Source: Myxococcota bacterium | GTDB lineage: Bacteria; Myxococcota_A; Bradymonadia; UBA4248 | Length of the DNA: 54,554 nucleotides | Direction of reading: 5' to 3' | NCBI GenBank assembly: GCA_045599585.1 | Contig: JAZRWH010000137.1 | Location: 1-54,554, forward strand | Shown here: piece by piece, positions 1 through 54,554 of the stretch | How the letters are laid out: every line of letters starts with the position of its first letter | How positions within the stretch are numbered: position 1 is the first letter of the stretch | Made by a program: the position numbers and the translations under genes | The notes under the pieces: model-generated | The model's input: the letters and a program-made list of their open reading frames with translations, nothing else | Database searches by the model: none | Told to the model about the DNA's origin: nothing

Positions 1-9
1 TAAAGAGCT

Positions 10-84
<75 letters not shown>

Positions 85-286
85 ACACGTTTATTCCCCA
101 ATCCAGTTTTCCCGCTTGGTGGAACGTCGCGGCTTTTACTCCTCACGCAATCTGCCGTCAAGATTTTTTTCATTTACCGACTTTTTTTCTCGATTCATTT
201 CTTTCGCTTCACTCTCTGCACCTTTTCCAGTATTACCGCTCCCCGCCTTTTGGCTGTTACTTATTCATCTATAGGAGTCTTCTTCA

Positions 287-1858
287 ATGAAACTTTCTAA
301 AATATCGCTTCCCCTTTTGGCAGCGCTCTCACTCGCCGCCTGTACCGATGGCTTTCATCAGCAATCCATCACCTTTAACTGCGCACCTGATGAAACAGCT
401 TGCTCGCTTGATGGAAAACAACTTCTGACTTGTAACAATAACGTCTGGGAAGCTCAGGACTGCTCAAAAGCCTGCGTTATCATGAACGACACTGCACAAT
501 GCATCCCCGAAGACGAACCAGAACCCATCCCCCCCTCGGATGATCCTCTGACTGCACGCGTTTGCACCTCTGATGGTAAAATTCAAAACACTTATAAATC
601 TGGCAAAACCGAAACTAAGACCTGTCTAGAGGATGTAGGTTTCGATACGCGTTGCATAACATACAGCAAGTACCACGCTGGATGTAAAATGCCCTCTACC
701 TGCGATGACGACGTGTTCACCGATCAAGGAACATGCATTGGACATCGCAGAGCCTACTGCGACCAAACCTTTACAACCCCCTTCCCTGCAATTCGCGACT
801 GCAACGCCCTAGGCCGTGTTTGTGCAGCTTACCTCGATGGCGCCGATTGCTACGATACCTGCGAATCTTCAGCCCCAGAATTTTCATGCACAAAAAATGA
901 CGGTATTGAGCAAGTCCTTCATTGCGCCGCAACTGCCGGAACACGCATCATCGATCAAAGAAACGCAATCTGCGACAATAATGAAGTTGTCACTTGCGTC
1001 AATGGACAACTTACTCGAAATGCCTGCGATTCAAACTCCGTCTGCGTTGCATCTCGCGGTGCTTGCGAATCACTCTGCCACGAATCCGAAGTTGGAACAC
1101 TCGTCTGCGACGAAAACGGCCAGATGAAACAATGCCAAAAAATTGAAGAAAATCTCTCGGCCTACTACGTTTACGTTTCTGTTGGAAAACGCGAGTGTAC
1201 TGGAACGACTCTCAATATTTGCGATGGCACGACAATCAAACAAACCGACTGCTACAACCAAGAATTTACAAACGCTATGGGCGAAGTGCTCTCCAAACAC
1301 GGCAAATGCACTAAAGATTTCCAATACTACGAGGATGCAGACGTCTGCACGATTGCGTATGACGGCGAACCCTGTGGTAATGTCACCGAAGCAGGCAATT
1401 GCAATGGTTCAAACCTCACTTACTGCTACGTCGATGACAATATTCTCACGACAACAAACTGTTCAGCTAATGCTTACGGAAATACCGCTTGTACCGTTTA
1501 TGCCGGCTATGCAGACTGCCGTCAGCCCTGCAATAAACCAGGCGAAGCCTTCTGCGAACCTTACACTGACGATCTTGGCGAAACATCTTATACACTCGCA
1601 CTTTGCGTCACAGACGAAAACGATACCTCCAAAGCCTCCTATCTCATCGCAGAAGGTGGCTGCATTGGAGATACGCTCTACACGTGCAATGGTCCCGAAG
1701 TCACCAAAACCAACTGTGCTGCTAACGGCGGCATTTGCTCATCAACATCATGTCAGTATCCCGTCTGCGGCCTGACTTCAGACACAACTTGTACCAACGG
1801 CATGACTTGTGCCACGAATATTGACGGCTCCGTTAAGGGACTTACGACCTGCAAATAA
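287..1858 (+). CDS. cysteine-rich secreted lipoprotein, unknown function
   Basis: An SD-like TAGGAG sits upstream. N-terminus MKLSKISLPLLAALSLAAC has a lipobox. The protein has about 70 Cys in reiterated C-x-[DN]G-x(4-6)-C-x(3-5)-C modules, and the ORF is 523 aa. Confidence 0.75.
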   Translation: MKLSKISLPLLAALSLAACTDGFHQQSITFNCAPDETACSLDGKQLLTCNNNVWEAQDCSKACVIMNDTAQCIPEDEPEPIPPSDDPLTARVCTSDGKIQNTYKSGKTETKTCLEDVGFDTRCITYSKYHAGCKMPSTCDDDVFTDQGTCIGHRRAYCDQTFTTPFPAIRDCNALGRVCAAYLDGADCYDTCESSAPEFSCTKNDGIEQVLHCAATAGTRIIDQRNAICDNNEVVTCVNGQLTRNACDSNSVCVASRGACESLCHESEVGTLVCDENGQMKQCQKIEENLSAYYVYVSVGKRECTGTTLNICDGTTIKQTDCYNQEFTNAMGEVLSKHGKCTKDFQYYEDADVCTIAYDGEPCGNVTEAGNCNGSNLTYCYVDDNILTTTNCSANAYGNTACTVYAGYADCRQPCNKPGEAFCEPYTDDLGETSYTLALCVTDENDTSKASYLIAEGGCIGDTLYTCNGPEVTKTNCAANGGICSSTSCQYPVCGLTSDTTCTNGMTCATNIDGSVKGLTTCK

Positions 1859-2775
1859 CCCACACAAGCGCCGGCAAATTTTCTGCGCAAATGCTAACTA
1901 TGGTGTTGGCATTTGCGTTCTTTTTTATGGGCGGCGGCTTCCTCAAAACAGTGGGCTCCAGGTTCGTTTTACAAACGAACCTTATGAGATGAGACAACCC
2001 AAACGTGTCTTCCTCTCTAGACAACGCTGGGCGGGATAACACTTCGGATCACCCAAAATACGCATTTATGTTTTGAGATAGTTTTATTATTGGTATAATA
2101 TTTTTATCAAAACACACTTCTGTCCAAATAATTGGGCCCACCCCCGCCTCCACCACCGCCGGTTTCGATGTGCAGCGCAACTGCCGGGCAGACGCCCCCC
2201 TGCAGCCTTGCATGCACCACTCTTTGAAACGCTGTATCAAATAGTGACGTGGAAAAACCGAATAACTCCACGTTCTTCTCACGCTATGCGGGTACAAAAC
2301 GTGAAAAGTCCTTGAGTATACTGCATCGAACACAATCAATGCTCGTCAGCACAGACTTGCTCGATGGGAATCGAGCCTTTCTTGGTGGCCCACGCACGAC
2401 AAATATCCGCCCAAATGACAACTTCACGATAATCACCTCCTCGTTACAAATAGGTCATGAGGTCTAGCCTCATTACAGTATTGCCATTGTGGTGGCTTTT
2501 CGTGACATTTTTATGTACAAATATATGTGCGTACTTAAATCTAATCCTTAGATTGCCTTTAATCACGTTCAATTACACATTTATAGTTATACTGTATTTT
2601 TTTAAGTCTCTATAAACAAGAAACGCCTCCACGTGCAGCAATAACACCTTAAATAGATTTAAAAACGGTTTGACACTGTTTAAAGATTGTATGAGGGAAT
2701 ACCTCACTTAAACAAATACATTTATGCTAGAATAGAGCGTTGTTTGCGCTGAAGCTGGCGCATCGTGGAGGCATA

Positions 2776-5700
2776 ATGAAGAAAAGCAGCATCTTATATT
2801 GGGGTATTACTGGGGCCGTACTTGCCGCAGGGCTAATTCTTAGCATTGTAAAAAGCGGCGATCATTGGGAGTTTTCTTGGCAGGGCGCGGAACTCATGGC
2901 TCTCCCTAGCCAGGATACACCACACGAACTTTCTACGCTGCAAGTCACTAACCGCGTCCTTCTTCACCTTCAGGAAAATTACGTTGACCCAAAACGACTT
3001 GATCCCTCGCTCATGCTTGCAACAAGCCTTGACGAACTTCAAAAAAGCGTTCCCGAACTGCTCATCGTTTTCGACAAAAAACTACAAGACCATCCGACAC
3101 GCATCACCGTCAAAATCGGAGGACAATCACGCGATTTCGCTTCGGGTACGTTTTCAAACCTGCTTGAAATGAGCCTGCGCTTACGCGAGATCCTCATGTT
3201 CATTCAGCCCAACTTGCCACGCGACATTAAACCTCGCGATCTTGAGTACGTGCTCATCAATGGCATGCTATCGACCCTCGATCCACACAGCGTCATCCTC
3301 TCGCCCGAAGTCTACCGAGATATGCTCGAAGGTAACCGAGGTAAGTTTGGTGGACTTGGCATCGGCGTTCGCATGATCGACGGTATACTCGTCATCATGG
3401 AACCTATGGCAGGTAATCCGCCGGCTGTTAAAGCAGGACTCAAAACGGGCGACCAGATTCTCTCGATTGACGGAACGCCTACACTCAATATGAATATTAG
3501 TGAAGCCGTCGAAATGCTCAAAGGCGAACCTGACACTACAGTGCACCTCGTGGTCATGCGCAAAGGTTGGAAAACTTCAAAACAAATCGATGTCGTCCGC
3601 GAAGAAATTGCCATCCCAAGCAGCGAATCTGCATCTCTCGGAGATCGTATTGCTTATATTAAACTTAAAGGATTCCAAGCGAATTCACAGTATGACGTCA
3701 CCACTGCCCTGAAAACACTCAGTGAAGAAATGGGGGCCATCGAAGGACTGGTGCTCGACTTGCGAGGTAATCCAGGAGGTCTACTGGATCAAGCTGTACA
3801 AATCGCGGACAACTTCCTCAAAGAAGGCACTATTGTCACAACAGTCGGTCCCAAATATCGAAAACCCTACACGGCTGAAGCCAAAACAACACAACCCAAT
3901 TATCCAATCGTTGTCCTCATTGATGCCTCATCTGCATCTGCATCCGAAATTCTTGCTGGCGCGCTTAAAAATAACGACCGAGCCCTCATCCTCGGCGACA
4001 CAAGTTTCGGTAAGGGCAGCGTACAAGTTCTCTCTGAGCTCTCTCCTGACAAATCAGCACTCAAACTGACGATCGCGCAATACCTCACGCCTGGTGACCG
4101 ATCCATTCAATCCGTCGGCATCGTGCCCGATATCCGCCTCGTGCCTCAAGTCGTAACCAAAGACAGCATCGACCTTTACCCTAAAACATGGGTACGCCGC
4201 GAAGCCTCACTTGGTGCTCACCTCGACAACATCAACGCCGATAAAGATCTTACCTCCCCCTACGCGCTGCGCTACGTTTCTTCTCGCGTCGACCTGAGTG
4301 CTGAACTCGAAGATTCTGTTTTGACACTTGATGACATCGACAAATACATCAATAAACAAACTAAAGACGAATCCCCTATCAAAGATCCAGAAGTGCGTCT
4401 TGCCAAACGCATCGTCAAACTGATGGGCCCATCCTTAAGCTCACGTACTGAAATGCTTAAAGTTTACGATCCGCTTGCACAAACAATCGCAACAGAAGAA
4501 GAAACAGAACTCATTGCTCAACTTAAAAAACAAAACATTAATTGGAGCACTCCTGATTCAAATCCGTCTACAGAAGAAATGCAATCTGCTCTTTCTGTTA
4601 AACTCGAAACGCTGTGCTTTAAGGATAACGACAAACAAGCATGCACGGCAGAAATCAACGACGACAAAAATCATATCTACGAAGCAGGCGAAACCATCAA
4701 ACTTTACGCAACTGTCACGAATCATAGCGAAACGCCAATCTATCGCATCGTCGGTAAGACAGAATCCTCTTTCACGCGAAGTGATGACCAGGAGTTTATC
4801 TTCGGAGCTATTGAGCCTGGCGCAAGCATTACGCGCGAGATGACGTTTAAGACCAATAAAGCAGCAGCTTCAAGAGCAGACAATATCAAAGTAACCCTGT
4901 TTGCCGACGATGGCTCAGCCATACCTCAAACGCCGCTCTCATCGAGCGACATTTTCCTATCCTCTAAAGCACGTCAGCAGCCATCCTTCAAAATCAACTA
5001 CGCCATTCTTGATCAAAACGGAAAATCGAAATCTATAGGCAACAGTTTCCTTGACGATAATGAGACGATTACCGTGCGTGTTTGGGTTAGCAACGAAGGT
5101 TTAGGAACCGCAGAAAAACCACTCGTGTATCTCAAAAACAAATCGCCTCTCATCAAACTCGTCAATGCTCGAGCCGAAACACAACCGCTCAAAACAGGCG
5201 ATGTTGCATCAACCGATTTTACTTTTACCACCTCACAAATGACCCCAGACAACGTCGTCCTCGAGCTTCACGTTTACGATAAAGCCAGCACACAAATGCT
5301 CGTTGAAAACATCGGTTTTATTACGAGCAAACACGATGGTCTGACAGAAACAAAACCTACCTCGATCAATCAAACCATGCGCGTCGCCGCCTCGAGCAAG
5401 CTATTTGTGGCTCCACTCGACGGTTCAAATGCTCTGCAAACCATTGAGAAGGACACAGTCGTTAAGGCAGATGCAAAACTTGGCAATTATACGCATATCT
5501 CAGCAGGCGAAGTCGTCGGGTGGCTTGCATCCTCCGACCTCATAGAAGCCACGGATACACCATCCAAATTGACTCAAAAAACGATCGCTACGATCCCGCG
5601 CATCATTCTTGACCCCGATCGCCCGCTCATCGTTCATAGCGATACGTACCCACTTTCAGTCAAAGTGGATGCCTTTGCAGAACTCAAGGACTGCTACGTC

Positions 5701-5895
5701 TACGTTTATACTAACGACAACCATAAACTCACGTCGACCAAAGTTGCTTACCAAAAACTCGACCCTAAGACCAATTCGTACAACACACAAATCCCCGTTA
5801 AACCGGGCGTCAATCGCATTCGCCTTTACGTACGGGATGCAAACAACAGCGAAGCTTACGAAACGATTCAGGTCTACCGCCAAGAAACACCCTAA
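2776..5895 (+). CDS. S41 family C-terminal processing peptidase (Tsp/CtpA-like) with a long C-terminal extension
   Basis: GGAGG lies 6 nt before the ATG at 2776; the ORF track starts at 2740. There is an N-terminal TM anchor and a PDZ-like segment (GDQILSIDGTP). S41 motifs LDLRGNPGG and GKGSVQ are present, followed by a roughly 550-aa extension with no obvious motif. Confidence 0.85.
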   Translation: MKKSSILYWGITGAVLAAGLILSIVKSGDHWEFSWQGAELMALPSQDTPHELSTLQVTNRVLLHLQENYVDPKRLDPSLMLATSLDELQKSVPELLIVFDKKLQDHPTRITVKIGGQSRDFASGTFSNLLEMSLRLREILMFIQPNLPRDIKPRDLEYVLINGMLSTLDPHSVILSPEVYRDMLEGNRGKFGGLGIGVRMIDGILVIMEPMAGNPPAVKAGLKTGDQILSIDGTPTLNMNISEAVEMLKGEPDTTVHLVVMRKGWKTSKQIDVVREEIAIPSSESASLGDRIAYIKLKGFQANSQYDVTTALKTLSEEMGAIEGLVLDLRGNPGGLLDQAVQIADNFLKEGTIVTTVGPKYRKPYTAEAKTTQPNYPIVVLIDASSASASEILAGALKNNDRALILGDTSFGKGSVQVLSELSPDKSALKLTIAQYLTPGDRSIQSVGIVPDIRLVPQVVTKDSIDLYPKTWVRREASLGAHLDNINADKDLTSPYALRYVSSRVDLSAELEDSVLTLDDIDKYINKQTKDESPIKDPEVRLAKRIVKLMGPSLSSRTEMLKVYDPLAQTIATEEETELIAQLKKQNINWSTPDSNPSTEEMQSALSVKLETLCFKDNDKQACTAEINDDKNHIYEAGETIKLYATVTNHSETPIYRIVGKTESSFTRSDDQEFIFGAIEPGASITREMTFKTNKAAASRADNIKVTLFADDGSAIPQTPLSSSDIFLSSKARQQPSFKINYAILDQNGKSKSIGNSFLDDNETITVRVWVSNEGLGTAEKPLVYLKNKSPLIKLVNARAETQPLKTGDVASTDFTFTTSQMTPDNVVLELHVYDKASTQMLVENIGFITSKHDGLTETKPTSINQTMRVAASSKLFVAPLDGSNALQTIEKDTVVKADAKLGNYTHISAGEVVGWLASSDLIEATDTPSKLTQKTIATIPRIILDPDRPLIVHSDTYPLSVKVDAFAELKDCYVYVYTNDNHKLTSTKVAYQKLDPKTNSYNTQIPVKPGVNRIRLYVRDANNSEAYETIQVYRQETP

Positions 5896-5954
5896 AACCA
5901 CAACACTGCGGCGTCCAGCGCCGCCTTCTCACACAGCAGCTGTCGTATGAGGGA

Positions 5955-6055
5955 GGGGGTAGCGGCGTATTAGCGAGCGCCAAGGGCTGCAGACCCGCAA
6001 ACGCAAAAGTAGCCTTTGGCGATCGCTGATAGACGCTCAGGGGGAGACCTCCCCC
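5955..6055 (+). repeat. REP-like palindromic element copy A (GGGGGTAGCGGCGTAT ... ATAGaCGCTCAGGGGGAGACCTCCCCC, 58-bp middle)
   Basis: Read directly from the sequence. Both arms are shared with copies C, F and H. Confidence 0.85.
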
Positions 6056-6144
6056 TCAAAATTCATCTCTATTCTAAAAATCACTCAGAAAGGCGTATCT
6101 CAATCGCCTTTTTTTATATTTTCAGCCAAACAAGGCATCATTTT

Positions 6145-8112
6145 ATGCATTTTAAGATCCACTCTCCCTTTGCAGCATGCGGCGATCAACCCGAAGCCAT
6201 CGACAAACTGGTCGAAGGCATTGAGTCTGGACGCAAAGCGCAAACGCTTCTCGGCATTACTGGAAGCGGCAAAACGTTTACCATCGCATCCGTCATTGAA
6301 CGCGTTCAACGCCCAACACTCGTCATTGCCCCCAACAAAACGCTCGCGGGGCAGCTATTCACCGAGCTAAAAGAGCTCTTTCCCGAAAACGCTGTCGAGT
6401 ACTTCATCAGTTATTACGATTATTATCAACCCGAAGCTTTTATTCCAGCCTCGAACACTTTCATTGAAAAAGACGCCCAGATCAACGACGACATTGAACG
6501 CATGCGACTCGCAGCAACACACAGTCTGCTCACGAGAAACGACGTTATCATCGTCGCAAGCGTTTCGTGCATCTACGGCTTAGGCACCGCCGAGGCCTAT
6601 CTCAACATGCGCGCTAGCGTTGAAGTCGGTCAGGAGATTTCGCGCGATGAATTTCTCAAACAGCTCGTCCGCATCCAGTACGAACGCAACCAGTACGAAT
6701 TGACGCGCGCATCGTTCCGCGTTCGCGGCGATACCGTCGAAGTCTTTCCCGCCTACGAATCAGAACTCGCGATTCGCATTCAGTTTTTCGGTGACGAAGT
6801 CGACTCCATCCAAGAAATCGACCCCGTACGCGGCAGCGTGTTGAGAGACATCGACAAGATTTCGATTTTCCCAGCAAGTCATTACGTCGTGAGTGAAGAA
6901 ATGAAACGTAAGGCGCTGATGAGTATTAAGGAAGAATTGAGCGAGCGCATTGAGTTTTTTAGAAGTCAAAACATGTTTGTAGAGGCACAGAGGATTGACG
7001 AACGCACGACAGAAGACATCGCAAACATCGCAACGATGGGCTACTGCCAAGGCATCGAAAACTACTCGCGCCATCTTTCGGGCCGTGCACCAGGCGAAGC
7101 ACCGCCCTGTTTGCTCAACTATTTTCCCGAAGAATTTCTAATGGTCATCGACGAATGCCACGTTTCTGTACCACAAATCGGTGGCATGTACAGAGGCGAT
7201 CGTTCGCGTAAACAGACGCTCGTCGACTACGGTTGGCGACTCCCCAGCGCCCTCGACAACCGCCCGCTCAACTTTGACGAGTTTTCGGCACTCGTAAACC
7301 AAGTCATCTACGTCAGCGCAACGCCAGGCGACTACGAGATCGAGCAGTCTGAAGGCGAAGTGATCGAACAGATTATTCGCCCGACAGGCCTCCTGGATCC
7401 GCTCATCACAGTCAAACCGGCTGCCGGCCAGGTTGACGACGCCGTCGAAGAGATTCGCGTCATAACGTCTCGTGGAGCGCGCGTCCTCGTCACCACGCTT
7501 ACCAAAAAAATGGCGGAAGACCTCAACGAATATCTAAACGAAACCGGCGTACGCTCTCGTTATCTGCACTCCGACGTCGAAACACTGGAACGAGCTGCTC
7601 TGTTACGTGACCTCCGCCTCGGTGTTTTTGACGTACTCGTCGGCATCAACCTGCTCCGCGAAGGCCTCGATCTCCCCGAAGTCGAACTCGTGTGCATCTT
7701 GGACGCCGACAAAGAAGGTTTTTTGCGAAGCCGCCGCTCCCTCGTCCAAACCATTGGACGCGCCGCACGCAACGCCAATGGACGCGTCATCATGTACGCC
7801 GACAAAATGACCGACTCGATCCGCGCTGCACTCACCGAAACACAAACGCGACGCGCCATCCAAAATGCCTTTAACCTCGAGCACGGCATCACCCCAAAAA
7901 CGATCATTAAACCCGTCCAAGACCTCGAAAAGCACGTTCCCGACTATCAGCCCGACGCTGACAAAGCCGAAGACGAACGTACACTCCAACCCGACATTCC
8001 TGATCGCATTCAAAAGCTCCGCGCTGAAATGCGCGATTGTGCCAAACGCCTTGAGTTCGAACAGGCCGCTGTTCTCCGAGACCGCATCGCAGCCCTCGAA
8101 AAACGCCTCTGA
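6145..8112 (+). CDS. uvrB: excinuclease ABC subunit B
   Basis: [19 protein letters not shown]...[10 protein letters not shown]...YYDYYQPEA matches the UvrB N-terminus and helicase motifs. The C-terminus has the UvrB/UvrC interaction coiled coil. The track ORF from 6016 adds a non-homologous extension that overlaps a REP-like repeat. Confidence 0.95.
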
Positions 8113-8336
8113 TCCTCCCTTCCCAAACGATTCTTTTTTGGCGCGGGCTATGTGCTTCGCACATACGCCCGACGCGCGCTCGCTATTTCAGGCTTCGCCT
8201 TCAATACGCAGCGCACCTTCTTCGTTGCCCTTGATATCAATAAGAATAATCGTTAAAATTGTATCCAGTCGCGTCTGATTGACTTTTTTTATTAAACGCG
8301 ACACAGCGCATCCACGCGCCAAACGACAAGGGAGTT

Positions 8337-11156
8337 ATGCTTATGAGATTCGAGAAGCGCTTTTGTATTTTATGCGCCGCTGCCGCTGTACTTTGGACAG
8401 GCTGCTCCGACAATGCTTCCGTGACAACCAACACAAATCGTGATGATTGCGAAAAAACAGATTCCTGTGATGATCCAGGGGATCTCCCCTTCGATCCCTC
8501 AACCCTCGGCGATCCCTGCGGCGATGAAAACGGTATTGCTCGCTTCGTATCAACCGAAGCCGTATGCTCTGTCGAAGATATCCTGGTCTCTTATGGATGC
8601 TCGGAATACACTGATGCTGTGCTCAACGGCAGATGCCCCCGCTTTTACGAATGCCTTTATAGCCAAACTGACCGCGTCTATGAGTGCTCACTTGACGGCT
8701 GCAGTAACCTTAACGAGTTTAAACACGAAGGACAATGCATCGCTGAATCGGTTGAACAATGCGGCGCTATTGATAAATCCTGTGCCGAACTCGATGGCTG
8801 GAAAGCTGGCGAATGCTCAATGCATCAATGTATCGCCTCTGAATGCAAAACAGGCTTTAGACTTGAGGATGGAACCTGTAAGCCCAACTTGGCCGAAGAT
8901 TGCCACGCTGATGAGCATTTCAATTACGTTTTGAATATCTGTGAACCCGATGAAACCGAAAATTGCGGCTCCTCAGGCATCAATTGTACAAAACAACTAG
9001 GCTGGGTCTCGGGTAGCTGCCAAAAAGGCTCATGTATTGCCGATACCTGCAGCATCAACTTCGAACTTCAAGATGGTTTTTGCAATCCTTGCTCCGTCGA
9101 CACGCACGTCTATCAGCAAGACCCCGATTCAAATCAATACATCTGCGAAGCAAACTCGCTTACAGCCTGTGGATCTCACGATAACGATTGCACCGCACAA
9201 ACTGGCTGGAAAGACGGTCAATGCAGCAACAGCCAGTGCGTTCCAAGCGCATGTCAAGATCACTACACGATCGTCGGAAATACCTGCGTCGCCGAAACGT
9301 GTGATGCAGGCTATCACCCCAACCTTTCAACAAATACCTGCGTCCAAGACGATACACACAACTGCGGTGCTACCGGCTTAGATTGTGCGACCAATACTTA
9401 CGGCTGGGACGATGGCGTTTGTACAAACGGCCTCTGCGAAGTCATCGCTTGCAAAACAGGATGCGAACTCCAAAATGGCATCTGTACGCCCTGGTACGAA
9501 AGTTCTTCTGAATGCGCTGTCGTCTGTGATGCCTCCGGGTACGCCGACATCGTCTTCGAAGGCAAATCTATCCGCGCTAAATGTATCGAAACGGCTGAAG
9601 ATCTGATTGCCCTCCGCGATGGCATCAACAGCTTAGCTAGCTACACCGAACCTTGGCCGGCCGAAAACACCGATCATGCTTATATCCTTATGAACGACAT
9701 CGACCTGGGTGAACAACCTGCCTGGGATTCCATCGGCAACGCAGCCCTCGAAAATAGCCCCATGTTTTACGGAACATTTTTGGGCAATAATAAAACGATT
9801 AGCGGCACCATAACATGTACCACCAAATATTGTGGCCTTTTTGGAGAACTCTATCGCGGACGCATCGACCGAGTCATTTCAAACGTCAATCTCAACTACG
9901 ACATCGACTATATCGTCCAACACCCGGTCGATGAATACGTCAAAGCTGCCGGCTCCCTCGTCTCATTTTCAATGTATTCCACGGTTTCAAACAACGTCGT
10001 CAACGGCAATGTTACACAAATCGTCATGGATCCCAATAACGAAGTTCTCCATGAAGAGGGGGATTGGTTCGATCTCGGAGGCATCATCGGTTACGCCGAA
10101 AGTTCCATCATCCAAAACAACACGTTCACGGGCAGCATTAAAGCCAAAATCCATCGCAATAATTACGTTGGGGGTATCTTGGGCGGCCACCAACGAAAAG
10201 CGCTCAACACCATTGATAATTGCCACTTTAAAGGCAAAATTGCCGTTGATCGCGAAACCCGATTTACAAACTTTTCATCTTCAATGGCTACAGGCGGTAT
10301 TTGCGGTTACTGCCGCGGTACCCTCAACAATTCCACATCTTCGGGTGAAATCAACGCTTTCACACAAATTGGCGGCATTGCAGGCGATTTCTTCGGCGAC
10401 TCTTCGATGAAAAATAACGTCTTTACCGGAAGCATTAAAGCACTCGACGGCTATGCAGGCGGTATCGTCGGCATCAGTGCTTTCAGCAGCTACCTCGGCA
10501 AAACTTATTCCATTACCCTCGATTCTAACGTCTATATGGGCAGCATTGACTTTGCAAATGAAGGCGGTCTTTATCCTAAATATGCTGCGGGTATCATGGC
10601 CGGCATTATCGGCTCCGTTCCAACGGGCGAACGTATCATGTTTGTCAACAACGTGACTGCGGGGAGCATCCAAAACGCCGACAAAGCCTCCAGTATCTTT
10701 GCAAACTTCGGCGCAACCTTTGCCAACAATGCACAAAATGGCTCCATCATCGCCTTCCGTAACAACTGGAGCTCCATTCGGTTTAATCAAACGAAAGCCA
10801 GTGATGCGCTTGCAATCTTTGATTGTCCAAGTGGCACAACTTGTCCGACAGATTTGATCGTCACTTACGGCAACTACGTTTTGGACACGCAACTCTCTGG
10901 TGCTTCAGAAAATGCTACCTCAGCCAATACACTCAACTTTAGCGAACCTGACGCATCTAACCTCATCGATATGGTTTGGACAGGTTCTACGGGTAAACTC
11001 TACCCACTCATTAACCGCATGAACCTCCAGTCAATCTACAGTGTCAAATGGCACAATATGCTTTGCACACAGTCTATCGATACGCTTGATACCGTCCTCG
11101 ACGGCAATCACCGTCTACCACTCCCCATCGAAGTATCCCCGGACATCTGCAAATAA
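8337..11156 (+). CDS. cysteine-rich surface lipoprotein with GLUG-like (GGIxG) repeats
   Basis: The lipobox is LWTGC. The N-terminal half carries at least 4 modules of CGxxGxxCxxxxGWxxGxCxxxxCxxxxC. The C-terminal half carries repeated FTGSIKA...GGILGG / IGGIAGDF / AGGIVGIS motifs typical of GLUG-type domains. Confidence 0.75.
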   Translation: MLMRFEKRFCILCAAAAVLWTGCSDNASVTTNTNRDDCEKTDSCDDPGDLPFDPSTLGDPCGDENGIARFVSTEAVCSVEDILVSYGCSEYTDAVLNGRCPRFYECLYSQTDRVYECSLDGCSNLNEFKHEGQCIAESVEQCGAIDKSCAELDGWKAGECSMHQCIASECKTGFRLEDGTCKPNLAEDCHADEHFNYVLNICEPDETENCGSSGINCTKQLGWVSGSCQKGSCIADTCSINFELQDGFCNPCSVDTHVYQQDPDSNQYICEANSLTACGSHDNDCTAQTGWKDGQCSNSQCVPSACQDHYTIVGNTCVAETCDAGYHPNLSTNTCVQDDTHNCGATGLDCATNTYGWDDGVCTNGLCEVIACKTGCELQNGICTPWYESSSECAVVCDASGYADIVFEGKSIRAKCIETAEDLIALRDGINSLASYTEPWPAENTDHAYILMNDIDLGEQPAWDSIGNAALENSPMFYGTFLGNNKTISGTITCTTKYCGLFGELYRGRIDRVISNVNLNYDIDYIVQHPVDEYVKAAGSLVSFSMYSTVSNNVVNGNVTQIVMDPNNEVLHEEGDWFDLGGIIGYAESSIIQNNTFTGSIKAKIHRNNYVGGILGGHQRKALNTIDNCHFKGKIAVDRETRFTNFSSSMATGGICGYCRGTLNNSTSSGEINAFTQIGGIAGDFFGDSSMKNNVFTGSIKALDGYAGGIVGISAFSSYLGKTYSITLDSNVYMGSIDFANEGGLYPKYAAGIMAGIIGSVPTGERIMFVNNVTAGSIQNADKASSIFANFGATFANNAQNGSIIAFRNNWSSIRFNQTKASDALAIFDCPSGTTCPTDLIVTYGNYVLDTQLSGASENATSANTLNFSEPDASNLIDMVWTGSTGKLYPLINRMNLQSIYSVKWHNMLCTQSIDTLDTVLDGNHRLPLPIEVSPDICK

Positions 11157-11170
11157 TTCAATCTAACTTA

Positions 11171-11198
11171 ATCCTCGCGCTTGCGAGGATTTTTTTTT
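11171..11198 (+). terminator. rho-independent terminator after the 8337..11156 gene
   Basis: ATCCTCGCGCttGCGAGGAT followed by T8. Confidence 0.8.
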
Positions 11199-11220
11199 GC
11201 ACAATGCAGTGCAAATCGGG

Positions 11221-11292
11221 GGCGGCGTATTATCGATGCATCGCAGCGATAAAGCCGCACCGCCTTCGCGTATTGGCAAAGCCAATAGCGAA
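11221..11292. repeat. two adjacent core-type hairpins (GCGGCGTAT...ATAAAGCCGC; GCGTATTGGCaaaGCCAATAGCG)
   Basis: Read from the sequence. Lies downstream of the 8337..11156 terminator. Confidence 0.65.
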
Positions 11293-11370
11293 GGCCACAT
11301 CACATCGTCAAAAATTGCTCTACCCCCCTATCCGCACTATACTGAACCGCCGTCTTTTGCGGCATGATGC

Positions 11371-14300
11371 ATGGAGTTTAGCTTGAGCAGGTTGGGGTTA
11401 AAACAAGTATTTACAGCGCTTTTATGGCATTTTTTAATGCTCGTTGCCCCCATTGTGGCCCTTGCAGAGGACGACCCTTGGACCGAAAGAAATAGCGAAC
11501 ATTTTACGATTTATTATCCCGCTAACCGAGCTGCGTTTGCTGAACTGGTCCTAACAAAAGCTGAAAAAGTCTATGAACGACTCTCAGATCTGCTCGACTC
11601 ACAAATGGAAGACCGCGTCGATATTCATATCGAGGTAAAACGAGATGAGGCGCTTCCATGTAACCAAAGCGTGACCGAAACATCCATGATCATCACAGCC
11701 TGGCCTGATCCGGATAAGATTCTTGGACGCGGACAGGGAGATTGGCTCGAACAACAAATTGCCCACAACCTCGCGCACATTCTCACGCTCAATACCTCCA
11801 GCATGTCGGGATTTTTAAAGCAGCTGCTCGGCGTCATCGCACACAACAACCGTTATGCTCCAACATGGTACATGGAAGGTGTCGCTAAATACTTTGAAAC
11901 GCCTGACAACCCTGGACAGAGTATCCGCCAACCAGCCTTTCGCGCGCTCGTTGAAGCCATGGCCAGAGCTGATCTCATTCCATCTCTCGGTCAGCTCAAT
12001 GCTGGAACAAGACACTGGCCAGCAGATCAAAGTAACACGCTCTTCGGAGCGGCTTTCATCGAAAAAATTGCACGCGACTTCGGTGAAGAGATCTTTGGAC
12101 AGTGGAATCTAGAGTATGCACGCGACATGGTGCCGTTTTCTATTCAGAGAACTGCACGCCTCGTTCTCGGAAACAACTGGGACGTTTTTTACGACGCATG
12201 GCGCAAAAAGATCAAACTCATCGCCCAAGAAAGACCTTACACAGATGAAGTTTCATCCCGCATCGTCCTGACAGGAGCCTGGCGCAACGATCGCGTCCGC
12301 GCCGTCCCCAATGCCAACAAAATCAGTTATGTGCGCGACGATGGTCTGCATCCAAGGGCAATTGTTGTCCTCGATCTCGACACTAAAACAGAACAAAGAA
12401 TCACAGAATGTCAGGGATGGTGCGAACATCACTGGTCACAAGATGGAAAACGCGTCTTTTACTCGACGCTCGTGAACGTTGACGACATGGAGCTCATTCA
12501 GCGCGTCTATGTCTATGATCTGGAAAAACACACCAGAAGCAGGATCGCCATCCCCGATCACGTACGCTCATTCACGCTCGATGGAGATCGAATGTGGGCT
12601 GCCGTTATGAAAGACGACATCAATGAACTCTATGAGCTCAATGTCGAAACCGAATTCGCAACGCCCAAAAAACTTCTGCAAACAGAGCCCTTTGAGCGCA
12701 TGGATGGTTTAGACGCTTATCAAAATAGCCTGGTTACCTCCATCTTCGATCCTCATACGAGTGTGGTTCACCTAGAACGTATCGATCTTACCCCAGAAGG
12801 CGCCGTACGCGTTCCGATCTCTCTAAATGACGTGGATCACATCCACCCGATCTGGCTCGATACAGGAAATATCCTCTACATAAGGAGCGACGTTTGGAGC
12901 GAAGAGGTTTGGGTCGTATCCAGGGATGGTAAATACGAAACACGCCTCACGCGTATGGCCGAAGGCGTTTCACACCCTGCAGTCGGAAATGATGGCAGCC
13001 TGCTGTTTACAGAATTTAGTGCCAACGGTTCGTATATCGCAGCCATCCCAGAAAACGAACTAAAAGCTATAACAGAGCCTTGGATCAAAAGTATCCTAGA
13101 GGCTGAACAAGCAGCAGCAATATCCCCTACTGACAACGATAACGCACCTACGACGACAGACTTCTTTATTGAAACGACTAAAAATAACGTCGAAACTGAA
13201 ATCTCTATTTTTATTCATCAAGTCCTAAACTTTATGGACGCTCTCGGAATAACACTTCCCTTACACAATGCAGCCGATTTTTTCATCGAAACTATAATTG
13301 CTGAGAATGATTCTGTGGTTTCTGAAGTGGAGGGTATGGATGTTTCTGAAAACAATCTTTCTTCCGATAAAACATCCGCTTTGTCTGCTGAATCAATGAA
13401 TAGTCTTGATGACAACGAAGACGATGAAGACGAGGACGATGAAGACGAGAGCGATCTTATAAAAGATGATCTCAACTCACTCTTTGATATTTCGCATACT
13501 GCATCCTCTTTGTTTGAAGAAGCGCAACCTTACCAGGTTTGGCGCCAATTGGTGCCAAGTATCTACACGCCTCTGCTAAACTACACAGAAAATAGTGGTG
13601 TTGGTATCGGTTTCCTCATCGGTGGTGAGGACGTTTTAGAGTATCATAAGTACGACATCCATTTTGATTATTATACGGCTATCAATGCTTTTGACACGGC
13701 ATTCAATTACATCTGGACACAATATGCTTGGGACCTTGGTGCCGGTACGGGCATGGACCAACGCACCGTATTGTGGAGCGTCGAAAACGAATACCGCTAT
13801 CTTAATTATGTGACCTATTGGGCAGAGTTATACACGCAACGAGACTGGCATTTCCCCACACTCGACCTTGCTTTAGAGCTCAAATATCGTACAGAATACA
13901 GCCGACCTCTCGATCAAAGCACTTGGAATGCGCATGACAATAATGAAGACCCCGTTCGCTTGCCACAACTCGGTTGGACAAGTGCACTCATGGCAAAACT
14001 TGAATTGAGCAAAAAATACAAAGCAGAACGCACTTTTGTCGATTTTACGGGATTTGCCTTTACGACCTATTTGCGCATTGAAGCACCTTTTCTGGGCGCT
14101 GAAGATTACACCTTTATTAATGAATTTCAGCTCATCACGCGCGTTCCAATGCCCTACCTCGAAACGCACGTCCTCGGCATGACAATTCAAGGCGGCTATG
14201 CATACTCCGAAAACGAAACTCGTCAGCCCTTTGAAATCTTAAGTGCATCCGGCTTTTCGTTTAATGATGATAACGTCCAGCTACACGGCTATCGCCGAGG

Positions 14301-14604
14301 CCTCTTGTTTGGTCAATACGATCTATACACGCAGCTGCAATACACGGCGCTCTTAGCTGAATTTCAAGCGGGCATGACAAACTTCCCACTCGGATTTAAC
14401 CGCTTGGGCGCGGCAGTTCAGTTCGACATGGGTATGGCTTGGACGAAGCGATTACGCCGAAACGATCTGCGTTATTCTGTCGGTGCTGAGGTCTATCTTG
14501 ACGGCATGGTAGCTTATCATCTACCCTTTAGAGTTTCTTACGGCTTCGCACGTGGGCTGGCCGATGAAGGTGAAAGCTATCATTACTTTTTGCTATCGTG
14601 GTAG
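11371..14604 (+). CDS. large envelope protein: signal peptide, TolB/PD40-like beta-propeller region, acidic linker, probable C-terminal beta-barrel
   Basis: A signal peptide is followed by ALA-ED. WSQDGKRVFYS and PAVGNDGSLLFTEFSANGSYIAA are PD40-like blades. There is a DDNEDDEDEDDEDESD acidic run. The C-terminal roughly 500 aa is rich in alternating aromatics and ends in W. Confidence 0.6.
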   Translation: MEFSLSRLGLKQVFTALLWHFLMLVAPIVALAEDDPWTERNSEHFTIYYPANRAAFAELVLTKAEKVYERLSDLLDSQMEDRVDIHIEVKRDEALPCNQSVTETSMIITAWPDPDKILGRGQGDWLEQQIAHNLAHILTLNTSSMSGFLKQLLGVIAHNNRYAPTWYMEGVAKYFETPDNPGQSIRQPAFRALVEAMARADLIPSLGQLNAGTRHWPADQSNTLFGAAFIEKIARDFGEEIFGQWNLEYARDMVPFSIQRTARLVLGNNWDVFYDAWRKKIKLIAQERPYTDEVSSRIVLTGAWRNDRVRAVPNANKISYVRDDGLHPRAIVVLDLDTKTEQRITECQGWCEHHWSQDGKRVFYSTLVNVDDMELIQRVYVYDLEKHTRSRIAIPDHVRSFTLDGDRMWAAVMKDDINELYELNVETEFATPKKLLQTEPFERMDGLDAYQNSLVTSIFDPHTSVVHLERIDLTPEGAVRVPISLNDVDHIHPIWLDTGNILYIRSDVWSEEVWVVSRDGKYETRLTRMAEGVSHPAVGNDGSLLFTEFSANGSYIAAIPENELKAITEPWIKSILEAEQAAAISPTDNDNAPTTTDFFIETTKNNVETEISIFIHQVLNFMDALGITLPLHNAADFFIETIIAENDSVVSEVEGMDVSENNLSSDKTSALSAESMNSLDDNEDDEDEDDEDESDLIKDDLNSLFDISHTASSLFEEAQPYQVWRQLVPSIYTPLLNYTENSGVGIGFLIGGEDVLEYHKYDIHFDYYTAINAFDTAFNYIWTQYAWDLGAGTGMDQRTVLWSVENEYRYLNYVTYWAELYTQRDWHFPTLDLALELKYRTEYSRPLDQSTWNAHDNNEDPVRLPQLGWTSALMAKLELSKKYKAERTFVDFTGFAFTTYLRIEAPFLGAEDYTFINEFQLITRVPMPYLETHVLGMTIQGGYAYSENETRQPFEILSASGFSFNDDNVQLHGYRRGLLFGQYDLYTQLQYTALLAEFQAGMTNFPLGFNRLGAAVQFDMGMAWTKRLRRNDLRYSVGAEVYLDGMVAYHLPFRVSYGFARGLADEGESYHYFLLSW

Positions 14605-14701
14605 CTCTAATGTGTCGCTTTCTCACGCATGTTATTTACAAAACATGCCCGCACCATAAAGACAATTCATAGATCCAACTAATTTTACGGATTAAATATT
14701 A

Positions 14702-16069
14702 ATGTTTCAAAAAAAGTACTTCTTCTTGCATAAGAGCCTCTTGTTGGCCACGCTTACGCTTGAAACAGCTTTTTGTATCAACGCCTGCGAAGTCCACGAT
14801 TACTGGAGTATCCCAGACGCACTCGTTGTCAACGAATCCCAAGACCGTGATGATGCAGAACGATTAGAAACAGACCTTTTCGTCCGCTATCAACTCGATT
14901 ATTCCGTTACCAATACTTCGTCTAATATGACAGAAGTCGTCGTTTCCGGAACTTCCTATGTCAACAATACCGCACGTACGACAGGCATGAAAGTCTGGCG
15001 ACTCAACCCCAAAGAAACGGGTGAAGGCATCCTTACGCCTACCATGCTCGAATATGGCAATGCCCTCCAAGTCTCGCTATTGTGCTGCAATCAAAGCAAG
15101 TGCAAAAGAAACGAAGTCCTTTGCCCCGTTGAAAGCGATACGCCTGAAGGGATTAATGCTGGGTCAAACCATTCCGTTTTTTGCTACCAAGCTTGCCAAG
15201 ACGTCGACCGATGCAACGCCGCATGCCCTGCGCAGTCAGCTTGCGAGTCCTATTGCAAAAAAAATTATCCCGCCAATAAACAAGAACAGTGCATGGAATT
15301 CGATTGCTCTATCTCGGGATTGGTTAACTCTTGCGAACAAATTTGCGATGGTGACGAAGATTGCTTGGAAACTTGTAAACCTGCACTTTCTTGCGCCCAC
15401 GCTTGTTCTTCCTCGGCTGCTGCTTGCTACAAAAACTGTATTTCTACATGGTCCCTTTGCACAGACACAACCTATAGCAGCGATGCAAACATCGTCCCAT
15501 GCTCTCTGTGCGCAAAAGATCTCGAATCGCCCACTGCTTGTCTTTATAATAAAACCCCTCAGTGGAACGAAGGCACGCCCGTCTTTTCGCTTCATAAAGC
15601 AGATAAATCCTCGGACATCGTCTATACGTGCGACAATTCATATAATTGTGATGTTTACCCATCGGTTTGTATAGACGATTGTAATGCTATTTTCTCAAGC
15701 GGTTCAGACGCACTTAGAGCCAAATGTGTCGACAAATGTATCGAACAACACCTGTTTTGGTGTAACGACTTCTATGTTCCAAGCGAATACATCGATTCGA
15801 ATTATGATCAGCCATGTTGCTATGAGGAAGCTTGCACGGCCGAAATGCAAGGCATCATCAAAACCATGGATGTCGAATGCTTTGACGACTCCGCTTGCGG
15901 GAGCAATCACTACTGTAGTCCGGCAGGCGTTTGCACCGAAAACGGTGTCAGCTCCTGTTCCACGCACACCTTACGCAATACGCCCTTTGACCTCCCCTTG
16001 CCGCTCCTCTTATTCTTCGGTGTAATTCCTTGGTACACCTTTAAACGACGCCATGATCGCATCAAATAA
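14702..16069 (+). CDS. cysteine-rich secreted protein with C-terminal TM anchor
   Basis: Signal peptide present. The central region is dense in C-x3-C-x3-C (CYQACQDVDRCNAACPAQSACESYC...). The C-terminal hydrophobic segment PLPLLLFFGVIPWYTF is followed by KRRHDRIK. Confidence 0.7.
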   Translation: MFQKKYFFLHKSLLLATLTLETAFCINACEVHDYWSIPDALVVNESQDRDDAERLETDLFVRYQLDYSVTNTSSNMTEVVVSGTSYVNNTARTTGMKVWRLNPKETGEGILTPTMLEYGNALQVSLLCCNQSKCKRNEVLCPVESDTPEGINAGSNHSVFCYQACQDVDRCNAACPAQSACESYCKKNYPANKQEQCMEFDCSISGLVNSCEQICDGDEDCLETCKPALSCAHACSSSAAACYKNCISTWSLCTDTTYSSDANIVPCSLCAKDLESPTACLYNKTPQWNEGTPVFSLHKADKSSDIVYTCDNSYNCDVYPSVCIDDCNAIFSSGSDALRAKCVDKCIEQHLFWCNDFYVPSEYIDSNYDQPCCYEEACTAEMQGIIKTMDVECFDDSACGSNHYCSPAGVCTENGVSSCSTHTLRNTPFDLPLPLLLFFGVIPWYTFKRRHDRIK

Positions 16070-16120
16070 GCCTCATGCTCGGTTGACACCTTGAATTTCT
16101 TAAACTTGCTTACTTTATAA

Positions 16121-16175
16121 GGGGGGAAGTCTCCCCCTGAGCGCCTATCGCCTACGGCGATACAGCGCTACCCCC
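16121..16175 (-). repeat. REP-like element copy B, inverted orientation, short loop
   Basis: GGGGGAAGTCTCCCCCTGAGCGcCTAT-cgcctacggcg-ATACaGCGCTACCCCC. Confidence 0.85.
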
Positions 16176-16396
16176 TCACGGCTCCACACATGCAACAATC
16201 AGCAACCTTTTTGTCATACCCTAAATAAAGCAATAAAAACTAAGAGTAACCCATTTAAGACTCTTGCTGATTGAAAACATATTCATAATGTAGGTATTTA
16301 TGCTACCATATCGAACTGTGTTCGATGCTGCATGTACCTCACACATGCATCTCCCACAAAACACAACCTTTCTAGCTTTTGTCTGGAGAATTAAAT

Positions 16397-17587
16397 ATGA
16401 ATGTCATCTTTATTTCGCCGCATTTTCCGCGACATTTTTATAATTTTTGCGCACGTCTAAAAGAACGAGGCGTTAACGTTTTGGGAATCGGAGACTGCAA
16501 CTGGCACGCCATTGGATCTGCTTGCCAAAACGCCCTGACTGACTACCGCGAAGTCAACAGCCTCGCTGATTACGACGCCGTTTACCGAGCTGTTGCCAGT
16601 TTAATTTCTCAATACGGACGCATTGATTATATTAACAGCGAAAACGAATATTGGCTTGAACTGGAAGCTCGCTTACGTACTGATTTTAATATTGCTACAG
16701 GCCCACATATCGAAGATATGACCGCAATGAACCGTAAATCGCGGATGAAAGAAGGTTATAAAAATGCTGGCGTCCGTGCTGCAAGATGGACTTTGCCCGA
16801 ATCTGAACAGAATGCGTTGGCCTTTGCTAATAAAGTGGGTTACCCTGTTATTGTAAAACCAGACAAAGGCGTTGGTGCTACCAGCACTTACAAAATACAT
16901 AATGATACTGAGCTCTCTGCATTTTGGGCAAAAAAGCCTCTCGACGTTCCGTTTATCGAAGAGGAATGTGTTCCTGGCCATGTTGAAACGTTTGACGGTA
17001 TTACAGACAGCCGTGGCAACGTCCTTTTTGCAGCCAGTCAGTGTCTCCCCGTCAGCCTTATGGACGCCGTCAATCAAGACAAAGATGTTGTCAGCTATTG
17101 CCAAAATCCACCCGATGACCTCCGCTTAGCCGGAGAAGCCACACTCAAACAATATAAAGCCCAAAATCTCTTCTTCCACTTTGAGTTTTTCAGACTTGAT
17201 GAAGACAAAGATGGCCTTGGCAAAAAAGGTGACATCATAGGTCTGGAAGTCAATATGCGTGCTCCGGGCGGACGCATTCCTGATAAAATGAATTACGCCT
17301 ATGATACAGATGTCTATACGATTTGGGCTGATAGTCTTATCTACGACAAATGCTTCATGAATAGCGCGTTCAAACACTATATCACACACATTGGACGCAA
17401 AAATTCTATTGATTATGCCAACGACCTCAACGCTATCCGAGAAAAATGGGCAAATCATATCATAGAAGAAATGGATGTAGATCCAGCATTAGCAAATGAA
17501 ATGGGCAACCATGCCTACCTCATCCGCGCAGACTCTCTCGAAGAACGTCAGGCGCAAGTTAACTATATTCTACAAAGGAGAATTTAA
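16397..17587 (+). CDS. ATP-grasp domain ligase
   Basis: GGAGA precedes the ATG at 16397; the track ORF begins at an upstream TTG. The fold is ATP-grasp-like (VGYPVIVKPDKGVGATSTYKI ... GLEVNMRAPGG). The stop lies 2 nt before the next start. Confidence 0.7.
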   Translation: MNVIFISPHFPRHFYNFCARLKERGVNVLGIGDCNWHAIGSACQNALTDYREVNSLADYDAVYRAVASLISQYGRIDYINSENEYWLELEARLRTDFNIATGPHIEDMTAMNRKSRMKEGYKNAGVRAARWTLPESEQNALAFANKVGYPVIVKPDKGVGATSTYKIHNDTELSAFWAKKPLDVPFIEEECVPGHVETFDGITDSRGNVLFAASQCLPVSLMDAVNQDKDVVSYCQNPPDDLRLAGEATLKQYKAQNLFFHFEFFRLDEDKDGLGKKGDIIGLEVNMRAPGGRIPDKMNYAYDTDVYTIWADSLIYDKCFMNSAFKHYITHIGRKNSIDYANDLNAIREKWANHIIEEMDVDPALANEMGNHAYLIRADSLEERQAQVNYILQRRI

Positions 17588-17589
17588 TT

Positions 17590-18345
17590 ATGAAAAGAGA
17601 ATGGATTACACACCACAGCGGTTGGCTCAACAGAGATATGAATATCCTCGTTCACGGCCATGCTGGAGTCCCCGTCATTGCAATTCCCTGCCAGGATGGC
17701 ATGTGTGACAACTGGGAAAGCTTCCAGATGCAAGATACACTCGGTGATTATATTGAAAATGGACAGATTCAGGTTTTCTGCGTCGATACAGTCGACCGCG
17801 AAAGTTGGTCTGATACTTTTGGGGACAAAGGTTACCGCGCCTGGGTTCAAGAAGAATATTATCATTATATCGTCGATGAAGCCGTTCCCTTTATTCGCCA
17901 GATTAACGGCAGTAATGCCCTCCCCATCGTCACGGGGTTCAGCCTCGGTGCTACGCACTCTGTCATTCTCTTCTATCGCCGACCTGATCTCTTCAGTGGT
18001 GTTTTGGCACTTTCTGGATGCTATGATGCTCCGCATTTTTGGGACGGCTGGTGCAATGAAACATTGTATAATAACTCGCCTGTACACTTTCTTGCGAACC
18101 TTCCTAATGATCATTATTATATCGATATGTACAATCATCGCAGAAGCGCGATCTGCGTTGGTCAAGGTCGCTGGGAAGCTGAAGGCATTCGTACAAGCGG
18201 TATCCTTAAAGATATCTTTGAACAAAAAGGAATCCATACTTGGGTCGATTTTTGGGGATACGATGTTGACCACGATTGGCCTTGGTGGCGCAAACAGATT
18301 CGTTACTTCATGCCTTGGCTCCTTGAAGGCGTCATAAGGACTTAA
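17590..18345 (+). CDS. esterase-family alpha/beta hydrolase (putative esterase / esterase-D-like)
   Basis: AGGAG SD present. GFSLG is a nucleophile-elbow motif. Size and pattern fit the PF00756-type putative esterases, the family that includes S-formylglutathione hydrolase. It is tightly coupled to its flanking genes. Confidence 0.6.
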   Translation: MKREWITHHSGWLNRDMNILVHGHAGVPVIAIPCQDGMCDNWESFQMQDTLGDYIENGQIQVFCVDTVDRESWSDTFGDKGYRAWVQEEYYHYIVDEAVPFIRQINGSNALPIVTGFSLGATHSVILFYRRPDLFSGVLALSGCYDAPHFWDGWCNETLYNNSPVHFLANLPNDHYYIDMYNHRRSAICVGQGRWEAEGIRTSGILKDIFEQKGIHTWVDFWGYDVDHDWPWWRKQIRYFMPWLLEGVIRT

Positions 18346-18348
18346 TCT

Positions 18349-19620
18349 ATGTTTCACCTCGAAAATGATAAAGTTAAAAGTCTATTATTCAAAGGATGCT
18401 TTGGCCTAGAAAAAGAAAGCCTCCGCGTTACGCCCAAGGGCTTTCTTTCGCATACACCACACCCATTTCCAGCTAATGACCATATCGTTCGCGACTTTTG
18501 TGAAAATCAAACAGAAATCAATACGCCTGTCGCTCCTTCTGCACAAGAAGCCCTTGATGCTTTATTTGATTACACAAAACAAATCCATAGGACGTTAGCT
18601 TCCCTCCCCGACCCCGAACTGCTTTGGCCGTTTTCTAATCCGCCTTTTATTCATAATGAAAATGATATTCCGGTGGCTCAATTCGCTGGTGGATATGCCT
18701 CCAAAACAAGCTATCGCGAGTATCTTTCGGATCGATACGGGCGGTATAAAATGGTTCTCTCTGGTATTCATATCAATTATTCTTTTGATGATGAATTGCT
18801 TCAGGCTGATTTTGAAGTCAGCGGTGAAGAAAATTTCAAAAATTATAAAAATAAATTGTATATGAATCTTGCCGAAAGAGCAGCTTCATACGGTTGGATC
18901 ATGACCGCGCTCACTGCAGCAAGCCCATTGATGGACTCCAGTTACGTCGAAAAAGGCAAACTCGGAGGCACAACGTTCAACGGTATGGCAAGTACTCGAT
19001 GCAGTGAACTTGGATATTGGAATTACTTTACCCCTGTATTTAATTACAATAATATCCAAGATTATGCAGACAGCATTCAGCAATACGTTGAAAACGGACT
19101 GTTAGCCGCACCAACCGAATTGTATTATCCAATTCGCCTAAAACCGCGCGGAAAAAATAGACTTGTAACTTTGCATAACGAGGGCGTCGATCATATTGAG
19201 CTCAGAATGATCGATCTCAATCCGCTTGAACCAGCTGGTTTAAATCTCAAAGATTTGCAGTTTGCACAGCTCCTGCTCATTTGGCTTGCTTGCAAACCGC
19301 CCCACCCACTCACGCAGAAAGATCAGATTCAAGCTGTGCAGAATTTCAAAAATGCTGCTCACTATGATCTCAAAACTGTAAAAATCGTTGTTCCGGGCAG
19401 CCATATTTATTCTGTGGCTGACACGGGACTCATGGTCGTCGATCAAATGAAATTCTTCTTCAGAGATTTCCCCCATGTTCAGGATATTCTCGATTTCCAA
19501 GAAGCTAAATTTATTGATCCCGATAAGCGTTATGCATGGAAAATACGCTCTCAATTTGCTGACAACTTTGTTCAAAAAGGTCTCGAACTCGCTCAAAAGC
19601 GTCAGCAGGAAGTATTATAA
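18349..19620 (+). CDS. glutamate--cysteine ligase (GshA family)
   Basis: GLEKESLRV, YREYLSDRYGRYKMVLSGIHINYSF, YGWIMTALTAASP, YYPIRLKP and IELRMIDLNPLEPAGL line up with E. coli GshA GLERETLRV / [25 protein letters not shown] / FGWVIPYLFGASP / YAPIRPKR / IEVRSLDINPFSPIGV. The stop overlaps the next start (TAATG). Confidence 0.8.
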   Translation: MFHLENDKVKSLLFKGCFGLEKESLRVTPKGFLSHTPHPFPANDHIVRDFCENQTEINTPVAPSAQEALDALFDYTKQIHRTLASLPDPELLWPFSNPPFIHNENDIPVAQFAGGYASKTSYREYLSDRYGRYKMVLSGIHINYSFDDELLQADFEVSGEENFKNYKNKLYMNLAERAASYGWIMTALTAASPLMDSSYVEKGKLGGTTFNGMASTRCSELGYWNYFTPVFNYNNIQDYADSIQQYVENGLLAAPTELYYPIRLKPRGKNRLVTLHNEGVDHIELRMIDLNPLEPAGLNLKDLQFAQLLLIWLACKPPHPLTQKDQIQAVQNFKNAAHYDLKTVKIVVPGSHIYSVADTGLMVVDQMKFFFRDFPHVQDILDFQEAKFIDPDKRYAWKIRSQFADNFVQKGLELAQKRQQEVL

Positions 19621-20393
19621 TGTGTGAATTATTTGCTATTTCAAGTTCAGTCGACGTTCAGATTAATAATCTGCTTAAGACTTTCTTTTCTCATAGTGAT
19701 AAAAACCCTGACGGCTGGGGATTAGCCGTGTTTTATGGTAACTCCGTTAGTCTCGAAAAAGAACCTGCCTGCGCTAATCGAAGCCAATACTTAAAGGCTA
19801 GACTGCGTTCGAAAATTGAAATTCATAATATGGTTGCTCATATTCGCAGAGCCACCCGAGGCAATATGGATTATGAAAATTGTCATCCATTTATCATGCG
19901 TGACTGTGATGACCGCGCTTGGACACTGATTCATAATGGAACCATATTCGACTCGCCCCGCTTAAATCGATATGTCAATATTCAAACGGGCATGACTGAT
20001 AGTGAACGCATTTTGTATTATATTATTGATCGCGTAAATGCCCGTAGAGTCGAACTTGGACGCGCCCTAAATCTAGACGAACGATTCGCTCTTCTCGACG
20101 AAATTGTATGCCAAATTGCTCCCCATAACAAAATTAATCTCATTATATATGATGGAGAAGTGTTTTATGTGCATACAAATTACAAAGACACGCTCTTTAT
20201 TCGTCAAGAAATGAATACCGCGTTTTTTGCTACGACTCCACTCGATGATCGCCTCTGGCTTCCTCTGCCTTTTACGACCCTGCTCGCCTATAAAGATGGA
20301 CGTCACATTCTGACGGGTACATGCCACGGACACGAATATATAGATGATCCCTCTGATACAAAATTCCTCTACCTCGATTACCTCGAGTGTTAG
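19620..20393 (+). CDS. class-II glutamine amidotransferase-like Ntn hydrolase (YafJ/EgtC/Dug3 type)
   Basis: Starts MCELFAISS with the catalytic Cys2 typical of class-II GATase. The ATG overlaps the upstream stop. Confidence 0.75.
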   Translation: MCELFAISSSVDVQINNLLKTFFSHSDKNPDGWGLAVFYGNSVSLEKEPACANRSQYLKARLRSKIEIHNMVAHIRRATRGNMDYENCHPFIMRDCDDRAWTLIHNGTIFDSPRLNRYVNIQTGMTDSERILYYIIDRVNARRVELGRALNLDERFALLDEIVCQIAPHNKINLIIYDGEVFYVHTNYKDTLFIRQEMNTAFFATTPLDDRLWLPLPFTTLLAYKDGRHILTGTCHGHEYIDDPSDTKFLYLDYLEC

Positions 20394-20624
20394 AGCTTAT
20401 ATGATTAAAACGCGGGTTTCTACAGAAATCCCGCGTTACAACACGATCTGCCCCCACTTGAGACCAAATGAGGATGACTTATTAACTTACATCTATATTG
20501 AATGAATTTCGTTGCAGTCAGTGAGTATTTTTTGTGAGATAGCAATGAAATGATATATAATCAATACGCTCATTGTGAGCGCTTTATTTGTATTGCTTTG
20601 CTACACCTGACTCGGTTTTGAAGC

Positions 20625-21377
20625 ATGAACGAAAGTATCATCGACATTTTACAAGCCTATAAAAATAATACACTCTCGCTTGAGGAAGCCGCAAAACGCA
20701 TTCGCGCAGCAGAAGCGATTGACTTGGGATTTGCAAATATTGATCTTCAACGCAAAGCACGCCGTGGCGCTTCAGAAGTCATTTTTGGGGCATCCAAAAC
20801 CCCAGAGCAAATCATTAAAATTGCGCAAACACTCGCTGATCACGATCAATCCCCCATTCTTATTACGCGCTTAAAACCAGATTCTGCCGATATTGTAAGT
20901 CGAACACTCAAAATCCAATACGATCCCATTTCACAAACGGCTATCGTCGGAGCATTTCCTACTCCAGATGGATTGGGCAAAATTGCAGTTGTTACAGCTG
21001 GTACAAGCGATATCCCCGTTGCTGAAGAAGCTGCAATTACTGCGCAATTTTTAGGAAACCATGTAGATAGAATTTATGATGTCGGTGTCGCGGGAATTCA
21101 TAGACTGCTCTCGCGTGTTGATCAATTGAGAGAGGCTCGCGTTGTTATTGCTATCGCTGGCATGGAAGGCGCGTTAGCAAGTGTCGTTGCAGGGCTCGTT
21201 GAATCTCCCGTAATCGCAGTTCCAACGAGTATTGGATACGGTGCAGCGTTTAACGGACTTGCAGCCCTACTTTCGATGATTAATGCATGTGCGACGGGCA
21301 TTAGTGTCGTGAATATTGATAATGGCTTTGGCGCTGCTTTCGTTGCCAGTAAAATTAATCACATCAAGCCTGTCTAA
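20625..21377 (+). CDS. larB: LarB-like nickel-pincer cofactor biosynthesis carboxylase (PurE fold)
   Basis: The C-terminal PurE-like domain is KIAVVTAGTSDIPVAEEAAI...VIAIAGMEGALASVVAGL...PVIAVPTS, with a roughly 100-aa N-terminal extension. It lies adjacent to larC. Confidence 0.8.
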   Translation: MNESIIDILQAYKNNTLSLEEAAKRIRAAEAIDLGFANIDLQRKARRGASEVIFGASKTPEQIIKIAQTLADHDQSPILITRLKPDSADIVSRTLKIQYDPISQTAIVGAFPTPDGLGKIAVVTAGTSDIPVAEEAAITAQFLGNHVDRIYDVGVAGIHRLLSRVDQLREARVVIAIAGMEGALASVVAGLVESPVIAVPTSIGYGAAFNGLAALLSMINACATGISVVNIDNGFGAAFVASKINHIKPV

Positions 21378-21489
21378 CACTTATAGTGAGCATAGAAGAA
21401 AAACAATGAGCATCTGCACATGTACCATCATAAGAAAATGAACCTGAACTAGAGCCCCAAACATACGCTCTCTGAAGAACCGTGTAACG

Positions 21490-21690
21490 CGTCGCTTCCG
21501 CTTGTCGTTGAGCATCAGTTACTTTAATTTATCGATATATAATCGCTTCTAAACAAAAAAAGACTTAAGATTACTATAAATTGCACGCGTAGCGAAGGCG
21601 AAGGCAAGCAGCGGGAGCACCGGACGCGCATGTTGAAGACAAAGTCAAGTTCGCGCCCGCCGATGAGCTTTTCATTTGTTGAGAGCGTTT
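21490..21690 (+). mobile_element. MITE-like element copy 3, degenerate (about 80% over 120+ bp, no recognisable TIRs)
   Basis: ...TTATCGATATATAaTCGcTTCTAAaCAaaAAAAGACTTAAGATTACTaTaAATtGC...GCGAAGGCGAAGGCAAGCAGCGGGaGCACCgGACG aligns to copies 1 and 2. Confidence 0.55.
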
Positions 21691-21777
21691 GAATACAGGT
21701 CCGGTAAATATTCGTGCGGTTGTTTTGATTCCATGCTAAAACTTAACCTTGGGTGGACTTTTAAAGCACCCCAAGAT

Positions 21778-21803
21778 TGATTGAAAATAATTCATCAATC
21801 AAC
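21778..21803. promoter_or_regulatory. inverted repeat TTGATTGA-n10-TCAATCAA in the larB-larC spacer; candidate operator
   Basis: Seen in the sequence, about 200 nt upstream of the larC start. Confidence 0.3.
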
Positions 21804-22002
21804 AAATTAATACTGTTTTTCACAAAATTAAACCATAATTTTGCAAAAACCATGAACAGTATCGACACATCCCCCAATAAAAATCGCATCATTACATGTT
21901 ATATCTGATGTTTTGTATCAGACTTATTATTACAATTTGCAAAATATTCTAGGGCTTTATTTGCGAATTTTACCTAACAAACCCTAGTGGAGTTTGATCG
22001 AA

Positions 22003-23480
22003 TGGAAACACTTTATTTTGACTGTCAAATGGGAGCAGCTGGCGACATGATCACAGCAGCACTTTTGGATCTCTTTGATAACCCCGAAGCTGTGATCTGC
22101 GAGCTAAATCAAATTGGCCTGCCAGGTGTCGAATTCAGTCACTCCAAAGTCGAAAAATCCGGTATTTCGGGCATGCAAGTAACCATTAAGGTCAATGGCA
22201 TCGAAGAAATCTGCGAAGATGTCAAAGCACATTATGAGCATCATGCCCACGCGCACCACCATTGCCACGCGCACAACGAACACGAACATTGCCATGAACA
22301 TGAGCATTGCCACGAACACGAACATTGCCACGTACATGGGCATTGTCACGAACATGAGCATTGCCACGAACATCAGCATTGCCACGAACATGGGCATTGT
22401 CACGAACATGAGCATTGTCACGAACATGAGCATTGCCACGAACATGAACATTGCCACGAACATCAGCATTGCCACGAACATGGGCATTGTCACGAACATG
22501 GGCATTGTCACGAACATGGGCATTCACATGAACATCACCACGCTACGATGAACGAAATCTATGCAATCGTTGATGCACTCAATATCGACGATTCTGTGAA
22601 AGCAAATGTACGTGCTGTTTATGAAATCATCGCAGAAGCCGAGAGCCACGCTCATGGTGTTCCTGTCACAGAAGTACATTTTCACGAAGTCGGAACGATG
22701 GATGCGATTGCCGATATTACGGCCGTTTGTTTATTAATTCACAAGCTTAACCCCAAACAGATATTGTGTTCGCCGATTCATGTCGGAAGTGGCCATGTTC
22801 ACTGCGCACACGGCATTCTTCCGGTGCCAGCGCCTGCTACGGCCTTCATTTTACGTGGCATTCCTGCGTACGGCGGAGAGGTCAATGGCGAATTGTGTAC
22901 ACCGACGGGAGCGGCAATTGCTAAACATTTTGCAAACAAATTCTGCTACATGCCCATGATGAACACCAAACGCGTAGGCTACGGCATGGGCAAAAAGACT
23001 TTTGAACGTCCTAATTGTGTACGCGCATTTTTAGGAAATACAGAAGATAATTCTGAAATCATCTGCGAGTTAAGCTGTAATCTTGATGATATGTCAGCAG
23101 AAGCGATGGGATTTGCGCAAGAGCGTCTTATGGAAGAAGGGGCTTTGGATGTATTTTCCACAGCAATTGTTATGAAAAAATCGAGACCCGGCTATATGCT
23201 GACGATTCTTTGTAACACGAGTGATCGAGAACACATCCTCAAAACCATCTTTGCGCATACCACGACGATCGGCGTTCGAGAAAAACTATGCCAACGATAT
23301 GTTTTAGCACGAGAGATACAAACGGTTTCGCTGCCGGAAGGGGAGGTTCGGATTAAAAGATCAACGGGGTACGGCGTTGAACGATCTAAAGCGGAATATG
23401 AAGATTTAGCTCGTATTGCAAAAGAGCGAGGCGTTTCGCTGAAAAGTATCGAAGAAGAAGTCATGAAAAAGAGATCGTAA
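22003..23480 (+). CDS. larC: LarC nickel insertion protein (DUF111 family) with expanded His/Cys-rich repeat
   Basis: METLYFDCQMGAAGDMITAALLDLF matches the LarC N-terminus; the track ORF starts at GTG 21987. There is an internal (HEHEHC)n metal-binding repeat. The C-terminal CTP-binding LarC2-like portion is present. Confidence 0.85.
22255..22545 (+). repeat. about 15 tandem 18-bp units (CACGAACATGAGCATTGC and variants) encoding (HEHEHC)n inside larC
   Basis: Period-18 direct repeats are visible. Translation is HCHEHEHCHEHEHC... The antisense ORFs at 22104..22523 and 22222..22527 are artefacts of this repeat. Confidence 0.9.
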
Positions 23481-23493
23481 ATTTTGATGACCC

Positions 23494-23523
23494 AAAGAGC
23501 GGTTCATTGAACCGCTCTTTTTG
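23494..23523 (+). terminator. rho-independent terminator after larC
   Basis: AAAGAGCGGTTCattgAACCGCTCTTT followed by TTG. Confidence 0.8.
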
Positions 23524-23684
23524 TAAGCTTCGACAACAGATCTTGATCGCTCTAACGCAAGACCACAAAGCAATCCTGACAATAACGAATCAATAGCAGT
23601 TGGGAGAATGCGTTGAGCAGCTAAGTGATACTTATATAATTAAAACCAAGACTCAACATAATATATAAGTATTGACTCAAACGA

Positions 23685-23787
23685 GGGGGTAGCGGCGTAT
23701 CATCATAGCCCAAGACAAAAGATTCAATGCAGTCATACACCACAACCTTGGGCGAAGATGATAGCCGCTCAGGGGGAGACCTCCCCC
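23685..23787 (+). repeat. REP-like element copy C (62-bp middle)
   Basis: GGGGGTAGCGGCGTAT...ATAGCCGCTCAGGGGGAGACCTCCCCCC. Confidence 0.85.
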
Positions 23788-23800
23788 CAAAAGGCGCATA

Positions 23801-24160
23801 TTAAGAAAGCTGACTCACCTCAGAAGGCGTTGTTTGAGCAGAGTCTTCTTTGAGATCCAAAAGGACTTTTTTGACTGCCCCACGCGGATCTTTGACAAGA
23901 AGTCGAACGGTCCAAATGACGAGCGCGAGTGCAACGACGCTGAGTCCCAAGAAAGCGTCATTAAGCATTTCGGCGGGGGCGGGTTGGAAGTATTCGGCAC
24001 CAGCTTCGATGTATTCGAAAACGGCATCGACAAACCACATGATGGAAGCACCCCAAAATAGAAAACAAAGCGTCGACAAACACCAGTTATCTTCAGGAGC
24101 TTTAGCATACCATTTAATGGTAGCAATGACGGCTGCAAACACGGTAATGAGTAACGTCAT
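23801..24160 (-). CDS. small membrane protein (2-3 TM), unknown function, paralog of adjacent gene
   Basis: AAGGA SD. Hydrophobic segments present. The C-terminal AEMLNDAFLGLSVVALALVIWTVRLLVKDP aligns with AEMFHEMSTVGVTMLLVCLAVWAVMLLVARSV of the upstream gene. Confidence 0.6.
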   Translation of the reverse strand: MTLLITVFAAVIATIKWYAKAPEDNWCLSTLCFLFWGASIMWFVDAVFEYIEAGAEYFQPAPAEMLNDAFLGLSVVALALVIWTVRLLVKDPRGAVKKVLLDLKEDSAQTTPSEVSQLS

Positions 24161-24162
24161 AA

Positions 24163-24519
24163 TTAATGTTCCTTAACAGCAGAGCGAACTTCGACAGAGC
24201 GAGCAACGAGAAGCATGACAGCCCAAACTGCGAGGCAAACGAGAAGCATGGTGACGCCAACAGTAGACATTTCATGGAACATCTCGGCAGCATCGTTGGG
24301 ATCATTCATAGCTGTAAGGAAAGGGAACCAAGCGACGACTTCGCCGTGCCAAACGTGTTCAAAAGCGAGCAGGATCGAACCACCAGCCAAAAGTTTAGTA
24401 AGCCAACCGAGTTTGCGCGAAAACGAGCACTGGGATGAGGAGTCTTGCTTCTTGTGAACGCATTTTGAAGCAACATGCGAAATAACGGCGCCAACAGCAG
24501 GAACGACAAAACAACCCAT
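24163..24519 (-). CDS. small membrane protein, paralog of 23801..24160
   Basis: GGAG SD sits 8 nt upstream. Its stop lies 2 nt before the next start. Same architecture as the downstream paralog. Confidence 0.6.
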   Translation of the reverse strand: MGCFVVPAVGAVISHVASKCVHKKQDSSSQCSFSRKLGWLTKLLAGGSILLAFEHVWHGEVVAWFPFLTAMNDPNDAAEMFHEMSTVGVTMLLVCLAVWAVMLLVARSVEVRSAVKEH

Positions 24520-24924
24520 AACTTAACTCCATAAATCGTAAGGCCCACAGAATGTTTGCGAACGCTTGCCCAGAGCAGCGCACAAACCGCACAAGCCTAA
24601 AACCTATCAACTAAAACAATCTCCGTCTGACACAGTGTCAAACAACAGAACAATGGGCTTGTAAACGTTTAGGACAAAATTTAAAATAATAAAATTGAGT
24701 ATTTGAACGCAAACGACACTTCGCTCGATTCGGAGAGACGGTCCGTATAAAACTGATCAAAAAAGTGGCATACGAAGCGTGAAAAGATAAAAAAAATCCC
24801 AAATATCTTGGGGAATGTCATAAAGAGCAAAAGCTGTTTTGGCTTAAGCCGGTCAGACGGCTAGAAGCATAAGTAAAAAGATCTGACCTTAACGTCAGCA
24901 ACTTTGATAAACGAGGAGAATTCC

Positions 24925-26460
24925 ATGACGTGGACGAGACGTGATTTTATGGCGGCAGGCGCAATGGCCGCCGGCGCCGCAGCGTTTGCCGGATGCGCCG
25001 CATCAAAGAAGGAGACTGCAGTGAGTCCTGTACAAAATTCAGCGAGACCATCATATTTTGAGTCAAGATTCGGAGTTACATCCGAAATGACAAACAAGGT
25101 CTTATCGCGCGCTTTAGCACACGGTGGTCAATGGGGAGAGCTTTATTTTGAGCACTCGCGCAACGTTTCTTTGCTGCTGAAAGACAGCATTGTTTCGCAA
25201 GCCTACACTGGCATATCGCTGGGCATGGGTGTCCGCACAGTCGTCGACGATCAGGTGGGGTATGCCTTCACTGAATCACTGATGCTAAACGACATGCTGG
25301 CTGCGGCAGATGCAGCGGCTGCGATTGCCCAAGGCGCAGACGCAGGCGTTGTTAAACCTCAGCATTGGCTCGATATCCAAAAAATCTGGTACGACCAGCA
25401 GGCAAACTGGGATGCCGTCGACATTGCGGAAGCTGCAGCCCTACTTCGCAGTATTGAAGCCAAAGCACGCGCCAAATCCAACGAAATTACAAAAGTCCAG
25501 GTGAGTCTTAACTGGAATCAGCGCAATATCTTTGTCACATCAAGCGACGGCACAAACGCTGAAGATTCGCAACCTTACGCCAATCTTCGTGTGACGCTCG
25601 TCATGGATCGCGGTGGAGAACTCCAGTCCAACTCCGATTCGATCGCGATCATGGGCAGTTTTGCAACCTACAACGATGCACGCATCGAAACGATGCTCAA
25701 TGATCTGGTTCGCGACACTGCAATTCTGTTCGACGCTGTCAAACCTAAAGGTGGCGACTGGCCTGTTGTGTTGGGTGCCGGAGCAAGCGGTATCCTGCTC
25801 CACGAAGCCATTGGGCATGGTCTTGAAGCCGACTTCAACCGCAAAGAAGTCAGTATCTACGCAGACAAGATGAACAAAAAAGTCGCCGAAGCAAACGTTA
25901 CTGTCGTCGACAGCGGCGAAAACGAAGGCTCCCGCGGCGCCCTAAACGTTGATGACGAAGGTACGCTTTCTCAAAAAACGGTTCTCATCGACAAGGGTAT
26001 CCTACGTAGCTACATGCATGACAAAATTAGCGCTAAACATTACGGCGTTGCACCGACTGGCAGTGGTCGACGTGAATCCTACAAAAACAACCCTATTCCA
26101 CGTATGCGCACAACCTATATGGAAAATGGTGATGCTAGCTTTGAAGATCTCATCAAAGACGTCAAATACGGTATCTACTGCACGCGTTACACAAACGGTC
26201 AGGTTTTAATTGGTGCTGGTGACTATACCTTTTATGTTAAAAATGGCTTCCTAATCGAAGACGGCAAATTGACTGCTCCTATTAAAGACGTCAATATCAT
26301 CGGCAACGGTCCCGATACACTTTCGAAGATCACGCGCGTTGCCAACGACTTCGCATACAGCTGCAGCGGATGGACATGCGGTAAAGATGGTCAAAGTATG
26401 CCCGTATCGCTCGGTATGCCCTCTGTTCTCGTTTCTTCGATCAGTGTTGGAGGTAATTAA
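24925..26460 (+). CDS. tldD: TldD (peptidase U62 / metalloprotease) with Tat signal and lipobox
   Basis: MTWTRRDFMAAGAMAAGAAAFAGC carries a twin-arginine motif (TRRDFM) and a lipobox-like AGC. TldD family motifs include HEAIGHGLEAD. GAGGAG SD. The track start at 24904 is an alternative. Confidence 0.9.
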   Translation: MTWTRRDFMAAGAMAAGAAAFAGCAASKKETAVSPVQNSARPSYFESRFGVTSEMTNKVLSRALAHGGQWGELYFEHSRNVSLLLKDSIVSQAYTGISLGMGVRTVVDDQVGYAFTESLMLNDMLAAADAAAAIAQGADAGVVKPQHWLDIQKIWYDQQANWDAVDIAEAAALLRSIEAKARAKSNEITKVQVSLNWNQRNIFVTSSDGTNAEDSQPYANLRVTLVMDRGGELQSNSDSIAIMGSFATYNDARIETMLNDLVRDTAILFDAVKPKGGDWPVVLGAGASGILLHEAIGHGLEADFNRKEVSIYADKMNKKVAEANVTVVDSGENEGSRGALNVDDEGTLSQKTVLIDKGILRSYMHDKISAKHYGVAPTGSGRRESYKNNPIPRMRTTYMENGDASFEDLIKDVKYGIYCTRYTNGQVLIGAGDYTFYVKNGFLIEDGKLTAPIKDVNIIGNGPDTLSKITRVANDFAYSCSGWTCGKDGQSMPVSLGMPSVLVSSISVGGN

Positions 26461-26462
26461 CC

Positions 26463-27791
26463 ATGTCTCAGGATATGAAAAATATCGTTCAAAAAGCACT
26501 CGAATGTGCAAAAAAATACGGCGCTCAGGATGCATTCGCCAGCGTTGCTCACGGTCAATCGGTCGATATCACTTGGCGCAAAAAGAAAGTCGAAAACATG
26601 GCGAGTTCTGGTACCTCGGCGTTGGCAATCGACCTCTATGTTGATGGACGCTACAGTACGCATTCGACCTCTGATCTTCGCGATGAGTCTATCGAAGCTT
26701 TTATTAAGCGCGGTGTCGAAGTTACACGTCTCTTGGAACCCGATGAATTCAGAGCACTTCCCGACCCTGCAAAATACGAAGGCCGAACGAATGCAGACCT
26801 GCAAACAGTAGATCCGGCTGTCGAAAATATGACGCCCGATGACCTCATCGCCATGACCAAAGAACTCGAAGATGCCGCACTCGCGCACAGCGATGCTCCC
26901 ATTCAGGATGTTTCGACCGGCGCTTCCTACGAAAAAAGCGATTACTTTTCTGCATCAAGCAATGGTTTTTCGGGTGAACGCAGTTCCACAGCTGTTTCAA
27001 ATTATACTGAGATCGTTCTTAAATCGCCTGATGGCAAAGTACCCTCCGACTATGCCTTCTCCACAGGGCATCACAAATCAGATCTTCTCTCGTCCCAATC
27101 TATTTCGGACGAAGCACTCAAACGTGCGCTTACGTGCCTGAATCAGAAAAAACTCCCCACCAAATCGCGCACGGCACTTTTTGACAATCGTGCAGCTGTC
27201 ACGCTGATGAATCACTATCTAGGCCCGATTGTTGGCGCTTCTATCGACCAAAAACAATCCTATTTTCTTGATAAAATTGGTCAAAAATGCGGCTCTGATC
27301 TATTGACGCTCGTCGACATGCCGCACATTCCCGGCGGTCCGGCTTCACGCGCTTACGATTCTGAAGGCATGGCGACCCATGACCGTACGATTTTTGAAAA
27401 TGGTTCTCTCAAACAATATAATTTGAGCAACTATTACGCGCGCAAACTCAATCTTGAAGTCACGAGCAGCGCTTTTACAAATCTCGTTATGCCTGGTTCC
27501 AAAGATGGCAAGTCGCTTGATGAACTTATTAAATCCATTCAAGACGGCATCCTCATTACAGGCTTCCTGGGCGGAAACAAAGACGCTGTCCGTGGCGATT
27601 TCTCGTACGGTATCGTTGGCATCGCCATCGAAAATGGCGAACTTACAACGCCTATTTCCGAAATGAATATTAACGGGAACTTTAATACATTCTGGAATAA
27701 TTTGTCCGCACTTGGCAATAATCCCTATTTGTATAGCAAACTTATGATTCCTTCTCTACGCATTGATGACGTCGTCCTTTCTGGAACGTAA
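26463..27791 (+). CDS. pmbA: PmbA/TldE (peptidase U62 partner subunit), no signal peptide
   Basis: Begins 2 nt after the tldD stop. PmbA-like length, with the C-terminal GGN...G motifs. The N-terminus MSQDMKNIVQKALE is hydrophilic. Confidence 0.85.
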   Translation: MSQDMKNIVQKALECAKKYGAQDAFASVAHGQSVDITWRKKKVENMASSGTSALAIDLYVDGRYSTHSTSDLRDESIEAFIKRGVEVTRLLEPDEFRALPDPAKYEGRTNADLQTVDPAVENMTPDDLIAMTKELEDAALAHSDAPIQDVSTGASYEKSDYFSASSNGFSGERSSTAVSNYTEIVLKSPDGKVPSDYAFSTGHHKSDLLSSQSISDEALKRALTCLNQKKLPTKSRTALFDNRAAVTLMNHYLGPIVGASIDQKQSYFLDKIGQKCGSDLLTLVDMPHIPGGPASRAYDSEGMATHDRTIFENGSLKQYNLSNYYARKLNLEVTSSAFTNLVMPGSKDGKSLDELIKSIQDGILITGFLGGNKDAVRGDFSYGIVGIAIENGELTTPISEMNINGNFNTFWNNLSALGNNPYLYSKLMIPSLRIDDVVLSGT

Positions 27792-27836
27792 TCTCTCACG
27801 CTGCGTGCTTTGTATAATACAAAGCGCACAACGCAC

Positions 27837-27897
27837 GGCGTATTGGCCTCGCCAATAGCCGCGCGGCTCTGGCGTATTGGCATCGCCAATAGCCAGA
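27837..27897. repeat. tandem pair of core-only hairpins GGCGTATTGGC-nnn-GCCAATAGCC
   Basis: GGCGTATTGGCctcGCCAATAGCCGC followed by CTGGCGTATTGGCatcGCCAATAGCCAG. Confidence 0.8.
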
Positions 27898-27952
27898 GCA
27901 ACATTATTTATAGTATTCTGTAATCAACTTTATTTTTGATAATTTTATAGAA

Positions 27953-28005
27953 GGGGAAGGCCTTCCCCTGAGCAGCTATTGGCAAGCCAATACGCTGCTA
28001 CCCCT
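27953..28005 (-). repeat. REP-like element copy D, diverged (GGGGAAGGCCTTCCCC head; AGCaGCTATTGGCaaGCCAATACGCtGCT core)
   Basis: The architecture is the same but with base substitutions. The core equals the core-only hairpin consensus. Confidence 0.7.
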
Positions 28006-28086
28006 TCTGGCCGCAGCGCCTTAATATAGTTTATCAAAGATTCCCTTATCTAATTCCATTGCGGATAATTACAAAAAAGGTACGAA

Positions 28087-29328
28087 ATGCTTAAAAATTA
28101 TTATGATTCACTCTTGACGCGTTTTCTCCGCTACGTTCAGATCGATACACAATCTGACCCCGAAAGCACAACGTATCCGACAACATCAAAACAGTTTGAC
28201 CTCCTGCGTGTACTCAAATCGGAGTGCGAAGCGCTGGGACTCTCTAACGTTGAACTTGACAAATATGGCTACATGACGGCCACTCTGCCTTCGAATACAG
28301 ATCATCCCACAAAAACGGTTGGTTTCATGGCGCACGTTGATACATCCCCCGAAATCAGCGGCGCAGGCGTCAAACCTATCTTACACAAAAATTATCAAGG
28401 TCAGGACATCGTACTGCCCGATCGCCCCAATACCGTTATTCGTTTTGCCGAAACCAAAGAACTCGCTGAACAAATCGGCAATGATATCATCACTGCTTCC
28501 GGCACAACTTTGCTCGGCGCAGATAATAAATCGGGCGTTGCCGCTGTGATGACCGCCATGCAGTACCTGCTCGATCATCCCGAAATTAAACACGGTGATA
28601 TCCGCGTTGCATTCACGCCCGATGAAGAAGTCGGCGGCGGTACCACTTATTTTGATGTTGAAAAATTCAATGCTTACTGCGCCTACACAATCGACTCCTC
28701 GACACTCGGTATGCTCGATACCGAAACTTTCAGCGCTGATGCCATGAATATCACTTTCGAAGGTTTCAACACACACCCCGGCGACGCCTACCACACGATG
28801 ATCAATGCGATTAAACTCGCTTCTGACTTCGTTGCGCGCCTCCCCAAAGATACGCTTTCCCCCGAAACAACACGCGGTCGTGAAGGTTTCGTACATCCAA
28901 CGGACATCCGAGGCGGTGTAGATGCTGCTACCGTCCAGTTCATCATCCGCGACTTTGTCGAATCAAAACTTGTCGAAAAGAAAGATCTCCTTCTCAAACT
29001 TGCTCAAGAAACAGTCGACGCAAATCCTGGCTCTAAGTTTTCTTATGAGCATCGCGTGCAATACCGCAACATGCGAGAAGTCTTAGATCGCTTCCCCGAC
29101 GTCGTCGGAAACGCTGCACAAGCCATTCGTGATGCAGGACTTCAACTCCGCGAAGAATCGGTACGTGGCGGTACAGACGGTTCGGAGCTCTCACGCAAAG
29201 GCCTCCCCACCCCCAATATCTTCGCCGGTGAACATAACTATCACTCACGTTACGAGTGGGTCAGTGTTCAGGATATGTTAAAATCGGCTGAAGTTATTGT
29301 TAGACTCGCACAGATCTGGGGTAAATAA
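28087..29328 (+). CDS. pepT: peptidase T (tripeptide aminopeptidase, M20B)
   Basis: YLQIDTQSD-type N-terminus. MAHVDT, GADNKSG and TPDEEVGGG are M20 metal-ligand motifs, and the overall match is to PepT. Confidence 0.9.
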   Translation: MLKNYYDSLLTRFLRYVQIDTQSDPESTTYPTTSKQFDLLRVLKSECEALGLSNVELDKYGYMTATLPSNTDHPTKTVGFMAHVDTSPEISGAGVKPILHKNYQGQDIVLPDRPNTVIRFAETKELAEQIGNDIITASGTTLLGADNKSGVAAVMTAMQYLLDHPEIKHGDIRVAFTPDEEVGGGTTYFDVEKFNAYCAYTIDSSTLGMLDTETFSADAMNITFEGFNTHPGDAYHTMINAIKLASDFVARLPKDTLSPETTRGREGFVHPTDIRGGVDAATVQFIIRDFVESKLVEKKDLLLKLAQETVDANPGSKFSYEHRVQYRNMREVLDRFPDVVGNAAQAIRDAGLQLREESVRGGTDGSELSRKGLPTPNIFAGEHNYHSRYEWVSVQDMLKSAEVIVRLAQIWGK

Positions 29329-29356
29329 TTATATAAATCCTTAGTGCATAATATAT

Positions 29357-29388
29357 AAAGACGCTCATAACGAGCGTCTTTTATTTTA
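29357..29388 (+). terminator. rho-independent terminator after pepT
   Basis: AAGACGCTCataaCGAGCGTCTTTTATTTT. Confidence 0.8.
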
Positions 29389-29433
29389 TATTCAGGCATC
29401 GAATCTATATAAAAACTTACAAATGATACTATC

Positions 29434-29970
29434 ATGCAAAGTGAATCATCCATGAAAGCACCCATCGAAAAATACTGCGCATTCTGTGGACGTCCCTTCG
29501 ATCATCCAAATTCTGGATGGCCCAAATCGTGCCAATGCGGTGAAATCACCTACCGCAATCCGTTGCCTGTTGTAAATGTTATCGTTCCAGTCTTAGATGA
29601 AGAAAGAAGAGGCGTCCTTCTGATTCAACGCGGCATAGAACCTTGTCGCGAAGGCTGGGCATTGCCAGGCGGTTTTTTGGAACTCGGCGAAACTTGGCAA
29701 GAAGGCTCTGCTCGAGAGCTCAAAGAAGAAACCGGACTTATTGTAGATCCTGCCAAGATTACGCTCGTGGGCGTCGAAATGAATCCTAAGCGCAATCGCG
29801 TTCTAATATTCGCACAAACAGAAACCTTTAAACGCGAAGCCTTACCACCGATCGCGCGCAACGAAGAAGTCCTAGGCGATCGTATTCTGTTTGAGCCCGA
29901 AACACTCGCTTTTCCACCACACACCACAGTGATCGCTGATTATTTAAAACAACCGAACATATCCAAATAA
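29434..29970 (+). CDS. NUDIX hydrolase with N-terminal zinc ribbon (NudC-like architecture)
   Basis: CAFCG...CQCG forms a Cys4 ribbon. The Nudix box is GGFLELGETWQEGSARELKEETGL. Confidence 0.8.
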   Translation: MQSESSMKAPIEKYCAFCGRPFDHPNSGWPKSCQCGEITYRNPLPVVNVIVPVLDEERRGVLLIQRGIEPCREGWALPGGFLELGETWQEGSARELKEETGLIVDPAKITLVGVEMNPKRNRVLIFAQTETFKREALPPIARNEEVLGDRILFEPETLAFPPHTTVIADYLKQPNISK

Positions 29971-30063
29971 TACAATGGTATTGTTTAAAATAGAGCTGTC
30001 ACTAATCATCAACCTACAAATAGATACAATATCCTTTCTCAAAAAGATTGAACCCTTAGGGTA

Positions 30064-30095
30064 ACAAAAAAAGCCCGGCATTAATCCGGGCTTGC
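30064..30095 (-). terminator. terminator for flotillin gene (also closes convergent NUDIX gene)
   Basis: On the minus strand AAGCAAGCCCGGATTAATGCCGGGCTTTTTTT: a GC hairpin followed by T7. Confidence 0.8.
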
Positions 30096-30119
30096 TTATT
30101 TGATCTTTGAACAGATCAA

Positions 30120-31712
30120 TTACTTGACGACACCAACTTTAGGTGTAACGGGGGCAGAAGGCGTAGTAGCAGAAGCTGTAGTAGCAGCTTTTTCTTTGCC
30201 GAGGCCAGCAGGCATTTCGACACCGATCATGTCATAGACGTCTTTCATCGGAGGAATGGCTTTCATCATAGAGTTAAGAAAGTTAGCCGTGTTGGAAGTA
30301 CCTTCCTGGCCACCCATAGAATCCCAAACCGTAACTTTGTCGATCTTGATATTTTTGATTGCTTCGACTTGCGTTTTGAGGAGGTCTTCAACTTTGTCAG
30401 CCATCATAAGACGAACAGCTGCATCTGCATTACCACCGGCGGAACGAACGAGCATGGAGTAAGCTTCAGCACGTTTAGCGAGCTGTTGTTTGATACCTTC
30501 AGCTTCGGATTCCATCTTCATGAGGATGGCGTCAGCCTGACCTTTGGCTTTGCGGCGAAGTGCTTCAGCTTCTGCCTCAGCAGCAATTTCGAGACGCTGA
30601 CGTTCGATTTCAGCTTTAACGATAACGTCAGCCTGGAGAGAAGCTTTTGCACGAGAAGCACGAGCAGCTTCAGCTTTTTCTTCAGCAGCGTAGGCTTCAG
30701 CCAAAGCGCGAGCGTTTTGAACTTTTTCAGCGGCAACGGCGCGAGCCTGAGCTTCAGCTTCGACTTCGAGACGTTTAGCTTCGGAGACTGCGATTTGGGC
30801 TTTCGCAGCGTTTTCAGCAGCGAGTGCCTGAGCGTTCATTTCTGCGATCTTGGTACGCTGAACCATTTCAGCCTGTTTTTCAGCAGAGAGAGCACGAGCG
30901 TTGTTTTCTGCGATCTTAGTACGCTGAGCCGTTTCAGCTTCTTTTTCAGCGGTAAGAGCACGTGTAATCTGAGCAGCGACACCTTCGCGCTGTTCAGCGT
31001 CTTTTGCGGCGATAGCAATCGCTTCAGCAGCGCGCTGGTTCTTTTCACCGGTGTTACCTTGGCACTCACGTTCGGCAACGGTAACTTTCGCATCGTTGAT
31101 AGCTTTAGCGGCTGCTTCTTTACCGAGAGATTCGATATAGCCAGATTCGTCGGTGATATCCGTCAAGTTGGCGTTGATCAGCTTAAGACCGATCTTCTGA
31201 AGTTCGCCTTCGACGTTCTGAGAAACTTTTGTCATGAACTCATCACGTTTACTGTTGAGCTCTTCAATGTCCATCTGGGCGATGATCAGACGAAGCTGAC
31301 CATAAATGATTTCTTTACCGAGGTTTTCGATAGCGCGAAGCGGCTGTCCAAGAAGGCGTTCTGCTGCGTTCTGCATAACGCCGTCGTCTGTAGAAATTGC
31401 GACCGTAAACGTTGCAGGAACGTTAACACGGATGTTCTGACGAGAAAGTGCATTACGAAGGTCGATGGTAATCGGAAGCGGCGTAAGATCGAGGTAATTA
31501 ACTTCCTGAATGATAGGCCAAATAAATTTACCACCACCGTGAATACAAATGGATGAACGAGATTCGCCGTTTTCATCTTTGCCGACCTTACCGGAAACGA
31601 CCATAACTTTGTCGGACGGACAACGTTTGTAACGCTTCGAAATCGATACAATCAGAATGACGAAGGCTAGAATTGACACACCTACGATTGCAGCCAAAAC
31701 AGACAAACTCAT
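30120..31712 (-). CDS. flotillin / SPFH (band-7) family protein with long coiled-coil
   Basis: An N-terminal TM segment is followed by an SPFH domain. The EA-rich heptad region contains the repeated AEKQAEMVQRTKIAE unit. This is the classic YqiK/FloT-like layout next to NfeD. Confidence 0.85.
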   Translation of the reverse strand: MSLSVLAAIVGVSILAFVILIVSISKRYKRCPSDKVMVVSGKVGKDENGESRSSICIHGGGKFIWPIIQEVNYLDLTPLPITIDLRNALSRQNIRVNVPATFTVAISTDDGVMQNAAERLLGQPLRAIENLGKEIIYGQLRLIIAQMDIEELNSKRDEFMTKVSQNVEGELQKIGLKLINANLTDITDESGYIESLGKEAAAKAINDAKVTVAERECQGNTGEKNQRAAEAIAIAAKDAEQREGVAAQITRALTAEKEAETAQRTKIAENNARALSAEKQAEMVQRTKIAEMNAQALAAENAAKAQIAVSEAKRLEVEAEAQARAVAAEKVQNARALAEAYAAEEKAEAARASRAKASLQADVIVKAEIERQRLEIAAEAEAEALRRKAKGQADAILMKMESEAEGIKQQLAKRAEAYSMLVRSAGGNADAAVRLMMADKVEDLLKTQVEAIKNIKIDKVTVWDSMGGQEGTSNTANFLNSMMKAIPPMKDVYDMIGVEMPAGLGKEKAATTASATTPSAPVTPKVGVVK

Positions 31713-31924
31713 AAGTTAACTCCTTTACTGAATCAAAACCGCTACGCGGCCCATACGATCTAAACTGGCGTTGTAAAACAACGCCTAATACATTTCATAT
31801 CTATATACTATTTGATGCCATCACACACTATTTTTCGCTCATTTCGCACGTCCATGCAATTCTCTGCCCTCACAACGAATTCTTAACAGTGCTTAACGAA
31901 AATGAGCGCACTTTCTTTTGTGTT

Positions 31925-31978
31925 GGGGGAAGTCTCCCCCTGAGCGGCTATTTGCAAAGCAAATACGCCGCTACCCCC
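31925..31978 (-). repeat. REP-like element copy E, between nfeD-like and flotillin genes
   Basis: GGGGGAAGTCTCCCCCTGAGCGGCTATTTGCaaaGCAAATACGCCGCTACCCCC. Identical to copy G. Confidence 0.9.
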
Positions 31979-32107
31979 TCTAGCCTGCGGCGCATCCAGT
32001 TATGAACAACCCAAACAACGATCTTATTCATCCAGCCTGACCCACAAGACGCATGAACAAACCCTTACGAAGCCTTCGAATGAAACGTAATATTTCAGCC
32101 GAATCAC

Positions 32108-32764
32108 CTAGTAATCTTCTTCATCACGCTTATCTTCAAGCGCGCGTTGAGGTGCAGGTTCAACAACGAAAACACCATTTTTCGTCAAACCAACAATAAT
32201 AACTTTCGCACCATACTCAATCGTTGTGTCTAGCCTTGAAACAGCTGGCATCTCACGGATCTGACTGTTGATTTTAAAATTGATCTTCCCTTCACCGTCG
32301 CCTTTTTTCGGTATTCTAAGATAGACTGTTCCTTCCTTTCCGATGGCTTTGCGCTTTTTAACGGTACCATCATCCTGAAGGCGCATTGTCGCACGCAATA
32401 AATAAGCATGAGCAAAGAGCGCACCAATACCGCAAGCCAACCCAAGCGGTGCAGCTAAGAATGCCGTTCCGAACATTTCGTAAAAGAGGATCGTCGACCA
32501 GCCGCCAATCGCCAACATTAAAGCAAACCCATGAATGGTGAACAAATGTAGGGTATCAACTGCGTCAGCATCACCATCTGCTATATCTGCATCTGGAATA
32601 ATATCCGGCACACCATCGCCATCAATATCCACTCCGTCAGAACCATCTCCGCCAATACCAACGGTTTGAAGAATAAGCTTTAACAGAAAAAACACAGTAC
32701 CAAGGATGGCAAGCAAATATGCTGTCTGCTCAAATCCTGACAACGCAGAAAACCAATCTCCCAT
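32108..32764 (-). CDS. NfeD-like membrane protein (flotillin partner, YqiJ-type)
   Basis: N-terminal TM segments are followed by a D/G-rich linker and a C-terminal OB-fold-like beta domain (TVKKRKAIGKEGTVYLRIPKKGDGEGKINFKINSQIREMPAV). It lies upstream of flotillin. Confidence 0.7.
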   Translation of the reverse strand: MGDWFSALSGFEQTAYLLAILGTVFFLLKLILQTVGIGGDGSDGVDIDGDGVPDIIPDADIADGDADAVDTLHLFTIHGFALMLAIGGWSTILFYEMFGTAFLAAPLGLACGIGALFAHAYLLRATMRLQDDGTVKKRKAIGKEGTVYLRIPKKGDGEGKINFKINSQIREMPAVSRLDTTIEYGAKVIIVGLTKNGVFVVEPAPQRALEDKRDEEDY

Positions 32765-32901
32765 TCAGACCTCCTTCTCATTGTCCTTGAAAGATCAAAT
32801 TTGAGTCTAGCAAACATCCCCTTTTGTGACAAGCGTTTCCAACGTCACCCAAATGCGCACGAAGCGTCCCCTGTACCCTTGTATTACAATTAAACTTGAG
32901 A

Positions 32902-33021
32902 GGGGGTAGCGGCGTATCAACTTCGCGATACAAACGCTTGCAATATGAATTATGATTGGCAAATCTTTACAATCATTCAACCCACGCGAAGGTGATAGCC
33001 GCTCAGGGGGAGACCTCCCCC
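32902..33021 (+). repeat. REP-like element copy F (about 80-bp middle)
   Basis: GGGGGTAGCGGCGTAT ... ATAGCCGCTCAGGGGGAGACCTCCCCC. Confidence 0.85.
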
Positions 33022-33175
33022 ACAAAATTCCTCCCAATCCACCTTTCGTAGCTCCCTTTTGGAGGGTTATCATTGACCGAATGATAATTCTAGGCATAGA
33101 ATAGGTAGATTTTGGGGTGATTTTACAAAATTTCACACCTACATTTTACTACATTTTATATCTGCCTTCACCTCT

Positions 33176-34582
33176 ATGAGCAAAGATCACCTAGAAGCCC
33201 TTCGAAACGGCGAAAAACTGTCGCTTAAACAGCTGACATTGCTCACCATCCACCTGAGCCTGCCAGCTATTTTTGCACAAATCTCATCGATCGTCATGGA
33301 ATATATCGACGCGGGCATGGTCGGCCATTTAGGCAAAGCAGATGCGGCTTCGATCGGGCTCATCGCATCAAGTACGTGGCTTTTGGGAAGCATGTGCGGT
33401 GCAGTTAGCCTCGGTTTTACCGTACAAATCGCCCAGGCAATCGGCGCCAAAGAAGACGAAAAAGCCCGTTCAATCGTACGCCTAGGACTTGTGACAGGCC
33501 TTTGCATCAGTTCTGTACTCTTAGCTTTAGGCTGGGCTGTCAGCGGCATACTGCCGGAATGGCTAGGTGGCCCGTCCAATATCCAACAAAATGCCACGTG
33601 GTATTTTCTGATTTTTTCGCTCTCCCTTCCGATCTTGATGTTAAACCACATGGCCGGAGGTATGCTTCAATGTAGCGGAAATATGAAAGTACCAAGCATC
33701 CTGCACATCGCCATGTGCATTTTGGATGTTCTGTTTAATGCTTTTTTGATCTTCCCCTCTGTCGATCTCGGCCCCATTCACTTGCCCGGAGCTGGTTTGG
33801 GCGTCATCGGCGCAGCCCTCGGCACCGCTTTGGCCGAACTCGTAATCGCCTGCTTCATGCTGTATTTTCTGCTCGTACGTTCTCCATCGCTTCACCTGCG
33901 CTTGGCTGAACGCTTCCAAATGAGCTGGAAAACGCTCAAAACAGCGGCAAAACTCGCCCTCCCGGTGGGCTTTGAGCAACTCGTCGTTTGTGGAGCCTAT
34001 GTCGCCTCGACGAAAATCGTCGCCCCACTCGGCGAAACAGCCATTGCTGCGAATTCATTTGCAGTAACAGCCGAAAGTCTTTGCTACATGCCTGGATACG
34101 GCATCGGTTCTGCGGCAACAACCCTCATTGGTCAATCCATCGGCGCTAAACGTAACGATCTTACCCGCAAACTCGCTTGGCTTACAACCGGCCTCGGAAT
34201 GCTCGTCATGACCGCCACTGGCGCGCTCCTATACATCTTTGCCCCGCAGATGATCGCCGTTCTTTCCCCTGACCCCGAAATTCAAGAACTCGGTACGATC
34301 ATTTTGCGCATTGAAGCTTTTGCCGAACCGCTCTATGCCGCTTCCATCGTCGCAAACGGCGTCTTCCGTGGTGCCGGTGACACCTTTGTCCCCTCGTGCA
34401 TCAACCTCATTTCAATGTGGGCAATCCGAATCCCCGTTTCAGCTTGGCTCGTCACGCAACACGGACTCGTCGGCGTTTGGATCGCTATGGCCGCTGAACT
34501 CAGCTGCCGAGGACTGATGTTCCTCACGCGACTTCAATCACGTCGTTGGGAGAAAAAATCTGTCATTGAAAAAACAACGTGA
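33176..34582 (+). CDS. MATE family efflux transporter
   Basis: 12-TM pattern. MATE signature regions include FRGAGDT and IGAALGT. Confidence 0.85.
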   Translation: MSKDHLEALRNGEKLSLKQLTLLTIHLSLPAIFAQISSIVMEYIDAGMVGHLGKADAASIGLIASSTWLLGSMCGAVSLGFTVQIAQAIGAKEDEKARSIVRLGLVTGLCISSVLLALGWAVSGILPEWLGGPSNIQQNATWYFLIFSLSLPILMLNHMAGGMLQCSGNMKVPSILHIAMCILDVLFNAFLIFPSVDLGPIHLPGAGLGVIGAALGTALAELVIACFMLYFLLVRSPSLHLRLAERFQMSWKTLKTAAKLALPVGFEQLVVCGAYVASTKIVAPLGETAIAANSFAVTAESLCYMPGYGIGSAATTLIGQSIGAKRNDLTRKLAWLTTGLGMLVMTATGALLYIFAPQMIAVLSPDPEIQELGTIILRIEAFAEPLYAASIVANGVFRGAGDTFVPSCINLISMWAIRIPVSAWLVTQHGLVGVWIAMAAELSCRGLMFLTRLQSRRWEKKSVIEKTT

Positions 34583-34690
34583 TCGACAAATTATCGTACC
34601 ATTTTGTTTCAATCAGACATACAATAATTAAGAAATATACGTTCTGTATATATTATTTCGACTATAAAATCTCATTTTTCGGTAATCAAT

Positions 34691-35650
34691 ATGCGATCCA
34701 ATCTTGCTTCTTTTATGCGACGCGGCTCTGCAGGCGCTTTCATTCTCGGCTTTATCGCTGCGCTTGCAGCCATTACGATGCTCGTGCTCTTCGTTTTGGG
34801 CGATGAAAGCGATACAGATGACGACGATGCTTGGTACGAGTCTGACGAAGACTATACAGATGACGACGAGATTTGGGATACGTGGAAAATCGATGATCAA
34901 AAACGTTCCAAAGTTTCCAAAAAACACGGTGCTTATGGTGATGGCGTGTTTAAAAGCGAAGCCGAATTGCGTGCTTTTGTGAATAAAACAGCGTCTAACA
35001 CCGATGAAGTTTGGACAGAACTCTTTGCCGAATACAAAAAACCATATCGAAAACCTAAATTTAAGCTTTTTGAAGACTCTGTTGCGACAGCATGCGGTGA
35101 TGCCGACACGGACGACGGCCCTTTCTACTGTTCCGAAGATGAAACGATCTATCTCGATCTAAACTTTATGGCGAATATGAGCGACCAAATCGGAACCAGC
35201 GGCGAATTTGCAATCGCCTACGTCATCGCCCACGAATACGGACACCATATTCAAAACCTCGTCGGCGACCTGAACAAATATAGTAAAAGAGAAGAAAAGC
35301 TGCGCGAACAGGGAAAAGAAAAAAAGGCAAATCTCGTTTCGGTTCAAACGGAACTTCAGGCTGATTTCTATGCCGGCGTATGGGCAAGTCGCTATGACGA
35401 AAAGCACGATCTGATCACCGAAGATGACATTGTGGATGCACTTAATGCAGCTGATGCCGTTGGCGATGACGCGCTCGGTGAAGACAGACGCGAAAATTTC
35501 GGACATGGTTCCTCCGAAATGCGCATGAAATGGCTAATCCGAGGCATGGTCACGGGCGATGTTCAGTACGGGAATACTTACGATTTTAAATCCCTCAAGA
35601 AACTCGAAGATGTTGATACTATGCTCGACGATGATGACGATGCCAAATAA
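34691..35650 (+). CDS. YpfJ-like putative neutral zinc metallopeptidase (Zn_peptidase_2)
   Basis: Single N-terminal TM segment, then an acidic D/E-rich tract. HEYGHH is the zinc motif and ELQADFYAG is conserved in YpfJ. Confidence 0.75.
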   Translation: MRSNLASFMRRGSAGAFILGFIAALAAITMLVLFVLGDESDTDDDDAWYESDEDYTDDDEIWDTWKIDDQKRSKVSKKHGAYGDGVFKSEAELRAFVNKTASNTDEVWTELFAEYKKPYRKPKFKLFEDSVATACGDADTDDGPFYCSEDETIYLDLNFMANMSDQIGTSGEFAIAYVIAHEYGHHIQNLVGDLNKYSKREEKLREQGKEKKANLVSVQTELQADFYAGVWASRYDEKHDLITEDDIVDALNAADAVGDDALGEDRRENFGHGSSEMRMKWLIRGMVTGDVQYGNTYDFKSLKKLEDVDTMLDDDDDAK

Positions 35651-35687
35651 CGTAATGCATCGCGATCTTATATAAATTGTTTTTTTG

Positions 35688-35752
35688 CGTTGGCTTTTAG
35701 GCGCACAGCGCCTAAATACGCCAACGCGCGCGGCTATTACATACGCCGCGCA
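35688..35752. repeat. two GC-rich hairpins of the same core family after ypfJ-like gene
   Basis: GCGTTGGCttttAGGCGCacagGCGCCTaaatacGCCAACGC and GCGCGGCTATtacATACGCCGCGC. Confidence 0.65.
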
Positions 35753-35795
35753 GTATTTTATATGTATTGCTTGAACGCTATTTAAAAATGTTTAC

Positions 35796-36004
35796 CACTG
35801 CTGTCCTACGAAGTTTTCATAGAATACTCTGATAACTCTACAGTTGCTTTGTTTTGTCTATATATAGTCGTTTTTAAGCATGAAAAAGACTTAAGATTAC
35901 GGTTAAATCGCCTGCGGCGCGAAGCCGAAGGCAAGCAGCGGGCGCACCAGACGAGCGGGCGCATTTCGTTACAGTTAATGAGAATATATTGTGGGACAGC
36001 AGTG
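35796..36004 (+). mobile_element. MITE-like element copy 1, complete: 14-bp TIRs CACTGCTGTCCtAC / GTgGGACAGCAGTG, flanked by 8-bp direct repeat AATGTTTA
   Basis: The TIRs are at 35796-35809 and 35991-36004. Direct repeats AATGTTTA lie at 35787-35794 and 36005-36012. There is no credible ORF; 35849..36127 is treated as spurious. Confidence 0.75.
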
Positions 36005-36074
36005 AATGTTTATGAAGTCTTTCAAGCAAACGCAGCAGCTTCCGTAGATCCATCGAATAGCCCAAGTTTTCCGT

Positions 36075-36635
36075 TTAAGGCTTTTTTAAACGCCAACCAT
36101 GGTAGCACTGCTCATCCATTTCTATAAGTTTATACTCGTCTTTGAGCTTAACGAGCGCTGTACGAACGCTCCTTACCGAAATACCAAGCTTATCAACGAT
36201 CTGTCGACGCTGAATACACGGATTTTCAGAGATCACAGCTAGCACCTCGTTGAGCGTGTCAAGAAACTGCTGTGAATATGCTGCGTGGCAATTGTCACGC
36301 GTTAAGTAGGGCTTCGTTTCTTGTAAAGCTGTAAAATTTAATAAATGCTCTAGCTCAGCAGCTTCTGAATTTGTTTTTAAGTCGTCCACTTTAGCAACCG
36401 CTTGCCCACCCGTTCGTTGAGATCCTCCCTCTGGTTCGGCAACAATACAAAAAGAACGCACCGCTGCATCGTGCATTTCCATCATAAAATCATCAGATTT
36501 TTTTAATATGGCAAATTTAAGATCTTCAATCGATAATTCCCCCGTTTTAAGCGCGTAAAGCATTAGCCGAATGCCATACACAACTTCTCGTTCAACAGCC
36601 AGACTAATTGCTCTCCATTCTTCGTGTGTAAGCAT
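36075..36635 (-). CDS. hypothetical protein with C-terminal winged-helix DNA-binding domain
   Basis: The C-terminal IQRRQIVDKLGISVRSVRTALVKLKDEYKLIE looks wHTH-like. I recognise no other family. Confidence 0.5.
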   Translation of the reverse strand: MLTHEEWRAISLAVEREVVYGIRLMLYALKTGELSIEDLKFAILKKSDDFMMEMHDAAVRSFCIVAEPEGGSQRTGGQAVAKVDDLKTNSEAAELEHLLNFTALQETKPYLTRDNCHAAYSQQFLDTLNEVLAVISENPCIQRRQIVDKLGISVRSVRTALVKLKDEYKLIEMDEQCYHGWRLKKP

Positions 36636-37180
36636 GAAAGATCTCCTGTTTGGACGTGTTAACTAAACGGCAAATCAGCAGTTTTCGATACATTTAGTCT
36701 CATGCCTAAAAACCTCGAAATGCCAGGGAATCACATACGTTTTAGCGAAAAAGTGCATGATCACACTTCTTGTGCGCTTAGATCGCCATATAGATTGTTT
36801 CCAAAATACATCGTTTAGCCTTTATAAACTAAACATGATGCTCTACCAAAGAAATACGCACACATTGTGTATCATTGTAGGTTACAAGTCAACCCTCAAG
36901 TTGCTCTGCATCATTTCATTTATACTGTGAGCAAGGATCGGCTTCGTCCTACACAACATTGTATGCCTATTTTTATATGGTTTGGAATGTGCTACAAACA
37001 AGCTACTAAACCTACATACCGGTTTAGCACACACAAACGCCTCTTTCGTAGTTTTAACAAAACCTGCAGCTAAATGCAAATTTGCAAAACTCGTTTCTAC
37101 TTCATACAGGGAGATGTTCACCCAACAGATCTGCGGCGTAACGCGCCCTATACAGCCACAATAAATACCTAGGACACACC

Positions 37181-38557
37181 ATGGCACTCGATCTTACACG
37201 CGGCAGCATCTTAAAAAATATCTATCTATTTGCTTTACCCTACCTCCTGTCGTGTTTTCTGCAAACCTTCTATGGCGTAGCAGATCTGTATATCGCGGGC
37301 GTTTTTTGTCAAGATGCAGCAGATTCTGGCGCCTCTGTAACCTCAGCTATCACGATCGGCAGCCAAATCATGCACATGATAACGCTTTTGCTTGCTGGCT
37401 TTGCCATGGGCGTTACAGTAAAAACTGCTCAAGCATTTGGCGCAAAAGACGACGGCTTATTCAAAATAACGGCTGCTAACTCGATCTCTGGCTTTGGTAT
37501 ACTGGCTGTTTTATTTTTAATTCTAGTTCTTCCATTTACACCAAATATTATACAAATTTTGCAAACGCCCGCCGAAGCTTACGATGAAGCTCTTCTCTAT
37601 ACAACGCTTTGTTTTTGCGGCATCCCGCTGATTGCGGGTTTTAATGTCATGAGTGCAATCTTTCGCGGTGCTGGTGACACAGTCAGCCCGATGATCTGCA
37701 TTGCAATTGGTGGCATATTTAATATTCTCCTTGATTATTTATTCATGGGACCAATGCACATGGGAGCTCAAGGTGCTGCGATAGCGACTGTTATAGCACA
37801 ATTCATGAGTGTCCTCTCAGCAGCCATACTCCTCCGCCGCATTCAGCAAATCAAAGCCATAACACGCCAAGATTTTCGTTGGCGTACTGATATTATAAAA
37901 TCAATTACTCGGATTGGTTTTCCAACGTCCTGTCAAGATGGACTCATACAAATAGCTTTTTTAGTCATTACAGCGATTGCCAATAGCCGTGGTTTAGCTG
38001 TTTCTGCGGGGGTGGGTATCGTAGAAAAACTCATCTGCTTCTTTTTTCTTGTCCCTTCGTCCATGTTGGCTGCTGTATCGGCCATTGCAGCGCAAAATCG
38101 CGGTGCTGGTTATCACGATCGAGCACGTGAAGTCCTTCGCAAGGGCATTGCTACAACCTGTATTTATGGTTTCATTATCGGTATTGGTATCCAACCTGCT
38201 GCAACTTGGATCATTTCACTTTTCCAAAACAATCAAGCTGTTATTGCTCTGGGGGCAGAATATATCAAAACCTATATCTTTGACGTTGCACTTGCTGGCG
38301 TGCATTTTTGTTTCAGCGGCTATTTTTGCGCTTACGACCAAGCAAAATGGACGTTTGTACACAATGCGTTTTCGGCATTGTTCATACGTATTCCCGGAAC
38401 TTGGCTCGCCGCTGTACTCTATCCAACGACACTGTACGAAATGGGCATCGTAGCGCCAATCGGTTCCATCGTATCCATACTGATCTGCGTATGCGTCTAT
38501 CAGTACTATAAATCCCACGGATTCTACCAAAACACACTTGAAACTAAATCTTGCTGA
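37181..38557 (+). CDS. MATE family efflux transporter (second copy)
   Basis: 12-TM pattern. FRGAGDTVSPM and GAAIATVIAQF are MATE motifs. Confidence 0.85.
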   Translation: MALDLTRGSILKNIYLFALPYLLSCFLQTFYGVADLYIAGVFCQDAADSGASVTSAITIGSQIMHMITLLLAGFAMGVTVKTAQAFGAKDDGLFKITAANSISGFGILAVLFLILVLPFTPNIIQILQTPAEAYDEALLYTTLCFCGIPLIAGFNVMSAIFRGAGDTVSPMICIAIGGIFNILLDYLFMGPMHMGAQGAAIATVIAQFMSVLSAAILLRRIQQIKAITRQDFRWRTDIIKSITRIGFPTSCQDGLIQIAFLVITAIANSRGLAVSAGVGIVEKLICFFFLVPSSMLAAVSAIAAQNRGAGYHDRAREVLRKGIATTCIYGFIIGIGIQPAATWIISLFQNNQAVIALGAEYIKTYIFDVALAGVHFCFSGYFCAYDQAKWTFVHNAFSALFIRIPGTWLAAVLYPTTLYEMGIVAPIGSIVSILICVCVYQYYKSHGFYQNTLETKSC

Positions 38558-38692
38558 TACAATCACAACGCACATCCACGGTGCGAATAAATAATGAGAG
38601 CATTTAGCGAGTTTATGTCTTAAAACGTACAACGTTCGCCGGCTACGAATCCTATTCGGCGGTACTAATTAAACATTTTAAGGAGTTTTATT

Positions 38693-40516
38693 ATGGAAAA
38701 TATCTACGCACAACGCGTTGAGTCTGTTCGCGCCCTGATGCGCGAACAAGGCTGGGATGCTGTCGTCATTTCTGGTTCTGATCCCCATTCGAGTGAATAT
38801 GTGGCCCCGCGATGGCAACAGGTCATGTGGATCTCTGGGTTTACGGGAGAAGCCGGGGACGTCGTCATCACGCAGCAACATGCTGGACTTTGGACTGATA
38901 CAAGATACTTTATTCAGGCTGGCAAACAACTTCCCGGCACTGGGATAGAACTCCATAAAACAAACGTTCCTGATCAAATCCTTATCCCGCAATGGCTCGC
39001 AGATCACGCTTTTGCAAACACAGACAAAACACCCGTAATCGCTGTTGATGGATTATGTCAGGCAATAGATGCAGTCGATGGACTCCGCAATGCCTTTGCT
39101 TCAAGTGGAAAAAGTGTCAAGCTAGTCAACGCACCTGATATGCTGAACGCGCTTTGGACAGACCGCCCTCAAATTCCACAAACGCCCATTACAACGCTTT
39201 CTTCGAAACTTACAGGCATGTCACGTGCCGACAAACTTGCCTGGATACGATCCCAAATGACCCAAAAGAAAGCTGACGCCATTCTGTTGACAGCACTCGA
39301 CGAAATTGCCTGGCTTCTCAACGCACGTGGTGCAGACATTGATTACAATCCTATCATCATTTCATATTTGTTTATTTCGCATAACACTGCGCGTTGGTTT
39401 GTTAAAAAATCGGATAACCTTGATACCCAAACGACGGCTAGCTTTGCCGAAATTGAATCAGACGGCATAGAAATTTGTAATTACGACGACATTACAAAAG
39501 CTCTTAAATCCTTTAAGGGCAAGGTTTTTGTTGATCCATCAACGCTCAATTACAATTTAAGTGATGCCCTGACACCAGGTGTTGGAGCGCCTAATTATAT
39601 GACAGGCGAATCTCCTGTTATCCTAAAAAAATCTATAAAAAATGCCGATGAAATCGAAGGCATGCGCGTCGCACACATCGTCGATGGCGTTGCAGTGGTT
39701 CGATTTTTCCATTGGCTCGAAAACGCGATCAAAGCAGGCCAAACAGTCTCGGAATGGGATGCCGCCGTTCAGCTTGGCAAGTTCAGAGCCGAAATTCCCG
39801 AGTATCGCGGAGATAGCTTCGAAACGATTTCTGCCTGGGGCGAAGGCGCAGCCCTCCCCCACTACGTCACGCCCAAAGACGGTTCCACCAAAATTGGCGA
39901 TCACGGCCTTTACCTCTGTGATTCGGGCGGCCAATACCTTTTTGGCACCACAGATATCACGCGTACTGTTGCCGTGGGCCCCTGCACCGATCTCGAAAAA
40001 GAAGATTACACACTCGCGCTTCAAGGCCACATCCGCCTTGCCCTTTGCCACTTCCCCCTCGGTACAGCCGGCTGTCAAATCGACGTACTCGCTCGAGAAC
40101 CGATGTGGCGCAAATGCCGCAATTTTGGTCACGGCACAGGCCACGGCGTCGGCTTTTATCTTAATGTCCACGAAGGCCCTCAAAATATCCGACAAGGCTT
40201 CAAAAATCAGCCGCTTCTTCCCGGAATGATCACCTCCAATGAACCTGGCCTCTACCGCGAAGGTATGCACGGCATCCGCCACGAAAACCTCGTGCTCTGC
40301 GTCGACACGCAAACGCACGATTTTGGGCGTGACTGGCTCGCTTTTGAGACGATCACCCTGTGCTATTTCGACACAGCCCCCATCCTCACCGAACTCCTAC
40401 ACGACGACGAAATCGAATGGCTCAATGCCTACCATGAACGCGTTTATAAACTTCTTTCGCCGCACCTCAATTCTGACGATGCCACGTGGCTCTCGGAAAA
40501 AACACTCCCTATCTAA
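38693..40516 (+). CDS. Xaa-Pro aminopeptidase (M24B, creatinase-N + pita-bread domain)
   Basis: GGAG SD. About 600 aa. Metal-ligand context CDSGGQY ... HGTGHGVG ... SNEPG ... E. Confidence 0.85.
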   Translation: MENIYAQRVESVRALMREQGWDAVVISGSDPHSSEYVAPRWQQVMWISGFTGEAGDVVITQQHAGLWTDTRYFIQAGKQLPGTGIELHKTNVPDQILIPQWLADHAFANTDKTPVIAVDGLCQAIDAVDGLRNAFASSGKSVKLVNAPDMLNALWTDRPQIPQTPITTLSSKLTGMSRADKLAWIRSQMTQKKADAILLTALDEIAWLLNARGADIDYNPIIISYLFISHNTARWFVKKSDNLDTQTTASFAEIESDGIEICNYDDITKALKSFKGKVFVDPSTLNYNLSDALTPGVGAPNYMTGESPVILKKSIKNADEIEGMRVAHIVDGVAVVRFFHWLENAIKAGQTVSEWDAAVQLGKFRAEIPEYRGDSFETISAWGEGAALPHYVTPKDGSTKIGDHGLYLCDSGGQYLFGTTDITRTVAVGPCTDLEKEDYTLALQGHIRLALCHFPLGTAGCQIDVLAREPMWRKCRNFGHGTGHGVGFYLNVHEGPQNIRQGFKNQPLLPGMITSNEPGLYREGMHGIRHENLVLCVDTQTHDFGRDWLAFETITLCYFDTAPILTELLHDDEIEWLNAYHERVYKLLSPHLNSDDATWLSEKTLPI

Positions 40517-40549
40517 AATTATATAATTGCTGGTATAATTAATTTCTAT

Positions 40550-40587
40550 GAGCGATGCTATCGTGAACGATACGCATCGCTTTTTTT
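40550..40587 (+). terminator. rho-independent terminator after Xaa-Pro aminopeptidase
   Basis: GAGCGATGCtaTCGTgaaCGATACGCATCGC followed by T7. Confidence 0.75.
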
Positions 40588-40727
40588 ACGCGCGTCTTCT
40601 CGGCGCATAGCGCCTCAATACGCCGCGCGAGCGCTGCGCGCTTTTATGCATAATCATTCAACATTTATGTAAAGCTTAGATAAATATTACAAATTCTAAA
40701 TTCATTCACCTAAACGAACACAATGCA

Positions 40728-40766
40728 GTATCATTACAAACTACGCACTGTAATTTGTAATGATAC
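40728..40766. promoter_or_regulatory. 13-bp perfect inverted repeat GTATCATTACAAA-n13-TTTGTAATGATAC just downstream of mgsA
   Basis: Seen in the sequence. AT-rich, so it could be a terminator-like hairpin or a protein-binding site. Confidence 0.3.
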
Positions 40767-40782
40767 ATTATAAATACAGATT

Positions 40783-41253
40783 TTATCTGAGTTTTGAGGC
40801 TTCGAAAGCTTCCCGATCAAACGGTCTGTATTTTTGTTCGCGCGGTTTGTAAGTCTCATCATCCCAAAGCGAACTCGTGATCATAAGATCCGCACTGTAG
40901 CGATTACAAGCAATGGGGACATTGTGTACACGGCATTGCCTCAAAAGCATCTGAATGTCCGCTTCGTGCGGCTGCGGATTGAGATCATCAATTAAGAAGA
41001 TAGCCAAATCAATTTCTTTGCGAACAACCATTGCGGCGATTTCGGTATCACCGCCCATCGGACCAGAATGCATACACGAGATGTCGCAGGCTATGCCATT
41101 CGACTTAAAAGCTTCGTGGATCAGCGTACCCGTCGTTCCCGTGCAAACGAGGCGATGTTCCGCTAAAAACTTTGCATTGTTGACAGCCCAATCGATCATA
41201 TCAGCTTTACGATTGTCGTGTGCTACGAGCGCAATTGTCAGTTTTTTCAACAT
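40783..41253 (-). CDS. mgsA: methylglyoxal synthase
   Basis: LVAHDNRKADMIDWAV...VCTGTTG...SGPMGGDTE...FLIDDLNPQPHEADIQ...VPIACN matches the MgsA signature. The start is taken at MLKK, 45 nt inside the track ORF. Confidence 0.85.
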   Translation of the reverse strand: MLKKLTIALVAHDNRKADMIDWAVNNAKFLAEHRLVCTGTTGTLIHEAFKSNGIACDISCMHSGPMGGDTEIAAMVVRKEIDLAIFLIDDLNPQPHEADIQMLLRQCRVHNVPIACNRYSADLMITSSLWDDETYKPREQKYRPFDREAFEASKLR

Positions 41254-41407
41254 TTTATTCTCTCCAAAAGATTTTAATGTGCACATAATGTGACGCATTG
41301 AATGAACGATTGCAGCCTATAGTGTTTAAACCAAAAATTCAACAAATTCGATGCGTTTGATGTTTAATCTAGGAATAGCTCAACTAGGGGCCCGCGTGCC
41401 GAAGGCG

Positions 41408-41574
41408 CACCCGCTCGTCTGGTGCGCCCGCTGCTTGCATTCGGCTTCGCGACGCAGGCGATTTAACAGTAATCTTAAGTCTTTTTCATGCTTAGAAACG
41501 ACTATATATCGATAAAACAAAGCTACTGTAGAGTTATCAGAGTATTCTATGAAAACTCCGTGGGACAGCAGTGA
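41408..41574 (-). mobile_element. MITE-like element copy 2, inverted orientation, about 95% identical over about 165 bp, one TIR present (41560-41573), other end replaced or truncated
   Basis: The reverse complement aligns with copy 1 from the TIR through GCAAGCAGCGGGCGCACCAGACGAGCGGG. Confidence 0.7.
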
Positions 41575-41575
41575 C

Positions 41576-42145
41576 TTAATCGATAATCTCGTGCAAAATA
41601 CGGCTGATCGTTTCGAAGTCAACAAGTCTGTGTGGACCTTCTATTTGTACAAATTTGGAAACTGGCTTCCAATAAGCTTCGGCAATAGAAGAATCAAGCA
41701 ATTCGTCGTGATCAGAAAGGACAAGGTAACGCACAACGTCCGTCTGACGCATATCGCGTTTAGCGCTATATGACTGAGCCAACTCAGGCGTTACTGCATA
41801 TGTCTCGTGATTGATCGGATTTGTCATTTCCCCTTGATAGGTATCTTTGGCGATTTCAGCTGCCGCATCGACGACAGGGTTAATCATAACAACGGCTTTG
41901 ATATGTGGTTCATCACTCAACTGATCAGCCAAAAAACCGCCGAGAGACGTTCCTATGAGTACAGCCTCATCACCCTCAGCCGTAAACTTAGCAATCTGCT
42001 CTTTTAGGCTTGCCAAGATCACTTCATATCGATCTCCAGAATGATAGTATGCTTCGAGCACTTTATAGCCCGAGGCTTTTTTAATATTTCTGGGTGTTGA
42101 AGAATTTTTGTACGAATTGAAACCATGGATATAAATGACTTTCAT
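41576..42145 (-). CDS. YqiA-like esterase (alpha/beta hydrolase, UPF0227)
   Basis: MKVIYIHGFNS...GTSLGG...D...H resembles the YqiA/YcfP pattern. The stop sits 2 nt from the MITE terminal repeat. Confidence 0.65.
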   Translation of the reverse strand: MKVIYIHGFNSYKNSSTPRNIKKASGYKVLEAYYHSGDRYEVILASLKEQIAKFTAEGDEAVLIGTSLGGFLADQLSDEPHIKAVVMINPVVDAAAEIAKDTYQGEMTNPINHETYAVTPELAQSYSAKRDMRQTDVVRYLVLSDHDELLDSSIAEAYWKPVSKFVQIEGPHRLVDFETISRILHEIID

Positions 42146-42450
42146 GCTCACACCTCTTTGTGGTCAACGATTCAGCGCCAAATGTCGGTCGCCATTCATT
42201 CCATAACACGATTGAATTCAAATTGTATATTAATATATAAAAATAGTTTAAGGCAGTGCATGGCCGTCTCAAACATATTTTCATTAACTTCAACGAAATG
42301 CGCTCGTTACAGAATTTTATACTTTTCTAATTCTCATTCTGTCCTGCGGACGCCCCTTTGGAATTTCCGCGCTTGCAGAGAGCTCACGTTGTTCAAATAT
42401 GAATTTATGTAGGACTGCGGTACTGTAGAAAGCGACATCACAACAAGAGA

Positions 42451-42527
42451 AGGCCGGCGTATTGAACGCGCATCAGCGCGTGAGAAGCCGGCCCAAGGCG
42501 CGTCGTATGCCGAAGGCATAGACGTGC
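42451..42527. repeat. GC-rich hairpin pair (GGCCGGC...GCCGGCC; CGTATGCCgaaGGCATAGACG) related to the core family
   Basis: Read from the sequence. Confidence 0.55.
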
Positions 42528-42541
42528 TAAGGCAACCATGA

Positions 42542-44578
42542 TTAATATGTAATTTTTCCACCGAGCATTAATTCGAAACCAGGCTCTGGATACCCCACTG
42601 CTCGTGTATAATTATAATCGGTAAGATTCGTGCCACGTAAGTACATCGAAAAATGCTCAATATGCCACTCTACCTCAGCATTTAATAAAAAGACATTTCC
42701 AAGCCAGGCATAACTTGAGGACATCCATGCTTCGGAACGTCGCTTTGACTCAAACTGAACGCCAAGCGTGAAGCGAAGTTCATCTATAGGAGAATAGTGC
42801 ACAGCTCCTCTGAAATTGTGCGCCGGTCGATCATTTAAAACATGGTCTTCAGTCAAGTCGTATGCATAAAGATAATGATAAGAAAGATCAAAAGAGACGC
42901 CCGCCCAAGTCCCTAATTTGAGCGCTATATCTGTGCCTGCAATGCGGGATTCACTCACATTATGGGCAATTTTTAAATTATTAATATACTTAAAATCAAT
43001 TAAATCGTGCACTTCAGTATCGAAAACACCGACGGTCAAAGCCACTTCATCGATAGGACTCCAATGAACTTCGACTTCAAAATCCCAAGCTGTTTCGGGG
43101 TTCAACGATTCGAGCTTCACGCCTTTTGATTCGGGAACGTTTCGGAACTGTTCTTTAAGCGTCGGCATGCGCAGTCGGCGAGCAGCACGCAAGCCAAGAT
43201 CTAAATTCGGCAGAATGGAATAATCAAAACCGACGCTAAATCCTCCATTGTACATCGCTTGAAGTTTAATTTCGTTATGCTCAAGTGAAGAAGCATTTTG
43301 CGAAGCTGGAACGACGCCCACGGCATTCCCAGCCGCAAAAAAGCGCATGTCAGGCGTGAAAAGCCATTCAATGGCCGGGCGCAAGTCAAAATAAACGCGA
43401 CTAGCATTACTCCAAATGTTGTGCGAAGGCGCATAAAACGCCTCATTCGATGCGTGTCGCTGATATCTGAGATCGGTACGCAACAAGAGCGCAAGGTACC
43501 CCGCAGCTCCCAAATCAAAAGGAGCTCCGTTCAATTCCAGTTTGAAGCCGTAATCATCGTCCTGCCAAACGGAAGTAGAAGCATCGAGAGCCGTTTGAGT
43601 TGTCCTTGAAGCATCGTCGTAGGCTTCGAGTGTATTGCCTTGATCAACCGCCCAAATGAGCAGTTGTCCCTTGATTGGGTTAGTATCGAATTTGAAACGT
43701 CCGCTTGCGAATGCATTGCGATAACTTGAATAGCGCCAAAAGCGATGCGTTCCTGTATTTATTCCTGTGGGAACCTCACGCGGAGCCTGAGACCAACCAG
43801 CCATCAGCTCAACATCGCCCCAGTCAGCAATTGATCGTCCAGTTTTTACAAGAAAATTCGCATTTTTATACTCAGCGGCGTCTCGCAATCCACCATTCTC
43901 GCCATCTGATGCATTAAATGCATGTGACAAATAAAAACCGTTACTGTAACTACCGCCAACAGTAACAGCCCAACGCCAAGCATCATAGTGCATTCCATGC
44001 GATAAAGAAGCGACCATGCCGCTACGAGATACTTCAAAAGACGCTTCAATCAAACTCGGATCGAAGGCATAAAGGTCAATGAGTCCGCCGAGACCAACGG
44101 CATCGGTTGGGGAAGCGTCAGCATGAGCCACACGTCCAGCACTGATCCAATTCATAGGCAAAGCATCGATCGCAGCCAGCCCTTCGTAAGCAGAATCCAG
44201 TGGAATGCCTGCGAAATCGATGCGCAACTGACGCGGTTCAAACCCGCGAACCATGACAGAGCGTCTTCCCTTGCCTGACGGATCTCCGTACACACCATTG
44301 ACACTTTCCAACCAATCGTTGACTGATTGAACATCCGGCAAAACGATTGTTTGAGCAAAGGCAGGGCGAGCTCCGTTACGAACTTCAGACTCAATCGTGT
44401 TCATTATTTCAATTGCATCGAGTTCAAGCGCAGAATCTTCGACAGAATCCATCCATAGCTCAACATCATCCTCTTGAACCTGCACATCCAAAGAATCATC
44501 TTTAGACTGTGCCATCGCAGGAACAGCAACCATACAAGCTGTCGCAAACAAGAATATGCAACTGATAATATTTTTCAT
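42542..44578 (-). CDS. TonB-dependent receptor-like outer membrane protein
   Basis: The signal peptide ends AMAQ. A plug-like segment RSVMVRGFEPRQLRIDFAGIPL is followed by about 550 aa of beta-rich sequence, and the C-terminus is aromatic (Y). Confidence 0.65.
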   Translation of the reverse strand: MKNIISCIFLFATACMVAVPAMAQSKDDSLDVQVQEDDVELWMDSVEDSALELDAIEIMNTIESEVRNGARPAFAQTIVLPDVQSVNDWLESVNGVYGDPSGKGRRSVMVRGFEPRQLRIDFAGIPLDSAYEGLAAIDALPMNWISAGRVAHADASPTDAVGLGGLIDLYAFDPSLIEASFEVSRSGMVASLSHGMHYDAWRWAVTVGGSYSNGFYLSHAFNASDGENGGLRDAAEYKNANFLVKTGRSIADWGDVELMAGWSQAPREVPTGINTGTHRFWRYSSYRNAFASGRFKFDTNPIKGQLLIWAVDQGNTLEAYDDASRTTQTALDASTSVWQDDDYGFKLELNGAPFDLGAAGYLALLLRTDLRYQRHASNEAFYAPSHNIWSNASRVYFDLRPAIEWLFTPDMRFFAAGNAVGVVPASQNASSLEHNEIKLQAMYNGGFSVGFDYSILPNLDLGLRAARRLRMPTLKEQFRNVPESKGVKLESLNPETAWDFEVEVHWSPIDEVALTVGVFDTEVHDLIDFKYINNLKIAHNVSESRIAGTDIALKLGTWAGVSFDLSYHYLYAYDLTEDHVLNDRPAHNFRGAVHYSPIDELRFTLGVQFESKRRSEAWMSSSYAWLGNVFLLNAEVEWHIEHFSMYLRGTNLTDYNYTRAVGYPEPGFELMLGGKITY

Positions 44579-44688
44579 TCTAGTAAAAACACGAAAATCC
44601 GAAGCTGAATAACTTAATGCCAGTACGAAAAAGCATATGAAGCGTATTCAGTTTCGGAACACTGTTAAGCCAACTAAATATGATAGAT

Positions 44689-45603
44689 TTAGTTATTTGT
44701 TTTAATAGCAATCGTATTTGAGCCCGTGGTACCATAACAACCACTTTGAGTTTCAACGTAGGTCATTATATTATTCTCACCGACCACGATTGCACCATCA
44801 GCTACGATTTTGCATGAAAGCCAATCTTTGCATTTACTTTTATTCGAAGGATAATAGCTGTTTGAGTCATCTTCGTGATCGATCGCCTGAACTTCACAAA
44901 GTGAAGTTGTCAGATCAACTTGAACGCCAGCGTTATTCAATATATCAGCAACTGCGACTGAACCATCATGAATAAGCGTAGAGATATCGATCGACTCATA
45001 GAGGTCACCATCTATAATAATATCAAAGTTATTTTCGGCCAACGAGCCGCCATCTCCACCGGGATTTTCGCCTCCTTCACCAGAATTGCCGCCTTCTTCG
45101 ACAGGCTTATCTGCAGAAGCGTACATGACAACAGAGACGACATCCTTGACATTATAGCAGCCTTGTTTGGCCATATCCGTATGATCATCATAGATCATCG
45201 AATGTGTTGAAGTATTTAAATAACTTTTAAGTGTTTCGCTGCAGCTGACGACCTTACAACGATCTCCTAGAGAAGAGGGCTTAAAGCCGTCTTTGGCTTC
45301 ATATTCACAGAGAAACTGAGCGAGGTAACGCTCAAGATTTTCAGGAGAGACGTGGTTGGCTTGAGCAATGATGTCTGAAATGGGAATAACGTTGTATTCT
45401 TGTCCTTCGGATGTAATTTTGATTTGGTGCTCCATCATGTCTGCGAGGTCTATTTTGCCAGACTCAACGCTATCGATTTTAACGGTGATACTGTAGTTTG
45501 CAATTCCGTCTTGGTGATGCTCTTCGACAGACTGAGAATCATCGCAAGCCCAAGCAGCTGCTGCTAAAACAGAACAAATCCCAAACAGAACACGTATTTT
45601 CAT
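44689..45603 (-). CDS. lipoprotein of unknown function, upstream partner of the receptor
   Basis: MKIRVLFGICSVLAAAAWAC has a lipobox. There is a Gly-rich linker EGGNSGEGGENPGGDGGS. The start is taken at MKIRV inside the track ORF. Confidence 0.6.
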   Translation of the reverse strand: MKIRVLFGICSVLAAAAWACDDSQSVEEHHQDGIANYSITVKIDSVESGKIDLADMMEHQIKITSEGQEYNVIPISDIIAQANHVSPENLERYLAQFLCEYEAKDGFKPSSLGDRCKVVSCSETLKSYLNTSTHSMIYDDHTDMAKQGCYNVKDVVSVVMYASADKPVEEGGNSGEGGENPGGDGGSLAENNFDIIIDGDLYESIDISTLIHDGSVAVADILNNAGVQVDLTTSLCEVQAIDHEDDSNSYYPSNKSKCKDWLSCKIVADGAIVVGENNIMTYVETQSGCYGTTGSNTIAIKTNN

Positions 45604-45743
45604 TCTATAACTCCTCCTAGATCTTGATGCTCTGCATATCTGCAACATTGTTGCAGATATGCACAAATTGCGTTTTACGCTTACAAGTAGTCATTGTCAA
45701 ATTGAGAAATAGCATTCAAGTTCAGATAGGAGCGCATTAAAGA

Positions 45744-45780
45744 AAAAGCCGCGTATCTCGGTTAGAGATAGCGGCTTTAT
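45744..45780 (-). terminator. terminator of the MFP-RND-TolC operon
   Basis: On the minus strand TAAAGCCGCTATCTCtaaccGAGATACGCGGCTTTTT. Confidence 0.75.
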
Positions 45781-45781
45781 T

Positions 45782-45845
45782 CTGGCGTATTGGCGTGAGC
45801 CAATAGCCAGAAGCGCTGGTCGTATCGGCAGAGCCGATAGACGCG
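45782..45845. repeat. core-type hairpins CTGGCGTATTGGCgtgaGCCAATAGCCAG and GTCGTATCGGCagaGCCGATAGACGC
   Basis: Read from the sequence. Adjacent to the terminator of the efflux operon. Confidence 0.75.
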
Positions 45846-45876
45846 CAAACAATATATAAGAAATAGATGTTATGAA

Positions 45877-47571
45877 TTAATATACAACTTCCATAATATC
45901 ACGTCCGAGCGTGGAGATCAGGGAGATCATCGAAAGTTCAGCCTGAATGCCGGCAGTAATATAAGCGATCGACGCTGAAGCGACGTTATTGCGAGCGGTT
46001 GTAACATCGATGAACGTGGAGACACCGTTGTTATAAGCAGCCTCTTGGAGCTGGAGGGCCTCGCGCGCGAGTGCGACTTGGCGTTTAGCGTTATCGACGC
46101 TGAAGAGCGCGGAGTAGTATTCGCGTTTAGCTTTTCGGACAGCGATACGTGTAGAATTTTCGGTCGACTGGATCGTCAACTCAGAGGCGCGGAGGGTCGC
46201 TCTTTTTTCGTCCAACGCACCGAATTTAGAATAATCGAAGAGTGGAATCGAAAGCGAGAGAGCGAGAGTCCAAGATTTAGAACCGTTCCAGGAGCGCGAA
46301 GAAGAGTGATCGGCATTAATCATATCCACGGCAGACCAGTTATAGCCGAACTGCCAAGCGCCCGAGAGCGTAGGCATAAAGCCAGCAATTGCAGCATCGA
46401 GGCTAAGTTCGTTAATATGCTGCGTCATGCGATTCATTTTGAGGGTACGATTTTGTGAGAGGGCTTCGTCTTCGAGGGCTTCATCTGTCGTAATATTGAC
46501 AGGTTCGATATGGGTCGGTTGCGGCACGGGCAAGCCTTCCATATTGAGGAGATTTGCGAGGGCGTCGCGAGCCGTTTCGTAAGACCAAATTGCATCAATG
46601 AGCGCCTGACGTTGTTTTTCGACGGCGAACTGAGCCTGAATAACCGAGAGCTTAACGTCAGCACCGCGATCATACCGGCCTTGAGCCAAACTGAGCTGAT
46701 CAAGCGCAGACTTGAGCTGAACGCGCTGTACTTTAACGACTTCACCGCAGAGGAGGGCAGCCATATAAGCCTGAGCCGTACCTGCCAAAATCTGTTGACG
46801 GCCGTTTTCGACACCGAGCGCGGTAATATCCACAGCTTCATCGGCCATTTTAAGGGAGAACCAGCCTGCAACATTTATAATAGAGAGTCCGAATGTCAGA
46901 TCAAACTTGAGGACATCCTGAACGTTTGCGTCGGGAATTGCCGCCGAAGCAGCTGCAAAACCAGCGCCCATTTCAGGGCTAATCTGTCCAACGATTTGTC
47001 CTAACGTATCGACAACTGATTTTGTCGTTGCAGAGCCGTTTGTGGGATACCCCATATGTGCGTAGCTTAGCGTTGCCGAAATATTAGGGAGAATGATAGC
47101 CCAAGCCTGTTTGAGCTGAGCGCGTGCTTTATCGATATTAATTTGCGCCGATTGAAGATCGATGTTTTGTGCATCGACCATGAGCAGAGCATCTTTAAGC
47201 GTAATGGAAGGTCCAGGCTTAATTTCGTTTAGTTCAGAAATTTGTTCAATTTGACTATCCAAAGCGCTTTCACCGGGTAGCGCCTGTTGCGATTGAATTT
47301 TTTCGACGCCAACCGGAATCGGGGTTTCGTGCGTTGCCGTAAGCGTGAGTCGAGCAGCGGCGAGATTTTTATTAGTACGTTCACCCACGCTCGGATCAAT
47401 AATTGAAGGATCGTAATAAGAAGAATGGCTATTCGGCTTGCATTCAGATTGGGCAGGCGCAGCCGAATCTGGCTGACTGTCATCTTGAGCGAGAGCCTGG
47501 GAAGCAAAGCCTGTAGAAAGCGCAGTCCCCAAAAGGAGCGCAATGAGGCGATGGCTGCTTAAATTTTTCAT
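45877..47571 (-). CDS. TolC-like outer membrane efflux protein
   Basis: Signal peptide MKNLSSHRLIALLLGTALSTGFASQALAQ. Two repeat halves carry coiled-coil segments. It is the last gene of the MFP-RND-OMF operon. Confidence 0.75.
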   Translation of the reverse strand: MKNLSSHRLIALLLGTALSTGFASQALAQDDSQPDSAAPAQSECKPNSHSSYYDPSIIDPSVGERTNKNLAAARLTLTATHETPIPVGVEKIQSQQALPGESALDSQIEQISELNEIKPGPSITLKDALLMVDAQNIDLQSAQINIDKARAQLKQAWAIILPNISATLSYAHMGYPTNGSATTKSVVDTLGQIVGQISPEMGAGFAAASAAIPDANVQDVLKFDLTFGLSIINVAGWFSLKMADEAVDITALGVENGRQQILAGTAQAYMAALLCGEVVKVQRVQLKSALDQLSLAQGRYDRGADVKLSVIQAQFAVEKQRQALIDAIWSYETARDALANLLNMEGLPVPQPTHIEPVNITTDEALEDEALSQNRTLKMNRMTQHINELSLDAAIAGFMPTLSGAWQFGYNWSAVDMINADHSSSRSWNGSKSWTLALSLSIPLFDYSKFGALDEKRATLRASELTIQSTENSTRIAVRKAKREYYSALFSVDNAKRQVALAREALQLQEAAYNNGVSTFIDVTTARNNVASASIAYITAGIQAELSMISLISTLGRDIMEVVY

Positions 47572-47728
47572 ATATGAACTCCATTGAATTGGAATTTGAG
47601 TCTGACCTTTAAGCCAAAAACGTTTGAAACGTTCACAATAGCCTTTATACAAGGCCACTGAGAACGTTTCATAGTGGAATTATATTCCAAAACAGCGTTT
47701 TTAAGCAAAGGTTAGTAGTTTAAGCGAT

Positions 47729-50700
47729 CTAACCTTTTGAAGCAGCTGCCTTCATTTGAGCCATACGTGCGGCTTCAGCAGGTGTCAATCTTGGTCTATC
47801 GTCGCCTTCATCTTCGTACTCCTGAACCTCACGCGATTTTGAAGCGAAGATAGAGTACATAACGGGAACGAAGAAGAGGGTGAAGAAGGTAGAGAGTGTA
47901 AGACCACCGATAACGGAGGTACCCATACCAGCCCAAGCTTCGGAGCCTTCACCGAGTTGGAGCGCAAGCGGAACCATGGAAAGAATGGTTGTAAGAGCGG
48001 TCATCATAACCGGTCGCATACGCGTACGGCCAGCGCTAACGACAGCCGTGATTTTGTCCATACCCTTGTCACGATTTTGGTTGGCGGCGTCAACGAGAAC
48101 GATACCGTTGTTAACGACGATACCCGCAAGCATGATCAAACCAATGAGACCCGAGATATCAAGCGTACGTCCTGTAATTAAGAAGATGCCGACAACACCG
48201 ATGACCATGAGCGGAATCGTGAAGAGAACGATAAACGGTTCACGATAGCTTTCGAACTGAGATGCCATAACCGCGAAGACCAGGAAGATCGAGACCAAAA
48301 GTGCGACACCAAGGTATTTGAATGAATCCTGGAAATTCTCGGCAGTACCGGAAACCGCGTACGTCCATTCAATACCTTTTTCAGCATCAGCTTTCATCTG
48401 TTCATTTAACCAATCCTTCATTTCGCCGATGGTCTTATCCAAGTTCTTTTTAGAGACCTCGGAAGCGTCAGGAGTTTCTTTATAGGTATTGGCGAGCGTC
48501 AAGCTGACTTTTTGGTAACGTTCCTGATTTTTACGTTCGATTGTTGTAGGCGCAAGGTTTTCGTAAACGTCAGCAACCGTGCCAAGGGGAACCGTACCGC
48601 CAGAGCTAATCTGGATCGGCATATTCTCGACTTCGTGAATATCGTTACGGAACTGGCGATCATAGCGTACGACGATATCATACTCATCGCCGCCTTCGAG
48701 ATATTCGGAAGCGTTGAAGCCGCGGAAGAAGATGTAAACCAAATTCGAAACGGTACTTGACGTGATGCCCAATTCAGACATTTTCTCACGATTGTAGTCG
48801 ACTTGGATTTGCGGTTTTTGTTCATCGACCGAAAGTTTAACCTCAGAGACATCAGGACGCGTGAGAGCATAACGCTTAATGCGGTTCGTAATCGTACGTG
48901 TAACCTGAATATCGTCGTAATAAACTTCGATATCGATATCACCGCCACCACCGCCACCGGGGCCGCCACGGCCAGAAACCTGATACTCAATACCAGGGTA
49001 ATCCTTGAGCGCATTACGTGTGGCATCAATGATCTCGGTAATCGGTCGATCACGGAATTTAGGTTTAACAAGCGGAACACGAATGGTAGCGGTATTTACG
49101 CCATTCCCGAACAGGGCGCCCATACCCGAGTCAGCCGAGCCAGCGTCGACCGAAACCATTTTTCGTTCAGATGCCGGAATGACTTTTTTAACGATATCGC
49201 CAACTTCTTCTGCGATTTGATAAGTCGTACGCGCATCGGTACCCATTTCGGTCGTAATCTTTACCGTCAAAAATGAGTCATCAGAAGTCGGCATAAATTC
49301 TGTCGGAATTTTTGTAAAACCAAAGCACGCCAGTGCAAACAATCCCGTTATAGCGAGCACTACGAGCCAACGAACTTTAATGCAGCCACGAAGGAAGTTT
49401 TCATAACCGGCTTTGATACGATAGCCCAACGTCTGTTTCTGTTCATCATCAACTTCATTAAGATCGTCGACCTGCTTACCAGAGTTAGCAGCAATAACCT
49501 TATCAAATTTCGAGCTTTTCAACATGTAGTACGACAGCATCGGAACAAAGGTAATTGCCACGATAAGGGAAATCGTCAAAGCAACGCAGATCGTAACGGA
49601 CATATCGTGGAACATCATACCAGCGATACCGGGGACGAACAGAATCGGCAAGAATACTGCGATTGTCGTCAACGTCGAAGCTGTAATAGCCATGATGATT
49701 TCCTTGGCACCACGCGTACAAGCCTGGAACGCCGTATCACCTTCTTCACGATGGCGGAAGATATTCTCGAGCGTAACGATCGCGTTATCGACGAGCATAC
49801 CGACTGCGAGTGAAAGACCAGCCATCGAAATGACGTTTAGAGTCATACCCAACTGAGCCATGACACCTAAAGTTGCCATAAGGGAGATCGGGATAGCCGT
49901 CGCAACGATAAGAGACGTCGTAATGCTTTTGAAAAACGCTAACAAAACGAAGAATACGATAATAACTGCGAGAATGATCGTTTCTTCGAGGTTGGCAATC
50001 GAGCTCTGAATAAACTCAGCCTGATTTCGGACAATGTTGTAGCCGAGCTCGGGCGTATCCTCAAGTACCTTCGGAATCTCTTTCAAGAGGCCGTTCGCAG
50101 CTTCAACCGTATTTGCACCGGACTGTTTAGAAGCGAGCATAAAGACAGAAGATTTGCCGTTGACGTTCGTAAAACGGCGTGTTTCTTCAATTGTATCTTC
50201 AATTTCGGCAACATCTTTGAGTCGGATCGGAATCATTCTGCCTTTGTCATCGGCGCCCATGCTTAACAAGACTTCGCCAACTTCATCGACCGAACGGAAC
50301 TTACCGCTTGTTTGAATATTCAGGTCTCGACCAGAAGCTTCGATGTATCCACCAACTGACTGAGCATTTTCTGCAGCGAGAACACCAGCAATTGTTGCAG
50401 CAGAAATATTGTACGCTTCAAGTTTTTGCGGGTTAAGACGAACGTGAATCTCACGAAGCTCGCCACCAGCAATTTCGACTGACGAAATACCCGGAACGCG
50501 TTCCAGTTTAGGTTTAATACGGTCATCTGCGATCTTACGGATCTGTGAAGCCGGTAAATCACCCGTCAGGTTGAACATGACAATCGGTTCCATGGAGGGA
50601 TCGAGTGCCAAAACCATTTGGGAGTTATAGTCATCAGGCAATGCACTTTTAACGAGATCGAGTTTATTACGCGTATCGATCTCCGCCTGATTCATGTCGT

Positions 50701-50995
50701 AGCCCCAATCGAATTCGAGCATAACGACACTCACGTTTTGTTTTGACGTCGACATGACGTTTTTTACACCCGTTACCGAAACCGCCGTTTGCTCGATCGG
50801 GCGTGACAACAGCGTCTCCACGTCTGCCGGGCTTGCACCAACATACGTCGTCATAACCAAGACGTACGGAATATCCATGTCAGGATACAAGTCAAGCTGC
50901 AGTCTGAAGAACGAGAAAATACCGAACGCAATGACGACCGTATAGATCATCGTCATTGTGACTCGGTTCTTTACTGAATACCCAGGAATACTCAT
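47729..50995 (-). CDS. RND (AcrB/HAE1-like) inner-membrane efflux pump
   Basis: 1,088 aa with a 12-TM architecture and two large periplasmic loops. Motifs are AcrB-like. There is an unusual SGRGGPGGGGGGD glycine run. Confidence 0.9.
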   Translation of the reverse strand: MSIPGYSVKNRVTMTMIYTVVIAFGIFSFFRLQLDLYPDMDIPYVLVMTTYVGASPADVETLLSRPIEQTAVSVTGVKNVMSTSKQNVSVVMLEFDWGYDMNQAEIDTRNKLDLVKSALPDDYNSQMVLALDPSMEPIVMFNLTGDLPASQIRKIADDRIKPKLERVPGISSVEIAGGELREIHVRLNPQKLEAYNISAATIAGVLAAENAQSVGGYIEASGRDLNIQTSGKFRSVDEVGEVLLSMGADDKGRMIPIRLKDVAEIEDTIEETRRFTNVNGKSSVFMLASKQSGANTVEAANGLLKEIPKVLEDTPELGYNIVRNQAEFIQSSIANLEETIILAVIIVFFVLLAFFKSITTSLIVATAIPISLMATLGVMAQLGMTLNVISMAGLSLAVGMLVDNAIVTLENIFRHREEGDTAFQACTRGAKEIIMAITASTLTTIAVFLPILFVPGIAGMMFHDMSVTICVALTISLIVAITFVPMLSYYMLKSSKFDKVIAANSGKQVDDLNEVDDEQKQTLGYRIKAGYENFLRGCIKVRWLVVLAITGLFALACFGFTKIPTEFMPTSDDSFLTVKITTEMGTDARTTYQIAEEVGDIVKKVIPASERKMVSVDAGSADSGMGALFGNGVNTATIRVPLVKPKFRDRPITEIIDATRNALKDYPGIEYQVSGRGGPGGGGGGDIDIEVYYDDIQVTRTITNRIKRYALTRPDVSEVKLSVDEQKPQIQVDYNREKMSELGITSSTVSNLVYIFFRGFNASEYLEGGDEYDIVVRYDRQFRNDIHEVENMPIQISSGGTVPLGTVADVYENLAPTTIERKNQERYQKVSLTLANTYKETPDASEVSKKNLDKTIGEMKDWLNEQMKADAEKGIEWTYAVSGTAENFQDSFKYLGVALLVSIFLVFAVMASQFESYREPFIVLFTIPLMVIGVVGIFLITGRTLDISGLIGLIMLAGIVVNNGIVLVDAANQNRDKGMDKITAVVSAGRTRMRPVMMTALTTILSMVPLALQLGEGSEAWAGMGTSVIGGLTLSTFFTLFFVPVMYSIFASKSREVQEYEDEGDDRPRLTPAEAARMAQMKAAASKG

Positions 50996-51283
50996 TCTAA
51001 CCTCTGTTGTGGATTAAATGACGATTATCTTTCTTGATATAAATTATGTCATCGAAGACAAGCTTGTTGTAGCAATTTATACCAAAACATATCGTCAGCA
51101 ATTAATACTTTTGTGTATTTGAACAGAAACATAACGCTCAAATACCCTATTTTACAATTTATGCCTTATAAATATTTCCTTTTCAGAACACTAAAGCGGC
51201 AGCAAATCACAAAAAAGGCGCGCAATGAGTTGATTTAGACATCTGCGCGCCCTTACGATCATATATTCATTGAATAAATAATA

Positions 51284-52528
51284 CTAAGTGCCTTCAGCAG
51301 CTTCAGGAGCATCACCTGTGGACGCTGCAGGCGCATCTGCGACAGGTGCATCCTTGGCTGCAGGCGCTGCTGCAACGGTATTATTATCCGTCGTGGTACC
51401 GACGTGAACTTTATCGCCATCTTTAAGGGAGTGATGACCTCGCGTGATCAATTTGTCGCCAGACTTCAAACCACTTAAAACTTCAATAACATCGCCACTA
51501 TACTCCCCTACACTAACCTCGACAGCGTGTGCTATATTATTAGAATCCATGACGAAGGCACGTCTAAGCGTCTGACCGGCAAGCTGCTTTTTAAGCAATT
51601 CAGCATCAAGAATGAGTGCCGAAGGAGGCACAACGATCGCATCATTCGTCGTGGTCAAGCTGATTTCAGCGCGAGCATACATACCGGGTTTATATTTATA
51701 CAAACCATTTGATTCGAGCTTAACGTTTTCAAACTGTGCTTCCAAGGTATTCGTACGTGTCGACGAGTTAATGTACGGCATGATGCGAGTAACTTTTGCG
51801 ACGACAACTTCTCCCGGGAACGCATCAAAGCGAAGGCGGACATCTTGCCCCATCTGGAGGTACTGCGTGTCTTCTTCGTTGACATTAAGCGTAACTTTGA
51901 GCGTCTGAAGGTCATTAAGAACACAGAGCGCCATGGCTGAAGATGCGATATCGCCAACTTCTGAATTCTTATTGCTGATAACACCGTCGATCGGAGCTAC
52001 GACGCGCGCATAATCAAGACCGAGTTTCGTTTGTTCCTGCGTCGCCAAAAGCTGCTGTTTCGTTGCCAAAAGCGTCGTTACACCGTCCTGAGCCTGATCA
52101 AGTGTCTGACGACTGACGATGTTCGATTCAAACATACTGCGAACACGTTTAAGTTCTCGTTCGGCAGCTTGAAGCTGGGCATCCACACTCTTGATCTGTG
52201 CATTAAGTGCATCTAAACCCTTTTTTGAGACTTCATTACGGATTTCCGCAATAACCTCGCCTTTCTGCACAAAATCCCCATTTTCCCAAGGGAATTTCAA
52301 AATGCGCTCACTTGCCAACGGGATGACCTTAACCATCTTCGCAGCTGCTATGTTGCCTACGTACGTTCGCGTGCGCGTAAAACTCGTCGTCGTGACATCC
52401 TGCGTTAAAACAGCGGTATCACTGACCTGCTCGCTCATTGCGCCTGAACTCTCTTCCTCTTTGTTGCACGCGACTACACTCAAACTCAATGCTGCCATCA
52501 TGGCTATTAAAAGGCTTATTTTTCGCAT
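51284..52528 (-). CDS. RND membrane fusion protein (AcrA/HlyD family) lipoprotein
   Basis: The lipobox is SVVAC. Alpha-hairpin and beta-barrel regions are present. The C-terminus is A/P-rich. AGGAG SD. Confidence 0.8.
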   Translation of the reverse strand: MRKISLLIAMMAALSLSVVACNKEEESSGAMSEQVSDTAVLTQDVTTTSFTRTRTYVGNIAAAKMVKVIPLASERILKFPWENGDFVQKGEVIAEIRNEVSKKGLDALNAQIKSVDAQLQAAERELKRVRSMFESNIVSRQTLDQAQDGVTTLLATKQQLLATQEQTKLGLDYARVVAPIDGVISNKNSEVGDIASSAMALCVLNDLQTLKVTLNVNEEDTQYLQMGQDVRLRFDAFPGEVVVAKVTRIMPYINSSTRTNTLEAQFENVKLESNGLYKYKPGMYARAEISLTTTNDAIVVPPSALILDAELLKKQLAGQTLRRAFVMDSNNIAHAVEVSVGEYSGDVIEVLSGLKSGDKLITRGHHSLKDGDKVHVGTTTDNNTVAAAPAAKDAPVADAPAASTGDAPEAAEGT

Positions 52529-52546
52529 ATTCTAAGTCTCCTTATT

Positions 52547-52573
52547 CCTATATGTCTTATACCCCCATATAGG
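52547..52573. promoter_or_regulatory. perfect 8-bp inverted repeat CCTATATG-n11-CATATAGG 20-45 nt upstream of the RND MFP start codon; candidate repressor operator
   Basis: Seen in the sequence. It sits between the AGGAG SD of the MFP gene and the upstream REP copy G. Confidence 0.4.
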
Positions 52574-52920
52574 TTTTATCGCTTATTTCGAGTTCTAGCA
52601 ACCACTAACACCTACATTAAATCACATAGATCTTATCTCGTGCCAAAACTGTTTTAAAACAATGACTATCTTTCGATTATTCCCTGCCGAAATAAAAAAT
52701 CGACATTTTGCTGTGAAAACGTGCGCATCCCTGCACCTTCCATCCCACCGAATCGCTTTCATCAGCTATTACGCTCGCTGCTTCCTACGAATTGCAGCAA
52801 CCCCATAACATTTAGAATCTGATTTTTATTTAATCAACGAAAAAAAACTGCAATTTTCTTCGTTTTCTTCCTAATCTCTTCTTCAAACAACGCCTGCTTG
52901 ATCCTAGGATGAAGCGAGGA

Positions 52921-52974
52921 GGGGGAAGTCTCCCCCTGAGCGGCTATTTGCAAAGCAAATACGCCGCTACCCCC
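52921..52974 (-). repeat. REP-like element copy G (identical to E)
   Basis: A 54-bp sequence shared with 31925..31978. Confidence 0.9.
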
Positions 52975-52991
52975 TCAAGCAATCAAATTAA

Positions 52992-54185
52992 TTAATAATG
53001 TTTAGATAGAAATTCAAGCGCACTTTGTGCCAACAATTTTGCCCCACCGTACAACGCCGCTTCGTCAACGTGAAAATGATCGTTGTGCCAAGAATAAAGA
53101 GTTTCCCCACGCTGACGTGACCCTAGCCAATAAAAGAACCCTGGAACAGACTGCATATAATCAGCAAAATCTTCTGTAGCCATCCCAGGTTCACACGTCA
53201 CCAAATGGCCTTCGCCGAAAACTTTTGTTGCTGCCTGTTTGGCAATCTCCGTCATGGCTTCATGATTGATTACAGCCGGAACTTCTTCATCAATAACAAA
53301 ATCAGCGGTACATTCGTACGTGTCGGCGGTTGCATGTACGACAGTCTTAAGCCTTTCAAGTGCTCTTTTGCCGACCTCCGGATCATGAAATCGCATACTG
53401 CCCGTCATTTCAACTTTGTCGACGATCAAGTTCATCGGCGTTCCGCCATGAATCGAACAAATAGACAAAACGAGCGAACGCATCGGATCAACATTACGTG
53501 CTGGAATCGTCAGTACTCCCTGCACGATTGCAGCTGCACAGACGATCGGATCAACGCATTTATGTGGCATTGAACCATGACCGCCAACGCCATGAACTGT
53601 AATGCTAAAGTTGATCTTAGCCGCCATGAGTGGTCCAGATTGAACGACGACCTTGCCTGTTTCTACTTCGGGACGGTTGTGAAGTCCAAAAATACCTTCA
53701 ACGGCATAATTCGTAAGAACGCCACGCGCAATCATTTCACGTGCACCATTTGTCGTCTCTTCCGCAGGCTGAAAAATAAAAATAACGCTTCCTTGGAGTG
53801 AAGCACGTACACCCGAAAGGAGCTTAGCTGCACCGAGCAAAGCTGTTGTGTGAAAATCATGACCGCACAAATGTCCTTTGCCTTCGATCTTACTTTTCCA
53901 AGGAGATGGCCAGCATTCACAAACGTTCAAAGCATCAATATCGGCGCGCAGAGCTACACAGCGACCTGGCAATGCCCCACACAAACACGCCGCAACGCCT
54001 GTTTTCATCCCCAAATCAATAAGCTCAATACCGTCTATTTTGCATAACTCATCCTTGATCAATTGCGTCGTATTGAATTCTTCCCACGACGTTTCAGGAT
54101 ACTGATGAATTTGACGTCTAATCTCTAACAGCGCTTGAACCTCATCTACAGACAATTCAGGTAAAACATTCATTATAAATTCCAT
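52992..54185 (-). CDS. M20D amidohydrolase (N-acyl-amino-acid amidohydrolase / hippuricase-like)
   Basis: IRRQIHQYPE...GHDFHT...motifs are typical of M20D. The start may be MNVLP at 54173. Confidence 0.85.
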   Translation of the reverse strand: MEFIMNVLPELSVDEVQALLEIRRQIHQYPETSWEEFNTTQLIKDELCKIDGIELIDLGMKTGVAACLCGALPGRCVALRADIDALNVCECWPSPWKSKIEGKGHLCGHDFHTTALLGAAKLLSGVRASLQGSVIFIFQPAEETTNGAREMIARGVLTNYAVEGIFGLHNRPEVETGKVVVQSGPLMAAKINFSITVHGVGGHGSMPHKCVDPIVCAAAIVQGVLTIPARNVDPMRSLVLSICSIHGGTPMNLIVDKVEMTGSMRFHDPEVGKRALERLKTVVHATADTYECTADFVIDEEVPAVINHEAMTEIAKQAATKVFGEGHLVTCEPGMATEDFADYMQSVPGFFYWLGSRQRGETLYSWHNDHFHVDEAALYGGAKLLAQSALEFLSKHY

Positions 54186-54387
54186 TCACAACAAAAACGG
54201 AACTTACCCAGAATAAACTGTTTATTGAGGGCATCGTTTCGAAAACTCAGCTTAGTCTAACATACACAAGCTTTCTGTGCTACGTTATACGCCAATTGAT
54301 GAGCAGAGAGTTTTCGAGGATTTATTCTAAAGATTTACAGTGACGCGAACGTCCTTCAGACGACGCTTGTTGACGCCTACGGCAAGA

Positions 54388-54436
54388 GGGGGTAGCGGCG
54401 TATTTGCTTTGCAAATAGCCGCTCAGGGGGAGACGG
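54388..54436 (+). repeat. REP-like element copy H, truncated at the 3' G5/C5 hairpin where the IS30 end begins
   Basis: GGGGGTAGCGGCGTATTTGCtttGCAAATAGCCGCTCAGGGGGAGAC is followed by GGAAAATTGTCA (IS terminus) instead of (C/T)TCCCCC. Confidence 0.7.
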
Positions 54437-54443
54437 AAAATTG

Positions 54444-54554
54444 TCAATCCAAATGCATATTTGAGTAAACCATTTCCGGTGTCTTCCAACCAAGTACTTT
54501 TCGAGGTCTCTGATTAATTTCATTACAGACACGTTTGATATAGCTGTCAGAGAC
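54444..54554 (-). mobile_element. IS30-family transposase 3' end (partial, runs off window)
   Basis: The reverse complement translates to VSDSYIKRVCNEINQRPRKVLGWKTPEMVYSNMHLD*. N-R-P-R-K-x-L-G-[FWY]-K-T-P-x-E-V is the conserved IS30 transposase C-terminal signature. Confidence 0.7.

Follow-up and report, generated by a model that had tools for sequence, protein, structure and literature searches.

Dispersed intergenic hairpin repeats are common and are usually dismissed as lineage-specific. The window analysed here, a stretch of 54,554 nt from a Myxococcota bacterium, carries a family that a preliminary description had called REP/BIME-like and genome-specific. This raises the question of what kind of element is repeated at this locus and whether it belongs to this genome alone.

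The repeat unit and its eight copies in the window

The unit begins with the tract GAGGGGG, followed by TAG, a covarying hairpin of 26-92 nt (P2) and CTCA. It ends with a 3' hairpin (P3), in which GGGGGAG is followed by its complement CYTCCCCC after a loop of 2-6 nt. At the base of P2, AG pairs with CT, and the interior varies freely; P2 measures 26 nt in the short forms and 73-92 nt in the long forms of the window. TAG, P2 and CTCA together link the 5' tract to the purine arm of P3, over 33-190 nt overall. Compared with the first description, the conserved unit extends 2 nt further 5', to GA. The middle, called hypervariable, does vary but is itself a covarying hairpin. Similarly, the bulged inner stem is indeed P2 of the element, but it belongs to a separate hairpin family (GUAU) that also stands alone in the window. 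Such GUAU hairpins are found nested and inverted within P2 of the long copies L007 and L022.

The 16-mer GGGGGTAGCGGCGTAT (up to 3 mismatches allowed) matched eight times in the window, compared with 0.21 matches expected from shuffles, and the 27-mer right arm matched six times where 0 were expected. Reading of the sequence and a covariance-model scan with the filters off found the same copies and no others, exactly eight where at least eight had been claimed. By match they lie at 5955 (+), 16122 (-), 23685 (+), 27953 (-), 31925 (-), 32902 (+), 52921 (-) and 54388 (+), four on each strand, with a density of 1 per 6.8 kb. The copies and the inserted element are, with covariance-model scores:

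5953-6055, plus strand: copy A, long form, P2 of 73 nt (56.4 bits)
16121-16177, minus strand: copy B, short form with compensatory changes at the base of P2, GCGCT/GGCGC (68.8 bits)
23683-23788, plus strand: copy C, long form, downstream of a larC-like gene at 21987-23480 (53.6 bits)
27953-28007, minus strand: copy D, variant GAAGGGG ... GGGGAAG-GC-CTTCCCC (65.8 bits)
31925-31980, minus strand: copy E, minimal unit of 56 nt in the nfeD-flotillin gap (74.6 bits)
Parts of copy E, minus strand: GAGGGGG 31980-31974; TAG 31973-31971; P2 31970-31945 with a bulged G at 31966; CTCA 31944-31941; GGGGGAG 31940-31934; AC 31933-31932; TTCCCCC 31931-31925
32900-33021, plus strand: copy F, long form, P2 of 92 nt, divergent nfeD/matE gap (56.9 bits)
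52921-52976, minus strand: copy G, identical to E, 17 nt past the stop codon of an M20 peptidase gene (74.1 bits)
54386-54434, plus strand: copy H, cut within the loop of the 3' hairpin (46.1 bits)
54435-54554, minus strand: end of an IS30-family element inserted into copy H; the C-terminus of the transposase runs off the contig

All copies are intergenic, as had been claimed. Copy A lies between the stop codon of an S41 peptidase gene (5895) and the start of uvrB (about 6145) and overlaps only a TTG-extended reading frame; the real UvrB has 655 aa and starts about 90 nt 3' of the copy. Copy D lies between pmbA/tldD and an M20 peptidase gene and adjoins two stand-alone GUAU hairpins (27836-27895). 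Copies E and G were confirmed as identical 54-mers, 21 kb apart, and copy H is the same up to GGGGGAGAC at 54434, which makes three identical copies. The suggestion that copies are insertion targets was borne out by copy H. The IS30-family transposase was recognised by translation of the minus strand between 54435 and the contig end; its C-terminus reads INQRPRKVLGWKTPEMVY before the stop codon, and the C-terminal motif RPRK.LG.KTP is typical of IS30 transposases.

The GC skew of the window is uniform, and with four plus and four minus copies on it there is no sign of the replication-strand bias known for IS200/IS605-type elements. Neighbouring copies showed no pattern of orientation, and a reading in which inverted pairs flank a "master" gene was dropped. 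One copy contains a HIP1-like GCGATCGC. A cyanobacterial origin was rejected, since the protein relatives are from gut "Proteobacteria bacterium" MAGs.

Paired stems and a mirrored G-tract

The pairing of P2 and P3 is maintained by the copies. When the aligned sequences were scored, 98% of the cells were paired, compared with about 55-64% when the partner was slid, and 15 double-sided changes were found in the stems, compared with 2.6 in shuffles. The AG:CT pairing at the base of P2 occurs in 27 of 27 sequences, and the pair A19:T70 is changed to C:G in the plasmid copy L172. The RNA-fold check suggested earlier was carried out and gave folds of far lower energy than those of shuffled controls (z = -2.5 to -6.2). 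P2 of the dispersed type is equally stable on both strands (31 vs 29), whereas in the plasmid type the forward strand is more stable (25 vs 8, p = 0.009).

The preliminary description had overlooked that the 5' tract GAGGGGG is the mirror image of GGGGGAG, the purine arm of the 3' hairpin. A G-rich tract followed by its mirror and the complement is, judged from the sequence, the layout of a class I purine-motif intrastrand triplex. GAGGGGG, GGGGGAG and CTCCCCC would form 7/7 allowed triads (G*G.C, with A*A.T or T*A.T). In copy D all three blocks are changed in a coordinated way to GAAGGGG/GGGGAAG/CTTCCCC, again with 7/7 allowed triads. The same coordinated change occurs in the plasmid copies L174 and L183, which have different P2 hairpins. 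L170 has GTGGGGG, corresponding to an allowed T*A.T triad, and L038 has G6/G6/C6; a G6 subfamily was also found that reads GAGGGGGG-CGCGGC and is without TAG. Copies D, L170, L174 and L183 keep 6/6 or 7/7 triads. One exception, L063, breaks the mirror relation with GAG5 against G8/C7. The mirror covariation is based on about 4-5 independent variants. If the 5' tract instead formed Watson-Crick pairs with the C-tract and its flank, copy D would be explained but, by inspection, L174 and L183 would not. The folding tools used here model Watson-Crick and wobble pairs only, and the triplex is read from the layout of the blocks.

Full-length relatives, 3 of the 88 unique copies, carry a second module upstream, GGGGGCG-TT-GCGGGGG-loop-CCCCCGC, that follows the same logic as the core. 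Its blocks are separated by short loops (TT and 3-4 nt) that fit the limits of 1-6 nt or 0-10 nt for PIT/BoxC/TMECO-like triplex repeats, whereas the link of 33-190 nt between third strand and purine arm of the core exceeds them. The upstream module has one C*C.G position, a non-canonical triad. All eight window copies, like the other short copies, have two G-runs, and the full-length copies have four G5 runs.

The G-tracts may be read in another way. The covariation of their lengths could also fit a G-quadruplex or just a competing hairpin, and the element might be a G-quadruplex/hairpin switch or a double-stranded binding site for a G-box protein on the G5 tracts, with an incidental hairpin. 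The four G5 runs of the full-length forms and the joint shifts of tract length in variants (G4/G4, G6/G6) would agree with this. However, two G-runs are all that the short copies offer, the A positions outside the G-runs co-vary mirror-wise, which a quadruplex does not require, and the hairpin is kept by compensatory changes, which is unexpected for a duplex site. We give this explanation little credence.

The outer limits of the element are mirrored or asymmetric, not inverted. The 3' flank reads (T/A)C(C/A)C and then becomes A-rich, whereas the 5' flank has the consensus GCA, matching the end of the upstream hairpin of the full-length copies. The A-rich flank was considered as the complement of the T-run of a neighbouring terminator, but no consistent hairpin follows it. 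The element itself is not an intrinsic terminator: it has no T-tail, and none of the copies B-F was called in a scan of 15-34 kb. A MITE dependent on a DDE transposase was rejected because terminal inverted repeats and a target-site duplication are lacking. The A-rich tail, the scarcity of full-length copies (3/88) and the GCA that corresponds to a hairpin end are hints of a SINE-like retroposition. We consider this unlikely; no target-site duplication and no reverse transcriptase nearby were found.

Occurrence in other phyla, on plasmids and beside genes

Other uncultured bacteria carry the same core dozens of times. It is a single-copy sequence in Treponema, Caulobacter, Sphingomonas and Deinococcus, and it is also present in alphaproteobacterial conjugative plasmids. 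It spans at least five phyla as well as plasmids, with about 26 nt outside the palindrome conserved across them. The element is an undescribed motif that is not specific to the window genome, and its proposed use as a strain marker is not supported either. A BLAST search for the window-type element in plasmids gave no match, and a literature search with sequence strings gave nothing relevant. A search for phage association returned one match in viral contigs, a chance tandem repeat. Integron attC sites were rejected, since RYYYAAC ... GTTRRRY cores are lacking and the neighbours are large housekeeping genes in mixed orientation.

On the plasmids the relatives lie directly upstream of leading-region anti-defence and primase genes. 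In 8/8 readable contexts the motif is on the template strand of ArdC/ParB/toprim/SSB/Sno leading-region operons. Leading-region genes are oriented so that the T-strand is transcribed (PMC11541004). The orientation rule could, however, go back to one ancestral event in which the motif entered a single plasmid backbone. In Treponema a full-length copy precedes secG, with both on one strand, and in 19 metagenome loci a small gene comes next on the same strand as the motif.

These contexts bear on whether the element acts as a structured RNA, be it a small RNA, a cis-regulatory element or a self-cleaving ribozyme that is multi-copy in some genomes like twister or hammerhead. In such an RNA, the conserved "single-stranded" nucleotides would make tertiary contacts, and a switch would arise from the competition of both G-tracts for the one C-tract. 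Conserved junctions around covarying stems of variable length, kept across phyla and mobile elements, are consistent with an RNA, as are the low folding energies and the same-strand genes in Treponema and the metagenomes. Yet Rfam 15 had no family matching the elements at the gathering threshold or at E <= 10, with twister, hammerhead, pistol, hatchet, HDV-like and tRNA included, and a known RNA family or ribozyme was rejected on these thresholds. In the window the sole Rfam match was a tRNA-Gly at 13-84; a tRNA-like reading of GGGGGUAGC...GCUCAG was also dropped, since ARAGORN and Rfam give only this real tRNA-Gly. The dispersed copies have neither a preferred orientation to genes nor a G-U strand asymmetry. 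On the plasmids the partner operon is on the opposite strand in 8/8 cases, so that its mRNA would carry the reverse complement. Finally, the 5' tract and the pyrimidine arm are parallel in the mirror arrangement and cannot be paired in Watson-Crick fashion. An RNA function of this kind appears improbable to us.

The position and orientation of the copies relative to genes were tabulated, as had been proposed. The 59 classifiable dispersed copies fall into 34 tandem, 20 convergent and 5 divergent gaps without orientation bias; the copies favour gene 3' ends and lie mostly behind genes. No recurrent neighbouring protein was found around 99 dispersed copies. Likewise, no RAYT, primase or relaxase could be linked to the dispersed copies, and no RAYT was seen in about 1.3 Mb around them. 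An ORF of 218 aa between copies E and F, considered as a RAYT, encodes an NfeD-like membrane protein without an HUH motif. A target-site duplication was not detected: the longest word common to the 5' and 3' flanks was 4.58 nt on average, compared with 4.46 nt in the control.

The S41-uvrB gap, occupied by copy A in the window, was compared among relatives. It has no copy in one relative with a 97% identical UvrB or in two with 89%, and in relatives with 86% it has a copy in the opposite orientation, with a full-length copy elsewhere. Copies have thus been gained or lost between relatives with UvrB 86-97% identical. A clean empty site could not be aligned in the relatives, whose intergenic sequences have diverged too far even where UvrB is 97% identical.

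In their density, both orientations, preference for gene 3' ends, attack by an IS element and gain or loss, the copies behave as REP/BIME-like; this part of the preliminary description stands. The element might then be an ordinary GTAG-tagged REP whose G-tracts are flanks peculiar to the family. It would be spread by a RAYT (Y1 HUH transposase), encoded once at another place in the genome, that recognises GTAG and the hairpin on single-stranded DNA, and the copies would have the usual REP effects as mRNA 3'-end hairpins or protein binding sites. IS insertion into REPs is known from IS1397 and ISPpu9/10, and here an IS element sits in a hairpin loop. GTAG lies directly 5' of the palindrome in 8/8 window copies, as in the REPs spread by RAYT/TnpA-REP, where it immediately precedes an imperfect palindrome (Nunvar 2010; Di Nocera 2013, PMC3733652; Messing 2012). 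These REPs are likewise extragenic, of high copy number and in both orientations, mostly in tandem or convergent gaps (PMC3733652), without a target-site duplication and with variable loop interiors such as those of GTAG-3 and GTAG-14. The short P2 forms of 26 nt fit the REP palindrome size of 20-40 bp, but the long forms of 73-92 nt exceed it. Moreover, the AG of the tag pairs with CT, whereas the REP tag is unpaired, and the G6 subfamily has no TAG. REP families are of species or genus level, whereas here the 5' G-tract and the 3' hairpin are kept as extra flanks across phyla and plasmids. The copies are mostly single, not head-to-head dimers or REPINs, the mirror covariation of the flanks is left unexplained, and the RAYT is missing from the region searched. 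An ordinary REP is a doubtful explanation.

A candidate single-stranded-DNA structure

From the observed anatomy, covariation, distribution, polymorphism and contexts we infer that the element is a non-coding, non-autonomous dispersed DNA repeat that works as a one-strand structure, with a triplex, a single-stranded-DNA form and a corresponding mode of spread. We assign this reading a probability of about 0.45, slightly below even; a structural repeat that acts as single-stranded DNA is the likeliest of the readings considered. The tracts GGGGGAG and CYTCCCCC (tracts 3 and 4) would pair as the hairpin P3. Since tract 1 is antiparallel to tract 3, it could occupy the major groove of P3 and form G*G.C and A*A.T triads, with P2 as the clasp of a class I purine-motif intrastrand triplex. 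Alternatively, tracts 1 and 3 may compete for the C-tract in a two-state fold. Purine-motif triplexes need DNA (PMC4666352), so that the active form, if the triplex forms, would be single-stranded DNA, at replication forks, in negatively supercoiled gaps or during conjugative transfer. The position of the plasmid relatives on the transferred (template) strand, upstream of leading-region genes, fits a single-stranded form. In the window genome the element has multiplied to a density of about one copy per 7 kb, with the lineage's own REP-like "GUAU-bulge" hairpin as P2. Since terminal inverted repeats and target-site duplications are lacking, a single-stranded or hairpin-dependent route fits better than a DDE transposase; copying may involve an HUH/RAYT-like nuclease, or template switching or conversion at hairpins.

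Besides the GTAG-tagged REPs, the closest known elements are the BoxC/TMECO triplex repeats of E. coli, known bacterial repeats that are intergenic and strand-unbiased (PMC4666352). Like BoxC/PIT/TMECO (Hoyne et al. 2000; Holder et al. 2015, PMC4666352), the element is short, GC-rich, highly conserved, dispersed and always intergenic, differs in copy number among close relatives, and combines on a single strand a pyrimidine tract with its purine complement and the mirror of the latter (purine motif, G*G.C triads). The hosts of BoxC/PIT/TMECO are E. coli and other Proteobacteria (PMC4666352). TMECO is class II (Y-R-R, third strand 3') with 9-nt stems and 3-6 nt loops (PMC4666352), whereas the element would be class I (third strand 5') with 7-nt stems and a covarying hairpin of 26-190 nt as the "loop". 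TMECO was not found on mobile elements, but the element occurs on conjugative plasmids; the triplex was demonstrated for TMECO and is proposed for the element. The BoxC consensus CCCTCNCCC-N3-6-GGGNGAGGG-N3-GGGNGAGGG is unrelated in sequence, block order and length.

The plasmid relatives resemble the Frpo/ssi single-stranded-DNA signals (Masai & Arai 1997; Samuel & Burstein 2024, PMC11541004) in their leading-region position, on the template strand directly upstream of ArdC/SSB/ParB/toprim, and in their predicted hairpins. Frpo forms a hairpin of some 300 nt and thereby restores -35/-10 boxes, whereas the motif of the element has about 100 nt, is nearly all G/C and lacks recognisable promoter hexamers, and the chromosomal copies of the window lie outside any conjugative element. 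For oriT, IncQ ssiA/ssiB, ssoA CS-6 and the KorB operator, we take the block order or consensus to be unlike the element. Elhai et al. in 2008 are said to have described small dispersed repeats of cyanobacteria that sit inside other hairpins and extend them. The nested GUAU hairpins of L007 and L022 are similar, but sequences and taxa differ and nesting is limited to the inner hairpin module.

A more specific version of the proposed single-stranded-DNA reading, which we regard as speculative, is that the core is a "paperclip" triplex signal whose origin lies on the strand that conjugative plasmids or ICEs transfer, upstream of an anti-defence/primase operon, as a priming, polymerase-pausing or protein-loading mark on the incoming single-stranded DNA. 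Grafted onto the REP hairpins of a few uncultured lineages, it would later have multiplied into the hundreds on their chromosomes. If true, this would define a new class of functional non-B DNA element that joins conjugation biology and REP-like repeats.

The element is unusual since its core of about 26 nt extends from spirochaetes to Deinococcus and to plasmids, is absent from Rfam and has flanks that obey triplex pairing rules with three-way compensatory changes. Searches for triplex repeats limited to loops of 1-6 nt would miss it, as they miss any element with a hairpin as the loop, and MAG assemblies are broken both by these repeats and by the IS elements targeting them. Should the triplex form, natural intrastrand-triplex repeats would number just two families, BoxC/TMECO and this one, and this one would be the first to have a defined biological address, in the leading region of conjugative plasmids. 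With such an address, the old question of what these structures do would become directly testable.

Anatomy of the repeat and its copies in the window

The repeat unit reads GA-GGGGG-TAG-P2-CTCA-GGGGGAG-AC-(C/T)TCCCCC, where P2 is an inner hairpin and GGGGGAG and (C/T)TCCCCC are the arms of a 3' hairpin, P3. The base of P2 is conserved as AGCGGC-G-TAT ... ATA-GCCGCT, with the G bulged. The preliminary description had seen a hypervariable middle here. The interior does range from 11 to about 80 nt, but the middle is a hairpin, self-complementary next to its base in every case. In an alignment of 27 sequences, 98% of the cells in the two helices were paired, compared with about 55-64% when the partner was slid, and double-sided changes were found in 15 cells versus 2.6 in shuffles.

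The 16-mer of the left arm, with up to 3 mismatches, was matched eight times in the window (0.21 expected) and the 27-mer of the right arm six times (0 expected). A covariance model, R1, was built on 27 diverse copies (alignment A1) and run over the window with the filters off. It scored the eight known copies at 46-75 bits, and the rest was within noise. These searches and direct reading confirm the repeat family in both orientations, with four copies on the plus strand (A at 5953, C at 23683, F at 32900, H at 54386) and four on the minus strand (B at 16121, D at 27953, E at 31925, G at 52921). The flanks of all eight were read and none of the copies lay within genes, in agreement with the earlier claim. 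Their neighbours are all ordinary chromosomal genes (S41 peptidase, uvrB, larC, tldD/pmbA, M20 peptidases, NUDIX, flotillin/nfeD, matE and acrB/hlyD). The window itself is an entire contig (54,554 bp) of a MAG of an uncultured gut lineage labelled "Proteobacteria bacterium". Its GC skew is negative throughout positions 1-54554 (cumulative -2.16), yet the first 30 kb codes mostly on the plus strand.

Copies E and G are identical, as had been noted, and copy H shares their sequence up to its break. Copy H ends in GGGGGAGAC at 54434, where an insertion element starts (54435-54554, minus strand) that we take, from its transposase C-terminus, to be of the IS30 family. The coding sequence for this C-terminus lies on the minus strand and runs to the contig end. 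Since the end of the element abuts GGGGGAGAC, it was inserted in the loop of the 3' hairpin, and the repeat was rightly described as an insertion target. The insertion probably also accounts for the assembly break at the contig end.

Two canonical bidirectional intrinsic terminators were seen at 29357-29381 and 30071-30093, each with an A-run ahead of a perfect hairpin and a T-run behind it. The genome of the window thus uses ordinary terminators alongside the repeats. None of copies B-F was called as an intrinsic terminator in a scan of 15-34 kb.

The mirror-image tract and the predicted fold

The 5' tract GAGGGGG mirrors the P3 purine arm GGGGGAG rather than complementing it; the true complement CTCCCCC comes after the P3 loop. 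In window copy D the three blocks have changed in a coordinated way to GAAGGGG / GGGGAAG / CTTCCCC, and the same change was found with unrelated P2 hairpins on the plasmids L174 (Haematobacter) and L183 (Phenylobacterium). One further locus, L038, has G6 / G6 / C6, and one subfamily has GAG6 / G6A / TC6. On plasmid L170, GTGGGGG faces an unchanged A.T pair. The exception is a single copy, L063, that breaks the mirror relation. By inspection, ordinary antiparallel pairing between the 5' tract and the C-tract plus its flank accounted for copy D, but not for L174 or L183.

In a purine-motif triplex the third strand runs antiparallel to the duplex's purine strand and forms G*G.C, A*A.T and T*A.T triads, and a class I intrastrand triplex consists of a 5' reverse-Hoogsteen block, then a purine and then a pyrimidine block; RNA does not form the purine motif (PMC4666352). 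The upstream module of the full-length copies has the triplex layout too, with one non-canonical position. In such a fold, P2 would be a clasp that holds the third strand's 3' end beside the 5' end of the purine arm. P2 would then matter through its base alone, with an interior free to vary.

RNAfold gave two nearly equal folds. In one of them P3 is formed (GGGGGA/TCCCCC), and in the other the 5' G-tract captures the C-tract and closes the whole element. Folds of this kind could belong to a structured RNA. In the dispersed type found in the window, P2 is alike in stability on both strands (31 versus 29) and G-U pairs are rare. Rfam 15 had no family matching the element, either at the gathering threshold or at E <= 10. 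We consider a structured RNA unlikely. The G-tracts may also suggest a quadruplex, or a protein-binding site in duplex form. Set beside the coordinated changes in three blocks, this appears still less probable.

We favour, with a probability of about 0.45, a dispersed DNA repeat that acts via a single-strand fold of hairpins and a probable purine-motif triplex, and that would spread by a hairpin- or single-strand-dependent route without target duplication. In this reading the triplex, the strand that acts and the enzyme that copies are what we infer.

Distribution, placement and plasmid relatives

The repeat had been proposed as a genome-specific marker. This was not borne out, as the core also occurs in other genomes, metagenomes and plasmids. 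An exact scan for GCTCAGGGGGAGACYTCCCCC in one genome per species gave at least 48 loci. Nearly all listed loci have GAGGGGGTAG upstream, with a differing complementary hairpin between the arms. Among the matches listed, there were dozens of copies in CAMCLY01, a MAG labelled Myxococcales, several in one cattle-colon proteobacterial MAG, and single copies in Caulobacter, Phenylobacterium, Sphingomonas, several Treponema, Deinococcus xinjiangensis and in Spirochaetia, Bacteroidaceae and Myxococcales MAGs. A gapped metagenome scan gave at least 123 instances. Nothing relevant to the sequence strings of the motif was found in the papers searched. In CAMCLY01, two complete elements stand in direct tandem with their starts 69 nt apart (L003:5085-5204, plus strand).

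The motif occurs in three contexts: a dispersed type, a full-length type and others. The dispersed copies have a GUAU-type P2, and no recurrent neighbour of theirs was found. Their 3' flank (L002-L169; window A-F) is (T/A)C(C/A)C followed by 6-8 nt that are 60-77% A; this conserved flank is not present in plasmid copies, and no consistent hairpin follows it. Full-length copies carry a second module upstream, GGGGGCG-TT-GCGGGGG-loop-CCCCCGC. The 5' flank consensus of the dispersed copies, GCA, matches the end of this module, and the short copies look as if they were derived from the full-length form by loss of its 5' part. What ties the types together is a full-length copy on the chromosome of a relative, at 86%, of the window organism (L178:13504-13620, plus strand; same position in L179). 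This copy joins the upstream module GGGGGTG-TT-GCGGGGG-CATG-CCCCCGC to a GUAU-type P2, and its P3 loop is longer. Its neighbours on either side are the NUDIX and M20 genes, and it is on the template strand of both.

Placement was counted for 59 dispersed copies with callable neighbours. Between tandem genes, 16 were in sense and 18 in antisense orientation, while 20 were in convergent and 5 in divergent gaps. Gene 3' ends are thus favoured and no orientation is preferred, a pattern like that reported for REPs (PMC3733652). Neither a target-site duplication at the dispersed copies nor classical terminal inverted repeats in the element were found. Turnover is seen in the three identical copies of the window and in the S41-uvrB gap, which has no copy in one relative with a 97% identical UvrB nor in two at 89%, and a copy in opposite orientation in the 86% relatives. 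Those relatives also lack copies E and F in their orthologous gaps. No clean empty sites were alignable.

When a full-length copy was compared with PLSDB by BLAST, 11 alphaproteobacterial plasmids were found. Eight plasmid contexts were readable, and in all eight the adjacent genes have the forward strand of the motif as their template, with the motif directly upstream of or between them. These genes encode toprim, ParB-nuclease, ArdC or zincin-like peptidase, SSB, DUF3768 and strawberry-notch or methyltransferase-helicase proteins, and are classic leading-region genes. Toprim, ParB and DUF3768 neighbours were found again in 13-14 metagenome loci among the matches listed. Leading-region genes are oriented for transcription of the transferred strand, and single-stranded-DNA signals like Frpo/ssi precede them (PMC11541004). 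In the plasmid type, the forward strand folds better than the reverse (25 versus 8, p = 0.009). The motif is not confined to plasmids, since Treponema carries the full-length form in the chromosome, where it precedes secG and shares its strand.

A small, conserved protein (about 110 aa; ...EEAWVIATNPDFPIRARNVNWFLERGGSIKEVRL...FGYFGPITLSTDRQP) is encoded on the strand of the motif and about 190 nt downstream of it, in plasmids L170, L172 and L180 and in 19 metagenome loci among the matches listed. It had no match in Pfam, and its gene is always divergent from the toprim/ParB operon with the motif between them. In the leading region of Tardibacter pHSL1, near the motif, the ArdC gene region is split by a reverse transcriptase/maturase of the group II intron type (L171:2468-4297).

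The stand-alone hairpin and known repeat families

The inner module, outer stem-G-TAT-stem-loop-ATA-outer stem', is also free-standing in the window, as a separate family of hairpins. A strict pattern gave 13 such modules versus 0 in shuffles, and a looser reading more than 20. They are GC-rich, carry a bulged G and covary freely in both stems, and behind genes they are frequently grouped in tandem, two or three to a gap.

Stand-alone hairpins in the window
8145-8212, minus strand, stand-alone hairpin
11222-11291, plus strand, stand-alone hairpin
27836-27895, plus strand, stand-alone hairpin
35700-35760, minus strand, stand-alone hairpin
40555-40640, minus strand, stand-alone hairpin
42501-42524, plus strand, stand-alone hairpin
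45747-45850, plus strand, stand-alone hairpin

In the relative L049 the inner module is present and the composite element is absent in 16 kb, and in long copies of another MAG (L007, L022) modules are nested, inverted, within P2. Since the module is found alone and nested, the P2 of the composite element is the lineage's own REP-like hairpin. In form (CGT, a stem starting AT, a short loop, a short tail) it is similar to the CGTC-tagged REPs, which are typical of Alphaproteobacteria (PMC3733652).

The REP-like reading of the preliminary description is right in part and holds for the placement at gene 3' ends, the lack of an orientation preference and the absence of target-site duplication. GTAG-tagged REPs likewise have GTAG beside a palindrome. 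Here, however, the tag is partly paired and one subfamily has none, and a plain REP driven by a RAYT, the Y1 HUH transposase associated with REPs, is a doubtful explanation. The E. coli repeats BoxC/PIT/TMECO lie between genes, show no strand bias, are highly conserved and differ in number from strain to strain; a class II purine-motif intrastrand triplex was demonstrated for them and their function is unknown (PMC4666352). The logic is common to both, whereas the sequence, the block order and the short-loop rule differ, and the triplex is one that we infer here. The present element is also found on mobile elements, unlike TMECO. To Frpo/ssi the likeness is in address only, and for the plasmid relatives only. 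From these comparisons we file the element outside any named family, as a form of two known kinds, the REP-like dispersed hairpin repeat and the intrastrand-triplex repeat.

Follow-up and report, generated by a model that had tools for sequence, protein, structure and literature searches.

In mycobacterial ergothioneine synthesis by EgtA, EgtC and EgtE, γ-glutamyl-cysteine (γ-Glu-Cys) serves as the sulfur donor, the glutamate is trimmed off later and a PLP-dependent C-S lyase finishes the route. More generally, pairs of a ligase and a γ-glutamyl hydrolase typify γ-glutamylation pathways. Related components occur in other combinations. For C. acetobutylicum a split GshF, with adjacent stand-alone γ-GCS and GS of broad specificity, is reported (Kino 2007, cited in PMC2940859). 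In S. aureus, the operon hmrA/ldmS encodes an L-Asp-L-Met ligase and an M20D peptidase, and is controlled by CymR, CodY or an S-box (PMC9486568). Dug2-Dug3 of yeast and GGP1 of plants are described as cytoplasmic glutamine-amidotransferase-type enzymes induced by sulfur limitation (PMC9804317, PMC12653102).

We analysed a window of 54,554 nt from a Myxococcota bacterium (contig JAZRWH010000137.1), in the ORF listing of which four genes follow one another on the forward strand (Table 1). An earlier note on this DNA proposed that they form a single translationally coupled operon, and the junctions, read directly from the sequence, bear this out: TAA-tt-ATG, TAA-tct-ATG and TAATG, i.e. spacers of 2 nt and 3 nt followed by an overlap, each with a Shine-Dalgarno sequence (AAGGAG, AAGGA or AGGAAG). 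Two starts, at 16379 and 16397, are available to ORF1; the ATG at 16397 lies just behind a GGAGA motif and matches the alignment of homologues, which begin with MNVIFISP. A scan of the upstream intergenic region against Rfam yielded no riboswitch or leader at the gathering threshold, and a sigma-70 scan found no convincing match immediately 5' of ORF1. The hairpin past ORF4 is not followed by a T-run, and the terminator scan made no plus-strand call there. The gene that follows, larB, begins 230 nt further on.

Table 1. Features of the four-gene block (positions 16397-20393) and its flanks in the window.
Feature	Position	Strand	Description
Upstream intergenic region (promoter region)	16070..16396	+	Shine-Dalgarno GGAGA at 16385-16389; 327-nt gap behind preceding ORF
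ORF1 (AGR)	16397..17587	+	ATP-grasp ligase, L-amino-acid-ligase type, 396 aa
ORF2 (EstA)	17590..18345	+	Cytoplasmic PF00756 serine hydrolase/acyltransferase-fold protein, 251 aa
ORF3 (GCL)	18349..19620	+	GshA / GshF-N-domain-type glutamate-cysteine ligase, 423 aa
ORF4 (GAT4)	19620..20393	+	Stand-alone class-II (Ntn) amidohydrolase, YafJ/EgtC type, 257 aa
Hairpin past ORF4 stop codon	20409..20437	+	AACGCGGG-13 nt-CCCGCGTT, read from sequence; possible operon end

Pfam searches placed all four products and agreed with the domain assignments made earlier. ORF3 matches Glu_cys_ligase (PF04262, 214 bits), and its PDB matches are E. coli GshA (1v4g, E 1e-31) and, more strongly, GshF (3ln7, E 1.2e-46); it is the N-terminal half of GshF that it resembles most (281 bits against NF002688). 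The GshA motifs quoted in the earlier note are present and the predicted active site is intact. Aligned by profile to 1v4g, ORF3 keeps the counterparts of E27, E29, E67, Y131, R132, H150, R235, Y241, Y300, R304, E328 and R330, and the sole change in the metal, ATP, glutamate and cysteine sites is the replacement of Q144 of the E. coli enzyme by an invariant methionine (Met135 in ORF3). The earlier assignment of ORF4 to the Cys2 Ntn hydrolases, and among them to the YafJ/EgtC type, is borne out too: ORF4 begins with MCELF, matches GATase_4 (PF13230, 122.6 bits) and retrieves 1te5 (E 4.9e-15) and EgtC (4zfj, E 1.5e-4) from the PDB. Among 62 orthologues, 59 start with MCE, C2 is present in 61, and R76, T79, N106, G107 and D127 are found in all, so that Cys2 and the Arg/Asn-Gly/Asp set that binds the γ-glutamyl group are retained in these orthologues.

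ORF1 matches the ATP-grasp family CPSase_L_D2 (25 bits against a cut-off of 19.8), and its best sequence match in the PDB is an L-amino acid ligase (4wd3, E 2.6e-8). With an AF2 model (pLDDT 91) as query, the top Foldseek matches were RizA (E 7.8e-25, TM 0.73), YwfE/BacD and BL00235, so both sequence and structure place the L-amino-acid ligases nearest. K154, E188-E190, E284-x-N286 and R288 are invariant among its homologues. The suggestion that ORF1 is a divergent second glutathione-type ligase, as in a split GshF, was accordingly abandoned: similarity to GshB or to the GshF C-domain is not detectable. Orthology to LdmS was rejected as well: neither 7R8P nor 7R8Q occurs among the sequence matches (E≤0.1) or the 50 best structural ones. 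ORF2 belongs to the esterase family PF00756 (57.8 bits), and in Foldseek its AF2 model (pLDDT 92) resembles Ag85C acyltransferases, S-formylglutathione hydrolases and feruloyl esterases at a TM of about 0.7 and about 15% identity, the fold expected for it in the earlier note. No NCBIfam S-formylglutathione hydrolase model matched at E≤0.01, and no signal-like sequence was seen at the N-terminus of the translation. Its homologues share GxS118xG, H228 and the motif PC34QDGMC39DNWE.

At least 564 species genomes encode a close relative of the ligase GCL; most are of gut and rumen Clostridia, and Myxococcota, Alphaproteobacteria and Spirochaetales assemblies are also among them. Since the four genes recur in identical order, with 57-84% protein identity, in Myxococcota, 'Alphaproteobacteria/Proteobacteria' and Clostridia assemblies, the arrangement is not due to chance; identity of the block to Clostridia is about 70%, equal to that with Myxococcota. 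Modularity was assessed in 49 loci having at least 3 kb on either side. In 40 of them no more than 7 kb separates GAT4 from GCL, and in 53 loci GAT4 follows GCL on the same strand, most often with an overlap of 8 nt; some loci, such as L072 and L090, have GCL without GAT4. AGR occurs in 31 of the 49 complete loci (absent from 18), and 23 of these 31 also possess a PF00756 esterase. There are two AGR subclades, each with its own esterase, EstA or EstB, which are mutually unrecognisable (BLASTP E 0.5). AGR and esterase homologues are also found on their own (L088, L089), and one natural fusion of the two is known (P0225, in L086). The conserved core is therefore the GCL-GAT4 pair, with AGR as a frequent accessory that usually brings an esterase. 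As a unit the block is conserved, in the same order across phyla, and AGR is an optional member. Nor is the block a canonical gshA-gshB pair, its ATP-grasp partner being of the L-amino-acid-ligase type. The earlier note considered such genes unexpected in an anaerobe; they are, on the contrary, characteristic of strictly anaerobic gut and rumen bacteria. That note did not recognise the arrangement as a known pathway, and no paper describing it was found in the literature searched. The block is a conserved but undescribed module, common among anaerobic gut bacteria.

In Clostridia the module has a recurrent genomic context. Its neighbours include Cys_Met_Meta_PP genes (MetI/MccB-type PLP enzymes; 27 loci), a PatB-family C-S lyase (22 loci; TIGR04350, 463 bits, over the cut-off), polar-amino-acid ABC transporter genes (ATPase component in 19 loci), an Rrf2 regulator with CymR as best match (16 loci), cysK (9 loci) and SDF transporters (6 loci). 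In five Oscillospiraceae loci an Rfam scan revealed a T-box ahead of the whole SDF-MetI-PatB-Est-AGR-GCL-GAT4 operon (102-118 bits; gathering score 93). Its specifier loop, GAA-N-AUG-G, and its bulge, UGGU, fit tRNA-Met, pointing to a methionine-specific element, which is limited to this one lineage (5 of the 27 loci scanned). No PLP enzyme, transporter, riboswitch or Rrf2 gene lies near the block in the window or in the Myxococcota and Alphaproteobacteria assemblies; as the four genes stand alone there, the link to cysteine and methionine is transferred to the window from Clostridia.

Because these neighbours and regulators belong to Cys/Met metabolism, we tentatively favour, at a probability of roughly 0.4, a sulfur-amino-acid module that handles cysteine as γ-Glu-Cys by the logic of EgtA and EgtC, complemented by a second couple similar to LdmS/HmrA. 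With regard to substrates, order of steps and physiological purpose, we infer the following. ORF3 would use ATP to link cysteine, or an analogue very close to it, through its amino group to the γ-carboxyl of glutamate, and ORF4 would later strip the γ-glutamyl group from γ-Glu-Cys or a derivative of it; the group would then be a temporary protecting or trapping handle rather than part of the final product. As the two proteins are co-translated, it is more likely that they act successively in one pathway than that they oppose each other. Simultaneous expression of a ligase and a hydrolase that reverses it would waste ATP in a futile cycle if there were neither a step in between nor some regulation. 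ORF1 would form an acyl-phosphate and couple the acyl group to an amine or another nucleophile, and ORF2, as a serine hydrolase or acyltransferase, would cleave or transfer the product. This couple would act on the same pool, and may either lengthen γ-Glu-Cys from the carboxylate of its cysteine or serve a second sulfur amino acid in parallel, in the way of LdmS/HmrA in S. aureus. A simple model of a dipeptide made and then cleaved does not fit well, judging from the family of ORF2, which comprises esterases and acyltransferases, not peptidases. The module might provide a protected sulfur donor for transsulfuration, or buffer or trap scarce or toxic cysteine.

The earlier note suggested instead a glutathione-like thiol pathway. 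In its fuller form, ORF3 would make γ-Glu-Cys, ORF1 would replace glutathione synthetase non-homologously to give the low-molecular-weight thiol γ-Glu-Cys-Xaa, ORF2 would be a thioester hydrolase of thiol-dependent detoxification (compare S-formyl- and S-lactoyl-glutathione hydrolases) and ORF4 would turn the thiol over to recover cysteine, as Dug3 and GGP1 do. The affinity of ORF3 to GshF, the precedent of the split pair in C. acetobutylicum, S-formylglutathione hydrolases among the best structural matches of ORF2, the invariant cysteine motif near the start of the EstA fold and the self-contained occurrence of the four genes in the window would all suit it; moreover, GSH production has been reported for one member of the Lachnospiraceae in which canonical gshA and gshB were not found (PMC13445673). 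However, besides the relationships of ORF1 and ORF2 given above, the presumed second ligase is dispensable, and the closest linkage of all is to the gene for the hydrolase, which would break the product down; among 79 neighbourhoods there is no recurrent glutaredoxin, thiol reductase, S-transferase or glyoxalase; and a methionine T-box and a CymR-like regulator would be unusual for a redox-buffer pathway. With a core of ligase and γ-glutamyl hydrolase amid Cys/Met genes, the context does not support a glutathione-like thiol as product, and we regard this proposal as less probable than the γ-Glu-Cys module, though still a serious rival to it.

Catabolic or salvage γ-glutamylation of another amine, of the Puu/Ipu/Tdn type, would begin with ORF3 γ-glutamylating an imported amine such as an S-substituted cysteine or homocysteine; modification by ORF1 and ORF2 and release of the product by ORF4 would follow. 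The pairing of ligase and γ-glutamyl hydrolase is a hallmark of such pathways, the acceptor pocket departs from those of GshA and GshF at the conserved methionine, and transporters and C-S lyases active on cysteine S-conjugates often adjoin; yet the other cysteine-site residues of GshA (Y131, R132, Y241, Y300) are kept, the neighbourhoods show no recurrent oxidoreductase or other modifying enzyme of the sort usual in these routes, and the known examples employ glutamine-synthetase-type ligases with class-I GATase-type hydrolases instead of GshA- and Ntn-type enzymes, which makes this unlikely. It is still less probable that ORF4 is a true glutaminase subunit feeding ammonia or glutamate to ORF3 or ORF1 in a two-subunit amidotransferase or amide synthetase whose product is an amide, not a γ-glutamyl peptide trimmed later. 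Its class-II glutamine site is complete and its gene overlaps the stop codon of the ligase gene, as is frequent for amidotransferase subunits, but the characterised stand-alone GATase_4 proteins, EgtC and Dug3, are γ-glutamyl hydrolases, known class-II amidotransferases have the GATase domain fused to the synthase, the homologues listed include no GCL-GAT4 fusion, and ammonia with γ-glutamyl phosphate would just regenerate glutamine. The proximity of ORF1 to RizA and BacD, together with horizontal exchange of the block between phyla, might also bring to mind a small peptide antimetabolite cluster, in which the dipeptide formed by ORF1 is a 'Trojan horse' like bacilysin, rhizocticin or tabtoxin and γ-glutamylation and hydrolysis serve self-protection and activation. 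The block is too widespread and too highly conserved for this to be at all probable; it is without a warhead-forming enzyme or exporter and lies within primary Cys/Met operons that a T-box controls.

The favoured γ-Glu-Cys module resembles the ergothioneine pathway in its glutamate-cysteine ligase and stand-alone Cys2 Ntn amidohydrolase, and the PatB-type lyase of 22 related loci recalls EgtE; in L086 even a GCS2-type (EgtA-type) ligase co-occurs. Unlike that pathway, the block has no EgtB sulfoxide synthase or EgtD methyltransferase but does have an ATP-grasp ligase and an esterase. ORF3 is not of the GCS2 type, ORF4 scores far under the cut-off of the EgtC model (52 versus 218.65 bits), and the hosts, being anaerobes, cannot carry out the O2-dependent chemistry of EgtB. 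As in the split pair of C. acetobutylicum, a stand-alone ligase gene, here closest to the GshF N-domain, shares an operon with an ATP-grasp gene (with the esterase gene between them in the window), but the GshF C-domain is of the D-Ala-D-Ala-ligase type, and the partner that is obligatory in the block is a γ-glutamyl hydrolase, with an esterase in addition. The Puu, Ipu, Tdn (PuuA/PuuD, IpuC/IpuF, TdnQ/TdnT) and glutathionylspermidine synthetase/amidase systems likewise join an ATP-dependent ligase and a hydrolase for one amide bond, the γ-glutamyl or thiol conjugate being transient; they differ in their glutamine-synthetase-type ligases, class-I GATase or CHAP amidases and cysteine-unrelated amine substrates. 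Dug2-Dug3 and GGP1 are also described as recovering cysteine by hydrolysis of the γ-glutamyl bond of glutathione or its conjugates, but Dug3 requires Dug2, GGP1 is a class-I GATase and neither is operon-coupled to a bond-making ligase. With hmrA/ldmS the block shares an L-amino-acid-ligase-type ATP-grasp enzyme co-transcribed with a hydrolase under sulfur-amino-acid regulators (a methionine T-box or CymR-like Rrf2 protein in its relatives), and the same paradox that scarcity of a sulfur amino acid induces a ligase which consumes it. It differs in the additional GshA-type ligase and Ntn hydrolase, and in that ORF1 is no LdmS orthologue and its companion is an α/β-fold esterase rather than an M20D peptidase, yet in L090, where GCL, AGR and the esterase gene adjoin metF and metH, an M20 peptidase gene also lies next to them.

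The four genes of the block, which are assigned to an ATP-grasp ligase (ORF1, AGR, 396 aa), a PF00756 serine hydrolase (ORF2, EstA, 251 aa), a glutamate-cysteine ligase (ORF3, GCL, 423 aa) and an Ntn amidohydrolase (ORF4, GAT4, 257 aa), share one strand and abut or overlap at the junctions listed in the table. A Shine-Dalgarno sequence (AAGGAG, AAGGA or AGGAAG) is located within the upstream gene 5' of every junction, and the homologues of ORF1 share its MNVIFISP start. The block is delimited by a 327-nt gap on its 5' side and, on its 3' side, by a hairpin followed by a 230-nt gap. Since the open reading frames, the junctions and the Pfam domains (CPSase_L_D2 of the ATP-grasp type, Esterase PF00756, Glu_cys_ligase PF04262 and GATase_4 PF13230) all agree with it, the sequence description in the earlier note was correct. 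A search of Rfam with the region 5' of the block revealed no riboswitch or leader. An antisense open reading frame shadows the esterase gene exactly, and frames opposite GCL, GAT4 and AGR are likewise 'conserved' between loci; all of these were treated as non-coding shadows.

Coordinates of the features in the window and in related loci (L labels)
Feature	Sequence	Position	Strand	Remarks
tRNA gene	window	13-84	-	Rfam 58.9 bits
uvrB	window	6016-8112		
Three consecutive large ORFs	window	8337-16069	+	939, 1077 and 455 aa
Four-gene block	window	16397-20393	+	AGR, EstA, GCL, GAT4
ORF1 (AGR)	window	16397-17587	+	start ATG preceded by GGAGA
ORF1/ORF2 junction	window	17585-17592	+	TAA-tt-ATG
ORF antisense to esterase gene	window	17584-18357	-	257 aa
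ORF2/ORF3 junction	window	18343-18351	+	TAA-tct-ATG
ORF3/ORF4 junction	window	19618-19622	+	TAATG
Hairpin 3' of block	window	20409-20437		
larB	window	20625-21377		AIRC domain
Interval between larB and larC	window	21378-21986		609 bp
larC	window	21987-23480		Ni_insertion, PF01969
Tandem repeat in larC	window	22276-22535		18 bp, 14.4 copies
TldD/PmbA metallopeptidase pair	window	24904-27791		
M20 peptidase	window	28087-29328		
NUDIX hydrolase	window	29434-29970		
T-box leader	L002	120-358		
T-box leader	L023	3360-3600		
T-box leader	L028	3371-3611		
T-box leader	L029	4484-4725		
T-box leader	L030	3366-3606		
AGR-EstA fusion P0225	L086	106-2034		642 aa, in frame
GCS2 ligase	L086	4141-5511	-	PF04107
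Transporter-to-tRNA-thiolation gene array	L087	1-11816		one strand
GCL-AGR-Est locus	L090	1301-10738		

ORF3 matches the Pfam Glu_cys_ligase model with 214 bits (cut-off 27) and, among solved structures, GshF (3ln7, E 1.2e-46) more strongly than E. coli GshA (1v4g, E 1e-31); it is therefore predicted to be a GshA-type ligase nearest to the N-terminal half of GshF. In an alignment of 18 sequences against 1v4g, the equivalents of E27, E29, E67, H150, R235, E328 and R330, which we take to serve metal, ATP and glutamate binding, are invariant, and so are those of Y131, R132, Y241 and Y300, presumably the cysteine site of the E. coli structure. The single nearby exception is E. coli Q144, which is replaced by a family-invariant methionine (Met135). 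Its scores lie under the NCBI equivalog cut-offs (TIGR01434, 154 versus 393.3 bits; NF002688, 281 versus 425 for the full-length protein; TIGR01435, 195 versus 656), so that ORF3 does not qualify as an orthologue of GshA or GshF by these models and represents a distinct subfamily of GshA-type ligases.

ORF4, which matches GATase_4 with 122.6 bits, has 1te5 as its best solved relative (E 4.9e-15) and also matches EgtC (4zfj, E 1.5e-4). The start MCE is present in 59 of 62 orthologues, and C2, R76, T79, N106, G107 and D127 are kept in at least 95% of them (C2 in 61, each of the others in all 62). With its Met-Cys nucleophile and glutamyl-binding residues (R76, N106, G107 and D127), the protein is predicted to be a stand-alone YafJ-type class-II (Ntn) hydrolase. 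It falls far short of the EgtC model, with a TIGR03442 score of 52 bits against a cut-off of 218.65, and no EgtB-like or EgtD-like gene was detected in the window or in 79 related loci; an ergothioneine cluster was rejected on both counts.

The best PDB sequence match of ORF1 is an L-amino-acid ligase (4wd3). When its AlphaFold2 model (pLDDT 91) was compared with known structures using Foldseek, the five top matches came from RizA, YwfE/BacD and BL00235, with biotin carboxylases, PurK and PurT ranking lower. The Mg/ATP residues of ATP-grasp enzymes (K154, E188-190, E284-x-N286 and R288) are invariant. ORF1 thus appears to fall into the L-amino-acid ligase group by its nearest sequence and fold neighbours, but identity to known members is only 13–19% (Foldseek), too low to point to substrates. 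Low-scoring NCBIfam matches were to biotin carboxylases, Ddl, PurK and LysX. Neither GshF (3ln6/3ln7) nor GshB was found among the PDB sequence matches (E≤0.1) or the 50 top Foldseek matches, and by these comparisons ORF1 is not GshB-like. A canonical gshA-gshB pair with unrelated neighbours was rejected for the same lack of likeness to GshB and because the four genes travel jointly across phyla.

ORF2 was previously connected with S-formylglutathione hydrolase, and this holds at the level of the fold. Its model (pLDDT 92; PF00756, 57.8 bits) is about as close to Ag85 acyltransferases as to S-formylglutathione hydrolases and to feruloyl esterases (TM ~0.7, ~15% identity; for FrmB and other S-formylglutathione hydrolases TM 0.65–0.75 and ~13–15% identity). 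Of the catalytic triad, the serine nucleophile in GxSxG (S118) and the histidine (H228) were assigned; both are invariant, as is a PCQDGMCDNWE motif. The family assignment, S-formylglutathione hydrolase/esterase D, is not supported: the sole NCBIfam matches at E≤0.01 were to enterochelin esterase (17 bits) and PHA depolymerase (16 bits).

All ORFs of the 79 related loci were clustered, and presence was counted in those 49 that extend 3 kb or more to either side. GAT4 is present in 40 of these, AGR in 31, AGR together with a PF00756 esterase in 23 and X460, a 460-aa ligase-like protein distantly related to GCS2/plant-type glutamate-cysteine ligases, in five. X460 as a plain substitute for the ATP-grasp ligase was rejected, as one locus (L086) carries both. 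When all loci are considered, 53 have GCL and, 3' of it, GAT4 in the same orientation, and the commonest overlap of the two genes is 8 nt. AGR falls into two subclades: one is 62–82% identical to ORF1 and is followed by EstA, the type found in the window; the other is ~55% identical and has 5' of it EstB, a second PF00756 esterase with no recognisable likeness to EstA (BLASTP E 0.5). On the single contig L086 an AGR-EstA fusion protein (P0225) is followed by GCL and GAT4, and on the opposite strand beside the latter pair lie a GCS2 ligase, a PatB-like gene and a Cys_Met_Meta_PP gene. AGR alone and, separately, the esterase alone were also found (L088, L089), and L090 has GCL-AGR-Est without GAT4, a divergent M20 peptidase and, downstream, metF (MTHFR) and metH (B12-dependent methionine synthase). 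This modular presence and absence means that the block consists of two ligase/hydrolase couples, a GCL/GAT4 core and an AGR/Est accessory.

When one genome from each species was searched with ORF3 as the query (tblastn, E≤1e-3), relatives turned out to be encoded in 564 genomes, the best 80 of these 564 being 58–72% identical. Most carriers are gut or rumen assemblies of Lachnospiraceae and Oscillospiraceae, Faecalibacterium, Gemmiger, Blautia, Fusicatenibacter, Coprococcus and Ruminococcus being among the carrier assemblies; others belong to Myxococcota, 'Alphaproteobacteria/Proteobacteria', Spirochaetales and Erysipelotrichaceae. The expectation that such genes would be out of place in an anaerobe is contradicted by this distribution. 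All four genes occur in the order of the window, at 65–84% identity, in three Myxococcota loci (L005, L011 and L013) and in a 'Proteobacteria' locus from goat omasum (L014), which makes a gut-associated member of this group the probable source of the window. A JGI metagenome contig (L085) encodes an ATP-grasp protein and an esterase 91% and 97% identical to those of the window. ORF3 is equally close to homologues from Clostridia (up to 72–74% identity) and Myxococcota (69–71%), whose loci have no flanking sequence in common; the block has thus moved horizontally as one unit. In public annotation, the homologues are called 'hypothetical', 'carbamoylphosphate synthase large subunit', 'biotin carboxylase family' or 'alpha/beta hydrolase' and nothing else.

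The neighbourhood in Clostridia is rich in genes of cysteine and methionine metabolism and of amino acid transport: a Cys_Met_Meta_PP enzyme (best models of the MccB/MetI type) in 27 loci, a PatB-family C-S lyase in 22 (TIGR04350, 463 bits, above cut-off), the ATPase component of a polar-amino-acid ABC transporter in 19, an Rrf2 regulator in 16 (best model CymR, below cut-off), cysK in nine (above cut-off) and an SDF symporter in six. In L087, genes for such a transporter, for HydE (553 bits), for a GDSL lipase and for a Cys_Met_Meta_PP enzyme lie on one strand 5' of AGR-Est-GCL-GAT4, and two more genes come after it, the first TcdA-like and the second a TtcA-like gene of tRNA thiolation. The TcdA-like gene was considered as a 'ThiF' sulfur-carrier E1 and rejected, its best match being the tRNA ct6A synthase TcdA; with a TtcA-like gene next to it, it is probably an unrelated neighbour. 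A membrane pair also recurs beside the module, mostly divergently: an HMA-DsbD-like protein (nine loci) and an FtrD-like iron-sulfur protein (seven loci), in L023, L024, L030, L058, L063, L065, L075 and others; it may be linked to disulfide or cystine reduction.

Five of the 27 loci scanned, all from Oscillospiraceae, have a T-box leader 5' of the operon (102–118 bits; gathering score 93). The operons concerned are tightly packed and comprise six or seven genes in the order (SDF)-MetI-PatB-EstB-AGR-GCL-GAT4, the ABC transporter coming next in four of the five. A specifier loop GAA-N-AUG-G with covarying stems and an antiterminator bulge UGGU are found in every leader, which indicates that these are putative methionine T-boxes. 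CAU, UAU and UGG were rejected as specifiers: no reading but AUG+G is invariant, and a bulge of UGGU agrees with A73 as the discriminator. This reading applies the standard rule of a specifier followed by a purine, together with the discriminator identities of tRNAs.

The data support the view that the module belongs to the economy of sulfur amino acids rather than to redox-cofactor synthesis. The simplest mechanism, because the active sites are intact and GCL and GAT4 are obligatorily co-translated, would be that GCL γ-glutamylates cysteine and GAT4 later strips the glutamate, the γ-glutamyl group serving as a temporary handle in the style of EgtA and EgtC. Its purpose may be to provide an N-blocked sulfur nucleophile for the co-transcribed γ-replacement and β-lyase enzymes or, alternatively, the trapping or buffering of cysteine. 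A parallel to the AGR/Est couple is the S. aureus operon hmrA/ldmS, where a ligase and a hydrolase are likewise coupled under sulfur-amino-acid control, the likeness being confined to operon logic and regulation. LdmS is an L-Asp-L-Met ligase whose gene shares a transcript with a peptidase gene, with control by CymR, CodY or an S-box, and its authors remark on the paradox of a ligase that uses up a scarce amino acid (PMC9486568). LdmS (7R8P/7R8Q) is absent from the PDB sequence matches of ORF1 (E≤0.1) and from its 50 top fold matches, and ORF1 as an LdmS orthologue was dropped. Against the γ-glutamyl handle speak the lack of Cys/Met neighbours around the block in the window, the confinement of the T-box to one lineage and the ORF2 family, which comprises esterases and acyltransferases, not peptidases; nor did we identify a step between ligase and hydrolase that would keep the two from cycling futilely.

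The thiol cofactor envisaged in the earlier note, a γ-Glu-Cys-Xaa compound with its own turnover and thioesterase, is plausible: the block contains all that such a pathway would need, ORF3 resembles GshF, and S-formylglutathione hydrolase-like structures are among the best matches of ORF2. A split GshF in C. acetobutylicum is among the work cited in PMC2940859, and glutathione has been reported in one member of the Lachnospiraceae that has no canonical gshA/gshB (PMC13445673). Yet the second ligase is dispensable, the hydrolase is tightly linked, and thiol-dependent enzymes do not recur nearby. Salvage of another amine by γ-glutamylation, a true amidotransferase complex and a cluster for a peptide antimetabolite all appear less likely.

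A more far-reaching version of the sulfur-amino-acid reading, to which we give a small chance, is that the module and the MetI/PatB-type enzymes co-transcribed with it under the methionine T-box form a hitherto unknown pathway by which gut anaerobes convert cysteine into homocysteine and methionine. The AGR/Est couple would activate homoserine or another acceptor via an ester derived from an acyl-phosphate, without MetA/MetX or CoA; the γ-replacement enzyme would use the γ-Glu-Cys made by ORF3 as its sulfur nucleophile; and ORF4 would strip the glutamate before the PatB lyase breaks the C-S bond. If true, this would be an 'ergothioneine-style' transsulfuration, dependent on γ-Glu-Cys and independent of MetA.

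All four enzyme families and the 'handle' logic of ligase and hydrolase are already known. A literature search brought up no publication that deals with these genes as a set, and no description of the combination, its spread among gut anaerobes or its wiring to a methionine T-box or a CymR-like regulator. The physiology of gut anaerobes, and what they do to the host, depends centrally on the supply of cysteine and methionine, on the buffering of thiols and on the production of sulfide. Species of gut and rumen that carry the module number at least several hundred. Once solved, the chemistry of these four small soluble enzymes would tell whether strict anaerobes make γ-Glu-Cys-based thiols, could account for the presence of a ligase in a starvation regulon (cf. 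S. aureus LdmS) and might expose a γ-glutamyl-protected route of sulfur transfer.

Several other features of the window deserve mention. The tandem repeat in larC encodes a long HEHEHC-like tract rich in His, Glu and Cys, and the interval between larB and larC has neither an ORF of more than 44 aa nor an Rfam match. Peptidase and NUDIX hydrolase genes follow downstream of the block (see the table); because the M20 peptidase of L090 directly adjoins GCL-AGR-Est, the M20 enzyme of the window could be a distant functional partner. The three large ORFs upstream are essentially without Pfam matches, and the last is very cysteine-rich with a hydrophobic segment at its end; the three proteins are possibly secreted or exposed on the cell surface. 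The tRNA gene and uvrB, ordinary chromosomal markers, point to chromosomal DNA rather than a mobile element as the nature of the window.

Follow-up and report, generated by a model that had tools for sequence, protein, structure and literature searches.

A 209-bp intergenic element with inverted ends and flanking direct repeats, probably a lineage-specific MITE of an uncultured gut bacterium

MITEs are non-autonomous DNA transposons without a gene of their own. The ERIC and BIME repeats of enterobacteria are intergenic imperfect palindromes of 100-200 nt, which have mosaic modular copies, an orientation bias and stem-loops at the RNA level; as a rule, no clear target duplication accompanies them. 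BIMEs are assemblies of 35-40-nt GC-rich REP units, while REPINs are pairs of short REP hairpins, ~70-110 nt in size and likewise free of a target duplication. Prokaryotic MITEs are shorter than 500 bp, carry TIRs of ~4-30 bp and are bordered by direct repeats when young; they occupy AT-rich intergenic targets, form stable stem-loops in transcripts and leave many partial copies devoid of TIRs or direct repeats (PMC10969869). Among them, the Correia elements of Neisseria measure ~100-200 bp, and QMITE2 of Coxiella has 7-9-bp direct repeats and 23-29-bp TIRs (PMC10969869).

Here, we followed up a sequence-only reading of one bacterial contig, which had proposed a MITE-like element, designated element A in the following. 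The window, i.e. the whole stretch of DNA that was analysed, is one entire contig of 54,554 bp. Measured against the features of prokaryotic MITEs, element A has a length of 209 bp (below 500), no transposase gene, 14-bp TIRs (within 4-30), a flanking direct repeat, an AT-rich intergenic site and a stable predicted stem-loop. At the family level, two left ends, three tails with a (decayed) right end, three bodies and one intact copy are present in the 54.5 kb.

Location, ends and interior of element A

The contig is bacterial chromosome and carries uvrB, a gene for a prc-like peptidase of the MXAN_5808 family, larB and larC, along with genes for MatE and RND efflux systems and aminopeptidase P, mgsA and a tRNA-Gly gene. 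A phage origin of element A was rejected because the contig is a piece of bacterial chromosome with housekeeping genes. No transposase, integrase or reverse transcriptase was found in the window. The tRNA-Gly(GCC) gene is located at the very start of the contig (10-84, - strand), and neither an integrase nor an att-like repeat was seen beside it. Element A resides in a spacer of 424 bp between a Zn-peptidase gene (34691-35650, +) and a convergent winged-helix gene (36075-36635, -), which encodes a protein of 186 aa; REP-like hairpins (35677-35745) precede the element at a short distance. The features of element A and of its insertion site are as follows.

35796..36004 (+): element A, full-length (head, body and tail), 209 bp, the sole intact copy in the window
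35787..35794: left flanking direct repeat AATGTTTA, a putative target-site duplication, with the spacer base C35795 before the inverted end
35796..35809 (+): left terminal inverted repeat CACTGCTGTCCTAC; family consensus CACTGCTGTCCCAC
35991..36004 (+): right terminal inverted repeat GTGGGACAGCAGTG
36005..36012: right flanking direct repeat AATGTTTA, which abuts the inverted end directly
35796-35845 (+): head module, including the left end
35812..35837 (+) in A and 41557-41532 (-) in copy B2: subterminal 26-bp imperfect palindrome AGTTTTCATAGAATACTCTGATAACT in the head, identical in both copies
35841..35962 (+): body module, including the GC-rich right part; 3 copies by nhmmer, E = 1e-42 to 7e-36
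35956..36004 (+): tail module, composed of a hairpin, an A/T-rich stretch and the right inverted end; 3 copies, E = 2.5e-15 to 2.4e-13
35964-35983 (+): tail hairpin UUUCGUUA-CAGU-UAAUGAGA
35767-35775 and 36021-36029: 9-bp perfect inverted repeat around the insertion, TTGCTTGAA and TTCAAGCAA, within an inverted match of 35767-35818 with 35982-36029

The sequence-only reading had described a 209-bp element with 14-bp inverted ends and identical octamers on both sides, and all of these are present at the positions it gave. The arms are complementary at 13 of 14 positions; the single mismatch, T35807 against G35993, would correspond to a G-U pair at the RNA level. The consensus CACTGCTGTCCCAC is read both at the right end of A and at the left end of B2, a related copy described below. 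T35807 is thus a derived C-to-T transition, and, because these two ends agree, the ancestral inverted repeat was a perfect one (14/14). The two octamers match at 8 of 8 positions, though the left one is offset by 1 nt from the inverted end. Equally good bounds are provided by a 211-bp element (35795-36005) with a 7-bp duplication, ATGTTTA, that touches both ends. Judged from the letters, the length of the duplication is ambiguous, 7 or 8 bp, so that the proposal to name the responsible IS family from an 8-bp duplication had to be dropped.

The interior is AT-rich at the left (32% GC) and GC-rich at the right (57% GC), as had been noted, and the flanks of the element have 37% GC. The right part had also been credited with a hairpin-prone segment; the stretch in question (35930-35961) turned out to be mainly a direct repeat, two units of GCGGGCGC. 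A clearer hairpin, GCCUGCGGC-GCGAA-GCCGAAGGC, is predicted by RNA folding just upstream of it. Three overlapping ORFs of 52-92 aa are located inside element A, none of which has a Pfam match, and family copies are separated by 1-nt indels. Element A is thus without coding capacity, in agreement with the earlier statement that no plausible coding capacity exists.

In a profile search, the head matched its own reverse complement in A as well as in B2. This symmetry is also visible in the 26-bp dyad AGTTTTCATAGAATACTCTGATAACT just inside the left end, which is predicted to fold into a hairpin and is a possible protein-binding site. The empty site, as reconstructed from the flanks, folds as a hairpin of -12.2 kcal/mol between the convergent genes. 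This observation was made post hoc, and insertion of element A into a hairpin loop is a possible reading of it.

Related copies in the contig and distribution of the family

Copies of the family were called by self-comparison of the window, pattern matching and nhmmer profile searches, which together detected the head module twice and the body and tail modules three times each. Further copies were not returned by profile searches of the window. In addition to element A, the modules are distributed over the following copies.

41407..41573 (-): copy B2, head and body without tail, 94% identical to A 35796-35962 over 167 nt
42306-42263 (-): copy B1, tail, with a possible full extent of 42259..42422; 82% identical to A, interior unrelated
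21516..21629 (+): copy C2, confined to the body, 80% identical, located between larB and larC
20506..20549 (+): copy C1, consisting of the tail alone, 80% identical, 75 nt upstream of larB

The body contains the pattern AAGACTTAAGATTAC-N29-30-GCAAGCAGCGGG, for which three matches were obtained versus zero expected. Copy B2 starts 2 nt past the stop codon of a UPF0227 gene, deviates from A by 10 differences (5 transitions and 5 transversions) and diverges abruptly from it after the body. From base 1 of the left inverted end onwards, and no earlier, A and B2 are similar. Outside this end both are unrelated, reading TTTAAAAATGTTTAC in A and GATTATCGATTAAGT in B2, and the immediate left flank of B2, GATTAAGT, is unlike the left octamer of A, which places the octamer outside the family. 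The sharp left boundary argues for a discrete unit and against a segmental duplication. At the other side, A and C1 cease to be similar within a few bases of the right end, and both boundaries are as expected for a discrete mobile unit. The right end of C1, GTGAGATAGCAATG, is three transitions away from the consensus, and in both C1 and B1 this end is decayed yet recognisable. B1 possesses a possible degenerate left end, TACCGCAGTCCTAC, with a marginal match of 10/14 (estimated p ~0.07), and its ends pair only weakly in RNA folding (z = -1.1); a full-length but old copy of ~164 bp is a possible reading of B1.

Counting of copies, which the sequence-only reading had suggested as a check, hence yielded partial and degenerate relatives in the contig. 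A second intact copy, with both ends and the duplication, was not among them, all others being truncated or degenerate. Nor did the longer copy it had envisaged, with a transposase between the same TIRs, appear: an autonomous relative with the same ends was found neither in the window nor in the GTDB representative, metagenome, viral, plasmid and phage collections that were scanned. All copies are intergenic, and all five are co-oriented with their neighbouring genes, although these represent only ~3 independent loci. The breakpoints of B2 (its end) and of B1 and C1 (their start) cluster at the body/tail junction, at 35956-35963 of element A, which looks more modular than random decay. A and B2 form inverted 167-nt repeats, 94% identical and 5.4 kb apart, that bracket the genes wHTH-MatE-AmpP-mgsA. 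In one relative (L034), mgsA follows AmpP on the same strand, and it is inverted in the contig studied here, from which we conclude that rearrangements occur near the A/B2 repeats.

The closest relatives are MAGs and contigs labelled 'Proteobacteria bacterium' from pig-gut and other ENA, JGI and Logan metagenomes, the nearest of which exhibit 70-86% nucleotide identity in genes and little synteny. Sensitive blastn searches for head, body and tail modules in ~107 kb of non-redundant DNA of these relatives (207 kb in total) gave no match. Loci reached via the homologues of the Zn-peptidase, AmpP and UvrB were not syntenic at the site of element A, and no empty site was found among them. The DNA searched with blastn includes the larB-larC genes of another relative (L043), which are orthologous to those of the contig, their spacer measuring 252 nt versus 609 nt in the latter; the larB-larC spacers of the two are unalignable, and that of the relative contains different REP-like hairpins and none of the family modules. 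The conserved 18-mer AAAAAGACTTAAGATTAC had 30 unrelated single matches among GTDB representative genomes, which is about chance level. In JGI metagenomes, the strict body pattern had 0 matches, and the tail-plus-end pattern had 3, all of them in coding DNA and all chance. Scans of viral contigs, plasmids and phages for the family found nothing, and a literature search with the terminal sequence returned PCR primers only. As the modules are absent from the searched DNA of the relatives and from the scanned databases, the family is lineage-specific rather than a conserved regulator of neighbouring genes.

Several further repeats were observed in the contig. Many of its intergenic spacers contain REP-like compound palindromes, which form another family with more members. 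Its layout is GGGGGAAGTCTCCCCC, followed by GAGCGGCTATTTGC-AAA-GCAAATACGCCGCTAC and then CCCCTC, and it is also seen as GGGGGAAGTCTCCCCC... / GCGGCTATT...AATACGCCGC. Copies of this family are located as follows.

16122-16181, 27952-28011, 31925-31984 and 52921-52980 (+): REP-like copies
5953-6072, 23683-23804, 32900-33038 and 54386-54458: REP-like copies, inverted
35677-35745: further REP-like copy

One pair of these, 52928-52976 and 54386-54434, is 100% complementary over 49 nt. Within the coding sequence of larC (21987-23480), an 18-bp unit is repeated ~14 times in frame at 22276-22535 and encodes a His/Cys-rich tract, (HEHEHC)n; LarC, a nickel-insertion protein, comprises 497 aa in the contig versus 434 aa in the relative L043. 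A 66-bp unit is repeated 2.3 times with 83% matches at 30811-30962, in an SPFH/Band-7 gene (30120-31712, -).

RNA-level features and alternative explanations

The sense strand of element A is predicted to fold with -72.9 kcal/mol (z = -5.5), whereby the two ends form a closing stem; the predicted fold of the opposite strand is weaker (z = -3.2). The hairpins predicted in the body of A are broken in B2 and C2 without compensating changes, according to our reading of fold and alignment. The tail hairpin is 95.8% paired over its three copies and includes one position that is A-U, G-C or G-U as well as one invariant G-U pair; with three sequences, pairing and covariation were indistinguishable from shuffles (334/500). 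Uniform orientation together with the G-U pairs in the tail hairpin, at ~3 independent loci, may indicate that the family is under selection as RNA and is not purely parasitic. At the gathering threshold, Rfam detected only the tRNA-Gly in the window. At E <= 5-10, only sub-threshold noise was obtained at the three loci, the best being Termite-flg with 15.9 bits compared to a gathering threshold of 40. Neither a promoter-like site on the sense strand upstream of or inside element A nor an intrinsic terminator was found. Two candidate hybrid promoters are predicted at other copies.

20532-20561 (+): candidate hybrid promoter from C1 towards larB
42272-42245 (-): candidate hybrid promoter from B1 towards the UPF0227 gene

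In these, the right ends of C1 and B1 supply the -35-like hexamers TTGTGA and TTGAGA, and the -10-like hexamers TATAAT and TAAACT are located in the respective flanks at a spacing of 16-18 nt. Counts of promoter-like sites were not above those in shuffles. The right ends of C1 and B1 may therefore be taken as parts of hybrid promoters only as a lead.

Could the inverted ends and the octamers be coincidental, in AT-rich intergenic DNA that contains a duplicated segment? We consider this very improbable, although the ends by themselves do not speak against it. Ten 14-nt inverted repeats with <=1 mismatch and a spacing of 50-400 nt (7 distinct) are present in the window, and 20 dinucleotide shuffles of the window gave a mean of 4.35; as ~4 such repeats are expected per window, the inverted ends of element A alone are not significant. 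The AT-rich octamer AATGTTTA occurs 6 times in the window compared to 2.9 expected, and 8 of 100 shuffles reach >=6. However, a flanking direct repeat of 8/8 was seen only for element A among the 7 distinct pairs, the six others serving as controls with 3-5 of 8. Analytically, we estimate ~2.5e-4 per pair for a flanking match of this kind when offsets of 0-2 nt are allowed, and ~2.5e-3 for inverted ends and 8/8 flanking repeat jointly. Moreover, the 14-mer of the inverted end has a third occurrence at 41560-41573, where it is the precise start of B2. Inverted ends, 8/8 flanks and family boundaries at the ends are jointly very unlikely to arise by chance; the 8/8 flanks, the repeat family in the same contig and the similarity boundaries at the ends confirm that element A is real. 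What had been claimed earlier, a non-autonomous transposable element, is partly supported, by ends, duplication and family boundaries taken together, and not by the TIRs alone, which do no better than chance. The main rival, which we regard as unlikely, assumes an ERIC/BIME-type intergenic repeat, modular in build, whose function lies in RNA and which has spread mainly by recombination or gene conversion. The tail hairpin would act upstream of genes and head plus body downstream, their sense orientation being kept in transcripts, and element A would be a place where two modules abut, so that its ends can pair. Indeed, head plus body and tail are found apart, the breakpoints of B2, B1 and C1 fall within 7 nt (35956-35963), the order tail, gene, (head and) body recurs at two loci, UPF0227 and larB, all five of five copies follow the orientation of the flanking genes, the sense fold beats the antisense fold, and the tail hairpin retains its pairing, including the A-U / G-C / G-U position and the invariant G-U. 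However, this explanation leaves the 8/8 flanking duplication and the boundary exactly at the inverted end unaccounted for. The body hairpins of A are not maintained by compensation in B2 and C2, tail covariation is no better than in shuffles, the orientation argument is based on ~3 independent loci, and a relative carries the corresponding larB-larC operon without the modules, which speaks against conserved regulators. As ERIC-like elements are often classed as MITEs themselves, the ERIC/BIME-type explanation overlaps in part with the MITE reading.

A free-standing gene for a structured sRNA of ~200 nt, with a terminal stem of 14-20 bp and paralogues at other loci, would also account for the strong predicted fold with paired ends, the non-coding nature and the several related copies. 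It is very doubtful, since no Rfam family was matched even at E <= 10, element A has no sense promoter-like site or intrinsic terminator, B2, C2 and C1 lack the closing stem, the internal hairpins are not conserved, and relatives do not share the element; a 6S-like or other known ncRNA was rejected for want of an Rfam match. In retrons, the a1/a2 inverted repeats flank the msr-msd ncRNA, and the reverse transcriptase gene follows directly downstream. A retron was rejected because there is no RT domain in the window and the downstream gene encodes the convergent 186-aa winged-helix protein. The recurrent order of tail, gene and (head plus) body at two loci, the breakpoints clustered at the body/tail junction and the inverted copies A and B2 bracketing 5.4 kb could point to an attC-like recombination site, at which tail-gene-head-body cassettes are joined at the body/tail junction, with element A as an empty closed site. 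This we consider the least probable of all explanations. Integron attC sites have the core sites RYYYAAC ... GTTRRRY and belong to a cassette array with a nearby integrase. RYYYAAC / GTTRRRY core sites are absent here, neither integrase nor recombinase is encoded in the window, and no tail follows B2 or C2, hence no array exists; an integron attC site proper was rejected on these grounds, i.e. the lack of core sites at the ends, of an integrase and of an array. Furthermore, the bracketed genes are housekeeping genes (larB of the conserved larB-larC operon and a UPF0227 esterase), a relative has larB-larC without modules, and the segment from A to B2 is not bordered by a direct repeat at its outer ends. 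The latter finding also led us to reject a composite transposon extending from A to B2. It is improbable, finally, that the family represents a two-part, strand-specific RNA/DNA module that brackets genes, the tail with its hairpin and an outward -35-like hexamer being placed upstream and head plus body downstream, and that recombines at the fixed body/tail junction into shuffled or re-wired cassettes, with A as the closed empty form.

Mobilisation model and comparison with known elements

Taken together, the data make it probable that element A is a young copy of a lineage-specific MITE. Read as such, it is an ordinary kind of genome parasite, whose family is most likely private to one uncultured gut bacterium. 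A 5'-CA start of the ends, as in CACTGCTGTCCCAC, is common among DDE transposons. A DDE-type transposase, whose gene would be located outside this contig in the genome, would bind to both 14-bp inverted ends. The element would then enter an AT-rich intergenic target through cuts staggered by 7-8 bp, and repair of these cuts would create the AATGTTTA duplication. The inverted ends, the flanking duplication, family membership with boundaries at the ends, the AT-rich intergenic site, the lack of coding capacity and the absence from the searched DNA of relatives are shown by the data, whereas the transposase and its IS family, its action in trans, the exact duplication length, any present activity and effects on expression are inferred. 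Kinship with Tc1/IS630, which the CAGTG-like ends had suggested, was rejected because a TA duplication is absent. B2, C2, B1 and C1 would represent older copies, truncated or decayed, and partial copies are usual among bacterial MITE families (PMC10969869). All copies point in the same direction as their neighbouring genes, which makes co-transcription of the element with them probable; its long terminal stem could then affect processing or termination of the mRNA.

If confirmed, the family would be one more lineage-specific MITE family, residing in an uncultured 'Proteobacteria bacterium' lineage of pig and animal guts that is known from MAGs only. Repeats of the MITE type break metagenome assemblies and mark recent transposase activity. 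They can also provide neighbouring genes with promoters or RNA stem-loops, candidates here being larB and the UPF0227 esterase gene. The inverted copies A and B2, 5.4 kb apart, would be substrates for inversions. The practical value of the element is modest, and it opens no new mechanism.

With the RAYT-mobilised REP and REPIN sequences, element A shares its nature as multi-copy intergenic palindromic DNA. It differs from them by its size of 209 bp, its 14-bp ends and its 7-8-bp duplication, and no RAYT gene is present in the window. Element A and the ERIC and BIME repeats all are intergenic palindromes, located inside transcription units or between them, and have modular copies, a preferred orientation and predicted stem-loops in common, whereas a sequence relation does not exist, and the GC-rich REP units of BIMEs contrast with the left half of element A, which has 32% GC. 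Compared to described MITEs, no sequence similarity was detected for element A in plasmid, Rfam, literature and phage searches, and no partner IS was found in the window or the scanned collections, so that the element is not assignable to type I or II. Correia elements duplicate TA, unlike element A with its 7-8 bp, and a single intact copy was found here. With the prokaryotic MITEs Correia of Neisseria, Chunjie of Geobacter and QMITE1/2 of Coxiella, element A has in common a size below 500 bp, TIRs and a target duplication. Further shared traits are the transposase-less state, the AT-rich intergenic site and a strongly folding transcript, which is predicted in the case of element A, as well as the mixture of full-length and partial copies and possible outward promoter elements in the ends.
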